Source of the DNA: Callorhinchus milii
Taxonomy: Eukaryota
NCBI RefSeq assembly: GCF_018977255.1
Contig: NW_024704742.1
Location: 129,458,001 to 129,522,000, forward strand
DNA length: 64,000 bases
Direction of reading: 5' to 3'
Part shown: in pieces, positions 1 through 64,000 of the stretch
Position numbering within the stretch: position 1 is the first letter of the stretch
How the letters are laid out: each line of letters opens with the position of its first letter
The notes under the pieces: model-generated
Database searches by the model: none
Told to the model about the DNA's origin: nothing
Seen by the model: only the letters and a program-made list of their open reading frames with translations
Position numbers and translations under genes: made by a program

Positions 1-29
1 GGCTGTTGAATCTCTCCTCTAGCAATCAG
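1..29 (+). CDS. HERC1: HERC1-like exon (partial, LLNLSSSNQ)
   Basis: Ends CAG|GTAAGA in phase 0; matches the HERC1 RLLNLSPNNQ segment. Confidence 0.8.
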
Positions 30-3000
30 GTAAGATGTTCTTTTCATGTCCTGCTTATATAGTGTATCAGTCTTATTTCTCAACTTCAATTCTACTTTCA
101 CAAGAAGACCAGTTATTCTGGAATGTTACTTCAATAAGAAATATTAAGCCTAAATTTGCAGTGTTAACTTAGTAAAGTACTGATGTAAAGTAATGGTGGT
201 AGAAACCAACAGAGGGCAGCACCGTCCCAATAGGTAAATCCATTCCAGATCCTAACATCCACTGTTCAAGTGCTTTTATTTTGTAAATTTTAGGTCCTAC
301 ATCAGGAGTAAGGGTTTGTTTTTGTTTGCTATTTATTTTCCTTGATTTATCTAACTAGGAGGACTGAATTAACTGGAAATAGACCAAGTCTGTGCCAGTG
401 TTTATATTTCAAATGAGCTTCTATTCCTCTTAAATCCCTCTTCTGTAACCCTGTATTTCCTTCCTTCAAGCATTCATTGTTGAATCTGCTTTCCTTCAAA
501 GGAAATGTTAACCAAGATCCTTTCTACAAGTTTCTGATAGTGGGACATTGCTGTGCGCAAACTGACTGCCACGTTCACCTTTAGATTCAGTTACTGCACA
601 ACGACAACAACTCAAATTTATAAAGGCCCCTCATGCAGGGTAGTGTCCCAGAGCACTTGAACACTCTATGAAGTGCTTTGAGACATCTTGATGATGTGAT
701 CATGAGTGATATCAAATGGAAGGATTATTATGTTATAAAAGTAACTAAAATTGTTTTTGAATTAGTGAAGTTACTTCAATAACTGAACCTTTTTTGTTTC
801 TAGAATGTCATATCACGGTACAATATTGGAGCTTCAGCGATAGCTCAAGGACGTTTACGAGGTCTTCTCTCCCCGAAGGTCAACATTCTGCCATTGGTTC
901 GATCGATTGGAAGAACAATGATTCAGGGAAAGACTTATGGGCCTCAGATCACTGTCAAGAGAATTTCTACGAGGTAGAGAGTCTAAGTAACCTCAGAGCT
1001 GCTCTATAAACACAGGGAACCTTGTTGCTTAAAGGAGAACCCCCGAAATACAAAAGGACAACATCAACAATTAATATTTTACAGTAAAAATCTTCAAGCT
1101 ATTTTGATGCCCTTTAATGATTTTCCCCCTCCCCCTGTTCGATGCCACCGCCATGCCTTTGAGCAAAAGTTCTCATGCTCTCCCAGAAGAGCATCACCGG
1201 GCAATATAAACCATATTGAGGGGTAAATACTTGGATTTTAAGTTAAAATGGTTGTAACGGCCACTAATACTAGACAGCATGAATTAACTAGGAATTCCTG
1301 AACTATCAATAATATCCACACAGTTCCTCACCACTGTGGGAAGCTGCTGCCGTATTGAATATCATACCCATGCTATTTGGGCTTCATGTTAGCCAATGAA
1401 GACATTAGGTGTCCATACCGTACAGTGCTACCAACTGAGCTGGACCAACGCTTATTGCAATCATGGTGCCGCCATAACAACCATTATTCAGCATTGGTCA
1501 AAACCATTTTAATTTTGAAGGGTTATTGTTTTTCTAAAATAATTTTGCAAAAATGGCTTTTGTTATTGGTGCTAACAATCCAGAGCAAAGGCAGTTTGTT
1601 TGTTCACCCTAATCTTCCCAATTATGCTGTTTTTGAATATATGTCATGGAAATATGATGATTAAGATTCTGTTGTGTTTTCATGTACATTTGTTTAGTTT
1701 GTCAATATCCCTGATGCTGACTTGTCTATATGTGACTTTCAGGGGAAGGTCGAGCAAACCAATCTTCATTCAGATTGCCAAGCAAGTTGTGCAGCTCAAC
1801 GCCTCAGAACTCAGACTTCCGTCACGAGCCTGGAAAGTAAAACTGATCGGTGAAGGAGCTGATGATGCTGGTGGAGTGTTTGATGACACAATTACAGAGA
1901 TGTGCCAGGTAAATAGACATTTATTAAGATAGAAACAGGAGTAGACTATTCGGCCCCTCAAGCCTGTTCCGCCATTCTATAAGATCATAGCTGATCTGCA
2001 CCTCAGTTACCAATTACACGCCCTTGCCCCGTATTCCTGACCTAACAATTATCCATCCAACTCAATCTTGAAGATGTGAATGGATCCACAGCCTTTTGGA
2101 GAGAGAGTTACAGATTTCAAATTTATTGTTAGGAACAAACGATTATGGTCTTCCAGTACCAAACTGGTGGTGTCTTTATCTTAGGTAGAGGAACAAAGGG
2201 ATGTGGGGATTTGGGTTCATGGGACTCTCAAAGTAGCAGCCCAGGTGGACTAGACCATAACTAATGCAAGTAGAGTGCTTCACTTTATAGCCAGAGGAAT
2301 ACAATAGTAAGGAAATTTTAATAATAATATAATAATCTTTGAAGTTGGTATAGCGATTATCAAAATGTTTCAAAAATGTATGTACGTTTTAAATTTGTAT
2401 AAAATCTTCGTAGTGCAGTTCTGGTCTCCATTCTATAGAAAGGATATTGCAGCAATGGAGAAAGTGCAGAATAGATTTTCTGGAATTTTATCAAAGATGA
2501 GTCAATACAGTTTTCAGGAAAGATTGGATAGATTAGAACTTTTTTCTTTAAAGTTTGGATGATTGAGAGAAGACCTAAAAGAGATGTTTTAAAACTGTGA
2601 AAAGATTTGATAAGGCGGTCAAAACTAGGCTGTTTCCACTAAATAGTGAGTCCAAATCAAGGGGATTTAAATATAAGACAGCCTTTACCAGATCTAAAAG
2701 ATGGTTTAGGATGAACTTCTTTACCATATTTGTCTCAAACGGTCGCTGCACTTTACAGCAATTACTTGTGAAGTACTTTGAGACACTTTAATGTGATAAG
2801 GTGGAAGCCTTTAAAGGCAAGGTCAAGGATCTGTACTGATTTGGTGACGTGGAGTGTGCATCCCTGAATAGTGATGCTGTCAGCTCCTGAGATTAGGAGA
2901 TGCTGATGGGAGCCAAGCAGGAGAGCCTCAGTCTAGTCGACGTACAATTGGAGAAAATTGGCTCTCATCCAGGACTTGATGTCTGCAAGACAATCTGTCT

Positions 3001-6000
3001 GGACAGCAGTGGTCCTGGAGTTGAGTGTGGAGACAACAACAACAAGATTACATTTGTATAGCCTTTCATGTCGGGAGACGTCCCAAGGCGCTGACGGAGA
3101 CATCTGAATGCATGTGGAACTTAGCCCCACAGATGATACCTCTGAGCGGGAGCAGGCAAATATTAAAGAAGATATAGAATCATAGAATGTTACGGCACAG
3201 AAGGAGGCCATTCGGCCCATCGAGTCTGTGCTGGCTCTTTGACAGAGCAACTGACTTTTATTAACCCCACTCACCAGCTTTCTCCCCATAACCCTGCAAA
3301 CCTGTCTTCTCCAGACAGGTTGACCAAGGACAAAGCCCAAAGTGTACAATTTTTTTATATCATTGAAATAGTTCAATTTTGCAAAATCATTGACACTGAA
3401 TTGACTTGTTAGGGTTTGTGATTTGACTTGTTTACAAGCCCATTTGTCAGGATTCGTGTCCGCACATTATCACAGTTTTTTATATGGAGAATTTCAATCC
3501 GCCGAGACGAAGGGTTGATTTTTTTCTGTTCTGTTAATTTTTCACTTTCTCTTTTCAGGAATTGGAGACTGGAGTGGTTGAACTACTGGTTGCAACCCCT
3601 AATGGCACTGCAGAAGTTGGCAGCAACCGAGACAGGTGAAAACAAAATGCTAATTTTCCAACAAAGTATAACTTTCTATCATTGAGCCTTTCACATTCCA
3701 GCATTGAATGTAATAATAAGAATCCTCATCTAATCTGAAGGCTGGCACCTCCAACAATGCAGCACATCACCAGCACTGCATTAAATTATATGAGTTCCAA
3801 ATCCCGACATGGGACTTGAACCCTCAACCTCTTGACTCGGGTGAGAGAGCTACCACCTGAGCCAGGCTGACAAATGTAACAGAACAAAATATGTTTGACT
3901 GGGGAAGTAGTGACTGATTAATATTGTCCTGAATGACACTTGTACAGAAGTATAAAATCAAACCGGGTTTGAACCAGGAGATAGCGTGCTCACCTCGCAA
4001 GCAAGAGGACCTGGGTGTAATTCCCAGACGGGGCAAAACCTTAGGCAGGTTTCCTTACTCCACACTCCTCTGTTTACCTAGTAGTAAGTAGGAACCCGGT
4101 TGTTATCAACGGATCACTTTCCGGGGATAGTATTCCCTTGGGGGGGGGGGAATATGGTTACTGAATCCACAACTGTTTGTGCGATGCTACTGTGTGCAAT
4201 TGGCTGCTGCTCTCCTGGACGAGGGCCAACTTTCTTCAACTCAACGTCAGCAAGACCGAGGACCTACTGATTGGCTCGCGCCAGCGCCTCCGCACCTCAG
4301 ACTCTGGCAGCATCAGCCTCCACGGCTGCACCCTCCACCTCACTAAGCCAGTCAGAAATCTGGGTGTCTTGCTTGACCCTGAACTGTCCTTTCTCCCCCA
4401 CATCTGCGCCATGACCGGCAATGCCTACCACCACCTCCGCAACATTGCCAGGATCCGCCACTGCCTCACCCCTCAGGCTGCCGAAACCCTCACCCACGCA
4501 TTCGTCACCTCAAGGCTTGATTATGGGAACTCCCTCCTCATCGGCCTTCCCAACTCTTCCCTTCACAAGCTGTAGATCATCCAAAACTCTGCAGCTCGTG
4601 TGCTCTCACGCACCAGGCTCCGCGACCCCATCACTCCCACCCTCGCCCGACTCCACTGGCTCCCCATCCCCCAGAGGATTGAGTTCAAGATCCTCGTCCT
4701 CACCTTTAAGGCCATCCATGGCCTTGCCCCCTCCTACCTCTGACCTGCTGACTCCGTACCAAACTGCCCGCTCCCTCCATTCATCAGGCTCCGGCCGCTC
4801 CATGTCTCCCGCCTGACCCACCCTACCATCGGTGGCCGGGCTTTCAGCCTCTCTGCCCCCAGACTCTGGAACTCCATCTGACAGTCCCTTCACCTCACTT
4901 CCTCCCTTGCCTCCTTCAAGGCTGGTCTCAAGATCCTTCTCTTTGACCGTGCCTTTGGTCTCCCTCCCACCTCTCTGCCTTCCCTCACCGCTACATCACC
5001 CCTCCCCCATGCTCAGACCCCGACACCTGACTGTTCAGCGCTTTGGGACTTCCTCCCGACGTGATAGGCACTCTATAAATATAATTTTTTTGTTGTTTTT
5101 GTTACTGCGTTTCACCCACAGAATACAATCAATCCACTTTACAATATATTTTATGAAGCACTTTGAGACGTTACAACAACATGATAAGGTGCTATATCAA
5201 ATGCAAGGATTATTATCTATTCTGAGAAAGTTGCAAATACAGTATTCCTTAAATGAATCTTTTCTGCGCTCTTTTCAGGTTCTTACTGAACCCATCAGCC
5301 TGCACTGAGGAACATCTCCTGCAGTTTAAGTTTCTGGGAATCCTGATGGCTGTGGCCATTCGCACCAAGAAACCATTGGACTTGCATCTCGCACCTCTGG
5401 TGTGGAAACAGCTCTGCTCAATCCCTCTCACCACTGAAGACTTGGAGGAGGTTGATTTACTTTATATTCGGAGTTTGTATGGAATCTTACATCTGGACAA
5501 TAGTGGAATTACAGAGGACAATTTCCTGGAGGTAAGGATATAACCTCGCGCCCCACTCCCCAGCTCTCATTTCCATTAGCAGAGACACTAAAATGAATTT
5601 CCAACAACAACGTGCGTTATATAGCGCCCCTCACGAGGTTAGTGTCTCGGAGTGCTTAAACAGTGGTGACTTAATGCTGAGCCAGAAGGGAAGGTACACG
5701 AAGACACAGTTAAAGAGGAAAGTCTTCAAATGTGATTTGAAGACTGGCAAAGAGGGGCGGAATGGAAGGATTGAGGCAAGGAATTCCAGCAATTTGGGGC
5801 TGGAAGCACAGGTGCTAATTGTGGAGCAGAAGACCTGTGTTAGCTGAGCGAAGGTGGTGAGTAGGTAGAGTGGGGTGTGAGCAGACAGAACGGTGTTCAT
5901 TGGTTTATCGGCACTCTACCATTGAGTGGTTTATGCTTGCATATGGTTCGGTGTTTCCTAAGCTATTTGGAGAGAGTATTGTGCAGAAGCTGGATCTTTA

Positions 6001-8589
6001 CCAATAGCAAAGGAAAATGGAGAGCAAATTTCCTCACATCTCCAAGTAGTTGTACTGTGAGCAAACTATCTTCCTGCGTTCTTGTCCTGGGAATGGTACA
6101 AAACAATCCCAAATTGATTGTTAGTTCTTATTGCACTAAACATGTTAATAACGATAATGAAAATGGGTGGTAACATAATTACGCCAAGGGAACCCTGTAT
6201 ACTGTTCAGTGAATATTAGTCACCGAGTGTGCTTCAGGAAATGTCTAAATCCACATTCCAGAAAATAGCATTCCCTTTATGTGGCTCAGAATTGTGTCTT
6301 ATCAATAACCTCTCATTTATCTTTCATATTTTATTTTTTCCAGATGATTCCTTTGGACTCTTTTGTTGGTCAGAGTGTTGATGGTAAATTAGTCCCCATA
6401 ATTCCTGGAGGAAATAGCATCCCTTTGACCTTTGGAAACAGGAAGGAGTACGTGGAGAGAGCAATTGAGTACAGACTCCATGAATTAGATCAGCAGGTTA
6501 GAATTGGTCATTAAATGGTTTGATCTGTGGATTTATGTCTGTGGGCAACCTTTTCATTCCATTTATCCACTTTTTCTTCCTCATCCCTTAGAATTTTGAA
6601 TTCACATTTGAAGAATGATAATAGTAATGTTCCTTGCATTTGATATAGCGCCTTATCACATCTTCGAGACGTCTCAAAGCGTTTCACAGAGTATACTGTA
6701 AAGTGAATTGACTGTATTTTGTGGGTGAAATGCGGTGGTCCACAAAATAATGATCCACAAACAGTTGTGGATTGAGTAAGAAAATAATTATTATTTTTTT
6801 GAAGGAATTATTACCCCCGGAAATTTAAGAGTCCTCATGAAGTGAAAGGCGTTCTATCAAATGCAATGATTAGTATTTTGTTATTAAACCCTTTCAATAC
6901 CTTAATATATAATCGTTGCATTTGATGTAGCATTTCTCAAGTCGTTGAAGTCCTTCAAGACCCTCTCTGATTCTCGACCCCCAGCTCGGATCCAAAACAC
7001 TGATTGTCCAGTGCCTTGGGACGTCCTCCTGACTTTAAAAGTGTTATACAAATGTAATTTTGTTGTTGTTGTTGATGTCTAAAAGTCCATCAAAGGATAT
7101 GCTATAAAGTAAATTGACTATTTTTCATGAAACCAATTTTATTTATAAATGACCTTTTATGAAGACACTTTTGCAATGTCTCCTTTTGGGGCTAAAGAGC
7201 CCTATCTCTTCTAGTTGTTCCTCTTTGCTCCCCTCTAGATTCCCTCTTAGAACCTAGTCAGATGGAATGACAAAGTGACAAATTATCCTTGTGGTGTTTT
7301 GATTGCTTTCAGATTGCAGCAGTCAGGCAAGGGATGTCAGCCATTGTCCCCGTGCCTCTTCTGTCTCTGCTCACAGAGAGACAACTGGAACAGCTGGTTT
7401 GTGGAATGCCAGAGGTTAACGTGGACACCTTGAAGAAGGTTGTCCGCTACCGTGACATTGTTGAAAACCACCAGCTTCTGAGTTGGCTCTGGCAAACGCT
7501 GCAGGAGTTCTCAAATGAAGAGAGAGTGCTGTTTCTTCGCTTTGTATCCGGGCGCTCCAGACTGCCAGCCAACCCTGCAGACATCACCCAGAAGTTTCAA
7601 ATTATTAAAGTGGACAGGGTAAGTGTGCTGCATTCAAGGATGGAGAGAAAATCCTTTAAATAATAGCACAAAAGGATGGGAAAATATTTAATTTGTGCAC
7701 TATGATCTTCCTGTTCTCTTCCCCATCACCTAAAGCATAACCCCCAAAATATAGGATTAGCAAATGACAATAAACAATGGTATTTCACTTTATGTTCATT
7801 GTGCGTCTTTGCTTTTCAATTCTGCCCCACACTCCCATTCTCTGGAACTCGGTTGTGGAGTTCGCCTCACCAGCTTCCTCCCAGGCTTTAACACCCTTTT
7901 AACGGACTTTTCTCAAAACCTGTTTGGTTCGACCTTCTACACATCTGAAAGTCAGGAACTATCTGGGTCCTGTAATTAGTTTTTTTCATGTATGGAATTG
8001 TACAGTGAGTAAGTTGGATTTTTTTTTCCTGACTGCGCTTTTGGTCACCATTCCTCCACATCCATCATCAGCTCTCCTCCCCACCCCACCCCCGGCGGGG
8101 GCACCAGCTGATTCTGTGAAGCGCTTTTAGACATCCTCCAAACATGCAATGAGTTGTGTAAATGTAAAATCTTTGTTGTTTTCAATAATACTACTGTAAA
8201 GCTCACATAAATCTGATCTGTATAAATCGTATAATTGCCACCTGCCCAAGTCCCATGCAAGAGTTTAGATTTTATGCAAGTTTGACATTGCTCATACTTG
8301 GCGAAAGTAGTACAGTATTATCAAATGTATGGCCCCAACTTACGTGAGGTTTACTGTAATACCTTGACGAGTTCTATTGACTGATTTACTTCTGCTTCTT
8401 TAGCCAGTGGATGGTCTTCCTACAGCGCAGACGTGCTTCTTCCAGCTCCGTCTGCCTCCTTACACAAGCCAGCAAGTCCTGGCTGAACGCTTGCGATATG
8501 CCATACAGAACTGCCGATCAATCGACATGGACAACTACATGCTATCCAGGAATGCTGACACCGGGGAAGGTTCAGACACCGAATATTGA
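1..8589 (+). CDS. HERC1: HERC1-like giant E3 ubiquitin ligase, 3' part (HECT domain), spliced; 5' end outside window
   Basis: Exons <1-29, 804-973, 1743-1908, 3559-3635, 5279-5531, 6344-6496, 7313-7618, 8404-8589, all GT-AG with matching phases. The joined protein has GPQITVKRISTR, GEGADDAGGVFDD, FVSGRSRLP, catalytic TAQTCFF and ends DMDNYMLSRNADTGEGSDTEY*, the HERC1-type C-terminus. Orthologue versus paralogue not settled. Confidence 0.93.
804..973 (+). CDS. HERC1: HERC1-like exon (NVISRYN...GPQITVKRIST)
   Basis: TTCTAG| acceptor, AG|GTAGAG donor, 170 nt. Reading frame is not the one in the ORF track. Confidence 0.92.
1743..1908 (+). CDS. HERC1: HERC1-like exon (GRSSKPIF...TEMCQ)
   Basis: TTTCAG| acceptor, CAG|GTAAAT donor; HECT N-lobe GEGADDAGG. 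Confidence 0.95.
2215..2722 (+). mobile_element. Decayed CR1 LINE 3' fragment
   Basis: VQFWSPFYRKDIAAMEKVQNRF...RLDRLELFSL remnant of the CR1 ORF2 C-terminus. Confidence 0.75.
3559..3635 (+). CDS. HERC1: HERC1-like exon (ELETGVVELLVATPNGTAEVGSNRD)
   Basis: TTTCAG| acceptor, AG|GTGAAA donor, 77 nt. Confidence 0.92.
4211..5103 (+). mobile_element. 5'-truncated L2-clade LINE inserted in a tRNA-SINE (SINE halves ~3970-4210 and ~5104-5216)
   Basis: [12 protein letters not shown]...HAFVTSRLDYGNSLL...LHWLP motifs; 3' tail GCGCTTTGGGAC...CTATAAAT plus (TTG)n. Confidence 0.85.
5279..5531 (+). CDS. HERC1: HERC1-like exon (FLLNPSAC...EDNFLE)
   Basis: TTTCAG| acceptor, GAG|GTAAGG donor, 253 nt. Confidence 0.95.
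6344..6496 (+). CDS. HERC1: HERC1-like exon (MIPLDSFVG...LHELDQQ)
   Basis: TTCCAG| acceptor, CAG|GTTAGA donor, 153 nt. Confidence 0.95.
7313..7618 (+). CDS. HERC1: HERC1-like exon (IAAVRQG...IIKVDR)
   Basis: TTTCAG| acceptor, AGG|GTAAGT donor, 306 nt. Confidence 0.95.
8404..8589 (+). CDS. HERC1: HERC1-like last coding exon with HECT catalytic Cys (PTAQTCFF)
   Basis: CTTTAG| acceptor, TGA stop at 8587-8589. Confidence 0.96.
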   Translation, partial: PVDGLPTAQTCFFQLRLPPYTSQQVLAERLRYAIQNCRSIDMDNYMLSRNADTGEGSDTEY

Positions 8590-10443
8590 CGGCTGACACC
8601 TTCATTCAGTACCACCCTAACCCGCTGAAAGTCACATTTTCAATTAAAGGAAACTCAGGAGATTAAAAAAAATTGAGAACTGAGCAGCTTACACATAGGA
8701 GAACGTTTTTTTTAAAATTAACCTTTTCTACTTTGCAGGATAAGCATTTGCTACATTACAAGTTTTACACCAAAAACAATGCACCAGTGTTACTTTTTTA
8801 AAAAACCTGTTTGGTTTGACTTTGTACACGTCTGAAAATCAGGAACACTCTGCATCCTGTAAATTGTAAAATGTTTTTTTGAGTAGAAAGCATGTTTGTA
8901 TGGTACAGTGAAGAGTAAGCGTAGCACTTTGATTAATTTAAGCATCTTGTGTACAGAGCCAGAGTGGATGATTGCCAAACAGTAATCTTAATGATGGAAG
9001 CTAATGGTGAATCTAATTGTTTGGTACTAAAGTAATCTCACACTACACTGAACATTACAGTATCTGATTTCTGCTAAAAAGCAGTCACAGCATTGTCTTC
9101 TGTGGCCGGTGGGTGTTCATGTTTAATGGTGATTGAGGAAAAACGACAATTAAATATTTGAAGGAAAATTTGGTTTCTTAGCCCCATGAATTTAGCCTGT
9201 AAGATTACACACATTTCAGTGGAAAAGGACTATTTGTCCCTTTCCATTACTGAATGTTTTCTCTGCTGATTGCAACAGTAATATGCACATCTTTTTCATC
9301 ATGTAAGATGTTTAGAGGTTGTTTTCTGTATAGCTGTAATGATGAATATTAAAAGCATACTTAATACAATAATAATGAGACCGTTAATATTGCTCTTTTT
9401 TAAAACAACTTGGTGTGGCCCTTGAGGTCGAGATAGCGCTTTTTGGGGAGGGGGAGAACATTACAAGGCAGAATTGTTATTGTCATGTCATGTAACAGTA
9501 CTGTCCACGCAGTATTTGTATGTGCTTTATTTCTGTTTAAAGGTTTTCTGTTCAGAGGTCAAGCACGGTCCTGCTTCATGTCCCCCACAGTTCCTGCCTC
9601 ACCATTGTTCCCACATTTGATATTTTTTTACAGACACTATTCAACTCGTTTGTCTCTGGTATGAAGGACAATGCAGTACATGTACAAGTGAGGGTGATAT
9701 TGAGCACACAAAGAACAAACCTTTTTGTGTGGGTGGAGGGGAGAACTGATATAAAAAGGCAGTCGAGGGAAAAAAACATGTTTTACCTTTTATATTGTTG
9801 AATATTGCCAGAAGCTTGTATGTTTTCCCAGTACCTTCTGTCCCACTGCCAGATGTGTGTATAAGATACATCCTCTTCAATTCAATAATCATTATATCAG
9901 CTAGTATATAATGACCGCTAACCGCTGGTACCCTCTCCCTGTAGCCTTCCATCTTACCCCCATTCTGTGTTTAAATCTGCCTAAAACATATCTATCTTTA
10001 CAGGCACCTCACTCTTCTCCTTCCCCACTGCCTCAGTTTCACCTTCCATCTGAATCCCATCCCATCCTTGTGAAGCTCTCCTACATTATAATAATCCTTA
10101 CAACAACGAGTTACTCAGTTAATGACGTAATTTAAGAATGTGATGATGAAGTGGATCATCCAGTCATTGCCTAGACCTGACAATATTTAGGCTTGTCGGT
10201 TTTCACATGTTAATTTATTTAAAATATGTATTCATAGGTTTTCTGATGTTCTCCAATTGTAAGAAAATGGATTCCCACCATAAAATGTTTTCTATTCCTT
10301 TTTTTAAAATTTTACACTTCAAAAATGGCCAATTTCCAAGGTGTAAGGTCACCACAGATGTCACTTCCTGTTTGCTCAAAGCAACATCACTTCCTGCAGC
10401 AGTGGTGGAAGTTGACCAATTTTTGTGATCACCAAAATTGTTC

Positions 10444-10471
10444 AATAAAAACAAAACAAAAGTAAAATAAA
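10444..10471 (+). terminator. Candidate poly(A) signals of the HERC1-like gene
   Basis: AATAAA at 10444-10449 and 10466-10471, at the end of a ~1.9 kb AU-rich, repeat-free stretch after the stop. Confidence 0.5.
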
Positions 10472-11035
10472 CATTAGCTGCGTGCCCCAAGTACAGTTAT
10501 AAACTGATAATTAACACCTCATCTCACAATAATTATCCTCTGCGCCTTTATTTCTGAGGATAAAATTTGATTTAAAATCTTGGGAGCATAAATCGGATGA
10601 AATCATCTATTCATCTGCTTACATAGTGACGTACTTACTTATGGAATCCTGCCAGAATCACCACATTATTCATCACATCTGCATAGGGAACAGATTCTCA
10701 ATTTCTCCGGTCCAGTGAAGTATCTTGAAATAAATTGATTCCCTTATGGAAATCTACAAAACAAGTTTAACTATTGCAGGGTACTGAGTCACTCCATGGT
10801 AAATCTTGTGAAGTGTTTTGAGACAACATCCCAGTGTGAAAGGACACATATAAAGCTATAATGGCAAATTAAACCAAAACATACCAAAATGGCCAACAGA
10901 AAAATAAAAGCGGAGATTAAGAAAAAAAGACCTGTTCTCCTCTGCATTGCCTGTAAAGCCTGGGCAAGCCTCTTATATTGATACCAAATGTTATTAAGTT
11001 AGAATAGGAAATGTAGATACTCCATGGAAGCATTA

Positions 11036-12650
11036 CATACGAAATTACATTTGTATAGTGCCTTTCACATTGGGAGGACGTCCCAAGGGTGGACAGGGAT
11101 TTGGACCCGAGCTGGGGGTGGGGAGGGTAGGGGAGTGGCCGAAGGCACGATTGAAGAGGTGGGTTTTGAGACGGGCCTTAAAGGAGGCAAGGGAGGGAGC
11201 GAGATGAAGGGAGTGGAGTCCTGTAGCTCAGTGGTTAGAGCACTCGCTTTGCAAGCGAGAGACCTGAGTTCAATTCCAGGCAGAGGGCGAAACCTTGGGC
11301 AAGTTTCCTTACTCCACACAGAGCCTAATAATAATCCCTCCAAAAACAATAATAAATTGGTCATTTTTAATCTACAACTGTTTGTGGGACATTGCTGTGC
11401 GCAATTGGCTGCCGCGTTCGCCCACAAATATACAGTCAATTCACTTTACAGTGTGTTCTGTAAAGAGATTTGGGACGACCTCCCGACGTGAAAAGCGCTA
11501 TATCAAATGCAAGGATTATTATTATTATTATTAACGTGGGATGGAGTTCCATAGGTGGGGGCAGAAAAGCTGAAGGGCTGGCCACCAATGTTGTGGGGGG
11601 GCGCATTGGGGATGTGGAGTAGACCACAGCTTGCTGAGTGAAGGGAGCGGACAGGGTGATGCGGTCAGCTTGTCGCAGAGGTAGGAAGGAGCAAGGCCGT
11701 GAAGTCTTGAAGGCAAGGACAAGTACTTTGAACTCTATCCTCTGGGGGATGGGGAGTCAGAGGAGCCAGGCGAGAGCGGAGGTGATGGTGCAGAAGTGGA
11801 CACCAGGCTCCGAGACCCTATCACTCCCAGCTTGTGGAGGGAAGAGTTGGGAATGCCGACAAGCAGGGAGTTGGCATAATCAAGCTTTGATGTGATGAAT
11901 GCGTGGATGAGGGTTTCGGCGGCCTGAAGGGTGAGGCAGTGTCAGAGCTGGATGATGTTGCAGAGGTGGGAGAAGGCAGAGCGGGTCATGGCACAGATGT
12001 GGGGCAGAAGACAGTTGTGGGTCAAACAAGACCCCAAGGTTCCGGACTGGCTCGTTGAGGTGGAGTGTGACTCCCTGGATGGTGATGCTGTCAGTGCCTG
12101 AGGTGAGGGGGTGCTGACGGGAGCCAATCAGGAGAGCCTCGGTCTTGTTGATGTTCAACTGAAGAAAGTTAGCTCTCATCCAGGAGTTGATGTCTGACAG
12201 ACATTCTGTCTGCACAATAGTGGTCCTGGAATCGAGGATGGAGGCAGAGAGGTAGAGTTGGGTGTCATCCACATACAAGTGGAAGTTGACCCCCATGTCT
12301 GCGGATGATATCATCAAGAGGGAGCATATAGATATTGAAGAGGAGGGGACCAAGGACAGAGCCCTGAGGAACGCCAAACGAGACAGTGCGTGAGCTAGAG
12401 GAGAAACCGTTTGTGGAGGTGAAATCAAGACGGTGTGAGGTAAGATCCAAACCATTCAAGGACAGAACCATGAAGGTTGAGGTGAGAGGAGAGGACAGAG
12501 CGGTAAAGGAGGATAGAGTGATCAACGGTATTGAAGGCAGCAGAGAGGTCAAGGAGGACGAGGAGGCAGAGGGAGCCCTGGTCACAGATGGACAAGATAT
12601 CATTTGTCATCTTGACCAAAGCTGTTTTTGCGCAGAGGGATAGAGGCGGA
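11036..12650 (-). mobile_element. 5'-truncated L2-clade LINE (RT region to 3' tail)
   Basis: [36 protein letters not shown] in broken frames. Confidence 0.88.
11213..11532 (+). mobile_element. Full-length tRNA(Ala-like)-headed SINE with L2-like tail and (TTA)n
   Basis: A box TAGCTCAGTGG, B-box-like GAGTTCAATTCC, central GTGGGACATTGCTGTGCGCAATTGGCTGCC core (Deu-domain-like), tail shared with L2. Roughly 30 or more related copies or fragments in the window. Confidence 0.88.
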
Positions 12651-13277
12651 AGCTGAATAAGATCTCGTGGAGTTAATTGACTCATTGCTCATCATACAAT
12701 GTCAAAACAGTGTGACGTAGCAATAAAGGAAAACAGCACGCTGGGCTCAATCAGTTGAGTTCAGATCCCCAGATGTCATACTCTAGCTGTATTCTGGTCA
12801 GGCCACACCTAGAGCACTGCATACACCTACATCAATATAAGAGGCTTGCCCAGGCTCTACAGGCAATGCAGAGGAGAACAGGTGTTTTTTTCTTAATCTC
12901 CCCTTTTATTTTTCTGTTGGCCATTTTGGTATGTTTTGGTTTAATTTGCCATTATAGCTTTATATATGTGTCGTGCAAGCTCTGTATAATGCTTTTTAAG
13001 GATGTCCATTTATGCTTAACCAACTGGTCCCTGAGTAACGCCTCCCACAGGCATTGGTCTGCACACTTCTGAGTCACTGTAATCTGTTGTAATAAATCCT
13101 CAATAGTTCCTCCCAAGACGTTCCCTGATCACATTACAATAGTCATCTTGAAGCAAATAAATCTTCCTTTGTAACTTATTGAACATTGAGCAGTGACAGA
13201 GTATGCTCATCTTTAATATTTTTAACAAACTACAAGGTGATAATAAAAACTTTATGTGAACCACCCCTAGAAAGACC

Positions 13278-13339
13278 TCAATCCATTTGCTCCTTGTACA
13301 GCTGTTCCACAACATGCCTTCTCACTTTCAGAGTTGGGC
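13278..13339 (-). CDS. ACSBG2: ACSBG copy A last coding exon ([20 protein letters not shown])
   Basis: TTGCAG| acceptor; homologous to copy B GPTMKTKRPVVHQLYKNQID; TGA at 13280-13278. Confidence 0.88.
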
Positions 13340-16300
13340 CTGCAAACACAACAATGTAAGTTAGAAGTTTCATCCTTTGAATGGCTGCCAGGATCAGGGA
13401 ATTTTGTCGTCTCTGGGCCAGCCAGTTTTTCCTCCACATCTTTTCCATTCATTTCCCATACTTTTTCTCTATTCAATAATTTATTTTAGCTTGATTTATA
13501 TACATCACTTGTATCATGAATTACACACATCAGCCTAGTAGCATGTTTATCTGGGAGTTAGAAGATTGTGGGTTCAGGTCCTACGTTGGGACATGGAACT
13601 CACTTAATGTAGGTTGACACTCTGATACAGTGCTGGTGGCATTATCAGAAGGCATTGGTTCATTAACACTCACTTTAGCAGACAGACATGACTTTATTTA
13701 ATCCAATTCCCATAAAACAGTATGCCTCCATAATACAGTGGAATATTATCTTAGATAGTGAGCTCAAAGTCCTGATCTGGGGCTCAAACCTACAACACAG
13801 AGACCAGAGTGCTACTATATTAGTGAACCTAAAAATAAAACCAGCACAATTCTTTTGATGTGAGATTTTTGAAACACTGTAATAAATAATCCTTGCATTT
13901 GATGTAGCGTCTTATCATGTTGTCAAGACGTCTCAAACCACTTTGCAGCATATACCATTAAGTGGTGCATCTGTGTATTTTGAGGGCGAAGGTGGCAGTT
14001 GACTTGCGCAGAGCAATGCCCCACAAACAAGCATGGAGTGAGTGACCAATTTTATTTCGGGCAAATGTTGGCCAGGACACCAGGAAAAACACCTTTGCCA
14101 AATAGTGTCATTGGACTTTTAGGATCAATCTGAATCCTAAACTTGAGCAGGAAGCCTAGCAGTTAAGGAGGGACCTGAGTCAGGTGGAACAGAGTGAGAA
14201 TTCTGTTAAGGAATTTGGTAAGAGTGGGAATTCTTCAGCAAGAGAGATACCAGACAGCAAGAGAGAACGCTTTCATTCAGCAGACGAGTGGGAAATCTTT
14301 AGGTAGAAACAACCTTACATGTAAGCAGGCAAACACGTCAATTAGCAGTTAATAGGCCAGATGTTGAGGATTAATAAATTTGCAGACCAGTCGAAACTGC
14401 GTGCTGTTGTTTGAGTCCTATGTAAAGGGGAAGATTTGTGAGAGCCTCACTTGAGCCGAGAGCCCAGCAGTGTGGGGAGGGCACTGAGTGAGGTGCAACG
14501 GATTGAGAATTCTGTGAAGGAATTTGGTGAGAGTGGGAATTTGGTGCAGAGGAGGAAGGAGGTGTGTTTGTATAGAAAAGAGTTGACAGGAATAAGACTT
14601 GTATGCAGCTGTTTGTGGGTAGAGAGCCTCACCAGAGACCACTGGAATGCAAGGTTATGAAAACATACTGATTAAGGAAGAAAAGGGAGAGCGAACAAAG
14701 CAACTACTTAAGGAGGAAAAGTAGTCTCAGCAGGGCACATAGGTTAGTGGAAAAGTACCATCACAAGTACACCAATTAGCTGGGTATGAATACAACAGAC
14801 ACACAAAGAAAAAGTTGAGTTCTACAGAGTAAGAACTATAGGTTGCTGAGCTGAGAGCTGGTCATCAGGCCAGACTGCTTATCTGGTAGTATATTTCTGT
14901 TACTTTGTTGAATAAACTGTCTTGATTGTACAACTCTGTGTTCAGACCTTTATTGGTTAATGGCGAGGATCCAATTATGGTAAAGCGAACCTAACAGGTG
15001 CAGGTAAGAATCTCCTTGTAAAGGTCTCCTTGTAAAGGAGAAACAGAACCAGTGAGAGTGCTCACTGTGGGAGCTTTTTGGGGGCCTGTGGGAGATGGGA
15101 GAGTGAAGTCAGGTGCTTCAGTTGGTGTAGACATAGAGGCATCTCGACCAATGATAACATTCCTGAGGAAGTAGTGTTAAGTATTAAGGAGTTTGAGCGA
15201 AAGGTGTCAAAAGGTATAAAAATTACTTGTTTACCTATTTACCCTGAAATTGTTAACGGTAAAATAGATTAAGGGGAAAATAACTAAAAAAGGCAAAGGT
15301 AAAACCTTGTAAATTTAAAAAATATATATAAATAATCCTAAACATTAAGTGGAGTAGAAGCTAGAAAGGGATAATGGCAACACAGATAGTGTGTCACAGC
15401 TGCAGTATGTGGGAATTTGTGGACAGTAAGACTGACCCTGATGGTCCCATCTGTGAGAGGTGCACGTATCTTGAGTCACTCAGGGTTTTTGACCTGGAGT
15501 GCACGTTAGAGATACTCTGACCCATAAGGGAGGGGAGGAATATTTGGACAGTTTACTTCAGAACCAAGCCATACCACATAGAGAGGTTCAGGAATAGGAG
15601 TGTGAGATTAATTGCCAGCAGGGTAGCATTTACTTAGTAGAGGCAGAGAAGGAGAAACTGGTTCTGTCCATCAGGTACAATGTACTTGATACAACAACTT
15701 GGATTTATATAGCGCCCTCTACGCTGGACGGCGTCTCAGAGCGCTTTACAGTTTCTCAGAGCGCTTTACGGACCGAGCCGGGGGGAGGGAAGGGAAGGTG
15801 ACCAAAGGCGCAGTCGAAAAGAAAGGTCTTCAGCAGAGACCTGAAAATGGGAAGGGAGGGAGCGAGACAATGGGAGTGAGGAAGGCAATTCCAAAGCCTC
15901 GGGGCATAGTGGTTGAAGGCACGGCCGCCGAAGGTGGAGCGGAGGACTCGGGGGTTGAGGAGGAGGCCAGACCCAGAGAAACGAAGGCAACGGGTGCTGT
16001 TTTGAGGAGAGAGGAGGTCAGAGAGGTAGGGGGGTGCACAGACTTGCTACATTGGATGAGGGGAAGGAGACCTGAATGCAAACCAAAGTACCATAGAGCA
16101 GAAGGCAGTGCAAAAAGGAAAGGAGCAGAATAGAAATGTTGTAGTTATAGGGGATGAAATAACTAAGGGATCCTCTGCAGTCGAGTTTGAGAGTCCAGGA
16201 GGATGTGTTGTCTTCCTGGTGCCAGGGTAAGGGATATTTCAAAGCAACTGGAAAGGAACTTGGAAATGGAGGGGAAAGAACCAGTTGTCGTTATCCATGC

Positions 16301-17971
16301 TATTACACCAGTAAAAAGGAAAGATTTCGGTAAGGGCGATCAGGTCGTGGAAACACTGTGGGTAGAATTAAGGAACAGCAAAGGAGGTAAGACTCTCTTA
16401 GGAGTAGTCTACAGATCTCCAGAGAGTTGTGATTAGTGGGGAAATGTATAAATACAGAGATCAGGGAAGCATGAAGCAAAAGCAATGTAGTTATAATGGG
16501 AGATTTTAATTTTCACTTAGACTGGGAGAAGGACACCTCAGGCAACAAATTTCTAGAATGTATTCAGGATAGTATTTTGGAACAATATGTTTTAGAACCA
16601 ACAAGGGAACAAGCCATCACAGGATTTGGTGATGAGTAATGAGCCAGAACTAGTTAACAATCTGACAGTAAGGGAACATCTTGCAAATAGTGATCATAAT
16701 ATGATTGAATTTACATTGAATTTGAGAGGGAAAAGGGAGAATCCCAAACCAAGGTTTTGAATTTAAGTAAGGCAAACTTTGATGGGATGAGAAATATGTT
16801 GACCACAGTAAACTGAGCTGAATTGTCAGTGGGTAAACCTGCAGATGAACAATGGGAAGTTTTCAAAAAAGGATTTGATACAATACAGAACAAGTATTGT
16901 ACCCCCAGAATGCAAAAGCTCCAATTGTGTAGTTAAGCAACCATGGCGGACAAAAGAGGTTAGAGACTGTATCAAGCTAAAAGAAAAGGCTTATTCAAAT
17001 GCAAGAAAAGGTGGAAATGCATAGGACTGGGAGAACTACAAAAGGCCACAAGGGATACAAAGAAAATAATAAGAGCAACAAAAAGGAAGTATGAAAAAGA
17101 ACTTGCTTGGGATATTAAAACCAATCGTAAAAGCTTTTATAAATATATTTTAAAAGAAAGAGAATGTCAAGGGGAATGTGGGTCCGTTAAAGACTGATGT
17201 AGGAGAGACTATAACAGAAAATAAGGAAATAGCTGACTTGTTAAATAAATACCTGGCTACTGTATTTACAGTAGAGGGTGAGGACAAAATACCAGACATA
17301 CAGAGGAACCTAAAAATAAGTCAAAGAGAAATACTTAATAAAATTAATATAAATTAAAAAATGGTAATGAAGAAAATAATGAGACTCAAGATAAACAAAT
17401 CTGCAGGATCTGATAGTTTCCACCCTACGGTGTTAAGGGAAATAGGAGAGGATGCATTCGTCATAATTTTCCAAAGCTCACTAGATTCGGGAATTGTGCC
17501 CTTAGATTGGAGAATTGTGGATGTCGCCCATTATTTAAGAAGGGAGGGAGGGAGAAACCAGGAAGCTACAGACCTGTCAGCTTAATGTCAGTTGTAGGGA
17601 AAATACTGGAATCCATCATCAGGGACCGAGTGACTGAACACTTGGACCGGTATGAGCTATCAAAGAGAATTGGCATGGGTTTGTGAAGGGTAGGTGGTGT
17701 CTGACTAATCTAGTTGAATGTTTTGAGGAGGTCACTAAAATAGTGGATAAAAGAGTGTCTATGGATGTCGTTTATATGGGCTTTCCAAAGGCTTTTGATA
17801 AGGTTCCACACAAAAGATTATTAGCGAAAATAGAAGCGCATGGAGTCGGAGGTAACCTTGTGACGTGGCTTGGTAATTCGTTGGGAGGCAGGAAACAAAG
17901 AGTAGGGATAAAGAGAATGTTCTCCGATTGTCAGGACATGACTAGGGGTCTGTACTGGGACCCAGCTATTC

Positions 17972-18002
<31 letters not shown>

Positions 18003-21000
18003 CTTGGATGAAGGAATTGAAAGTCTTATATCCAAGTTTGTAGACAACACTAAGCTAGGAGGCTCAGTAACTTGTGTAGATGGGAGTAGGAAGTTACAAA
18101 AGGACTTAGACAGATTAAGTTAGTGGGCAAAGCTGTGGTAGATGGAGTTCAATGTAGGGAAGTGCGAGATCATCCACTATAGACTGAAAAAAGATAAAGC
18201 AGCATATTTTCTTAATGGGAAGAAATTAAGAACTCTGGAGGAGCAAAGAGATTTGGGTGTCCATATTCACAAATCACTACTTCCCTGGTGCAACAAGTAA
18301 TCAAAAAAGTGGATGGAATGTTGGCTTTTAACTCAAGGAGCCTGGAATACAAAGGGGAAGACATGACGCTTCAGCTGTATAGAGCGTTAGTCAGACCCCA
18401 TCTGGACTATTGCATTCAGTTTTGGGCACCACACCTCAGGAAAGATATATTGGCCCTGGAGAAGGTGCAGCACAGGTTCACTAGAATGTTACCAGGCCTA
18501 AAAGGGTTAAGTTACAAAGAAAGGCCGCATAAACTTAGACCATAAGACGTAAGAGCAGGAGTAGGCCATTTGGCCCCTCGAGCCTGCCCTGCCAACTTGG
18601 ATTGTATTCCCTTGAGTTTAGAAGATTGAGGGGTAATTTGATTGAGGTACTTAAGATGATAAAGGGATTTGATAGGGTAGATACAGATAAGCTATTTCTC
18701 TGGTGGGGAATCCAAAACAAGGGGACATAGTCTTAAAATTAGAACCAGGCCATTTAAGAGTGAAATCAGGAAACATTTTTTCACTCAAAGGGTGGTAGAA
18801 ATCTGGAATTCTCTCCCCCAAAAGGCCATGGATGCTGGATCCATCCACACCTTCAAGAGTGAGGTTGATAGATTTTTGGTAGGTCAGGGTATCAAAGGAT
18901 ATGGGGAGAAAGTAGGAAATTGGAATTGAAAGGATTAGTTGAGGTCAGCCATGAGCTAATTAAATGGCGGAACAGGCTCGAAGGGCTGAATGGCCTATTC
19001 CTGTGTTCCTATGAACCTGACAAATGGGGCCTTGAATTAACATCTCTGACAATGAAACACACGGCCAGCACTGCAATGGGGTATCAGTTTGGACTAAAAG
19101 GGAAATTTATACACGTGGGGAATTATTATCTGGTTTAGATATTTGTCAATGGTTTTTTATGTTTCAGACACCTGGCTGACCCAATTTTTTAAAAAAAATC
19201 TAACAAATCAAAACATAAAAATACCTTACCTAATTCTCCTCCGTAAATTGAGAAATCTCTCTTCAATATGATGAATGTGTTCATTTTGGGAATGTTTGAG
19301 TTGGTCTTTTTGTTCACATTCTCAATGCCCTTTGTTATGGCATTGTAAATTGCAGGGTCTTTTTGGAATAAAATGTTAGACACAGTCGTGGCTTTACTCC
19401 CAATCCGTCGGCAATAGGCAATGGTTTCTCGGGTCAATACGTCAGATGGTTCACCAGTGTTTTCATTGACCTCACACTGGAAGAAAAGCAGTATTAATAA
19501 GGTCTCCAAACAAACATAGCAATAATTCTTACATTTAGTATGAATGCCTTTCATTTCAGGAGGATTTCCCAAAGCGCTTCACAAGATAGACTGTAAAGTT
19601 CAGGGACTGTATATGTTGCGGATGAACCAGCAGCCAGTCTGTGCACAGGAATGTCCCACAAACAGCCATGAAGCGAATGACCAATTTTATTTGGGGGATT
19701 ATTGGCCGAGACACTGGGAGAAACCCCCCTTTTTGAACAGTGCCATGGATTCTTTATCGTCCATCTGAACAGATAGAAAGGGCATGGGTTTAATGGCTCA
19801 TCAAAGGACGGCATCTCTGACAATGCAGTGCACCCCCCATTGCTGCCAAAAAAAAGTGTGAACTAAGCACTGAATATCTGAATGTTGAAATGATGGGGCC
19901 AAGGTGAAAGCTAAGCGTTACACATTCTCACATTATATTTTATACAGGCGCTTACCTTCAGTGTCAGAAGTATAATGAGATCATTCGCAATGGCAATGAG
20001 TACTGCATGTCTGACGATTGTTAACTCATTTTTAATAGCATCCTCAATGGGTAAGGGGTTAATGTGCATTCCATTTCCCAGGATGACAAATTCTAGAGCA
20101 AAACAGTTTTTAACGATCAATTAGATTTTTGGTATTAACAACAGGAATGGTCCATTGCACCAAGAGTATAGAGTCAAGTGTGGAAGTAAAGTATCAAATG
20201 TTAAAATACGATTGCATTTTATAAAATGTGACAATAGGGAATCACTCGTTCGGTCTAATACTTTTTTTGGTCAGCCGGGTGTTTGACACATGCGGAATCC
20301 CATTACCGTGCTTAAGAGCACCCAAACCAAACACAGTTCCATGCATCCCACCTAGACATAGAAATTCTTGTGTATTTTAAGCGATCTGAGATGCACAAAT
20401 TGAGTTCTCAAGCCTTGGCTCTTGTGAACGTGTGCCTAATACTCTCTGCAATTAAGTAAGCAGGATGTGTTTTGGGAAAGAGTGCACATTCCATTCCGAT
20501 TCACAGGAATTTCCATGTATAGGTGGGATGCATGTAACTCTCAATTTGGCTTGGATGCTCTTAAGCATGGCGATGAGTTTCCGAATGGGTCAGACAACCG
20601 GCTGACTGACCCCAAAAATTTAATATAGTAGTGTGTTCATTTTATATATCAAAAAGACTCTTTCCTACCTCAATGCATTTATTTAGTTTAAAAAGCAAGG
20701 AAACTGGAATATGACATTACCTTTTATTTTGCCAGTTAGAAACAGGAAATCATCGTTACTGAGGTATCCCAAGTCTCCAGTGTGCATCCAGCCTTCCGCA
20801 TCTATAGTCTGCTCAGTCTGTTCTGGCATATTCAGGTATCCCATGAAAATATTCCTTCCCCATAAACAGATTTCTCCATCCAACTTCTCATCCGTTTTGT
20901 AAATTTTTATCTTGCAACCCTCCATCACCTTGCCACAGCTTGGAACAAATTATAAACATAAGAGTTTGGTGGGGAAAACAATAATAATAATAATTCGTGT

Positions 21001-24000
21001 GGAGTGACTGTGCATTTTGTGGGCGAAATTGAAGCTGGGTGAATAACACAATTTATGGAAAGTCCTTCGGGTTTATTTTATCACCAAGTGAAAGGCTTGT
21101 CTTATCTGTGTAGTTAATAAGTGACTATTGTTATTAGTTAATAACCATTTTATTATTATTAGTTAATAATTGACACTTGACTCCACCACCACTGTTTGGC
21201 ACAAACCTTAAAGGCTGGCACTGATGTGAGATTGAAGTTGTGTGTGGACCAGTGCTCTCACTCAAGCCATAAATTGGCATAATGAAGATGCAGAGGCTAT
21301 GGAAGAAATCCAGAGTACGTTTAGAAATGGGTGCCGCTCCAACAAAATTCCTTGTACATTTATCCAAACCCATTTCTTCATGAACCTTCTTAAACACCAG
21401 AGCATTCGCCACGTTGTAGCAAAGGGGCACTGATGCCTTCCTGAGACAGAAGAAATAAAAGTGAAACACTTTGGCCTCCAGTAAGTAATAAAACAATGAG
21501 TAATTTGATTTGATTCCCTACAAATAGCACATTCTTGCTGTCCATCCAGTCATTTTTTGTTTGAGGTGGGAAAGGTGGGCAATATATATATATATATATA
21601 CACATATTTTGTGAAGCTCTTTGAGACATCTCAATGACATGATAAGGCTCTATATCAAATGCAAGGATTATTATAAAAACAAAAGTCGTTGTGAACATGC
21701 AGCAGGTCAGGAAGCCTCTATGGAGAGAAGAAAATGAGTTAGCGTTTCAGGTCAATGACCTTTTGTCAGAACTCAAGGACTATTATAGGAGGGGAGAGGC
21801 AAAAGAACAACAACAAGATTACATTTGTATAGCGCCTTTCACGTCAGGAGGACATCCCCAGGCACTGGACAGTGTACAGCATTTCAGACCCGAGCTGGGG
21901 TCAGGGAGGGAGAAGGGAGGGGAAGGGGTGTGGCTGATGGCATGGTCGAAGAGGAGAGTCTTGAGGCGGGACTTAAAGGAAGGTAAGTAGGGGACGAGGC
22001 AGAGTGATTGGGGGTTGGAATTCCAGAGTTGGAGGCAGAGTGGCTGAAGGCTCTCCCGCCAACGGTGGGGCTGGTGGGTCGGGGGACATGGAACAGGCCA
22101 GAGCTGGTTGAGCGGAGGGATCAGGCGGGTTGATAGGGGGTTAAGAGGTCGCAGAGGTAGGGTGGGGCGAGATCATGGAGGGTTTTGTAGGTGAGGACCA
22201 GGATCTTGAACTGGATCCTCTGAAAGATAGGGAGCCAGTGGAGTCAGGTGAGAATGGGGGAGATGGGGTCACGGAGTTTGGTGCGGGAGAGGACATGGGC
22301 TGCCGAGTTCTGGATTATCTGCAGCCTGTGGAGGGAGGAGTTGGGAAGGCCAAAAAGCAAGGTGTTTGCATAGTCGAGCCTGGAGGTGATGAAGGCATGA
22401 ACAAGAGTTTCAGCGGCCTGAGGGGTGAGGTAGTGGCGGAGTTGGGTGATGTTATGGAGGTGAGGGAAGGCAGAGCGGGTCATGGCTCAGATGTGGGAAA
22501 GAAAAGACAGTTGAGGGTTGAACAAGACACCTGGGTTCCTGACTGGCTTGGTGAGTTGTAGTGTACAACCATGGAGGTTGATGCTGCCAGAGCCTGAGGT
22601 GCTGAGGCGCTGGCGTGAGCCAATCCGGAGGGCCTCAGTCTTGTTCACATTTAACTGTAGGAAGTTTGCCCTCATCCAGGACTTGATGTCCGACAGGCAG
22701 TCTGTCAGGACAGCAGTGGTCCTGGAGTTGAGGGTGGAGGCAGAAAGATAGAGTTGGGTGTCATCCACATACATATGGAAGTTGACCCCATGTCTGCGGA
22801 TGACGTGACCAAGAGGGGAGCATATAGATATTAAAGAGGAGAGGGCCAAGAACAGAACCCTGGGGGACGCCAGACGTGACAGTCCGGGGGCTGGAGGAGA
22901 AACCGTTAGAGGCAACAAAGTGGAGATGGTGAGAGGGATAGGAATCGAACCAGGCAAGGGCAGGTTCGTGAAGATTAAGTAAAGAGGAGAGGTGGTGTAT
23001 GAGGATGGAGTGGTCAACAGTGTCGAAGGCGGCAGAGAGGTCGAGCAGGACAAGGAGGCAGAGGGAGCCCTGATCACAGATATCATCAGTGACTTTGACC
23101 AGGGCTGTTTCCGTGCTATGGGCAGCGTGGAAGCCAGATTGGAGGGGTTTAAAGAGGGAATGGCAAGAAAGAAAGGAGCGGAGCTGGGATGCGACGACTC
23201 GTTCCAGGACCTTGGAGAGGAATGGGAGGTTAGAGATGGGGCGGTAGCTGGAGAGAAGGGATGGATCCAGGGAAGGTTTTTTTCAAGATGGGGTTGATGA
23301 TGGCTGTTTTTAGGGGGGTGGGAACTGAACCGGTGGACAAGAAGAGATTGATAACGTCCTCTCAAGGGAAATGTAACAATCCTTGCATTTGATACAGTGC
23401 TTTATTACTTCATCAAGATGTCCCAAAGCACTTCACAGGATTTACTGTTAAGTGATGTGACTGGGTATTTTGTGGGCAAATCAGGGGTCTAAAAGGCCCC
23501 AGTTATGATTGACGCCTTTACCTCGTGGCTGTGCCTCTCTTCCTGTCGGTCTCTGCTATGAGGCTGTTTAGGGCGGCTCCCCCCCACCCACCCCGATCAC
23601 TTAATCTGGCCTTGTTCCCCTAAATGCTGGGAAGGACTCATTTAGCCTCCCTTGGCAACTCTGACTGGACCCGCAAACGTAGCCACAACAACAACACAGG
23701 CCGAGATTCAAACCAACAAGCTCCCTCTGCAGCTCTTTCCAGTTCACCACCGAGCCTGTCTCCTCATATATAATAATAATAACAATAATATAATAATCCT
23801 TGCATTTGATATAGCACCTTATGTTGTTGAGATGTCTCAAAGCATCACAAAATATACTGTAAATGGAATTAGCTGTATATTTTATGGGAGAAACACGGCA
23901 GCAAATTGCATACAGCAGTGTCCCACAAACAGTTATGGATTGAGTGACCGGATTTTTTTGGTTTGTTTTCTAAGGGATTATGCCTCTCCGGAAAGCAATC

Positions 24001-27000
24001 CTCCAATTGACTAACAACCGGGTTCCTACTTACTGTTAGGTAAGCAGGCGTGTGAAGTAAGGAAACTTGCCTAAGGTTCCTGGCCCTGCCCAATAATCGG
24101 ACCTGAGTCGTCTCGCTTGCGAGGCGAGTACTCTAACCAATATAATAGACTGCATTCTGTACATTTTGCAAAGGTCTTTGAAGTGTCTATCTTACGTTAC
24201 GTGAAAGGAGTTCTGTAAATACAAGTTATGATGCTTTTTCTTCTCCAGGCAGTGGCCACAAATTTGCCAGGGTAGCTTGCTGGTGTTTTTATTTTTTCCC
24301 TGATCCGAGAACAAAGCAAAATTGCAAAGCAAAGTTTTACGCATTCCTGGAGCAGAGAAAAAAATGTTGCCCTTTTGACCTACCCATTAATTTTGTTTTT
24401 ACTCGCCATCCTTCCCACTTTCCTTGCCCAAAGGCCTATGACTACTTTCAGAGGTGATTGATGGGCCTGATTATGTTCCACCTTTCTTCGCATTTTCTCC
24501 CAGATATGAGGGACCCCCTCAAAAACTGTAGGCTCCACTTCCCTCATTTCGTCCATCAAGGTACTCTGAAAATAGAAATCAAAATCCTTCCAACGATGTG
24601 TAGCTTGAACTCACAGCCTTCTTTCTGATGCAAAGGCGAGAGTGCTATCAACTGAGCTAGGCTGACACTTAAAGATAATGAACACATAAGTCTTACCCTT
24701 TGCAGTCACGTGCTGCATGGCACTATAATTATAATAATCCTTGCACTTATATAACACCTTATCAAATCTTCGAGACGTCTCAAAGCGCTTCACAGAATAT
24801 ACTGTAAAGTGAATTGACTGTATAGCTTATGGGCAAAATGCACCCACAACTGAGCATGGGATGATTAATGAGGCTGTTAGTTCACTCACTGGATGGGACC
24901 GAACCATAGAGCTTTTCTCTGATCCACTGACTATGGCATTGCTTAGCTCAATATAGCATTTGTTCCATCTCACAGGGTTGTCTTGATGACTCACCAGGTC
25001 ACCAGCAGTGAATCAGATGTAATTGGACCAAATACACAAAGGAGTCCAGAGGATTCCTGGGCTTATTCTAAACCACAAATGTAAAGCGTAAAGGGTTAGA
25101 CAGTAGCTAAAAGTCCCAGTTAATAATAACAAATGGATACTAGATGTTTTCATACAAATATGAATGGACCCTATTCAAAGAGGAGAAAATACTGTGCACT
25201 CAAATCACCTACCAAATTAGCAAAATACGTAAGGCCTCCAAAAGCCATCTGAATCCATAAATCCATAATCTGTACTGCAACATGACTCAAGGGCATATAA
25301 CTGACCAGTCTTTCCTGACTATTGTTATGGCCAAAATCCATATTTATTCCTGATGTATTGGCATTCCATGTTATCTAGAAAAAGAAATGTAAATAGTCTC
25401 AGTCTATCTACTCAGAGCAGCACTTTGAGAACCAGTTCTGTGTAAAGCTGTTGTTTTGCTGTAGTCGTTGTCAAGAAATTGCAGTGTCAATAAAATTATT
25501 TTAAAACGGAATTAGATTTATACTTGTAAGGGAAGGTTATTAAAGGTACGGGAATGAGCAGGAGAATGGGACTACATTAAATGGCTCATGTGGTGAAATA
25601 CCAATGCTACCTTGTATTAATTGTAATAATATTCTATATTCTATAAAGAGTAGTGACTGTACAATTATGGGCAAACAGAGCTGTCAATATACGCACAGCA
25701 ATGTCCCACAGGCATGAAGTTAATAACCAATTTTCTATCAGGGAGTTTGATAGCCAGGACACCAGTAGGAACTTCTTTCTTTTTCCGAATGGTGTTGTGG
25801 GATCGTTAAAGTCTATCTGAACAGGTAAACAGGACCTTGGTTTAACCTCTTGTCCGAAGGATGGCACCTCCAATAATGTAGCATATCCATAGCACTGCAC
25901 TAGTGTGTTAACTCAAAGCTTCAACATGAGGCTTGAACCCACAACCTTCTGACTCAGAGGCCAAAGAGTGAGCCAATTATTCATCACAGTGTAATCCAAG
26001 TGTAACACAGTAATAATAATCATAATCCTTGCATTTGATATAGCACCTTATCAAGTCTTCTAGCTGTCTTAAAGCACTTCACAGAATATACTGTAAAGAG
26101 CCTTTCACATCGGGAGGACGTGCCATTTTTTAAAAAAATGGATAACACATTTGCCACCTTCACTTCTCTGGCACAATTCCTTTCTGCACTGAGTTCTTAA
26201 ATATATATACCATTGCCTCAGCCATCTCCTCCCCAGTTTCTTTAAGGATCCTTTTACCCATGGAATATACATTCAATCCACTTTGCAGTACATTCTGTGA
26301 AGTGCTTTGAGATGTCTCGAAGACAGGATAAGGCGCTGTATGAAATGCAAGGATTATTATTATTATTGCTAGTTGAATCAGATGACCTGTTTCCATGGTG
26401 TACAGTCTGTGTAAATCTATGTAAAACTTACATTATCATGACTGATCATTACTCCTTTAGGAGCTCCTGTACTGCCTGATGTGTATGCTATCAGACAACA
26501 CTGATTAGCATACTGAGAGTCAATAATGTCATCCAGCTGCTTATCTGCTATATCGTTCGACAATTCCATCAACTGCTTCCACTTGAAATGAAGACAAGTA
26601 AAATGTTTATATCTGTTCCTTGAACAATTAACTTATAATAAATAATTATTGAGATGTCTCAAAGCGCTTCACAGCTTTCTTCACAGCACTTTTCACAGAG
26701 AATATACTGTAAAGTGAATTGACTGTATGTTTTGTGGGCAAAACACAGCAGCCAATTGAGCACAGCAGTGGCCCACAAACAGTCGCGGATTGACTGACCA
26801 AATTATTATTATTTTTTTAAGGGATTATTACCCACCAATCGACTAACAATAGGGTTCTTACTTATGCTAGGTAAACAGAGGTGTAGGGAGTAAGGAAACT
26901 TGGCCAAGATTTCGCCCTTCCCGGAAATCAAACCCGGGTCCTCTCATTTGCGAGGCAAGTGCTCTAACCTATACTCTTAATAATAATTTTAATAATCCTT

Positions 27001-30000
27001 AAATTTTATAGCAGCCTTGTCATGTTGTCAAGACATCTTAATGTGCTTCATGGGAACTGTGTGTTTTGTAGGTGAAAGCAGGAGCCAGTTCATTCACAGC
27101 AATGTCCCACAAAGAGCCATGAAGTGAATGACCAATATTATTGGGAGGATTGGTGGGCAGAACACTGGGAGGAATTCCCTTCAAATGACTAGCGGGAACA
27201 CAAATGCCAGCCGAAGTCAGTAAGGAACACTGCATTTTTCGCTCCTGTACCCGAGCATTGAGCAACCTGCTTGACCTCCCCTGCCCTATCTACCTATCTA
27301 TCCCACCATTACCCACCAATCCAGAGGAATATGTTCAAGATCCTCATCCTCACTTTTAAAGCCTTCCATGGTGTTGCTCCACCCTACCTCTGCAGCCATC
27401 TGAAATCCTACCATACTGCCCAATTCATCGCTCGATAGACACTGCTTCAAGTCCCCCGACCCAACCCTCCTACCATCAACAGTCGGGCTTTCAGTCTTTC
27501 TGCCCTCTCTGGAACACCATCCTGGAGTCTCTCCGACTTACTGCTTCCCTCACCTTGTTTATAATAATAATAATCCTTGCATTTTGATATAGCGCTTTTC
27601 ACGTCTTCTAGACGTCCCAAAGCGCTTCACAGAATATACTGTAGAGTGAATTGACTGTATATTTGTGGGTGAACGCAGCAGCGTTCTTTTGGAGGGATTA
27701 TTATTAGGCGTGTGGAGTAAGGAAACTTTCCCAAGGTTTCGCCCTGCCTGGAATTGAACTCAGATCTCTCACTTGCAAAGCAAGTGCTCTAACTACTGAG
27801 CTACAGGACTATTGTCTCAAGACATTCCTCATTTTAGTCATCTTTTATCCTCCCACCCCCAGCTTGGGTGCCAACCCATGACTGTTAAGCACCTTGGGAC
27901 GTCCTCCCAACGTGAAAAACATTATCTAAAAGTAAAGTATATATAAAGTAGTGTTGCATTGAACAAAATTGTCTCAAGGGCACTGACTGTATAAATCTTC
28001 GGATCAGTTGCTTTCTTCCTACCCTTGAGCTGAACAATCGCTTTGAGATGGGGCAATTCATTTTTAACCTAGAGATAAAAATAGCAGGTTAGTCCATTCT
28101 TTTCCTTTCTCCTTACCATTTCTTCCCCTTCTAGAATTCTCATGAAAGCATTTAACTCTGTTCCTGTTCCAAAACACATAGTCAAAAAAAAACCTTAACT
28201 GCATATCCTGTGAAGCGCTGTGAGACGTCTCGACGACATGATAAAGTGCTGTATCATTTGCAAAGATTATTATTGTTATTATTATTGTTATTATTATTAT
28301 CATCATCATCACTGGCACCATATCCAGATGCACTGCACCAAAGATAATAAAAACAATCATAATAATAATCCTTGCATTTGATATAGCACCTTATCACATC
28401 TTAGAGATGTCTCAAAGCGCTTCACAGAATATACTGTAAAGTGAGTTGATTGTATATTCTGTGGGTGAAGAATCCTTAAAGAAACTAGGGAGGAGATGGC
28501 TGGGGCAATGATATATATATATTTAAGAACTCAATGGAGAAAGGAATTGTGGCAGAGAAGTGGAGGTGGCAAATGTGGGAGGATGTTTTTTTTTAAAAAA
28601 GGGATGTCCTCCCGATGTGAAAGACGCTTTAAAAATGTAATTTGTTGTTGTTGTAGATCCAATCCAGGAAGGCAGTTTATCATCAATGGGAAGGAAGATA
28701 TTGGAGTCCATAGTAAATGATGAAACAATAATAATCCTTGCATTTGATATAATACTTTATCATGTTTTTCAGATGTCTCAAAGTGCTTCAGAGAATATAT
28801 TTTAAGTGAATTAACTGTATATTTTATGGGTGAAATGTGACAGCCAATTACGCACAGCAGTGTCTCAAAAACAGCCATGGATTGAGTGACCAAATTATTA
28901 TTAGTGGTTATTACACCGGAGAAGCGATCTGACAATCGACAGTAAACAGAGGCGGGTGAGTAAGGAAACTTGCCTAAGGTCTCATCCTGAATGCGAATTG
29001 AACCCTGGTGCTCTCGCTTGCGAAGCAAGTGCTCTAACCATTACTCTACAGGATTCCATTGTACAGTACGAAGTTACACAGATGTATAAAGTCACTTTTA
29101 TTTAAAAACGAGACCCAAACTAAAATCAAAAAGAAATCATACCTTGAGGACTTTTTCTGCTAATTTGCGATTCTCCACCACTAGAATATTTGCCTTTGTA
29201 TTCAAGGCCAAATGTTGATATGTTTGAGGAGAACTTGTCATGTAAATCCCAACAGATAAGCCACTGCAGTGAAGTGAAAACAAGATTTAGGTAAAATTAT
29301 AACTCTAATTATAAATGAAATCGAAAAGGACCTGGGGGTCCTAATTGACAATAACTTGAAGCTATCACAATACTCGGTAGCAATGAGTAAAGCAAACCAG
29401 ATGTTGGGATGTATGATAAGGTCAATATTGAGCCGAAATAGTAGGGTAATCCTGCCACTTTATAAATCCAACGTACTTGGAATAGTGTGTACAGTTCTGG
29501 TCACCAAGACACTCCAGCAATCCACACCGATTCTTAGTAATACCCTGTCTTTGTTGTGTAGGGTGTCCTTCATACTTCTGCTTAAGTTTCGGGGGTGGTG
29601 GGGGTGAGGTGGAGGGGGTACCAGGAAGGCTTATTGGGGCCAGGACGCTCACCTCATTTAAATAAAACAGCTTGATGCTGTGATGGAAGGACAATAAGGG
29701 TCATTTTGGAAGGATGAGATCAAATGGGCCGAAGGGTCTTCTTCATCATCTTAACCTTTTTTGTGATCAGCAATGATGTGAGTGATCAATGAATATGCAA
29801 ACTTTCAGACACACAGTGGCACTTGCATTACATTTAACACAGCAACATTTAAAGGTGATTTAATCTTTCCTCATAACCAAAGGCCCTCATCCCTGGCACC
29901 TTGTAAAATGTCATCTGCATTCCCTCCGAGGGCTTTACATCATTGCTAAAGTTAGATGCCCAAAACTGAATACATTTCTCCAGGTTCTAACCAATTATTT

Positions 30001-33000
30001 GTAGAAACGTAGCTTTGCTTTTGTATCTAGGCCCCATTTATCAAACCCACAATACTACTAACTTTTTTCATAACCCTGTCCACTTGTGCAGCCAATTCTA
30101 TCTGGGAGATTGTTGGCCAGAGAAACTTCCTTTTTTATTGCCAGAGGATCTTAATGTCCACCTAAACAGATAGACAGGATTTTATTTTTATTTTTATTTT
30201 TAACATCTCATTCACCTCTGACAAAGCCTCACTCCTCCACGGTACCATACTGGATTATTAGCCTAGTCAGACAAAGCCCCAGTGTAGAGCTTGAAGCCAC
30301 AACCTTATGAGTCGGAAATGAGAGCTACCAACTGAGCAAGACTAACACTCTGCTAAACAGCCTCTGTGTAGCATCCTGAAAAAGGAATTCAAATGACCTT
30401 CTATTGTGTGGTTGATTTGTACCATTCACTCCGAGTAGGAAATAGGAACATTCATTCCCTCGAATCTGTTGCACAATTCTATTAGATCATGACTGATCTG
30501 TACCTCAACTTCATTTACCTGCCTTTGCTCCATATCCCTTGATACCCTGATCTAACAAAATCTATCCACCTCAGTCTTGACAAATTTGAATAGATTCAGC
30601 ATCCAAAGTCTGTTGGAGGAGAGAATTCCAGATTTCCACTGCCCTTTGTGTGAAAATGTGCTTTCTGATTTCACTCCTAAATGGTCTAGCTCTAATTTTA
30701 AGATATGTCACCTTGTTCTGGATTCCCCCACCTCCCTGAGGAAATAGTTTCCCTGCATCTAACCTACTGAACCCCTTTATCACTTTAAACACCTCAATCA
30801 GATCACTGCTTAACCTGCTAAACTCAAGGGAATACAAGCCAAGTTTATGCAACCTATCCTCATTATTTAATCCTGGTATCATTCTGGGGAATCTGCGCTG
30901 TACCCTCTCCAAGGCCAATATATTAATAATAAACCTTGCCTTATCAAATCATTAAGACATCTCAAAGCGCTTCATAGAGTACATTGTAAAGTGAATTGCC
31001 TATATATTTGGGGGACGAAAAAAATATTTTTCTTGAAGTGAGAAAACCCGATCAATGCGCAAATGCATAAAATCTGGACGCTTTCGTTATTCCATTACCA
31101 CCTAACCCTTTATAGAAAGAATGGTTTACTACAGATCATTACTTTAGTATGCAAAGACTACTCAAAAGAGAAGCGTTACCCTGCCATAATTGCTCCTATG
31201 TTGGCAAAGAACCACTCTGGGCAGTTGTATGCCATAATACCAACTCCATGGTAGCGGTCAAGTCCAAGCTGTAAACAGAATAAGACAGACATTTTACAAC
31301 AACAATAAAATTACATTTGTAGAGTGCCTTTCACATCGGGAGGACATCCCAAGGCACTGGATCGTCAGAGATTTAGACCCGAGCAGGGGGTTGGGATCAG
31401 GGAGAGTGGAGGGGAGGGAGGGTAGGAGGATGACCGAAGGTGTGGTCGAAAAGCAGGGTCTTGAGATGTGTCTTGAATGAGGCAACGGAGGGAGTGAGGC
31501 AAAGGGAATGTGGGATGGAGTTCCAAAGGGTGGGGGCAGAAAGACTGAAGGCCCAGTCGCCGATAGTGAGGTGGCCCAAGCAGGGAATGGGGAGAAGGCC
31601 AGAGCCTGGTGAGCAGAGAGAACGGACAGGTCTAAATGGAGTTAGCAGGTCACAGAGGTAGGGAAGCACTAGGCCCTGGAGCACAAACTTCTTTTTCTCA
31701 AAAAATAGCCAAAAAAATAAAATCTATTATGAAAGCTTAACGCAAGTGTTGAACTTGTTGAACAACATGTTGAATAACATGGTCTAAAAATATGTGTTTG
31801 AATTCTAAGGAGCCAGACTGACCGTGGGAGTCAGATTTGATCTATGATTCATTTCACTGAAGACTCATCTGAATATCTTTCATATATTTATGAAAGGGGT
31901 AGAACCATACCATTCCGCTTCAAAGACAAACTTTATTTCAAAACTTTTAAAATGTCACTTTAACTTGGACTTGCCTTCAAAAAGCCCTTTGCTGTCATCC
32001 TGCATTTCTCGTAGTAAATAGAGTAGGAAATCCTGTACAAATGTTCATCGCGCTTGTAAGCTAAAGCGATATGGTTGTGATATTTCTCCACTGAGTACTT
32101 GAACATTTGGTGAACAGTGAGAGGATCCTCAGAACCAAGGCCCGATTCCGCCATTCGGATCTTCACTGAATCATTTACTTTTGAAACCCAAAGCTGCTTT
32201 GCAGGGGTAATTCGAATGGAGGATGATACAACAAATGGAATCACTGGAACCATTAAATCTAAAGCAAACCAGGGCACTTCTATCAGTTTATTATTAACAA
32301 TGATAATAATAATAATCCTTGCATTTGATAAAGCGCTTTTCACTTCAGGGTATCTCAAAGCGCTTCATGGGATTTACTGTAAAATATAACGATTGTGTGT
32401 TTTGTAGGCAAACCCGAAAGCCAATTTGATACAGCAACAGCCCACAAACGGCCATGAAATGAATGATCAATTTTATCTGGGGAACTGTTGGCCAGGACAC
32501 CAGGAGAAACTCCTTTCTCTCTTCGAATAGTATCGTGAGATCTTTAATGTCCACCTGCATAGGCAGACAGGACCTCAGTTTAACATCTCATCTAAAGGAC
32601 GGCACCTCAAACAATGCAGCACACCACAGCATTGCAATAAAGTGTCATCTTATACTGTGAGTTCAAAATCCCAAACTGGGGCTGGAACCCACAACCTTTT
32701 GACTCAGGGGCAAGAGTGCTACCTACAACAACAACAACAACAAGATTTCATTTGTAGAGCGCCTTTCATGTCAGAAGGACATCCCAAGGCGCTGGACAGT
32801 TGGGTCAGGACCCGAGCAGGGGGGAAATGGTCAGGGTGAGGGGAGGGAAGGGAGGGAGCGAGGAGGGGGTAGAGAGTCGAGAGAGGAGCTGAAGGCACGG
32901 TCAAAGAGAAAGGTCTTGAGACCGGCCTTCAAGGAGGAAAGGGAGGAAGCAAGGCAAAGGCACTGGGGGATGGAGTTCTAGAGCCTCGGGGCTGATCATA

Positions 33001-36000
33001 TAACCCATGATATAATAATAATCCTTGAATTTACTTTGAATCTTATAACGTTGTTGAGAAGTCTCAAAGCGCTTCACAGAAAATACTGTAAAGTGGATTA
33101 ACTGTATATTTGTGGGTGAAACGTAACAACCAATTGTACACAGCAGTGTCCCACATACAGTCATGGATTGAGTGACCATTTTTTTTTTGAAGGGGTTATT
33201 ACCCCCGGAAATCGAACTGCCAATCGATTAACCAACTGGGCTCCTACTTACTACTAAATAAACAGAGACATGAGGAGTAAGGAAGCCTGCCTAACGTTTT
33301 GCCCAGCCTGGGAATCAAACCCATGTCCTCTCGCTTGCGAGGCGAGTGCTCTAACCACTAAGATACTAAGGAACAATGGGCCTAATTCGAGCAGATAATG
33401 GACTCTAATATACATTCTACAACAGAACATTAAAATTTGGATTAGTGACACAGTAATTACAGCTGCTTGACATCTTGGAAAAATCTGTTAATGCAATTCA
33501 CGTTTGTGTCACTTTTTTTCTCATGTGTTCCCATTCTTTGCATCCTTCCTTGATAGTAGACAAGTAAACAACCTGCTCCTAACACTTTACAATCTTTACA
33601 ATCTCCGGCCTTCTTCTTCCTTCCCTCATGCTATCTATTCTCTATTCTCTCCCCACAATGCCAGTGGAGAGAGGATAGAGAATATGGAAGCTTCCCAGTG
33701 GCTCTTCTCTATACTCTCTCCCCCCGCAGCCCCCACCCTCACCAACCATATAAAGTAACAATCTTGCTTATTTTGGAGCCCTTGTTTTTGAACTCTACAC
33801 AGCAAAAAAATTTAAGTGAGTTCACCACAACAATAAATTATATTTGTATAGCGGCTTTCACGTCTGGAGGACGTCCCAAGGTGCCAGACAGTCAAGGATT
33901 TGCACGTTGTTTAAGGAATACAGTAAACCTCACAGAAGTTGTATCTTTTGGGACCATACATTTAATATGACTTAGGCAAAGTATGAGTTATGTCAAACTT
34001 GCTTGGAATATAAACTGTTGAATTGGACTGTTGGGCAGATGTACAACTTAGGCGATAATATAATAATCTTTGCATTTGATACAGCGCTTTTCACGTCTTC
34101 TAGACGTCTCAAAGCGCTTCACAGAATATGCTGCAAAGTGAATTGACTTTGTGTGGAAACGCAGTAGTCAATTGCGCACAGCAGTGTCCCACAAACAGTC
34201 GTGGATGAGTGACCAATCTTATTATTTTTTTCTTGAGGGATTATTATCTGGCGTGTGGAGTAAGGAAACTTGCCCATGGGTTTGACCTGCTAGGAATCGA
34301 ACCCAGGTCTCTCACTTGCGAGGCGAGTGTTCCAACCACTGAGCTACAGGCGATGATATGATTTACACAGAATTTGTGCGAGTTTTACTGTATTATAGAA
34401 AGAGTGAAGCGGATATTTGCTCATTTCATTTGGCACTTTGACTGTGAACAGTTTTACTCTGCTTCTAACTCAAGCTCTACCTAACCTGATTTTTCTTCAC
34501 TTTTACAGCAAGCATCAAAGCAGTTACACAGGCAGCACAGCATTCCAATACCTTGAACAAAAAGTCAGACATCTTAACCAGAGGTTCTCCTGAAAATATT
34601 TATCAACCTCCCTTTCCTAAACTACAATCCGACAACAACAAATTACATTTATCTAGTGTCAGGTTTGTCCTAAGGCGCTGGACAGTTAAGGGTTTGCACC
34701 CGAGCTGGAGGTTGGAATTAAGAGTGGGGGAGGATGGGGGACCGGGGAGTGGGAGTGGGAGGATGACCGAAGGCACAGTCAAAGAGGAAGTTCTTGAGAC
34801 AGGTCTTGATGGAGGCGAGAGAGGGGGTGAGGAAGAGGGATTCGGTGATGGAATTCCAGGCAGGAAGGCTGAAGCCCAGTCTGCCAATGGTGTGGGACAT
34901 GGAGCATGGGGGACATGGAGCAGGCCAGTGCTTGTTGAATGGAGGGAGCAGTCAGGTTGGGTTGCAGAGGAAGGGAGGAGCACAACAGTGGAGGGCTTTA
35001 CAAGTGAGACCTGTTGGATAGTGGTGGGGCTCCACCTTTTCCCATTCCCTCTAGCCCAGGGACACTAAGGCCAATTGAAGGGCGCCAGTTCCACTTGCCT
35101 GAGATCAGTTACCTTAGTTAGCCCACAGAAAACAAATTATTGTTCTATAGAACATGAATAACCTTTACTCATAGTGTCTTTTTGGGTACAGATGAGAAAG
35201 CCCATCTAGCAGTATTTAAACCAGACCAAGAGTAGCATACATCCCACCTACAATTTGAAAGACCCATGTATTGGAATGGAATGTGCACTCTCCCTGGAGG
35301 GACGCATCCTGTTTACTTAATTCCAGAGAGTATTGGGGCACAAGTCGGTAAGAACCCAGGCTTGGGGACCCCAACATATGCACTGGGGTACTGCTGGAGT
35401 CTAACCAGCTAATCCTGCACACCTTGCAATTGAAAGCATTGCCTAGCAAGCTTTCCTGCTACTAATCCAGCTGGGAACAACCATAGGCTTGGGGACCCCA
35501 GAGAGTGTTTTGGGTTACTGCTAGAACTGAACCAATAAAAAACATACAACAGCTCTGGACAACCCCTACCATTAGGGCTTTGGTTTATAGGGTTATCCTG
35601 AGTGTGAAGAATTCCTGCCCCTGGTCTGTCTGCACAAGATCTGCAGTTGCGCCATCCCAGCTGGTCGGTCATCAGTAGTGCTGTGGAGTACTGCGGACCT
35701 GCGTGGCTCAGTGACTGGACTTCCAGGAAGACTACCAGAGAGGATTGACATTCTGTTGCTAATATTGCCTCCTCGTAGCCAGTTTATCTTATCTCCCCCC
35801 ACCCCTGTTTATCTACCCGCCCTACACTGCCGCACACCCACACACAGACACACTGTAGATGGATCATAAAATGACTGAAGCCCAGGAAAGGGGCTTGTTC
35901 TGAATGAGGAGTGGCGGGGGGATGACAAACAAAAGCTGAAGAAATGTTGGGAGGAGGGGTTAACAGAGAAACAGGTGAAGGGAGGGTAGGGCAAATGAAA

Positions 36001-37979
36001 GTTCATTGTTACCTGACCTGGTAAAACGCACCACAAATTCCTCTGGGGGGGGGGAAATCAGATCTGTGATATAATAGAGATTTGCTGGACCACAACCGGA
36101 AAAGTATAGTGTGTGTTTGTGTGGACACGTTTGTGTATAAGAGAGACAAAGAAAGATATGGTTGAATTGTGGCTACAAGTATGCAATCTTTATCATCCCC
36201 CTGTACATGCAGACAGGATCTTGAGTTAACGTCTAATCCAAATAAAACCTCTGAAAAAGCAGAATCTCCCCAGGGATGCACTGCAAGGTCTTATAATAAT
36301 CCTTGCATTTGATACAGTGCCTTATCATGTCATTGGGACATCTCAAAGCACTTCACAGAATATACTTTAAAATGGATTGACTGTATATCTTGTGGACGAA
36401 ATGCGTCAACCAATTGTGCACAGCAGTGTCTCACAAACACTCATGGATTGAGTGACTAAAGTATTATAGTTTTTTGAAGGGTTATTATCCCCGGAAAGCA
36501 ATCAACTAACATCCGAGTTCCTACTTACTGCTAGATAAACAGAGGCGTGTGGAGTAAGGAAACCTGCCTAAGGTTTCGCCATGCCTAGGAATTGAACCCG
36601 TGTCCTCTTGCTTGCGAGGCGAGCGCTCTAACCAATACGCTACAGGACTCCACAAAGTCTTCCTAGACTATGAACAATAACATTTACAAGGTTGATTGTT
36701 CAAACTTGCTAAACTTACTTGATTCAGCAGCTGAGCTTGAGCCTTCTGACTCAATATTCCTTAAATCAAAATTGTTGTGCTGTGTAAAAACGAATGTATT
36801 CATTTGGGTTAAGCTCATGTCACTGCTTTTCTTCATTGCATCAGTGTTTGAGGCCTCGCGTTCAACTGAATTCTCAGAAACCAACATTTGAGTCACGGTG
36901 TTAGTTAAAGACTTCGTCAGTTTCTTTACAAATCCAATTTCTGGAGGCTCCTCATTTCCAACCTTGAGTAAGCAAGATATCCCAACATCCCCTCCTGCGT
37001 CGTTGGTCTGTTGGCTGAGACTGAGAAGGATCTGACCCCCAGATACAACAGAAAGGTCTTCACCAGGTCCATCTGTTTGCAAACCAGAAGCTGTCTCGAG
37101 ACTGCAGGCAGAGAAATTGATTTCCATCAGAGTAATGCAAATAAAACAACATCAACTTGCATTTATATGGCGCCCTCCATGCGGGGCCGTATCTTGGAGT
37201 GCTTTATAATAATCCTTGCATTTGATACAGCGCTTTATCACATCGCTGATACCCCACATGAAACAGTGTAGGACAGTTTCCCCCAACCCTTTAGGTCACT
37301 TGATAAACTCACTTCCTGGAGTGAAACAGAGCCATTCAGAGATGAAAGGTCAGTCTTCCATTGGCCTGTGCTGAGATACTGACATCAATCAGGGTAGCTG
37401 TGAGGAGCTCACAACTGACCTCTGTACCCAAGGCTAGATAGTAGATACAGCTTCTTATTCTCTATCCAGAGACCCCTCCTGGAGAGTCGGCATCGATTGA
37501 CGACAGGACTCAGCAACTAACATTCGTTACCTTATATTCATAGATGATAAATTGCCACTTGAGTATGATATTGAAAGGTGGTTATCCCTGGGAAAATGTG
37601 TTCTAGCAAAAGCAAACTCCTCCAGATGAGTAAAAAAAGGGAAACATTTATTTAAAATATAAATTGGCCGCAAATGTGCTTCTGTCCAATTTTAAAATTG
37701 AACATTCAGATCACGTGCCATGTTCTGAAACGTTAAACTTCTACTTAATGTGAAACCAAAATCAAACCACTCAAATGCAATTTTCATATAGTATTTTTAC
37801 TTATTTTTAAATGTGAATTCATTGAATTGCAAACTGATATGCCACATTTACCTAATCGATTTTTAGAACAAAACAACACAAATTTCCACAAACCTTTCTG
37901 AAAATTGATCACTCCCAGAGAACTGTTTGGTAACTTTGTTCGTGCTATCTTCTCCAGTACGGTCAATATTCACAGACAT
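13278..37979 (-). CDS. ACSBG2: ACSBG2-like (bubblegum) long-chain fatty acid-CoA ligase, divergent tandem copy A; 14 coding exons, ~811 aa
   Basis: Exons 37979-37894, 37101-36719, 32258-31975, 31268-31180, 29263-29143, 28068-27988, 26581-26432, 25374-25213, 24565-24384, 21440-21207, 20938-20721, 20092-19956, 19476-19230, 13339-13278 sum to 2436 nt with no internal stop. Motifs [54 protein letters not shown]. The first two exons rest on splice sites and phase only. Confidence 0.88.
14565..14996 (+). mobile_element. Solo LTR (432 bp) with 4-bp target-site duplication
   Basis: TGTT...AACA termini, GGTG duplicated at 14561-14564 and 14997-15000, AATAAA at 14911; interrupts the CR1 5'UTR. Confidence 0.78.
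15690..16045 (-). mobile_element. L2-clade 3' fragment nested in CR1 ORF1
   Basis: Closely similar to 41580-41930 and 63962-64000; (CAA)n tail on the plus strand. Confidence 0.82.
19230..19476 (-). CDS. ACSBG2: ACSBG copy A exon ([10 protein letters not shown]...DFSIYGGEL)
   Basis: TTCCAG| acceptor, G|GTAAGG donor, 247 nt. Confidence 0.93.
19956..20092 (-). CDS. ACSBG2: ACSBG copy A exon ([21 protein letters not shown]...LLTLK)
   Basis: CTCTAG| acceptor, AAG|GTAAGC donor, 137 nt versus 140 in copy B. Confidence 0.9.
20269..20606. mobile_element. Foldback/MITE-like element with ~105-bp terminal inverted repeats
   Basis: Arms 20270-20372 and 20502-20606 are imperfect reverse complements (GTCAGCCGG..GCTTAAGAGCA..ATGCATCCCACCTA..GAAATT). 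Related copies at ~19100-19182, ~35180-35535 and ~58820-59117. Confidence 0.8.
20721..20938 (-). CDS. ACSBG2: ACSBG copy A exon ([16 protein letters not shown]...HTGDLG...TGKIK)
   Basis: TCCAAG| acceptor, G|GTAATG donor, 218 nt. Confidence 0.94.
21207..21440 (-). CDS. ACSBG2: ACSBG copy A exon (GAAPIS...[11 protein letters not shown])
   Basis: TCTCAG| acceptor, AG|GTTTGT donor, 234 nt. Confidence 0.93.
21807..23300 (-). mobile_element. 5'-truncated L2-clade LINE
   Basis: [34 protein letters not shown]; (CAA)n tail. Confidence 0.9.
24384..24565 (-). CDS. ACSBG2: ACSBG copy A exon ([25 protein letters not shown]...)
   Basis: TTTCAG| acceptor, GG|GTAGGT donor, 182 nt. Confidence 0.9.
25213..25374 (-). 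CDS. ACSBG2: ACSBG copy A exon (ITWNAN...[11 protein letters not shown]...TYFANL)
   Basis: TTCTAG| acceptor; best phase-0 donor is TTG|GTAGGT, a few codons earlier than the usual QPDALK end. Confidence 0.85.
26432..26581 (-). CDS. ACSBG2: ACSBG copy A exon with AMP-binding P-loop ([18 protein letters not shown])
   Basis: TTCAAG| acceptor, AAT|GTAAGT donor, 150 nt. Confidence 0.94.
27988..28068 (-). CDS. ACSBG2: ACSBG copy A exon ([13 protein letters not shown]...KIYT)
   Basis: CTCTAG| acceptor, ACA|GTCAGT donor, 81 nt. Confidence 0.9.
29143..29263 (-). CDS. ACSBG2: ACSBG copy A exon ([12 protein letters not shown]...ANILVVEN...VLK)
   Basis: CTGCAG| acceptor, AAG|GTATGA donor, 121 nt. Confidence 0.92.
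30440..30918 (-). mobile_element. CR1 3' fragment
   Basis: [16 protein letters not shown]...[12 protein letters not shown]. Confidence 0.85.
31180..31268 (-). CDS. ACSBG2: ACSBG copy A exon ([30 protein letters not shown])
   Basis: TTACAG| acceptor, GG|GTAACG donor, 89 nt. Confidence 0.92.
31296..31683 (-). mobile_element. L2-clade 3' fragment
   Basis: PYLCDLL...[14 protein letters not shown]...[10 protein letters not shown]. Confidence 0.85.
31975..32258 (-). CDS. ACSBG2: ACSBG copy A exon (...[14 protein letters not shown]...TAKGFLK), GC donor
   Basis: CTTTAG| acceptor; donor AAG|GCAAGT. Confidence 0.88.
34055..34350 (-). mobile_element. tRNA-headed SINE (other long copies ~23775-24140, 27561-27810, 33010-33365, 36292-36652, 45114-45394)
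   Basis: Reverse complement of the 11213-11532 family. Confidence 0.85.
36719..37101 (-). CDS. ACSBG2: ACSBG copy A exon, Ser/Glu-rich N-terminal extension
   Basis: CCTGCAG| acceptor, A|GTAAGT donor, 383 nt open, phases 2 and 1 bridge the flanking exons. Confidence 0.65.
37894..37979 (-). CDS. ACSBG2: ACSBG copy A putative first coding exon ([12 protein letters not shown]...)
   Basis: Acceptor TTTTACAG| before 37996, GCCAAGATG context, donor AG|GTTTGT in phase 2, matching the next exon. Confidence 0.6.
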
Positions 37980-39461
37980 CTTGGCAACTTAACTCACTGT
38001 AAAACAAAACTCAAAAAAGCACAAAACTAGGTTTTGCACAAGATTAATCTTGGTTACAAATAGTTGATGCTACGACGTCCACACTCTCTGCCTTCCACCC
38101 TTTTGAGGTCAATAAATTACTTGTTTTAAAATGTACAGGGTGGAGTGGTTTGGTGAGTTAAAGAGAAGGGAAGCCAGTATTTGTGACTAGTCATTTTGTC
38201 TTCCACTCCGAGCAAAACATCTAAATACTGGTTATAAGCAAGTACCCATTTGTAACATTCAATCAGATATTTATATGTTCTCACACAGCACAGTTCTGCA
38301 CTGAAGTTCCCTTCCCTCGTTAACTTTCCCATTCTTTCCCTCGCCCCAAGTCCTGTGACAGCTATGCTTAGTTGTATAGGATTAATTCCAATTTACAGGA
38401 TCATGTTCCACAAAACTGGGCACTCATGAGATGCACCAGTATAATCGTTAACTCATGGTCCCAGTTCAACCCTGACTCCCCAGTCACCATCAAGGCAGCA
38501 TTAACCCTGGTTCAATTGGCAGTGAATTACCAGGAGCGATAATAATAATAATCCTTGCATTTGATATAGCGCTTTTCACGTCTTCTCGATGTCTCAAAGC
38601 GCTTCACGTAATAGGCTGTAAAGTAAATTGACCATATATTTGTGGGCGAAACGCGGCAGCCAATTGCATACAGCAGTGTGGATTGAAAATGACCAATTTA
38701 TTATTGTTTTGTTTTGGAGGGATTATTATTATGATAATAATAATTTGATATGCAAGGAGCAGAGAGCCCAGCAGAGTGAGGAGGGAACTGAATGAGGTGA
38801 AACAGAGTGAGAATTCTGCTGAGAGGAATTTGGTGAGAGTGGGAGTGCAGTGGGGAAAAGAGGTGCATAATTATAAAATATATCACATTTATATTAAAAT
38901 TATACAAAACATGTCTGGGAATATGGCAGGGCAGCTGAGACCGGTTCCATGCACAATGTATGCTATGTGGGAACTCCAGGAAGCTTTGTGTACCCTGGAC
39001 AAACACATATGTAGGAAGTGCCTCCGGCTGCTCAAGCTCAGGGTTTCTGAGTTCGAGGAGAGGCTGTTCTCATTATATAGTTTATGGGGCGCTAAAGAGT
39101 TCATGCATCGGACGTTTTAGGAAGTGGTTACCCCACAGCCACTAAAGGTTCAGAAAAAGAGTGAGTGGGTGACCACCCAGCATGATAGGAAGAGGGAACA
39201 GGCCCTGAAAGTGTGGCACTCACAAACGGGTCCACTGTACTGAATACCAGTGATGGTGATGACATCTCTGGAGGAGTCAAAAGCAAATGCATGCACAGAG
39301 GGATTATTATTGGGCGTATGGAGTAAGGAAACTTGCTCGAGGTTTCGCCCTGTCTGGAATTGAACCCAGGTCTCTTGCTTGCCAGGCAAGTGCTCTAATA
39401 AGTGAGCTACAGTGCAGAAACTTGGTGCAGAAAGGAGGGCTTCAGGTTCCTGGAACATTTG

Positions 39462-40630
39462 ACCATAATCTAACCCAATTCCATTTACCCGCCCTATCAC
39501 CATATTCCTTAATCCCTCTATCCTTTAGAAATCTATCAACCTCAGTCTTGAATATGTTCAAAGACTGAGCATCCACAGCCTTCTCGGGTAGAGAATTTCA
39601 CAAATTCACTAACCTCTGAAGAATGTTTCAACTCAGTTCGAAAAGGCTGACCCTTAATCTTGGCATTAGCATGGCATTAGCCTTCCTAGTTGCTTGCTGT
39701 ACCTGCATACTAACTTTTTGTAACTGGTGTACAAGGACACCCAAATCCCTCTGAACACTAACACTACCTAGTCTCTCCCCCTCTAGAAAATAATCCCCTT
39801 TTCTATTTTTATTACCTCGGTGAATATCTTCACACTTCCCCACGTTATACTCCATCTGCCACCTTCTTGTCCTCTCACGTAGCCTATCTATTTCCCTTTG
39901 CATTCTTTGTGTGTCATCCTCACAGCTTATTCTCCCACCCATCTTCATATCATCCGCAAATTTAGATACGTTAAGTTTTACTTCCTCATCTAAATCATTG
40001 ATAAAGACTAAATAATTGAGGTCTAAGCACTGATCCTTGTGGCACTCTGCTAGTCACATCCTGCCAATCTGAGAAGGACCCGTTCATCCCCACTCTCTGT
40101 TTTCTTCCTGTTAGCCACTCTCCAATCCATGCTAATATATTACCTTTAATTCCATGGGCTCTAATCTTATGCAACAGCCTTTTATGTGGCACCTTGTCAA
40201 ATGCCTCCTGGAAATCCAAATACACCACATCTACTGGTTCCCCCCTATCTAACCTATGAGTTACATTCTCAAAAAACTCTAAAAGATTTGTTAAACATGA
40301 TTTTCTTTCGTAAAGCCATGTTGACTCTGTCTAATCTAATTGTGATTTTCTAAATATCTCACGATGACGTCCCTATTTAAGGACTCTAGAATTTTTCCTA
40401 CTACCGATGTCAGACTGACTGGTCTATAGTTCCCCATTTTTTGTCTCCCACCCTTCTTGAATAGCGGTGTTACATTTGCAACCTTTCAATCAATGAGAAC
40501 CATTCCAGAACACAGGGAATTTGAAAGATCGAAAACAAAACATCCTCTATCTCTGCAGCTACCACTTTTAAAACCCTAGGTTGCAGGCCATCAGGTCCAG
40601 GGGTTTTATTGGTTTTTAATCCTATCAATG
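39462..40630 (-). mobile_element. CR1 RT fragment inserted antisense in the older CR1
   Basis: VYLDFQEAFDKVPH, VPQGSVL; close to the 48-52 kb element. Confidence 0.85.
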
Positions 40631-41574
40631 CCCTTTCAGGGAAGTTAATTAGTGCTGTGAGGCAGGGTTTAACCTAATTTTGAGGGGGGAAGGGAATCAG
40701 GATGTAACATCAGAGAGGAGAAACAAGTTGCATAAAGGGCTGGGAGAGAGGAATAGCAATACAATAAAGAGTAGTCCAGAAAAAGGAGGGATTAGACGGG
40801 GGAGAAATGCGGAACAGACTCAGTCAGTCTTGGAGTACAGGTGCGTAAACCACAGAGTGTGACAAATAAGACTGGTGAGCTGCAGGACATGGGTTTATGG
40901 TGTAGTGACAATAACGGAGACTTGGCTAAAACAAGAGCAGGAATAGGAACTTAATATTCCTGGCTACAATGTATTCAGGAGGGATAGGGAAGAAAAAAAG
41001 AGGGGGTGGGGGTGGCAATATTGATTAAAGACACAGTTAAGGACCTGGAAAGGGACGATGTGCTCAGGGTTCAAAAACAGAATCTGCTTGGTTAGAGTTA
41101 AGGAGCAGAACAGGAGCTGTTACTCTGTTAGGTGTATACTATAGACCACCAAATAGTGGGGATGAGATAGATGAGATCTGCAAGCAGATTTCAGAAAGAT
41201 GCAAAACCAATAGGGTAGTCATAATGGAGGACTTCAATTATCCTAACATAGACTGGCAAAATAACAGTGTAAAGGGGAAGGATTCTTGAAATGTGTGCAG
41301 GATAACTTTCTGGGTCTGTATGTTTCCAGCCCAACAAGGAAGGAAGCAGTGCTGGATGTAGTTCTGGGGAGTGAAGTGGGGCAAATGGAGCAGGTTTCCG
41401 TAGAAGAGCATGTGGACAACAGTGATCACAACATCCTTAGGTTTAGAGTACTTATGGAAAGGGACAAGGAGCAATCAAAGGTGAAGATACTCAACTGCAA
41501 GAGAGCTAATTTCAGTAAGTTAAAAAGGGACCTAGCCAAGGTGGACTGGAAACAAAGATTGGAAGATAAAACAG

Positions 41575-43980
41575 CTACAACAACAACAACTTGGATTCAT
41601 ATAATGCCCTCCACACAGGATAGCGTCTCAGAGCGCTTTACAGTTTCGTATCCTGGGACCGAGCCAGGGGGAGGGGATGGAAGATGACCAAAGGCGCGGT
41701 CGAAAGGAAAGGTCTTCAGCAGAGACCTGAAAATGGGAAGGGTGGGAGCGAGACGAAGGGAGTGAGGAAGGCAGTTCCAGAGCCTTGGGGCATAGTGGTG
41801 GAAGGCACAGCCACCGAGGGTGGAGCGGAGGACTCGGGGACAAGCAGGAGGCCAGACCAGGAGGAACGAAGGTAACTGGTGCTGTTTTGAGGAGAGAGGA
41901 AGTCAGAGAGGCAGGGGGGTGCAGAGGAGTGCAGGGACTTGAATACGAGGGTGAGCATCTTGAAGTCGATCCTCTCTGGGATAGGCAGCCAGTGCAGACT
42001 GGCAAGGACTGGGGTGATCGGGAAGCGGAGTTTCGTGCGGGTGAAAATGCGGGCGGCAGAGTTCTGAATGAGTTGGATTTTATGGATGTTAGTGGATAGG
42101 AGACTGGCGAGGAGGGCATTGGAGTAGTCCAGCCAAGAGGTAACAAAGGCATGGACCAGGGTTTCAGCGGCTTTTGGGGAGAGGTATTGGCGGAGTCGGG
42201 CGATGCGACGGAGGTGGAAAAAGGCGGTGCTGGTGAGGGACCGGATGTGGGGGAGGAAGGTTAATCGGGGGTCGAACCTGATGCCTAGGTTGCGTACGGG
42301 TTCGGAGAGTTTTAAGGGAGGTTGCGTAGGCGGAGGAGATGAGAATCATGAGATTTTAGACGTTGACGAGAGCCGAAGAGTATGGCTTCTGATTCAATGT
42401 TCAATGTTCAGCTGAAGGAAGTTTGCACACATCCAGCCCCTGAGATCTGACAGGCAGGCTGACAGAACATCAGGGGACTGGGGGTCACAAAGAGAGGTGG
42501 AAAAGTAGAGTTGGGTGTCATCTGCATACATGTGGAAATGTACCCCATGTCTGCGGATGACATCCCCAAGAGTTAACATGTAGATCAGAAAGAGGAGTGG
42601 GCCAAGGATGGATCCTTAGGGTACCCCACAGGTGATCGGGTGAGAGCGGAAGGAGAAGCCGTTTATGCAGATGTACTGCTGGCGGTTTGTGAGTTAGGAC
42701 TCGAACCAGGCGAGTGCGGTCCCACTGAAGTGGATGACAGAAGAAAGGCAGTGGAGGAGGATGGCGTGATCGACTGTGTTGAAAGCAGCAGAGAGGGCCA
42801 GTAGGACAAGGAGGCAGATGGAGCTCTGTTCACTGATGGAGAGGATGTTGTTTGTGACTTTCACAAGCGCAGTCTCTGTACTGTGGCAGGGCGGAAACCA
42901 GACTGGAGGGGTTTGAAGAGGGAGTGGGAGGAGAGGTGTATGTGAGTTGGTTGGCCCCAACCCTTTCTAGAGCTTTTGAGAGGAAGGGCAGGTTAGAAAT
43001 AGGGCGGTAATGGCTGGGGTTTGAGAGATCTAGGGTGAGTTTTTTCAGGAGGGGAGCGATGACAGCAGTTTTGAGAGAGGCAGGGACTGATCCAAAAGAG
43101 AGGGACTGGTTGATGACGTCAGCCAGTAGTGGGCATAGGAGGGGGAGTTGTGTGACCAGTAAGTTGGTGGGGAGGGGGTCGAGGCAGCAGGTGGTGGGTT
43201 TCATGGAGGTGATGGTGGGTGAGAGGGAGAAGGGAGAGATGGGGAGGAAAGAGTGTAGAAAGGAGGTAGTGGTAGGAGTAGATGATGAGGAAGGTGAAGG
43301 AGGCAGAGAGGATGTGGTGGTGGATGACAAGGGGCAGCTGGATGAGGCTGCCTGGCGGATGTTGAGTATTTTAACAGAAAAGAAGTGCATGACCTCCTCG
43401 CACTTGGCATTTGATGTGAAAATTGAGGAGGACTGAGGGGGAGCACGGAGGAAGTAGTGGGTGGTGGAAAAAAGGATTTTGGGATTGTTTTTGGCCTCCA
43501 AGATGATGTTGGAGTAAAAGGCCATTTTTGCACGTCAAAGAACGATGGTAGCTGTGGAGATGCTCGAGCGACCATTGGCGGTGAACTGACAGACCAGTTT
43601 TCCACCATCTGCGTTCAAGCAGACAGGTTTGGGTTTTTTGGCGGCGGAGATGGTTGTTGTACCAGGGGGAGCGGGTGGGCTTGGAATTGGTCCTGGATTT
43701 TAGGGGGACGAGGGAGTTGAAAGTGGAGGACAGGCAATCATGGAGCAGCTGGACGGCTGCTTCAGGATCTCCATGGGTGGAAGGCCAGACGATAGGATGT
43801 CTGATGATGAGAGGGCCTTTGTGAGGGTCTCAGGAGGTAGCCTTTTCCAAGGGCGGTAGAGGATGGTTGAGGGCTTGGTGGAGGAGAGAGGCCTGTGAGA
43901 GGAGAAGGAGATGAGGAAGTGGTCCGAGATGGCCTTGTCCACTATGCTGAGGTCAGAAATGTCAAGGCTGTGGGCGTCAA
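41575..43980 (-). mobile_element. Long L2-clade LINE fragment (APE end, RT, 3' tail) nested in CR1
   Basis: [36 protein letters not shown]. Confidence 0.9.
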
Positions 43981-46177
43981 TGTCAATGGGAAATGTCAAG
44001 CCAATGCCACAATAACGGAGGAGAGGGGAGAGAAATTGGATAAGATAAGAATAAACCAAGAGGTTAAAATAAAAGGTTATTGGTGTTCAAGGTAGATAAG
44101 TCACCCGGGTCTGGACAGGATGCATCCTAGGTTACTGAGGGAAGTAAGAGTGGAAATAGAGGAGGTTCTGGCCACCATCTTTCAACCTTTTTGGACACCG
44201 GGGTGGTGCCAGAGGACTGGAGGATTGCAAATGTTACTCCCCTGTACAAAAAGGGGCAGAAGGATAAACCCGGGAACGACAGGCCAGTCAGCCAAATGTC
44301 AATAGTGGGGAAACTTCTAGAGACTATAATCCGGGAAAAAATACATTTTCACTTAGAAAAATATGGGTTAATAAAGGACAGCCAACACAGATTTGTTAAA
44401 GGCAAATCATATCTAACAAACTTGATAGAGTTTTTTGATGAAGTAACAGAGAGGGTGGATGAAGGTAGTGCAGTTGATGTAGTTCAGATTTTCAAAAGAC
44501 GTTTGATACAGCGCCACATAAGAGATTTGTAAGCAAAATAGAAACCCATGATATTAAAGGGATAGTGGCAGCATGGATACAGAACTGGCTCAGAGACAGA
44601 AAGCAGAGAGTGGTGGTGAACTTGGGACAGCGCCTTGGGACGTCCTCCCAACGTGAAATGTGTTCTATAAATGTAATTTTGTTGTTGTTGTTGAATGGTT
44701 GTTTTTCTGACTGGAGGGAAGTGTGCAGTGGTGTCCCACAGGAATCAGTATTGGGACACTGCTCTTTTTGATCTTTATAAATAACCTGGATTTGGGTATA
44801 GGGAGTACAATTTCCAAGTTTGCAGATGATACTAAGCTAGGAAAAGTAGTAAACAATGAGAAGGATAGTAGCAGACTGCAAGAGGACATAGACAGACTGG
44901 TAAAATGGACAAATTGCTGATGAAGTTTACTGTGGAGAAATGCAAAGTGATGCATTTTGGGAGGAATAATGAGGAGAGGCCATATAAGCTGATGGTACAA
45001 TCTTAAAGTGGATGAAGAAACAGAGAGACCTGGGGCTTCATATAAGTAAATTTTTGAAGGTGACAGGATAGGTAGATAAAGCTGTTAAAAAAGCCTACGG
45101 GATACTAGACTTTATAATAATAATAATAATCCTTGTATTTGATATAGCGCTTTTCATGTCTTCTCGACCTCTCAAAGATCTTCACAGAATATGCTATGAA
45201 GTGATTTAACCGTATATTTGTGGGCGAAACACGGCAGCCAATTGCGCACAGCAGTGTCCCAAAAAACAGTCGTGGATTGAAAATGAAAACAATTTTATTA
45301 TTGTTTTGTTTTGGAGAGATTATCATTAGGCGTGTGGAGTAAGGAAACTTGCCCAAGGTTTCGCACTGCCTGGAATTGAACCCAGGTGTCTCGCTAAGGA
45401 CATAGAATACAAAGGTCAGGAAGCTATGATGAACCTTTATAAAACACTGGTTAGGCCTCAGCTAGAGATGGTATTCAGTTCTGGGCACCACACTTTAGGA
45501 AGGATGTCAAGGCATTGGGGAGGGTGCAAAGGAGATTTACCAGGATGGTACCAGGAATGAGGGGCTTCAGTTATCAGGCAAGGCTAGAGAAGAGAAGCTA
45601 GGATTATTCTCCTTGGAGCAGAGAACGTTAAGAGGAGTCTTAATAGAAGTATTCAAAATTATGAGGGGACTCGATAGGGTGGATGAGAAACTATTTCCAC
45701 TGGCAGGTGGGTCGGTAACCCGAGGACATCGATTTAAAATAGTTGTTGAAAGAAACAGAGGGAAGATGAGGAGAAATGTTTTTACACAGCGAGTTGTTCG
45801 GATCTGGAATGCATTGCCTGAAAAGGGGGGTGGAAGCTGATTCAATAACAACTTTTAAGAGACACGTGCATAAGTATTTGGGGAGGACACATTTGCAGGG
45901 CTCTGGGGAGAGAGCGGGGTAGTGGGATTGATTTGGATAGCTCTTTTCAAAGAGCCAGCACAGACAAGATGCACCAATGGCCTCCATCTGTGCTGTATAA
46001 TTCTATGATTCTATACAGTACCTTATCACATCTTTGTGATGTCGCAAAGCTCTTCACAGAATATATTGTAACAATATATTAATTATATATAATGTAATAT
46101 ATTATAAATTCCACAATCTATTATTACAGTTTAAATGATTCCGCAGAGGCAGTTTCCATGTAGTTTTCAGTGATGGG

Positions 46178-46750
46178 TCAGCCAGACCAACAACACTGCC
46201 ACATTACATATGAATGGATGTTACTTTTTAGCATATTTGAGCTTCCTAAAATAGCAACTTTTTGCAAGAGGTTAATATTTTGTTCACCAGATATTATGTC
46301 AAGCCATTTCTGAATAGTCTTGTTAAAAGTCTTAGTTGCTCCAATGATTGTAGGAACTATGTTTTGTATTGCACTTAGGTCCGCATTCAATTTGAGGATC
46401 AATATACTGTATTTCCTGATCTTCTCCAGTTCCTCATTTCTTAAGTTGCAATCAGTTTGGATAGCCACATCAATAACACTGCATGTACAATCTAATCATT
46501 ATTATTATTGGTATTCCATGTCAACTGTAATATTATGAGCTCCTTAATCATGCTAGCCTTTGGATTGTAGAATTAAAATCCTTGATCAATTGGAACCTGC
46601 AGTTAAGGTGATCTCCTGCATCACAACCGGGTGACTCCTGTGAAGTAGATTGGATAATGAAGTGTCTCTTCTCTATAGCAATGCTCAGGTGTCTGTGTGG
46701 AAGTGTGTAGTAAGAGTAGAGGAAAGGAATTTCTGATATTATGTGTGCAC
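46178..46750 (-). mobile_element. Remnant of an R4/Dong-like (restriction-like endonuclease) non-LTR retrotransposon 3' end
   Basis: VIDVAIQTDCNLRNEELEKIRKY...IVPTIIGA...LLQKVAILGSSNMLK resembles the RLE C-terminus consensus IDxAxP..EKxxKY..VPxxIGA..LQKxAxLGT. Confidence 0.62.
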
Positions 46751-48386
46751 AGCTTGTAATAATAATCCTTGCATTTGATATAGAGTGTTGTGGGAATGTC
46801 TCAAAGTACTTCACAGGAATTTTACTTTGAAGTGTCATGTCAATTTGTGCACAGCAATGTCCCACAAACAGCCACAAAATGAATGACCAATTTTATTTGG
46901 GGGATTATTGGCCAGGACACCTGGACAAACTTCCTTTTCCAATAATGCTATGGAGTCTTTAACATCCATCGGAATACGCAGACTCTTCGACTGTGCCTTT
47001 GGTCACCCTCCTTCCCCTCCCCTCCCTCCTCCCCTCCTGATCCCAGCTACCAACGTCCTCCTGACGTGAAAGGCGCTATACAAATGTAATTTGTTGTTGT
47101 TGTTAAGCTCAAACTCTTGGCGCGGGCTTGAATCCCCAACCTTCTGACTCAGAGGTGAGAGTATCACCAACTGAGTCCGACTAACACACTGTGCACTAAA
47201 CTCTAAAATGATTATTTTCAAGTTATTTCCGACCTTGGCTGATGAGTCCATTAGCAGATTTCCTTCCATGATCTTTTCCAGGCTCTGAGAAGTAAATTTA
47301 CTGCTTTGCATTGCTTCTCCTGGCAACCCAGGCTGCAATGGGCAAAACCCTTAGAAGTTGCAGAGTTTTCAATCAGACACCAGAAACAAGGAAGAAGGAA
47401 ATACCTGTTAATTGCATCTTGAAGCAAATAATTAATTCAATACTGAGGCTGTCACAGTCCCTTCAAGATGTTACGAATGCCTAAACAACTTGACTGCTTT
47501 ACTGCTCAATTGCTCAACAAGTCAAGTTTAATGTCAAATATCCCTATTATTACACCTCACATGTAAACTGCATTGTTACATATTACCTACAAAATACATT
47601 GTTGCACATTGCCCACAAATCTCAATGATAATAAATAATCCTCACATTTGATGCAGAGCCTTTTCGCGTCTTCAAGAAGTCTCAAAGCGTTTCACAGAAT
47701 AAACTATAAAGTGAATTGACTGGATATTTTGTGAGTGAAGCACAGCAGCCAATTGCACACAGCAGTGTCCCACAAACAGTCATGGATTGAGTATCCAAAT
47801 TTTTTTTTTTTTACGGATTATTGTCCCCGGAAAAGCCAATTGTCCAACTACTAGGTTCCTACTTAGTGCTAGGTAAACAGAGGTGTTTTCTTGTATACAC
47901 ATTACTTGTATATTACTGTACATTTTTAAGATGCATTATTACACATTACCTTATAAATCTCATTGTTAAGCATTATCTGATATATTACTAGACGTTACCT
48001 GTAAAATTCAGCATTAGATAACTAAAACAATTTAGATTGTATTGTGCATTTCACATCAGGAGGACAACTCACAAACTACAGAGCTGATTGGGAGCCCAAA
48101 CTGAGGGTGGGGTGAGCTGAAAAAGGTGAGTTGGGGGAGGGGAGAAAGATGACCAAAGTACCATTGAAAAGAAAGGCTTTGCAAATGAGGAAGGAGGGGA
48201 CAAATGAGGCAGAGGGATTTGGTTTAACTTCTCATCCGAAGGACATAAGAACATAAGAATTGGGAGCAGGAGTAGGCCATTCGGCCCTTCGTGCCTCCTC
48301 TGCCATTCAATAAGATCATGGCTGATCTTCTCACCTAACTCGGATTACCTGCCCTAACCCTATATCCCCTATATCCCCTAATCCCT

Positions 48387-51278
48387 TTATTTTTTCAAGA
48401 ATCTATCAGTCTCAGCCTTGAAAATGTTCAAGGACTGAGCATCCACAGCCTTCTGGGGGAGTGAATTCCATAAGTTCACTACCCTCTGAGTGAAGAAATG
48501 TTTCCTCAACTCTGTTCTAAAAGGCTGACCCTTAATTTTAAGACTGTGACCCGTGGTTATAGATTCTCCTACCAGGGGAAACGGACCCTCAGTGTCTACT
48601 TTATCCAGCCCTTTAAGAATCTTATAAGTTTCAATAAGATCCCCCCTAATTCTTCTGTACTCTAGAGAATACAGCCCTAGTTTATTCAGCCTATCCTCAT
48701 AGGTCAGTCCCCTCATCCCAGGAACTAACCGAGTGAATCTACGCTGCACCCCCTCTAGGGCAAGTATGTCCTTTTTTAAATAAGGAGACCAAAACTGCAC
48801 ACAATACTCTAGGTGCGGTCTCACCAAAGCCCTATACAGTTGCAGCAAGACTTCCCTACTCTTATATTCTAAACCTTTCGAAATGAACGCTAACATGCCG
48901 TTCGCCTTCTTAGTTGCTTGCTGCACCTGCAAACTAACTTTTTGGGACTGGTGTACAAGGACACCCAAATCCCTTTGAATACTAACACTATCTAACTTCT
49001 CCCCTTCCAGAAAATAATCTGTTCTTTTATTCTTGCTACCTAGGTGAATAATTTCACACTTGCTAACATTGAATTCCATCTGCCACCTACTTGCCCACTC
49101 CCCTAGCCTATCTATATCTTGTTGCAATCTTTTTGCATCATCCTGAGAGCTCACTCTGCTACCTAGTTTAGTATCATCCGCGAATTTAGACACATTACAT
49201 TCAATGTCCTCGTCCAGATCATTGATGTAAATGGTAAATAGCTGAGGCCCAAGCACTGATCCTTGTGGCACTCCACTAGTTACATCCTGCCAATTCGAGA
49301 ATGATCCGTTTATCACTACTCTCTGCTTTCTACCCGATAGCCACTCTTCTATCCATGTTAATATTTTCCCATTAATCCCGTGGGCCTTGATCTTGAGTAA
49401 CAGCCTTTTGTGTGGCACCTTGTCAAATGCCTTCCTAAAATCCAAATATACCACATCTACTGGTTCCCCCTTATCCAACCTGCTGGATACATCCTCAAAA
49501 AATTCTAAAAGGTTAGTCAAGCATGACTTCCCTTTTGTAAAGCCATGTTGACTCTGCCTAATCTTTTTATGGTCTTCCAGGTATCCCATAACTACGTCTT
49601 TTATTAAGGACTCAAGAATTTTCCCTACAACTGACGTCAAACTAACTGGTCTATAGTTTTCCCTATTTTCTCTCCCACCCTTCTTAAATAGTGGAGTTAC
49701 GTTTGCAATCTTCCAATCAATGGGAACTTTTCCAGTATCCACAGACTTTTGGAAGATTATAGACATGCCATCCACTATCTCAGTAGCCACCTCCTTTAAA
49801 ACTCTCGGATGCAGGCCATCCGGTCCAGGGGATTTATCGGTTTTAAGACCCGACAATTTACCTAGAACCATCTCTTTACTAATGTTAATCTCCCTAAGTT
49901 GCTCGCTAACATTGTCTTCTTGGTCCTCTATTTTTGGTATGTTTCCAGTGTCTTCTACGGTGAAGACTGTAGAAAAATACTTGTTTAATGACTCTGCCAT
50001 GTCTTTGTCCCCTATTATAATTCCTCCGGTCTCTGCCTGTAATGGACCCACATTCACCCTCGCTAGCCTTTTCCTCTTTATATATTTGTAAAAACTCTTG
50101 GAGTCTGTTTTTATGTTCTTTGCTAGTTTGCCCTCGTAATCTATTTTCTCCCTCTTGATCAATTTTTTGGTCCTCCTCTGTTGTTCCCTAAAGTTCTCCC
50201 AATCCTCGGGTTTACTACTCATCTTCGCTGTTTTATAGGCTTTTTCTTTTGATTTGATACTTTCCCTAACTGCTCTAGTTAGCCATGGCTGCACCACCTT
50301 TCCCATGGCATTCTTATTCCTCAAAGGAATATGTGCTCGTTGGGAATTTTGCACTATCTCCTTGAATGTCTGCCATTGCTGGTCTACCGTCAAATCTTTA
50401 AGTTTAGTCTCCCAGTTTATTCTGGCTAAATCCTCTCTCATACCAGCAAAGTTGGCTCGATTTAAATTGAAGACTTTTGCTTCAGACTTAACTACTTCCC
50501 TCTCTAACTTAACGCTAAATTCCATCATATTATGATCGCTTTGCCCTAGAGGAGCCTTAAGTTCCAGTTTGCTGATCAGCCCTGTTTCATTACACAAAAC
50601 AAGGTCTAATATGGCTTGTTCCCTGGTCGGCTCCTCAGCATATTGATCTAGAAAATTATCTCTAATACATTCTATAAACTCCTCTTCTATGTTACCTTTC
50701 CCAATTTGGTTGTCCCAGTCTATGTGCAGGTTAAAATCACCCACAATTAGTGTCTTTCCTTTGCTACATGCTCCACTAATCTCTTGATTTATACCTTGAG
50801 CGATACTTTGACCACTGTTTGGGGGTCTATAAACTACTCCCACTATAGTTTTCTGCCCCTTGAAGTTACGTATCTCTACCCATACTGACTCTACATCTTG
50901 CTTTTCAGATTTAAAATCTTTCCTCTCTACTGTTTTTATCCCATCCTTTATTAGCAGGGCCACTCCCCCTCCTCGTTTACCACATCGCCTATCTTTCCTA
51001 TATACCACGTAGCCGGGAATATTCAGTTCCCATCCCTGATCACCCTGTAACCATGTCTCGGTGATGGCTACTAGATCATACCGGTTTGTCTCTATTTGTG
51101 CAACTAATTCATCTATCTTGTTACGAATGCTTCGTGCATTCAGATATAGCGCCCTTAATTCTGACTTCCGGCTATTAACCCTATTCACCAGCACTCTATC
51201 ACTGTACTTCCTTTCCCTGCTTGACACACTTTGCTCTTCTCCCTTGTTAATCTGCTCTCTTGCTTTTGTTGATCTCAA
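48387..51278 (-). CDS. CR1 ORF2: apurinic endonuclease plus reverse transcriptase, 963 codons open
   Basis: YLNARS, ITETW, YRPP, GDFN, SDH (APE); [26 protein letters not shown] (RT). The listed start is TTG, not ATG. Confidence 0.95.
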   Translation of the reverse strand: MRSTKAREQINKGEEQSVSSRERKYSDRVLVNRVNSRKSELRALYLNARSIRNKIDELVAQIETNRYDLVAITETWLQGDQGWELNIPGYVVYRKDRRCGKRGGGVALLIKDGIKTVERKDFKSEKQDVESVWVEIRNFKGQKTIVGVVYRPPNSGQSIAQGINQEISGACSKGKTLIVGDFNLHIDWDNQIGKGNIEEEFIECIRDNFLDQYAEEPTREQAILDLVLCNETGLISKLELKAPLGQSDHNMMEFSVKLEREVVKSEAKVFNLNRANFAGMREDLARINWETKLKDLTVDQQWQTFKEIVQNSQRAHIPLRNKNAMGKVVQPWLTRAVRESIKSKEKAYKTAKMSSKPEDWENFREQQRRTKKLIKREKIDYEGKLAKNIKTDSKSFYKYIKRKRLARVNVGPLQAETGGIIIGDKDMAESLNKYFSTVFTVEDTGNIPKIEDQEDNVSEQLREINISKEMVLGKLSGLKTDKSPGPDGLHPRVLKEVATEIVDGMSIIFQKSVDTGKVPIDWKIANVTPLFKKGGRENRENYRPVSLTSVVGKILESLIKDVVMGYLEDHKKIRQSQHGFTKGKSCLTNLLEFFEDVSSRLDKGEPVDVVYLDFRKAFDKVPHKRLLLKIKAHGINGKILTWIEEWLSGRKQRVVINGSFSNWQDVTSGVPQGSVLGPQLFTIYINDLDEDIECNVSKFADDTKLGSRVSSQDDAKRLQQDIDRLGEWASRWQMEFNVSKCEIIHLGSKNKRTDYFLEGEKLDSVSIQRDLGVLVHQSQKVSLQVQQATKKANGMLAFISKGLEYKSREVLLQLYRALVRPHLEYCVQFWSPYLKKDILALEGVQRRFTRLVPGMRGLTYEDRLNKLGLYSLEYRRIRGDLIETYKILKGLDKVDTEGPFPLVGESITTGHSLKIKGQPFRTELRKHFFTQRVVNLWNSLPQKAVDAQSLNIFKAETDRFLKK

Positions 51279-51329
51279 GTTTAACTGTGGTGGACTATAC
51301 TTTACTATGTTTTTACCTCCCCCCCCCCC

Positions 51330-52235
51330 TTAGTAGTTTAAAGCCCTTTCTACCTCCCTATTTATTCGTGTAGCCAGGACATTTGTCCCAGCCCTATTTA
51401 GGTGGAGCCCATTCCTTTGGAAAAGCTCCCATCTTCCCCAATACTCGTGCCAGTGGCCCATGAATTGGAATTCCTGCTCTCCGCACCACTCTTTTAGCCA
51501 GGCATTCAGATCTATGATCTTCTTTTGCCTGTACCAATTAGCTCCTGGCTCAGGTAACAGTCCCGATATCATCACTTTGGAAGTTCTATTCCTCAGTTTA
51601 ATTCCCAATTCCCGGAACGCTCCTTAACTCGTCCCTACTGGTCCTACCAATGTCATTGGTCCCTATATGTACCATTACGATTGGATCCTCTCCCTCATGC
51701 CTCAAATTTATCTCCAGCCCGGCGGTGACATCCTTCACCCTGGCCCCAGGAAGACAACTTGTCTCCCTGCTACAGCTACAGAAAACTGTATCAGTCCTCC
51801 CGAATTACATTTTTAACCTCCTGCACAGGGGTGTTGGGGTCAGTTTGCCCGTCTTCCTCGCAGGTTTCCTTGTCCACACAGGTTGCCAATATTTCATACC
51901 TGTCAGACAAGGCTAAAGTCTAGGATTCTTCAGCCCCTCTCTTTCGGGAACGCTTGCCTGCCCGCCTGACTGTCACCCAATCATGTCTGTCGCTACTACA
52001 TTCTTCTTCCTTGGGACTCAGGGGAGTGAGTGTCTGGCTCCAGGATAAAGCTGTCCAGGAAGTTTTCTCCATCCCTAATGCTGCGTAGCATCTCCACCTG
52101 AGACTCCAGCTCAGCTACTCTCAGCTGGAGCTCTCTGATTTCCAGACACTTGCGGCAAACGAAGTCGCCCGGACTTAAGGCGCCCTCCATTGACTCCCAC
52201 ATGTGACAGACCTCGCAGTTTACCTGCTACACCAT
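51330..52235 (-). pseudogene. Disrupted CR1 ORF1 (zinc finger/leucine zipper plus SGNH esterase)
   Basis: ATG at 52235 then TAG at codon 3; CEVCHMWE..CRKC..LQLRVAELE; CLPGARV, HIGTND, GLHLNRAGT in shifted frames. Confidence 0.85.
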
Positions 52236-53737
52236 CTTCACAAACTTTATATAGATACAAAGATATATAGCCTGCCCCCACTTCCCTCTCTGCACCTAAT
52301 TCCCACTCTCACCAAATTCCCTCACACTCTGGCCTCGCCTCACTCTGGGCTCTCAGCTCGAGTGAGGTCCGCGCAGCTATCTCCTATTTATACTTTCTGG
52401 GTGCAACCCGTTTCTGATTTGCTCAGCAGTGATTTGGAATTAACGCCTAATCAAGTGATTAATCAATAAGTTAATTTAATCAATAAGTTATTTGTTATTG
52501 GTTTGGCTTAATTGGCTACAACTGCTCCCTGTAAGGTTACCCCACAAGACCAATGTACCAATGGTATCAGCAATTTTAAATAACACAAGACTTAAAACAA
52601 CTACAACAACTACTACAAGACTTGAATAACAACAAATTGGGTTATATACTCACGATAGCAGTTTTCAGGACACTCACAGCAGCAATTCCCACTCTCACCA
52701 AATTCCCCCACACTCTGGCCTCGCCTCACTCCGGACTTAGCTCACTCTGGGCTCTCAGCTCCTCCTCTACAAACCGAGGAGTATCAACATGGACTGTGAG
52801 TTCGAAGTTCCATTGTGGGGATTGAACCCACAACATTCTGACTTAACAAGTGAGAGTGCTGCCAACTCATTATTCTTTTAAGACTTGAAAATACTTCTCT
52901 TCTATCCAATTCTAACAGATCAATGCTCGCAGAATTGAAACCACTGGTTGTACTATGCACTATCCATTGCATTTGGTTTTCTGTCTATGTGTGTCAATGA
53001 TGAGATTTCTGCAGCTGCTGTACTTCAGGGCAAACTCCCAATGTTTATTTTGTGTACTTATTCAGGTATTGGCTTGAAAGATAACAGTGTTGTGTCTTTA
53101 GAGCTTGAGGTCAGACTCAGAGGAAGCCGCATAGAGGCTTTTGAATGGGATTGAAAAAGTGAACCCTGGTCAATACTTTAGGATGCACCAAGGAAGTATA
53201 ACAAGAGCACACGGGTTTAGAGTTTTAGTGGGCAATTTCAGGACAGATACCAGGAATCATCAACTGGAATAGGTTACTAGGAAGGGGGGGTGGGGGGGTG
53301 AGGCCACACTAGACTCATTTAAAAGACAGGCTGATGCTGCGTTTGGGGTGGAGGTGGGGGGGAGGTGATGATAGGGGATGTTCTATAAGCATGAGATGAA
53401 AACCAATCTTGTAAGGTAGGAGACAGGAGCCACAAATGTTGCTCCAGTTGCCAATTGATCCAATTTGATCCAGTTGCTAATTCAATCTTAATCAGGGAAT
53501 AAAGAGTAAGGGAGAGCCTATGTAATTCTATGTAAAATGCATGGTCCTGGCTGTGACAACCCCCACCCTTGCCCCCGCAACATCCACCACCCCACAAAAG
53601 TAAACAGCTAGGCTAGACATATGTTAGGCATTGATAAATGTGAGTGAGTGACACAGGGGCAGTGTAAGAAGAGAAAGCGCCCCACACCCCCAATGAAAAT
53701 GAAAGAAATTTAACATCACTGAACACAACAGTGCAGT

Positions 53738-53806
53738 TTATTGTCAAAGCAGAATGAAACATATAAGTACAATTTGTATGTAAAATATAGAAATATAACC
53801 TTTATT
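53738..53806 (-). terminator. Candidate poly(A) signals of ACSBG copy B
   Basis: Minus-strand AATAAA at 53806-53801 and 53743-53738, followed by U/GU-rich sequence. Confidence 0.35.
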
Positions 53807-56412
53807 ACAATCCTCACTAGACATTTTTCAGATGGTTAAAAACAAGCGCAACCACCTACCACAACTTTCCAATGCAATGGGGGTTAAAATCTCACAAGCA
53901 CCAACTAGTTATTCTGATGCCGGTCGGTTGAGAGAAATATTTTCCTTTTATCGGTTTTATTGTCCAAAACAACAGGAGGCAACTGCACCACACACATTTT
54001 CAACAACAACTTGCATTCACTCTTCACTCAGGGCAGCATCTCGGAGCGCTTAACCATGCTGAGTCTGATGCTGAGTCGGGGGAAGTGACCGTAGAAGGAA
54101 GATTTTAGGGTGTAATCTGAAACTGGGGATGGAGGGGCAATGCGAAGGCATTGAGTTTCAGAGCGTAGTGGCTGAAAGCATGGCCGCCAATGGTGGAACC
54201 GGAGGGAACAAGGGATATCCAGGAGGCTGGAGGAGGTGGGTGATGGTATGGGAAATAAACAGGTTGGAGAGGTAGGAGGTGCCAGGGTGTGAAGGGATTT
54301 GTAGATGAGTATGAGGATCTGAAGTCAATACGTTCTGTGATAGGGAGCCAGTGGAGACTGGCGTGGACTGGTGTGATGGGGGTTCAGAGTTTAGAGTGGA
54401 TGAGAACACAGGTGGCTGAGTTTTGGAGCAGTTGGATTTTGTGAATAGTGGAGTTGGGGAGACCAGTGAGGAAGGAATTTGAATAGTCCATCTTGGAGGT
54501 GAGGATTTCAGCTACATTGGGCGTGACACTAATAAGGTAACCTGATCCAATTGTATGACATATAGAAAAAATTCTGCATGCAATCTTGGGAGTTAAAAGC
54601 TCCATATTAATGTCACATCAAATTAGATTTTCCCCTAAATTTAAGTTGAATAAAGATCAAAGGCTCTGCAGGTCCTTGGGCAGAGATTAATGGATTGGGG
54701 ACAAAGATATTTTACTTTTTTGGGGGTGGGGCACGGGTGGGAGGAGAAGGAACGTCATCTCCTAGCATATGAATTGCCCCCTTTTATCAATGCAACACAT
54801 AGTAATAATTTTTACATTTGATGTAGAGCCTTATCACGACATTGAGACTCTCAAAGCGCTTCACAGAATATATTGTAAAGTGGACTAACTGTATATTTTA
54901 CAGGCAAAATGAATAATATGAGAAATGACCCAGTTCTACCAAAAGCTGGGTCGCTATGTCCGAGCTAGAACACGTTACCCAGATGTATGAAGCAACCACT
55001 TCATACCTTTGAAGAACAATTTCTGAGTTTATTTTTCGAGGAATTATTACCCACGGTTATTGATACTCCAATCGACTAATAACCGGGTTCCTATTTACCG
55101 CTAGGTAAACAAAGGTGTGTGGAGTAAGGAAACTTCCCTAAGGTTTTGCCCTGTCCAGGAATCGATCCTGGGCCCTCTTGCTTGCTTGCTCACTAGGCGA
55201 ATGCTCTAACCAATGGACTACAGGACTCCCCTTTACAAATAAAGTTTGCAAGAGGAAAACAAACCTAAATGCTCACCTAGAATTGTCAAGTGCTTTAAGA
55301 CATCCTCTTGATGAGAAAGGTGCTATATCAATGTAAATTATATTGCAATGTATCTTTTAAAGGTCATTTGCAATAGTTTAATATTGTACAGCTGTAACTA
55401 AACCTCACCAATTTCTTTTAAGTAAAAAAAACCTTCCACGTGTGGGTCTGTTCCAAAAATAGATTGGTGTCACAGTTCCACAAGTCAGTGTGACACACTT
55501 ACAGATTCTTTGATTAAGGAATCCCATTTAAAATGTCACACCCTGATGTCCTGTGGTCAGAATAATGCGAGTATATGCATTTGTATTGCATGTACAAGAA
55601 ATATTGGTTATAAGGTAAATTAAGAAACATTTCTTCAGATCTCAAATTTGCAATGACCTAATGAATGCTGCTCCAATATAAATACAATTTTCCCTGGAAT
55701 TGCAAGTTACGTTCAACACCATTACATCCTATTCTTTGGCAAAAGGGCCTCAGAAAATTTCAGCACTGATTTTGGGAATGTGATTTCCCACATGAATCTT
55801 TCGTTAAATCACCTACTCTGATCCGGCATTAATAAGTGCCTCATCCATGTGCCTTCTCAGAGGCACATGTTCCGTTCTTAATAAGGCATAAACCCTTAAT
55901 AAACCCTAAACATCAAATGCCATTTATCTCCTCACATTCAGCTCCTGTTTCCTCATCACTAGTTAGCAATGATCATTTGCACCCCCACTATTTAATGCGT
56001 CAAAAAAAACACTTCACATCATTCAGCAGTTTTAATAATAATAATCCTTGCATTTGATATAGCATCTTATCACATCTTCGAGATGTCTCAAAGCGCTTCG
56101 CAGAATATACTGTATACTGAATTAACTGACAGTCCATTTTGTAGGTGAAATGCGGCAGCACAACAACTGTCCCACAACAGTTGTGGATTGTGTGACAATT
56201 TTTTTTATATAAGTTTTATTCTGAATTCCCCAATTGAAACGTCCTAAAAAATAAAACCATGTCAGTTTGTTACTTATCTCCAAGCAAATAAACCTTCCAT
56301 CATATATTGAAAATTAAGCAGTTACGGAATTTGCTGGTTTTAATAGTTTTAAGAGACTTCAAGGTTGATTCTTTTTTCATAAACATTCTGTAAAACCATC
56401 CGTGGAGAGACT

Positions 56413-56489
56413 TTAACTTATATAAAGAGCATCGATTTGATTTTTGTACAACTGGTGCACAACCGGCCTTTTCGTTTTCATTGTTGGAC
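56413..56489 (-). CDS. ACSBG2: ACSBG copy B last coding exon (GPTMKTKRPVVHQLYKNQIDALYIS*)
   Basis: TTGCAG| acceptor, TAA at 56415-56413. Confidence 0.93.
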
Positions 56490-59400
56490 CTGCAAAACAA
56501 AATTAGTTAGAAATTTATGCCCTTGGATGTCTATTTGGACCAGGGCAGTTTTCAGTCACTGGGACTGCCAGTTTCAACACCTGGATTGCAATTACAGTAA
56601 ACTCCTGAAATCTCGTCACTCTCAGGGAAAAGACTCAGTGATGAGTTATCTGGAGCGCCAGGTTAGGTATATAATAATAATAATAATCCTTATATTTGAT
56701 ATAGCGCCTTATCACGTTGTCGAGATGTCTCAAAGTACTTCACAGGATACACTGTAAAGTGGATTGACTGTGTATTTTGTTGACGAAACATGGCAGCCAG
56801 TTTGCACATAGCAGTGCCCCACAAACTGCTACCAATTTTTTTGGGGGGGATTGTTGGCCAGGAAAACCAGGAGAAACTCTCTTCTCTTTTAGAATAGTGC
56901 CTTATTCTAATCCCCAACCTCTGGAATTCCATCCCCCAGTCACTCCACCTCGCCCCCCTCCTTAGCCTCCTTCAAGTCCCGCCTCAAGAGCCTCCTCTTC
57001 GACCATGCCATCGGCCACCCCCCTTCCCCTCCCTTGGGACATCCTCCCGACGTGAAAGGCGCTATACAAATGTATTCTTGTTGTTGTTGACTTGGGATTT
57101 TTAATGTCCGCCTTAACAGGCAGACACAGGACCTCAGTTTAAAATCTCATCCGAAGGAAGGGATATGTCCTGTAAAATTATTCTTTGCAACTTTAAACTC
57201 TTATTCCCCACCCTTTTCCAAACTTCCTTGACCCCAATGGATATTGTCAACCTCTCTTTGTCCACCGGAAGAGTTTCCCACCCTCTTAAAAAGAGCTGTC
57301 ATCAATCCCTCCTCAAAAAACCTTCCCTTGATCCATCACTATTTCCTAACTGATTACCAACCTCCCTTTCATTTCCAAGCTATTTAAATGCAATTTGTTG
57401 TTGTTGTGCTATTATTTTGGTGCATTCTAAAATATTGTTCTGGGTTTATGTTTTCAATACCATTTAAAAAAAAATTATATCTCTAGAAGATCCCACCGGA
57501 GATACAGTCACCCATCCCAATTCCTCCCCCCTATACCCATATATTCCCTTTACTATCAAGCACACTTCAAACAATAAAAATCTAGCATCTGCTTACCTAA
57601 TTCTCCTCCAGTGATCGAGAAGTCTGTCAACACAATGAAGAACTTGTGGATTTTCTGAGCATTCGAAGTTGCCTTTTTGTTCACTCTATCAATGCCCTGC
57701 TCAATGGCTTTATAAATGGTAGAGTTTTTATTATTCACAATCTGAGACACTTTTGTAGCGTGGCTCCCAAGCTGTTTGCAAAAAGCAATGGCTTCTGGAC
57801 TAAGTGCATCCAATGGTGCTCCAGTTTGCTCATTGACCATACACTAGAAGAAGGAGATTCGGTTTGCTATAAATGCAGTCAACACAAATGCAGTTGCAAA
57901 TAACAAACAGTATGACAATGACCGTCAGTTAGCAAGCAACCTCCATTTACAACTTGCCAGCGATTCAATGGAACGGAGAAAATAAAGAAACTTTCTTCCT
58001 CTACTTCAGACAATTCACCACCATCCTGCTCTGCTGATCTCTGACAGTAGTCCTCTTCCCAAGTCACCACTTAGTTCTGTGACCGGCCACAACAGTGAAA
58101 CAAAGCAATGTTGATTTTAAGGCATTATAAGACCATGAGTCAAAATTGCGGTATTCCTCACATCGCATTTCTAAGGAACTATTTAACATTTAACTAAGGA
58201 ACATTGTTAAAATACAATTCGAAATCCCTTCTCTTTCTTTGGTAGAGCAGCTTCCAAACGCCGCTCGGTAAGTTGGGACTCTCACTATTTTCCAAGGTTC
58301 ACATCCAATGGTTAATCACAACTCTAGTGGCCCAAAGTTCTATCTGGTCCCAAATTGCAGGATTATTTTGTGATGTGTTAAATTCTAGCACTTCAGCTGC
58401 AAGCAAAGTAAAGCACTGAGGAACAATAGGGATCCATTTTGGTGATCATACTCTGTGTTGCGTGTGTGTTGTGCGTGTGGGAGGTAAAACACAGTGGAAA
58501 AGTCCATAACCGTTCACGTAACACAGGCTCACATTATATTCTGAAGAAATGCTTACCTTCAATGACAGCAGTACACTGAGGAATTTCTTTTTATCACCAA
58601 TGAGCATGGCATTGCTGATGATCGGAATTTCCTTTTTGATAGCATCCTCAATGGGGATTGGAGGAATGTTCTCTCCACCAGCTGTGATGATCAATTCTGA
58701 AACAAAATAGAGTAAAGATGCTATATAAATGCAAGTTGTTGCATATAAGCGTAGGCCAATTTGGGTTTGCACCCCATTATAATGCCATATTTGGTTTTAT
58801 TACCCTGGAAACAACACCGTTTTAGCTAATATCTCCAGCAGCAGCACCCACTAGGGTCCCCAGCTTTTGGCCTTGCCAACCTCTGGCACAGACACGATGG
58901 GCCAATTGGCCTGCATCTGTGCTGTAGGTTTCTTTGTTTCTATGACCGGCCCCATTTACTTTCTGGGATTACATAAGCAGCATTGCATCCCTCTGTGGAA
59001 AGACTGCATGCTCCATTCCACACAGGAGATTTCAATGCGTATGTGGAATTTTCAGTTTGGTTTAGAATCCGCTAAGCACGTCGACAGATTTCTATGTGTA
59101 CAGACAATCGGCTGACCAAAAGAAAAAGTTACCTTTTATTCTACCAGTTATATACAAGAAACCATCTTGATCTAGTTGTCCCAAGTCTCCAGAATGCAGC
59201 CAGCCATCCTTATCTACGTCCGCTTCAGTCTGTTTTGCCATATTCAAGTATCCCATGAAGATATTCCTTCCCCATAAACAGACTTCTCCATTTGCATTCT
59301 CATCCGGTTTGTGAAGCATTACCTTGCAACCAAGTAACTGCTTCCCGCAACTGGTAACAAATTATAACTATCAGAAGTTAGCATTTGCCTCAGTACGATC

Positions 59401-62400
59401 AAAAATGCAACAAATAATAACACTTTACATTTGATACGGTGCCTTTCATGGCGGGAGGACATTTCGAAGTGATATACTGCAAAGTGAAATAACACACCAA
59501 ATCAAAGTGATTAAAGTGAAACCCTTACGAAAGCAGAACTCTCTCGGGTAAAGAAGAGGTGCTTTTGGGTAAATATTGGGTTGGGTAAGAGAATAAAAAT
59601 CCCACAAGAAAAAAAAACTAACCTAGTATATTCTCTGACGCACGTGTTAAGGCACTATCAAACGCAATGATTTTTATTATTATTATAGGTTTCACTTACT
59701 TACCTCCAAGTGCTTAGACAGAATGACAGTAAATAAAAGGCTCTCAGGGGCCAATGAAGAGAAAACATGTAACCTGTATCTCAATGAAAACACACTCAAC
59801 TTCAATTAAGCACAACAACAACAAAATTACATTTGTATAGCGCCTTTCATGTCAGGAGGACGTCCCAAGGCGCTGGAGAGACAGAGTTACAGACCCGAGC
59901 TGAGGGTCAGGGTGGGGGAGGGTGGAGCGCGGGGGGAAAGCAGGGAGATCGAAAGAACGGTCGAAGAGGAAAGTCTTAAGGTCAGCTTGAAGGTGGCGAC
60001 GGAAGGGGTGAGACAGAGGGACTGCGGGATGGAGTTCCAGAGGGTGGGTGCAGAGTGGCGGAAGGCCCAACCACCAATAGTGGGGCGAGCGAGGCAGGAG
60101 ACGTGAAGCACACCGGAGCCCACTGAGTGGAGGGAACGAACAGGGTGATAGGGGGTTAGGAAGTCGGAGAGGTAAGGGGGAGCAAGACCATGGAGGGCTT
60201 TGAAGGTGAGGACCAGCATCCTGAACTATATCCTCTGTGTGATGGGAAGCCAGTGGAGTTGAGCAAGGATGGAGGTGATAGTGTCGCGGAGTCTAGTGTG
60301 GGAGAGGACACGGGCTGCAGAATTCTGGATGATCTGCAGCCTGTGGAGGGAGGAGGTGCGGAGGCCGACAGGTAGTGAGTTTCCATAGTCAAGCTCGATG
60401 TAGTGAAGGCATGTATGAGGGTTTCGGCGGTCTGCGGTGTGAGACAATGTCGGAGCCGGGTGACATTGTGGAGGTGGGGGAAGGCAGAGTGGTTCATGGC
60501 GCAGATGTGTGATAGAAAGAATAATTGAGGGTCAAACAAGACGCCAAAGTTCCGGACACACAGAGTAGGCATTCTATGTGTTGTAATCCAATGGGTGTTA
60601 TCTTACTGCAGTTGGTAACACTCCTCTCACATCTGAGACAGAAGATTGTGGGTTAGAAGGGAATGTAGCTCAGTGGTAGAGCACATGCTTTGTATCATAA
60701 TAATAATAATCCTTGCATTTGATATAGCGCTTTTCAGGTCGGGAGGACGTCCCAAAGCGCTTCACAGAACACACTGTAAAGTGAATTAACTGTATATTTG
60801 TGGGCGAACGCGGCAGCCAATTGCGCACAGCAATGTCCCACAAACAGTCGTCGATTGAAAATGACCAATTTATTTTGGTTTTGGAGGGATTATTATTAAG
60901 CGTGTGGAGTAAGGAAACTTGCCCAAGGTTTCGCCCTGCCTGGAATTGAACCCAGGTGTCTCGCTTGCAAAGCGAGTGCACTAACCACTGAGCTACAGGA
61001 GTCCACAATGTATGTATGTTCTATCCCCAGCATCTCCACAGATTTTTGACAGAATGGGTGGAAGACGCCAGGATACGAGACTGATTTTAAAAAAAATTAT
61101 GTTGCAACAGGGTGGGAGAGACAGGGCGGTTTGAGATCAGATGGGTTGAGGGACCATAAGACGTAGCAGCAGGAGTAAGCCATTCGGCCCCTCGAGCCTC
61201 CCCCGCCATTCAATAAGATCATGGCTGATCTTCTTACCTAATTTCAATTACCCGCCCTATCCCCATATCTCTTAATCCCTCGATCCTTTAGAAATCTATC
61301 AACCTCAGTCTTGAATATGTTCAAGGACTGAGCAACTACAGCCCTTTGGGGTAGAGAATTCCATAAGTATCCCCCAAGCCCTCCACCATTTTTTTCCGCC
61401 CCTGGAAAATGCTTCCTGAGTCTCTAATAACTGCCCTCTCTTCCTCAGACCTCCTCTCCATCTGGCCCTCCACCCAAAACAATCCTGATGCAGCCATCAA
61501 GGTGCTGAATGTCTGTCTCTCCACATCCTTCAATTCCCTGGCTCCCCTGAAATACAGGGTTGTTTCCAAACCCACCCACTCCCCCTGGTACAACAGTCAT
61601 CTCCACTCACTCAAAACACAAACCCGGATGCTCGAGCCCAGATGGCAGAAATCCGGCTTCATGATTCACCGCCAGGTGTGGCTTGAGGACCTGAGCATTT
61701 CTCTTTCACAGGCCAAAGCTGACTTTTACTCCAAAGTCATCCTGGAGGCAATCAACAAAAACACTGTTTTCCACCATCCATTGCCTCCTCCGTGTACTCC
61801 CTCAAGCCCCCTTGATCCTCACGTCAAACGCCAAGTGTGAAGAGGTCCTAGACTTCTTCGCCTCAAAAATTGAAAACATTCTCTTGGCTGCATCGTCCTC
61901 CTCCCATTCCCCACGTCTCCTTCATGTTTTCATAGCCCCATCTTATCAGGATGACTTCGGAGTAAAAGTCCCACCTGAAAACTTTCCTCTTCGACCATGC
62001 TTATGGCCACCTTCCCACTTGCCCCTTCTTTCTCCATCTTCAGGTCGCGCCTGAGGACCTTTCTATTCGACCATGCCTACCGTCACCACCACCCTCCCCC
62101 CAGCTCGGCATTGTGTTCCTCCACTGTCAAGCACCCTGGGACGCTACCCTGTGTGAATAGCGCTATATAAATGAAAGTTATTGATGTTGAATGGCATTTT
62201 AGTTTTATCCAACGAACATAAAAAAAACTAATTACGAGTCAAAGAGGAATTAATCTGAAGCTTGAACAGGTAAATAATAACTACTGCATTTATCAAAAAT
62301 AAAAATAATGGAAGAAAACGCAGAAGCATAACTTTCATCCATAATAACTACAAACATCTATTGCCCATCGCCAAAGGGCAATTATAAAATTTCAAGTGTA

Positions 62401-62865
62401 AGGTCATTATCTACACAATTCCCACTGGAAATCTTTTCATGTGCATTTCTAGTTTCAAAAAAGAGAGCTTTTAATATTATTCAAATAGAGCTGAATACCT
62501 TTAGACCAATTCAGTTTTGTCCAATAATTATACCTAAGAGCGAAAGCAGTCACAACTTAAGAAGTAAATTCATCACCATTATCTACGTGACTGAGTAATG
62601 CTTAACTGAATGAGCAATACAATTCACAAACCTTGTAGTACGGAAGGCTCCTGCATAGGAAATTGTGTGTGGCCCACTAGTCTCGCTCATGCCGTAAAGC
62701 TCATAGATTGGAATATGGAGGCTAAGGAAGAATTCCAGTGTTTCTTTAGTGATGGGTGCTGCTCCAGTGAAACACTTCCCACAGTGGTTCAAACCCAGTG
62801 CTTTACGAACTTTCTTAAACACCAGGCTGTTTGCCAGTGAGTACCCACAGGGCATTACGTCATTT
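56413..62865 (-). CDS. ACSBG2: ACSBG2-like acyl-CoA synthetase, canonical copy B, last 5 coding exons; 5' part beyond window
   Basis: Exons 62865-62632, 59350-59133, 58696-58557, 57843-57597, 56489-56413. Canonical ELYGMSETSGPHT, GWLHSGDLG, TGRIKELIITAGGENIPP, SNAQKI, GGELGPTMK. Confidence 0.93.
57597..57843 (-). CDS. ACSBG2: ACSBG copy B exon (CMVNEQTGAP...DFSITGGEL)
   Basis: TTCTAG| acceptor, G|GTAAGC donor, 247 nt. Confidence 0.95.
58557..58696 (-). CDS. ACSBG2: ACSBG copy B exon (ELIITAGGENIPP...LLSLK)
   Basis: TTTCAG| acceptor, AAG|GTAAGC donor, 140 nt. Confidence 0.95.
59133..59350 (-). CDS. ACSBG2: ACSBG copy B exon (CGKQLLG...GFLYITGRIK)
   Basis: TACCAG| acceptor, G|GTAACT donor, 218 nt. 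Confidence 0.95.
59812..60556 (-). mobile_element. L2-clade 3' fragment
   Basis: [27 protein letters not shown]. Confidence 0.87.
60659..61038 (+). pseudogene. tRNA-Ala(TGC)-derived pseudogene split by a SINE
   Basis: 5' half GGGAATGTAGCTCAGTGGTAGAGCACATGCTTTGTAT (60659-60695); 3' half GTATGTTCTATCCCCAGCATCTCCA (to 61038); TGTAT duplicated around the SINE; T5 at 61043-61047. Confidence 0.8.
60696..61006 (-). mobile_element. Full-length young tRNA-headed SINE
   Basis: Close reverse-complement match to 11213-11532; flanked by TGTAT direct repeats. Confidence 0.9.
61370..62180 (+). mobile_element. Internally deleted L2-clade fragment
   Basis: LAPLKYR..SPWYN..FYSKVILEA linker region followed by a 3' tail. 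Confidence 0.75.
62632..62865 (-). CDS. ACSBG2: ACSBG copy B exon (GAAPITKETLEFF...YGMSETSGPHT)
   Basis: TTGTAG| acceptor, AG|GTTTGT donor, 234 nt. Confidence 0.95.
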
Positions 62866-62969
62866 CTACAATAGAAAAGACGCAAGAATTGTGAAAAAGA
62901 CGGGCGAAATGTGACAGATAATTGCACTCGAGTCCCACAAGTCATGGATTGAGTGAACAAATGCAGTAA

Positions 62970-63956
62970 AAAAATGCAGCGCGACATGGATAGGTTAGGT
63001 GATTGGGCAGGTGGCAGATGAAGTATAATGTAGGGAAGTGCGAAGTCATCCACCTAGGTAGCAAAAACAGTAGAGCAGATTATTTTTTTTAGAAGGGGAG
63101 AGATGGAATGTGTTAGTGTCCAGAGGGACTTGGGTGTCCTTGTACACCAATCACAGAAAGTTAGTCTGCAGGTGCAGCAGCAATTAGGAAGGCGAACGGT
63201 ATGTTAGCATTCATTATGAAAGGATTAGAGTATGCAGCTCAGTGGTTAGAGCACTCGCTTTGCAAGTGAGAGACCTGAATTCAATTCCAGACAGGGCGAA
63301 ACCTTGGGCAAGTTTCCTTACTCCACACGCCTAATAATAATCCCTCCAAAAACAATAATAAATTGGTCATTTTCAGGGATATCCTATTGTTGATGAGTTC
63401 TGACCTAAACAAACTCATCACACATAAATGGCAATTTTGTGTTTTGCGCTGCAGTTACACCTAGTGGCCGCGCGGACTCACAGTGGCGTTATGACATCAT
63501 GTTTCACAGAGCAAGTACGTACGCACGCATTCAGGCAAAGCCTGGCAGTGGTGAGGTGGAAGTTACCTCGAGTGGCTTTGCCTTTCAGGTGCTTTTCCTG
63601 TTGCTCCTGGTCAGATCCGGGCAGGGCCGTACCATACCAGATTTGGGCTGCTGGCGGGTGGAGAAACTAAAACCAGGGGTCACAACCTTAAAATCAGAGG
63701 CCAGCCCTTTCGCACTGAGTTGAGGAAGAACTTCTTCACTCAAAGGGTGGTGAATGTATGGAACTCACTACCCCAAAGGGCTGTTGACGCTCAGTCCACT
63801 GAGATAGATATATTTCTTATTGCAAAAGGGATTAAGGAATATGGGGATAAGGCAAGGTCAGGTTATTAGCTGGAGTTAGATTAGAAGATCAGCCATGATT
63901 GAATGGCGGGGCAGGCTCGAAGGGCCGAATGGCTTACTCCTGCTCCTACATGCTAT
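62970..63956 (+). mobile_element. CR1 3' fragment interrupted by a truncated SINE (~63232-63375) and a non-repeat insert (~63376-63667)
   Basis: Matches the RT C-terminus and 3'UTR of the 48-52 kb CR1. Confidence 0.82.
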
Positions 63957-64000
63957 GTTAAAAACTTGGATTTATATAGCGCCCTCCACGCTGGACGGCA

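Follow-up and report, generated by a model that had tools for sequence, protein, structure and literature searches.

Retained adenylation motifs and a rewritten predicted CoA face in a tandem ACSBG3 copy of Callorhinchus milii

The animal ACSBG enzymes are taken to supply acyl-CoA pools, and to our knowledge the activation of fatty acids without acyl-CoA formation is unusual for a vertebrate enzyme. Within this family, ACSBG3 has been described from cartilaginous and ray-finned fishes, the coelacanth and amphibians, including a duplication specific to the elephant-shark lineage (10.1101/288530). The gene analyzed here, copy A, belongs to the same lineage and has the GBA2/RGP1 locus and the exon structure in common with its neighbour copy B; the duplication itself is not new. 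However, the main text of that study contains no motif change of either elephant-shark copy, while copy A shows a Lys in motif II and a rewritten predicted CoA face. Mammalian ACSBG2b/human ACSBG2 resemble copy A as tandem duplicates that sit on a long branch and have another residue (Asn and His) in place of the motif II Arg, but they originated separately in another paralogue, and ACSBG2b degrades the AMP-binding motif I (10.1101/288530, main text). Such ACSBG2b-type traits are absent from copy A, in which motif I is intact and Lys, not Asn, is found in motif II. In the FAALs, as is proposed here for copy A, adenylation is kept and the canonical CoA pocket is disabled; there, bulky residues and an extra helix plug the pocket, and a second pocket exists for holo-ACP (PMC8460268). 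In contrast, copy A descends from a CoA ligase and has deletions only relative to the ACSBG family; the FAAL-specific insertion or entry helix is absent, the core having no insertion and the entry loop being 4 residues shorter. Finally, the ANL ligases CBL, ACSM2A and 4CL2, solved with CoA, share the fold and the motifs A3-A10 with copy A, but they use other substrates and the identity is 16-21% among the 40 fold matches listed.

The window, i.e. the whole 64,000-nucleotide stretch of DNA that was analyzed (contig NW_024704742.1, positions 129,458,001 to 129,522,000, features being counted from its first letter), contains copy A with all its 14 exons on the minus strand. They comprise 2436 nt and encode 811 residues without internal stop. 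Twelve introns are GT-AG and one is GC-AG, all 13 are usable, all deletions are in-frame, and no stops, frameshifts or lost splice sites were found in the 14 exons. The open frame of about 811 codons, the splice sites and the adenylation motifs claimed in the initial annotation are thus borne out, all four motifs and all four quoted substitutions being present. Exon 1 (37894..37979) provides the start codon, its ATG and phase-2 donor being common to copy B, and exon 2 (36719..37101) encodes an N-terminal extension in a frame resembling the shark ACSBG3 N-terminus; both exons are based on conservation, not on reads. The ANL core begins in exon 3 (31975..32258), which has the GC donor, followed by exon 4 (31180..31268), exon 5 (29143..29263) with the loop mapped to CBL Arg87 and the following helix (7/12 invariant columns changed), exon 6 (27988..28068) and exon 7 (26432..26581) with a single Thr-to-Ser change in the P-loop (motif I/A3). 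Exon 8 (25213..25374; 162 nt vs 174 in copy B) keeps the A4 His, and its predicted CoA-entry loop is short by 4 residues. Exon 9 (24384..24565) reads VPHIWEK (R472H, V473I), exon 10 (21207..21440) keeps GAAP and the A5 motif, with T546V and E568P adjoining the predicted acyl pocket, and exon 11 (20721..20938) keeps A6 and A7 and carries the motif II change Arg661Lys. In exon 12 (19956..20092), the A8 hairpin is changed at 6/9 invariant columns with Gly671 kept, while the loop mapped to CBL Trp440 is changed at 8/8 and has lost 1 residue. The segment mapped to CBL Phe473/Arg475 (4/6 changed) and the conserved first part of the A10 loop are encoded by exon 13 (19230..19476), the conserved A10 lysine and the stop codon by exon 14 (13278..13339); AATAAA/ATTAAA hexamers occur near the 3' end at ~13217, ~12945 and ~12910. 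The deletions at the end of exon 8 and in exon 12 had been overlooked initially, as had a C-terminus 5 residues shorter than that of copy B and a changed loop following the GIY motif.

The last five exons of copy B, a canonical ACSBG3, lie at 56413..62865 (minus strand), and the gene runs on beyond the window to ~G000:C1:129536828; its reference motifs were found as previously quoted, the VPRVWEK exon being located just beyond the window. Between the copies and outside the gene, an intact LINE ORF2 of 980 codons encodes endonuclease and reverse transcriptase (48387..51329, minus strand). Tail to tail with copy A, the 3' exons of a HECT ubiquitin-ligase gene are found (1576..8589, plus strand), which is probably HERC1-like; an RCC1-type exon is situated upstream of it in L008.

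Database proteins identical to the copy A sequence carry the label Callorhinchus milii, the public gene models begin in exon 3 and are mutually discordant at exons 8, 9 and 14, and the database protein models are mis-spliced. In the RNA-like run X1, a contig is spliced from 20721 to 20092 exactly across the altered hinge with 0 mismatches; the RNA nature of X1 is a guess, and this run also contains intronic contigs. Run X2 covers 30/30 bins of 19900-21500 without any difference from copy A, and the only exonic variant listed for it is a single synonymous one in exon 9. Because X2 matches this region and X1 carries the spliced hinge, both with the same letters, an assembly error was ruled out as source of the copy A changes. 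Exon cover of 19900-21500 was absent in X6 and X7, X8 had no listed exon pieces, and exon 10 and the 3' part of exon 12 were left uncovered by X1; these blanks were not counted as evidence. The tissues of the read runs are coded.

The tree and the GBA2/RGP1 synteny identify A and B as tandem ACSBG3 copies. In a quick tree of 44 rows, which included neither ACSBG1 nor invertebrate sequences and flagged copy A as a long branch, both copies were joined with a support of 90, and with three elasmobranch proteins with 99; the ACSBG3 group stood apart from ACSBG2, and the C21 copy fell inside the ACSBG2 clade (100). Such a tree had been proposed as a check in the initial annotation, whose interpretation needs correction in that copy A sits in the known ACSBG3 lineage. 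The synteny search took in GBA2 and RGP1, leaving out HINT2 and SPAG8, and returned 7 matches of PF04685, which we take to be the GBA2 domain, at C1:129.612-129.620 Mb, and one weak Rgp1 match (E 5.6e-4, below the cut-off) at 129.679 Mb. The copies share their exon-intron structure and a recent common origin: exon phases match, and intron 1 (75%) and the last-exon/3' region (68%) can be aligned. Copy A is 55% identical to copy B over 624 codons. The same substitutions in another, already characterized ACSBG lineage, which would have weakened the case, were found neither among the best 120 of 1457 full-length hits (7994 candidates scored) nor among 41 short hits (1026 candidates). Two of these 41 (38-42% identity) scored closer to copy A than to copy B but are not orthologues. 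An Atlas search gave ACSBG clusters only. No orthologue of copy A was found in the protein searches, which is not proof of its absence, because the hits carried no label of a second holocephalan. A chimaera that separated ~187 million years ago is dated in PMC12952989. The literature on ACSBG3, elephant-shark ACSBG and acyl-adenylate or pseudoenzyme ACSBG, mostly outside subscription journals, contained no study of the copy A motifs, and the pattern of change is absent from the main text of 10.1101/288530.

Among 242 family-invariant columns, 66 are changed in copy A (27%) and 14 in copy B. The changes are clustered along the protein (p 0.001). In the motifs A3-A7 and A10 only 5/57 columns are changed, all conservatively, compared with 7/15 in A8 (p 0.002) and 61/185 in all remaining invariant columns (p 1.7e-4); against the background, the difference is not significant (5/57 vs 27/129, p 0.057). 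The P-loop, A5 Glu, A6 Gly, A7 Asp and A10 Lys are retained. The motif II Arg, present in 117/117 aligned relatives, is replaced by Lys661, and among 143 fetched pattern-matching proteins 137 have Arg at this A8 position, the other 6 with Lys all being copy A models; hence, the Lys is more than chance. All of 374 ANL enzymes have this Arg, and both half-reactions are reduced when it is lost, as seen with CBL R400A. Since it serves both half-reactions and human ACSBG2 has activity despite a His in its place (10.1101/288530), Arg-to-Lys alone is weak evidence; the replacement on which the initial annotation had built is real but the weakest part of the case, and the stronger signal comes from four other segments. 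Likewise, the A8 changes are genuine, but to speak of a rewritten hinge was overstated, as the hinge keeps its Lys-Glu and A8 keeps Gly671, the equivalent of CBL Gly409, which lines the tunnel for pantetheine.

The changes are concentrated where CoA is predicted to bind. Of the invariant columns no more than 2 residues away from the 8 CoA anchors taken from the literature, 21/29 are changed in copy A; around the 12 ATP anchors the figure is 7/44 (p 1.6e-6), and elsewhere it is 38/169 (p 3e-7; permutation p 1.5e-4). None of five controls showed such a bias at the CoA anchors (copy B 2/29, P0060 4/29, P0083 1/29, P0012 2/29, C21 copy 0/29). The enrichment persisted without the two least secure anchor groups (11/16, p 1.3e-4) and without A8 (15/21, p 5e-6). 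At the ATP anchors, 11/12 keep the family residue, but in this proximity test the ATP site is not significantly better conserved than the columns elsewhere (7/44 vs 38/169, p 0.41). All five mapped CoA segments are changed together, at columns nearly fixed in 116 other vertebrate ACSBG proteins, and would form the CoA face. The anchors were mapped by homology from distant bacterial, plant and human enzymes (CBL, ACSM2A, 4CL2) and are approximate, because a solved structure of ACSBG or a close ACSL was not found, the best sequence matches being luciferases and 4CL and the best folds 16-21% identical. Moreover, spacing was used to place the entry-loop anchor and a motif pattern to place the one at Phe473/Arg475, in both cases after the changes had been seen, and the predicted model of copy B (pLDDT 70, below 50 at residues 437-514) is without residue-level contacts. 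In solved or mutated relatives these positions matter for the thioester step: changes of Trp440 and Phe473 in CBL impair the second step but leave the first intact (PMC10455477), Asn411 of CBL binds only in the thioester form, and S404A in FadD13 raised the Km for CoA 6-fold (PMC6122825).

As the best explanation we suggest, with a little less than even confidence, that copy A still adenylates fatty acids and probably no longer uses CoA. The enzyme would bind ATP and the fatty acid and form acyl-AMP, adenylation presumably surviving Arg661Lys, whereas the docking site for CoA was probably lost and the acyl group might be passed to another acceptor. Because the A8 glycine is kept and a blocking insertion is lacking, the C-terminal domain would be able to turn as before and let in a nucleophile without the adenosine-bisphosphate head of CoA; as such an acceptor, one may guess at pantetheine bound to a protein or at a small molecule (amine, alcohol or thiol). 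The "changed acceptor" or "adenylate-only" enzyme of the initial annotation is in line with changes falling on the CoA half-reaction as predicted from sequence. For the link to ether lipids, which was marked there as speculation, the analysis gave evidence neither for nor against. It is rather doubtful that rewriting of the CoA face alone turned a vertebrate long-chain acyl-CoA synthetase into a CoA-independent, FAAL-like acyl-adenylate ligase acylating another acceptor in chimaera gonads.

Alternatively, copy A might still make acyl-CoA, binding CoA more weakly or in a rearranged way and perhaps with a shifted chain-length or pH optimum, under relaxed constraint as in gonad-restricted ACSBG duplicates. 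We regard this as rather unlikely, but several features would fit: besides the A8 Gly and the hinge Lys-Glu, the C-domain Lys773 is kept, new basic residues were gained nearby (S691R, E479R), and the net charge of the Phe473/Arg475 segment (residues 762-780) is +3, as is the family median. Across the superfamily there is little conservation of CoA sites (PMC8388817), active ligases differing in their CoA pockets, and the shorter entry loop need not block CoA, because deletion of the entry helix restores CoA use in FAALs (PMC8460268). Furthermore, the mammalian ACSBG2a/2b are on long branches, and one elephant-shark ACSBG3 copy, either A or B, is high in ovary and testis (10.1101/288530, main text). 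Against this stand the simultaneous change of all five segments and the net charge of the Trp440-type loop (residues 686-706), which turned from +2 to -1. As to the Arg/Lys patch for the CoA phosphates, which is absent from FAALs, positive charge is thus reduced at 686-706 but not at 762-780. Still less probable is that copy A has little or no catalytic activity and serves, with ATP and fatty acid bound, as scaffold, sensor or partner of copy B. The loss of the invariant Arg and the changes at 21% of the invariant columns also outside the named motifs are compatible with it, and the degenerate ACSBG2b retained in mammalian gonads is a precedent (10.1101/288530, main text); however, ACSBG2b lost the motif I that copy A keeps, and the loop with the A10 lysine, on which the chemistry of adenylation depends, has only 1/12 columns changed in a domain with 22/57.

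Copy A is not a long-dead pseudogene. The dN/dS check proposed in the initial annotation gave ~0.74 for the copy A branch under a clock (below 1, p 0.016), while dN/dS = 1 was not rejected without clock (p 0.15), where dS is not divisible between A and B because the sole nucleotide outgroup, the C21 copy, is saturated; of the suggested neofunctionalized paralogue, the intact and fast-evolving gene stands, whereas neofunctionalization is no more than possible at such a dN/dS. Under simulated neutral drift the frame remained stop-free in 2.7% of 300 runs at 0.05 substitutions/site and in 0/300 at 0.14, the copy A branch being ~0.34. A decaying duplicate, which lost its function recently with a stop or frameshift still to come, is the least probable reading, despite the clock-free dN/dS, the discordant public models and one elephant-shark ACSBG3 copy (either A or B) without detectable expression (10.1101/288530, main text), since stop-free survival allows neutral time of only ~0.05 substitutions/site, too little for 66 changed invariant columns, the changes are clustered, the hinge junction is correctly spliced and the X2 exonic variant is synonymous.

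Even if copy A is a weak ligase, the CoA face of the ACSBG proteins could be mapped from the natural differences within the A/B pair. If copy A retained the first half-reaction without the CoA step, it would illustrate the way in which ANL enzymes change their acceptor specificity, and a FAAL-like outcome would have been reached from a CoA ligase within an animal lineage. An acylated product of a new kind would then be implied in holocephalans.

A six-frame motif scan of the window identified two ACSBG exon sets on the minus strand. In copy A (37979..13278, minus strand), 14 coding exons with readable splice sites give 2436 nt of coding sequence, i.e. 811 residues with 0 internal stops, interrupted by twelve GT-AG introns and one GC-AG intron, in agreement with the open frame of about 811 codons in the initial annotation, whose quoted motifs and substitutions were all recovered in the exon model. 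The GC donor lies at exon 3 (31975); the matching copy B site has GT. Relative to copy B, copy A has 4 residues fewer at the end of exon 8, lacks 1 residue in exon 12 and is 5 residues shorter at the C-terminus. Reads of run X2 agree with the assembly over 19900-21500, and their sole exonic variant listed for 12900-32500 is synonymous. In run X1, which we guess to be RNA, a 294-nt contig (depth 6.2, 0 mismatches) links 20721 to 20092 across a GT-AG intron; hence, at least one sample contains spliced transcripts of the altered hinge. Copy A is a real feature, and its public annotation is unreliable. Database proteins identical in exon 13 carry the label Callorhinchus milii, among them XP_007895402.1, named 'ACSBG2-like', and the six database models of copy A all begin at exon 3 and conflict over exons 8, 9 and 14. 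At 24233-24565, XP_007895402.1 (NCBI) has an unrelated 35-residue stretch instead of exon 9; other public models lengthen exon 8 or omit exon 14.

By tree, synteny and gene structure, copy A is assigned to ACSBG3. The genome contains three ACSBG matches, copies A and B and one gene on another contig. In a quick tree of 44 rows, from which ACSBG1 and invertebrates were absent, copies A and B form a sister pair (SH-aLRT 90) that joins three shark and ray proteins (support 99), and the third gene falls within the ACSBG2 clade (support 100). The end branch of copy A is 1.3 and the median 0.097; copy B is also long-branched, with 0.39 or four times the median. The tree, of the kind proposed initially, places copy A in a known lineage; among the best 120 of 1457 full-length hits and among 41 short hits, neither a relative sharing its changes nor an orthologue was detected. 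Past copy B follow a GBA2-type domain, at a distance of about 76 kb, and, at about 142 kb, a weak match to Rgp1; GBA2 and RGP1 are named neighbours of ACSBG3 (10.1101/288530). The same study reported for C. milii no ACSBG1 and a lineage-specific ACSBG3 duplication, hence the A/B pair is already known, with 'ACSBG3a' high in ovary and testis and the other copy without expression.

Copy B runs past the window edge, its 12 core exons forming an open 662-residue frame. Its exon 2 (about G000:C1:129534900, on the same contig) has a 1-base gap relative to copy A, and the N-terminal stretch resembling shark ACSBG3 occupies two frames in copy B and one in copy A; start and donor of exon 1 are conserved despite this split. 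Copy B may start later, or exon 2 may contain an assembly error. Between the copies lies an intact LINE ORF2 (48387-51329, minus strand; 980 codons, endonuclease and reverse transcriptase domains), presumably CR1-type. A HECT-domain gene (1576-8589, plus strand), with an RCC1-type exon upstream, stands tail to tail with copy A. Amphioxus ACSBG has a HERC1-like neighbour (10.1101/288530), hence this linkage may be ancient.

Among 118 aligned proteins, 242 core columns counted as invariant, with at least 97% agreement in the 116 proteins besides copies A and B. Copy A departs from 66 of them, copy B from 14 and the median relative from 1 (near-identical count), and the departures of copy A form clusters (p 0.001). 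In the motifs of the first half-reaction (A3-A7, A10), 5 of 57 columns are changed, all conservatively; in A8, 7 of 15. CoA anchors were taken from PMC6122825 (CBL Arg87, Gly409, Asn411; FadD13 Ser404), PMC10455477 (CBL Trp440, Phe473, Arg475) and PMC8460268 (ACSM2A entry loop 287-293). The entry loop was placed by spacing, Phe473/Arg475 by a motif pattern fitting the predicted secondary structure, and the other anchors by HMMER alignment with 4CL, luciferase and FadD8. Copy A differs in 21 of the 29 invariant columns that lie no more than 2 residues from a CoA anchor, compared with 7 of 44 near ATP anchors and 38 of 169 elsewhere; five controls differ in 0-4 of the 29. All anchor groups contribute (2/5, 6/8, 6/8, 3/3, 4/5), and the signal persists, at 11/16 once the two weakest groups are dropped and at 15/21 once A8 is. 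The predicted CoA-face remodelling is statistically strong, with two anchors positioned once the changes were already known. This concentration fits the changed acceptor or adenylate-only enzyme proposed initially, but conservation at the ATP site does not significantly exceed that of the background (p 0.41; other test p 0.057).

In ANL ligases, one conformation serves adenylation of the acid, whereupon the C-terminal domain rotates and A8 and two C-domain loops hold CoA (PMC8388817). Copy A retains the adenylation set, and its predicted CoA-gripping set is rewritten except for the tunnel glycine. In our favoured but tentative reading, it would still make acyl-AMP and would transfer the acyl moiety to some nucleophile that lacks the nucleotide head of CoA. 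T546V, E568P and A432V adjoin the predicted acyl pocket and suggest that the acid substrate might differ, too. The motif II Arg, emphasized initially, is indeed replaced by Lys, but is the weakest clue, because human ACSBG2 is functional with His at this position (10.1101/288530) and the CBL Arg matters in both half-reactions (PMC6122825). A weakened acyl-CoA ligase would fit this tolerance and the kept glycine, but would have to work with the altered CoA contacts, and we regard it as unlikely. Still less probable is a non-catalytic binder. Across 374 ANL enzymes, five residues are invariant (PMC6122825); copy A keeps all of them except the Arg.

Selection bears on recent decay, the least probable explanation. 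Copies A and B are 55% identical across 624 codons, with dN of 0.255 and 0.114, respectively, and a pooled dN/dS of 0.54 (below 1, p 2e-7). Under equal synonymous clocks (0.34 each), the branch ratio called for initially comes to 0.33 for B and, significantly below 1 (p 0.016), to 0.74 for A; with the clock dropped, the saturated outgroup does not allow a ratio of 1 on A to be rejected (p 0.15). Under simulated neutral drift (300 runs), the share of stop-free frames fell from 17% at 0.02 substitutions per site to 2.7% at 0.05, and at 0.14 no frame survived. Hence, most changes in copy A were made while the full-length protein was needed, although copy A might, less probably, have died very recently.

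Copy A departs from canonical ligases in two sequence features. It may work similarly to FAAL, whose insertion and entry helix it lacks, and is the converse of mammalian ACSBG2b, where motif I, kept in copy A, is lost. No description of its change pattern was found in the literature searched, although supplements of 10.1101/288530 may contain the sequence; the CoA-face remodelling has so far been seen in one species. At its boldest, and doubtfully, a vertebrate ACSBG with a rewritten CoA face might have become a CoA-independent acyl-adenylate ligase with another acceptor in chimaera gonads.
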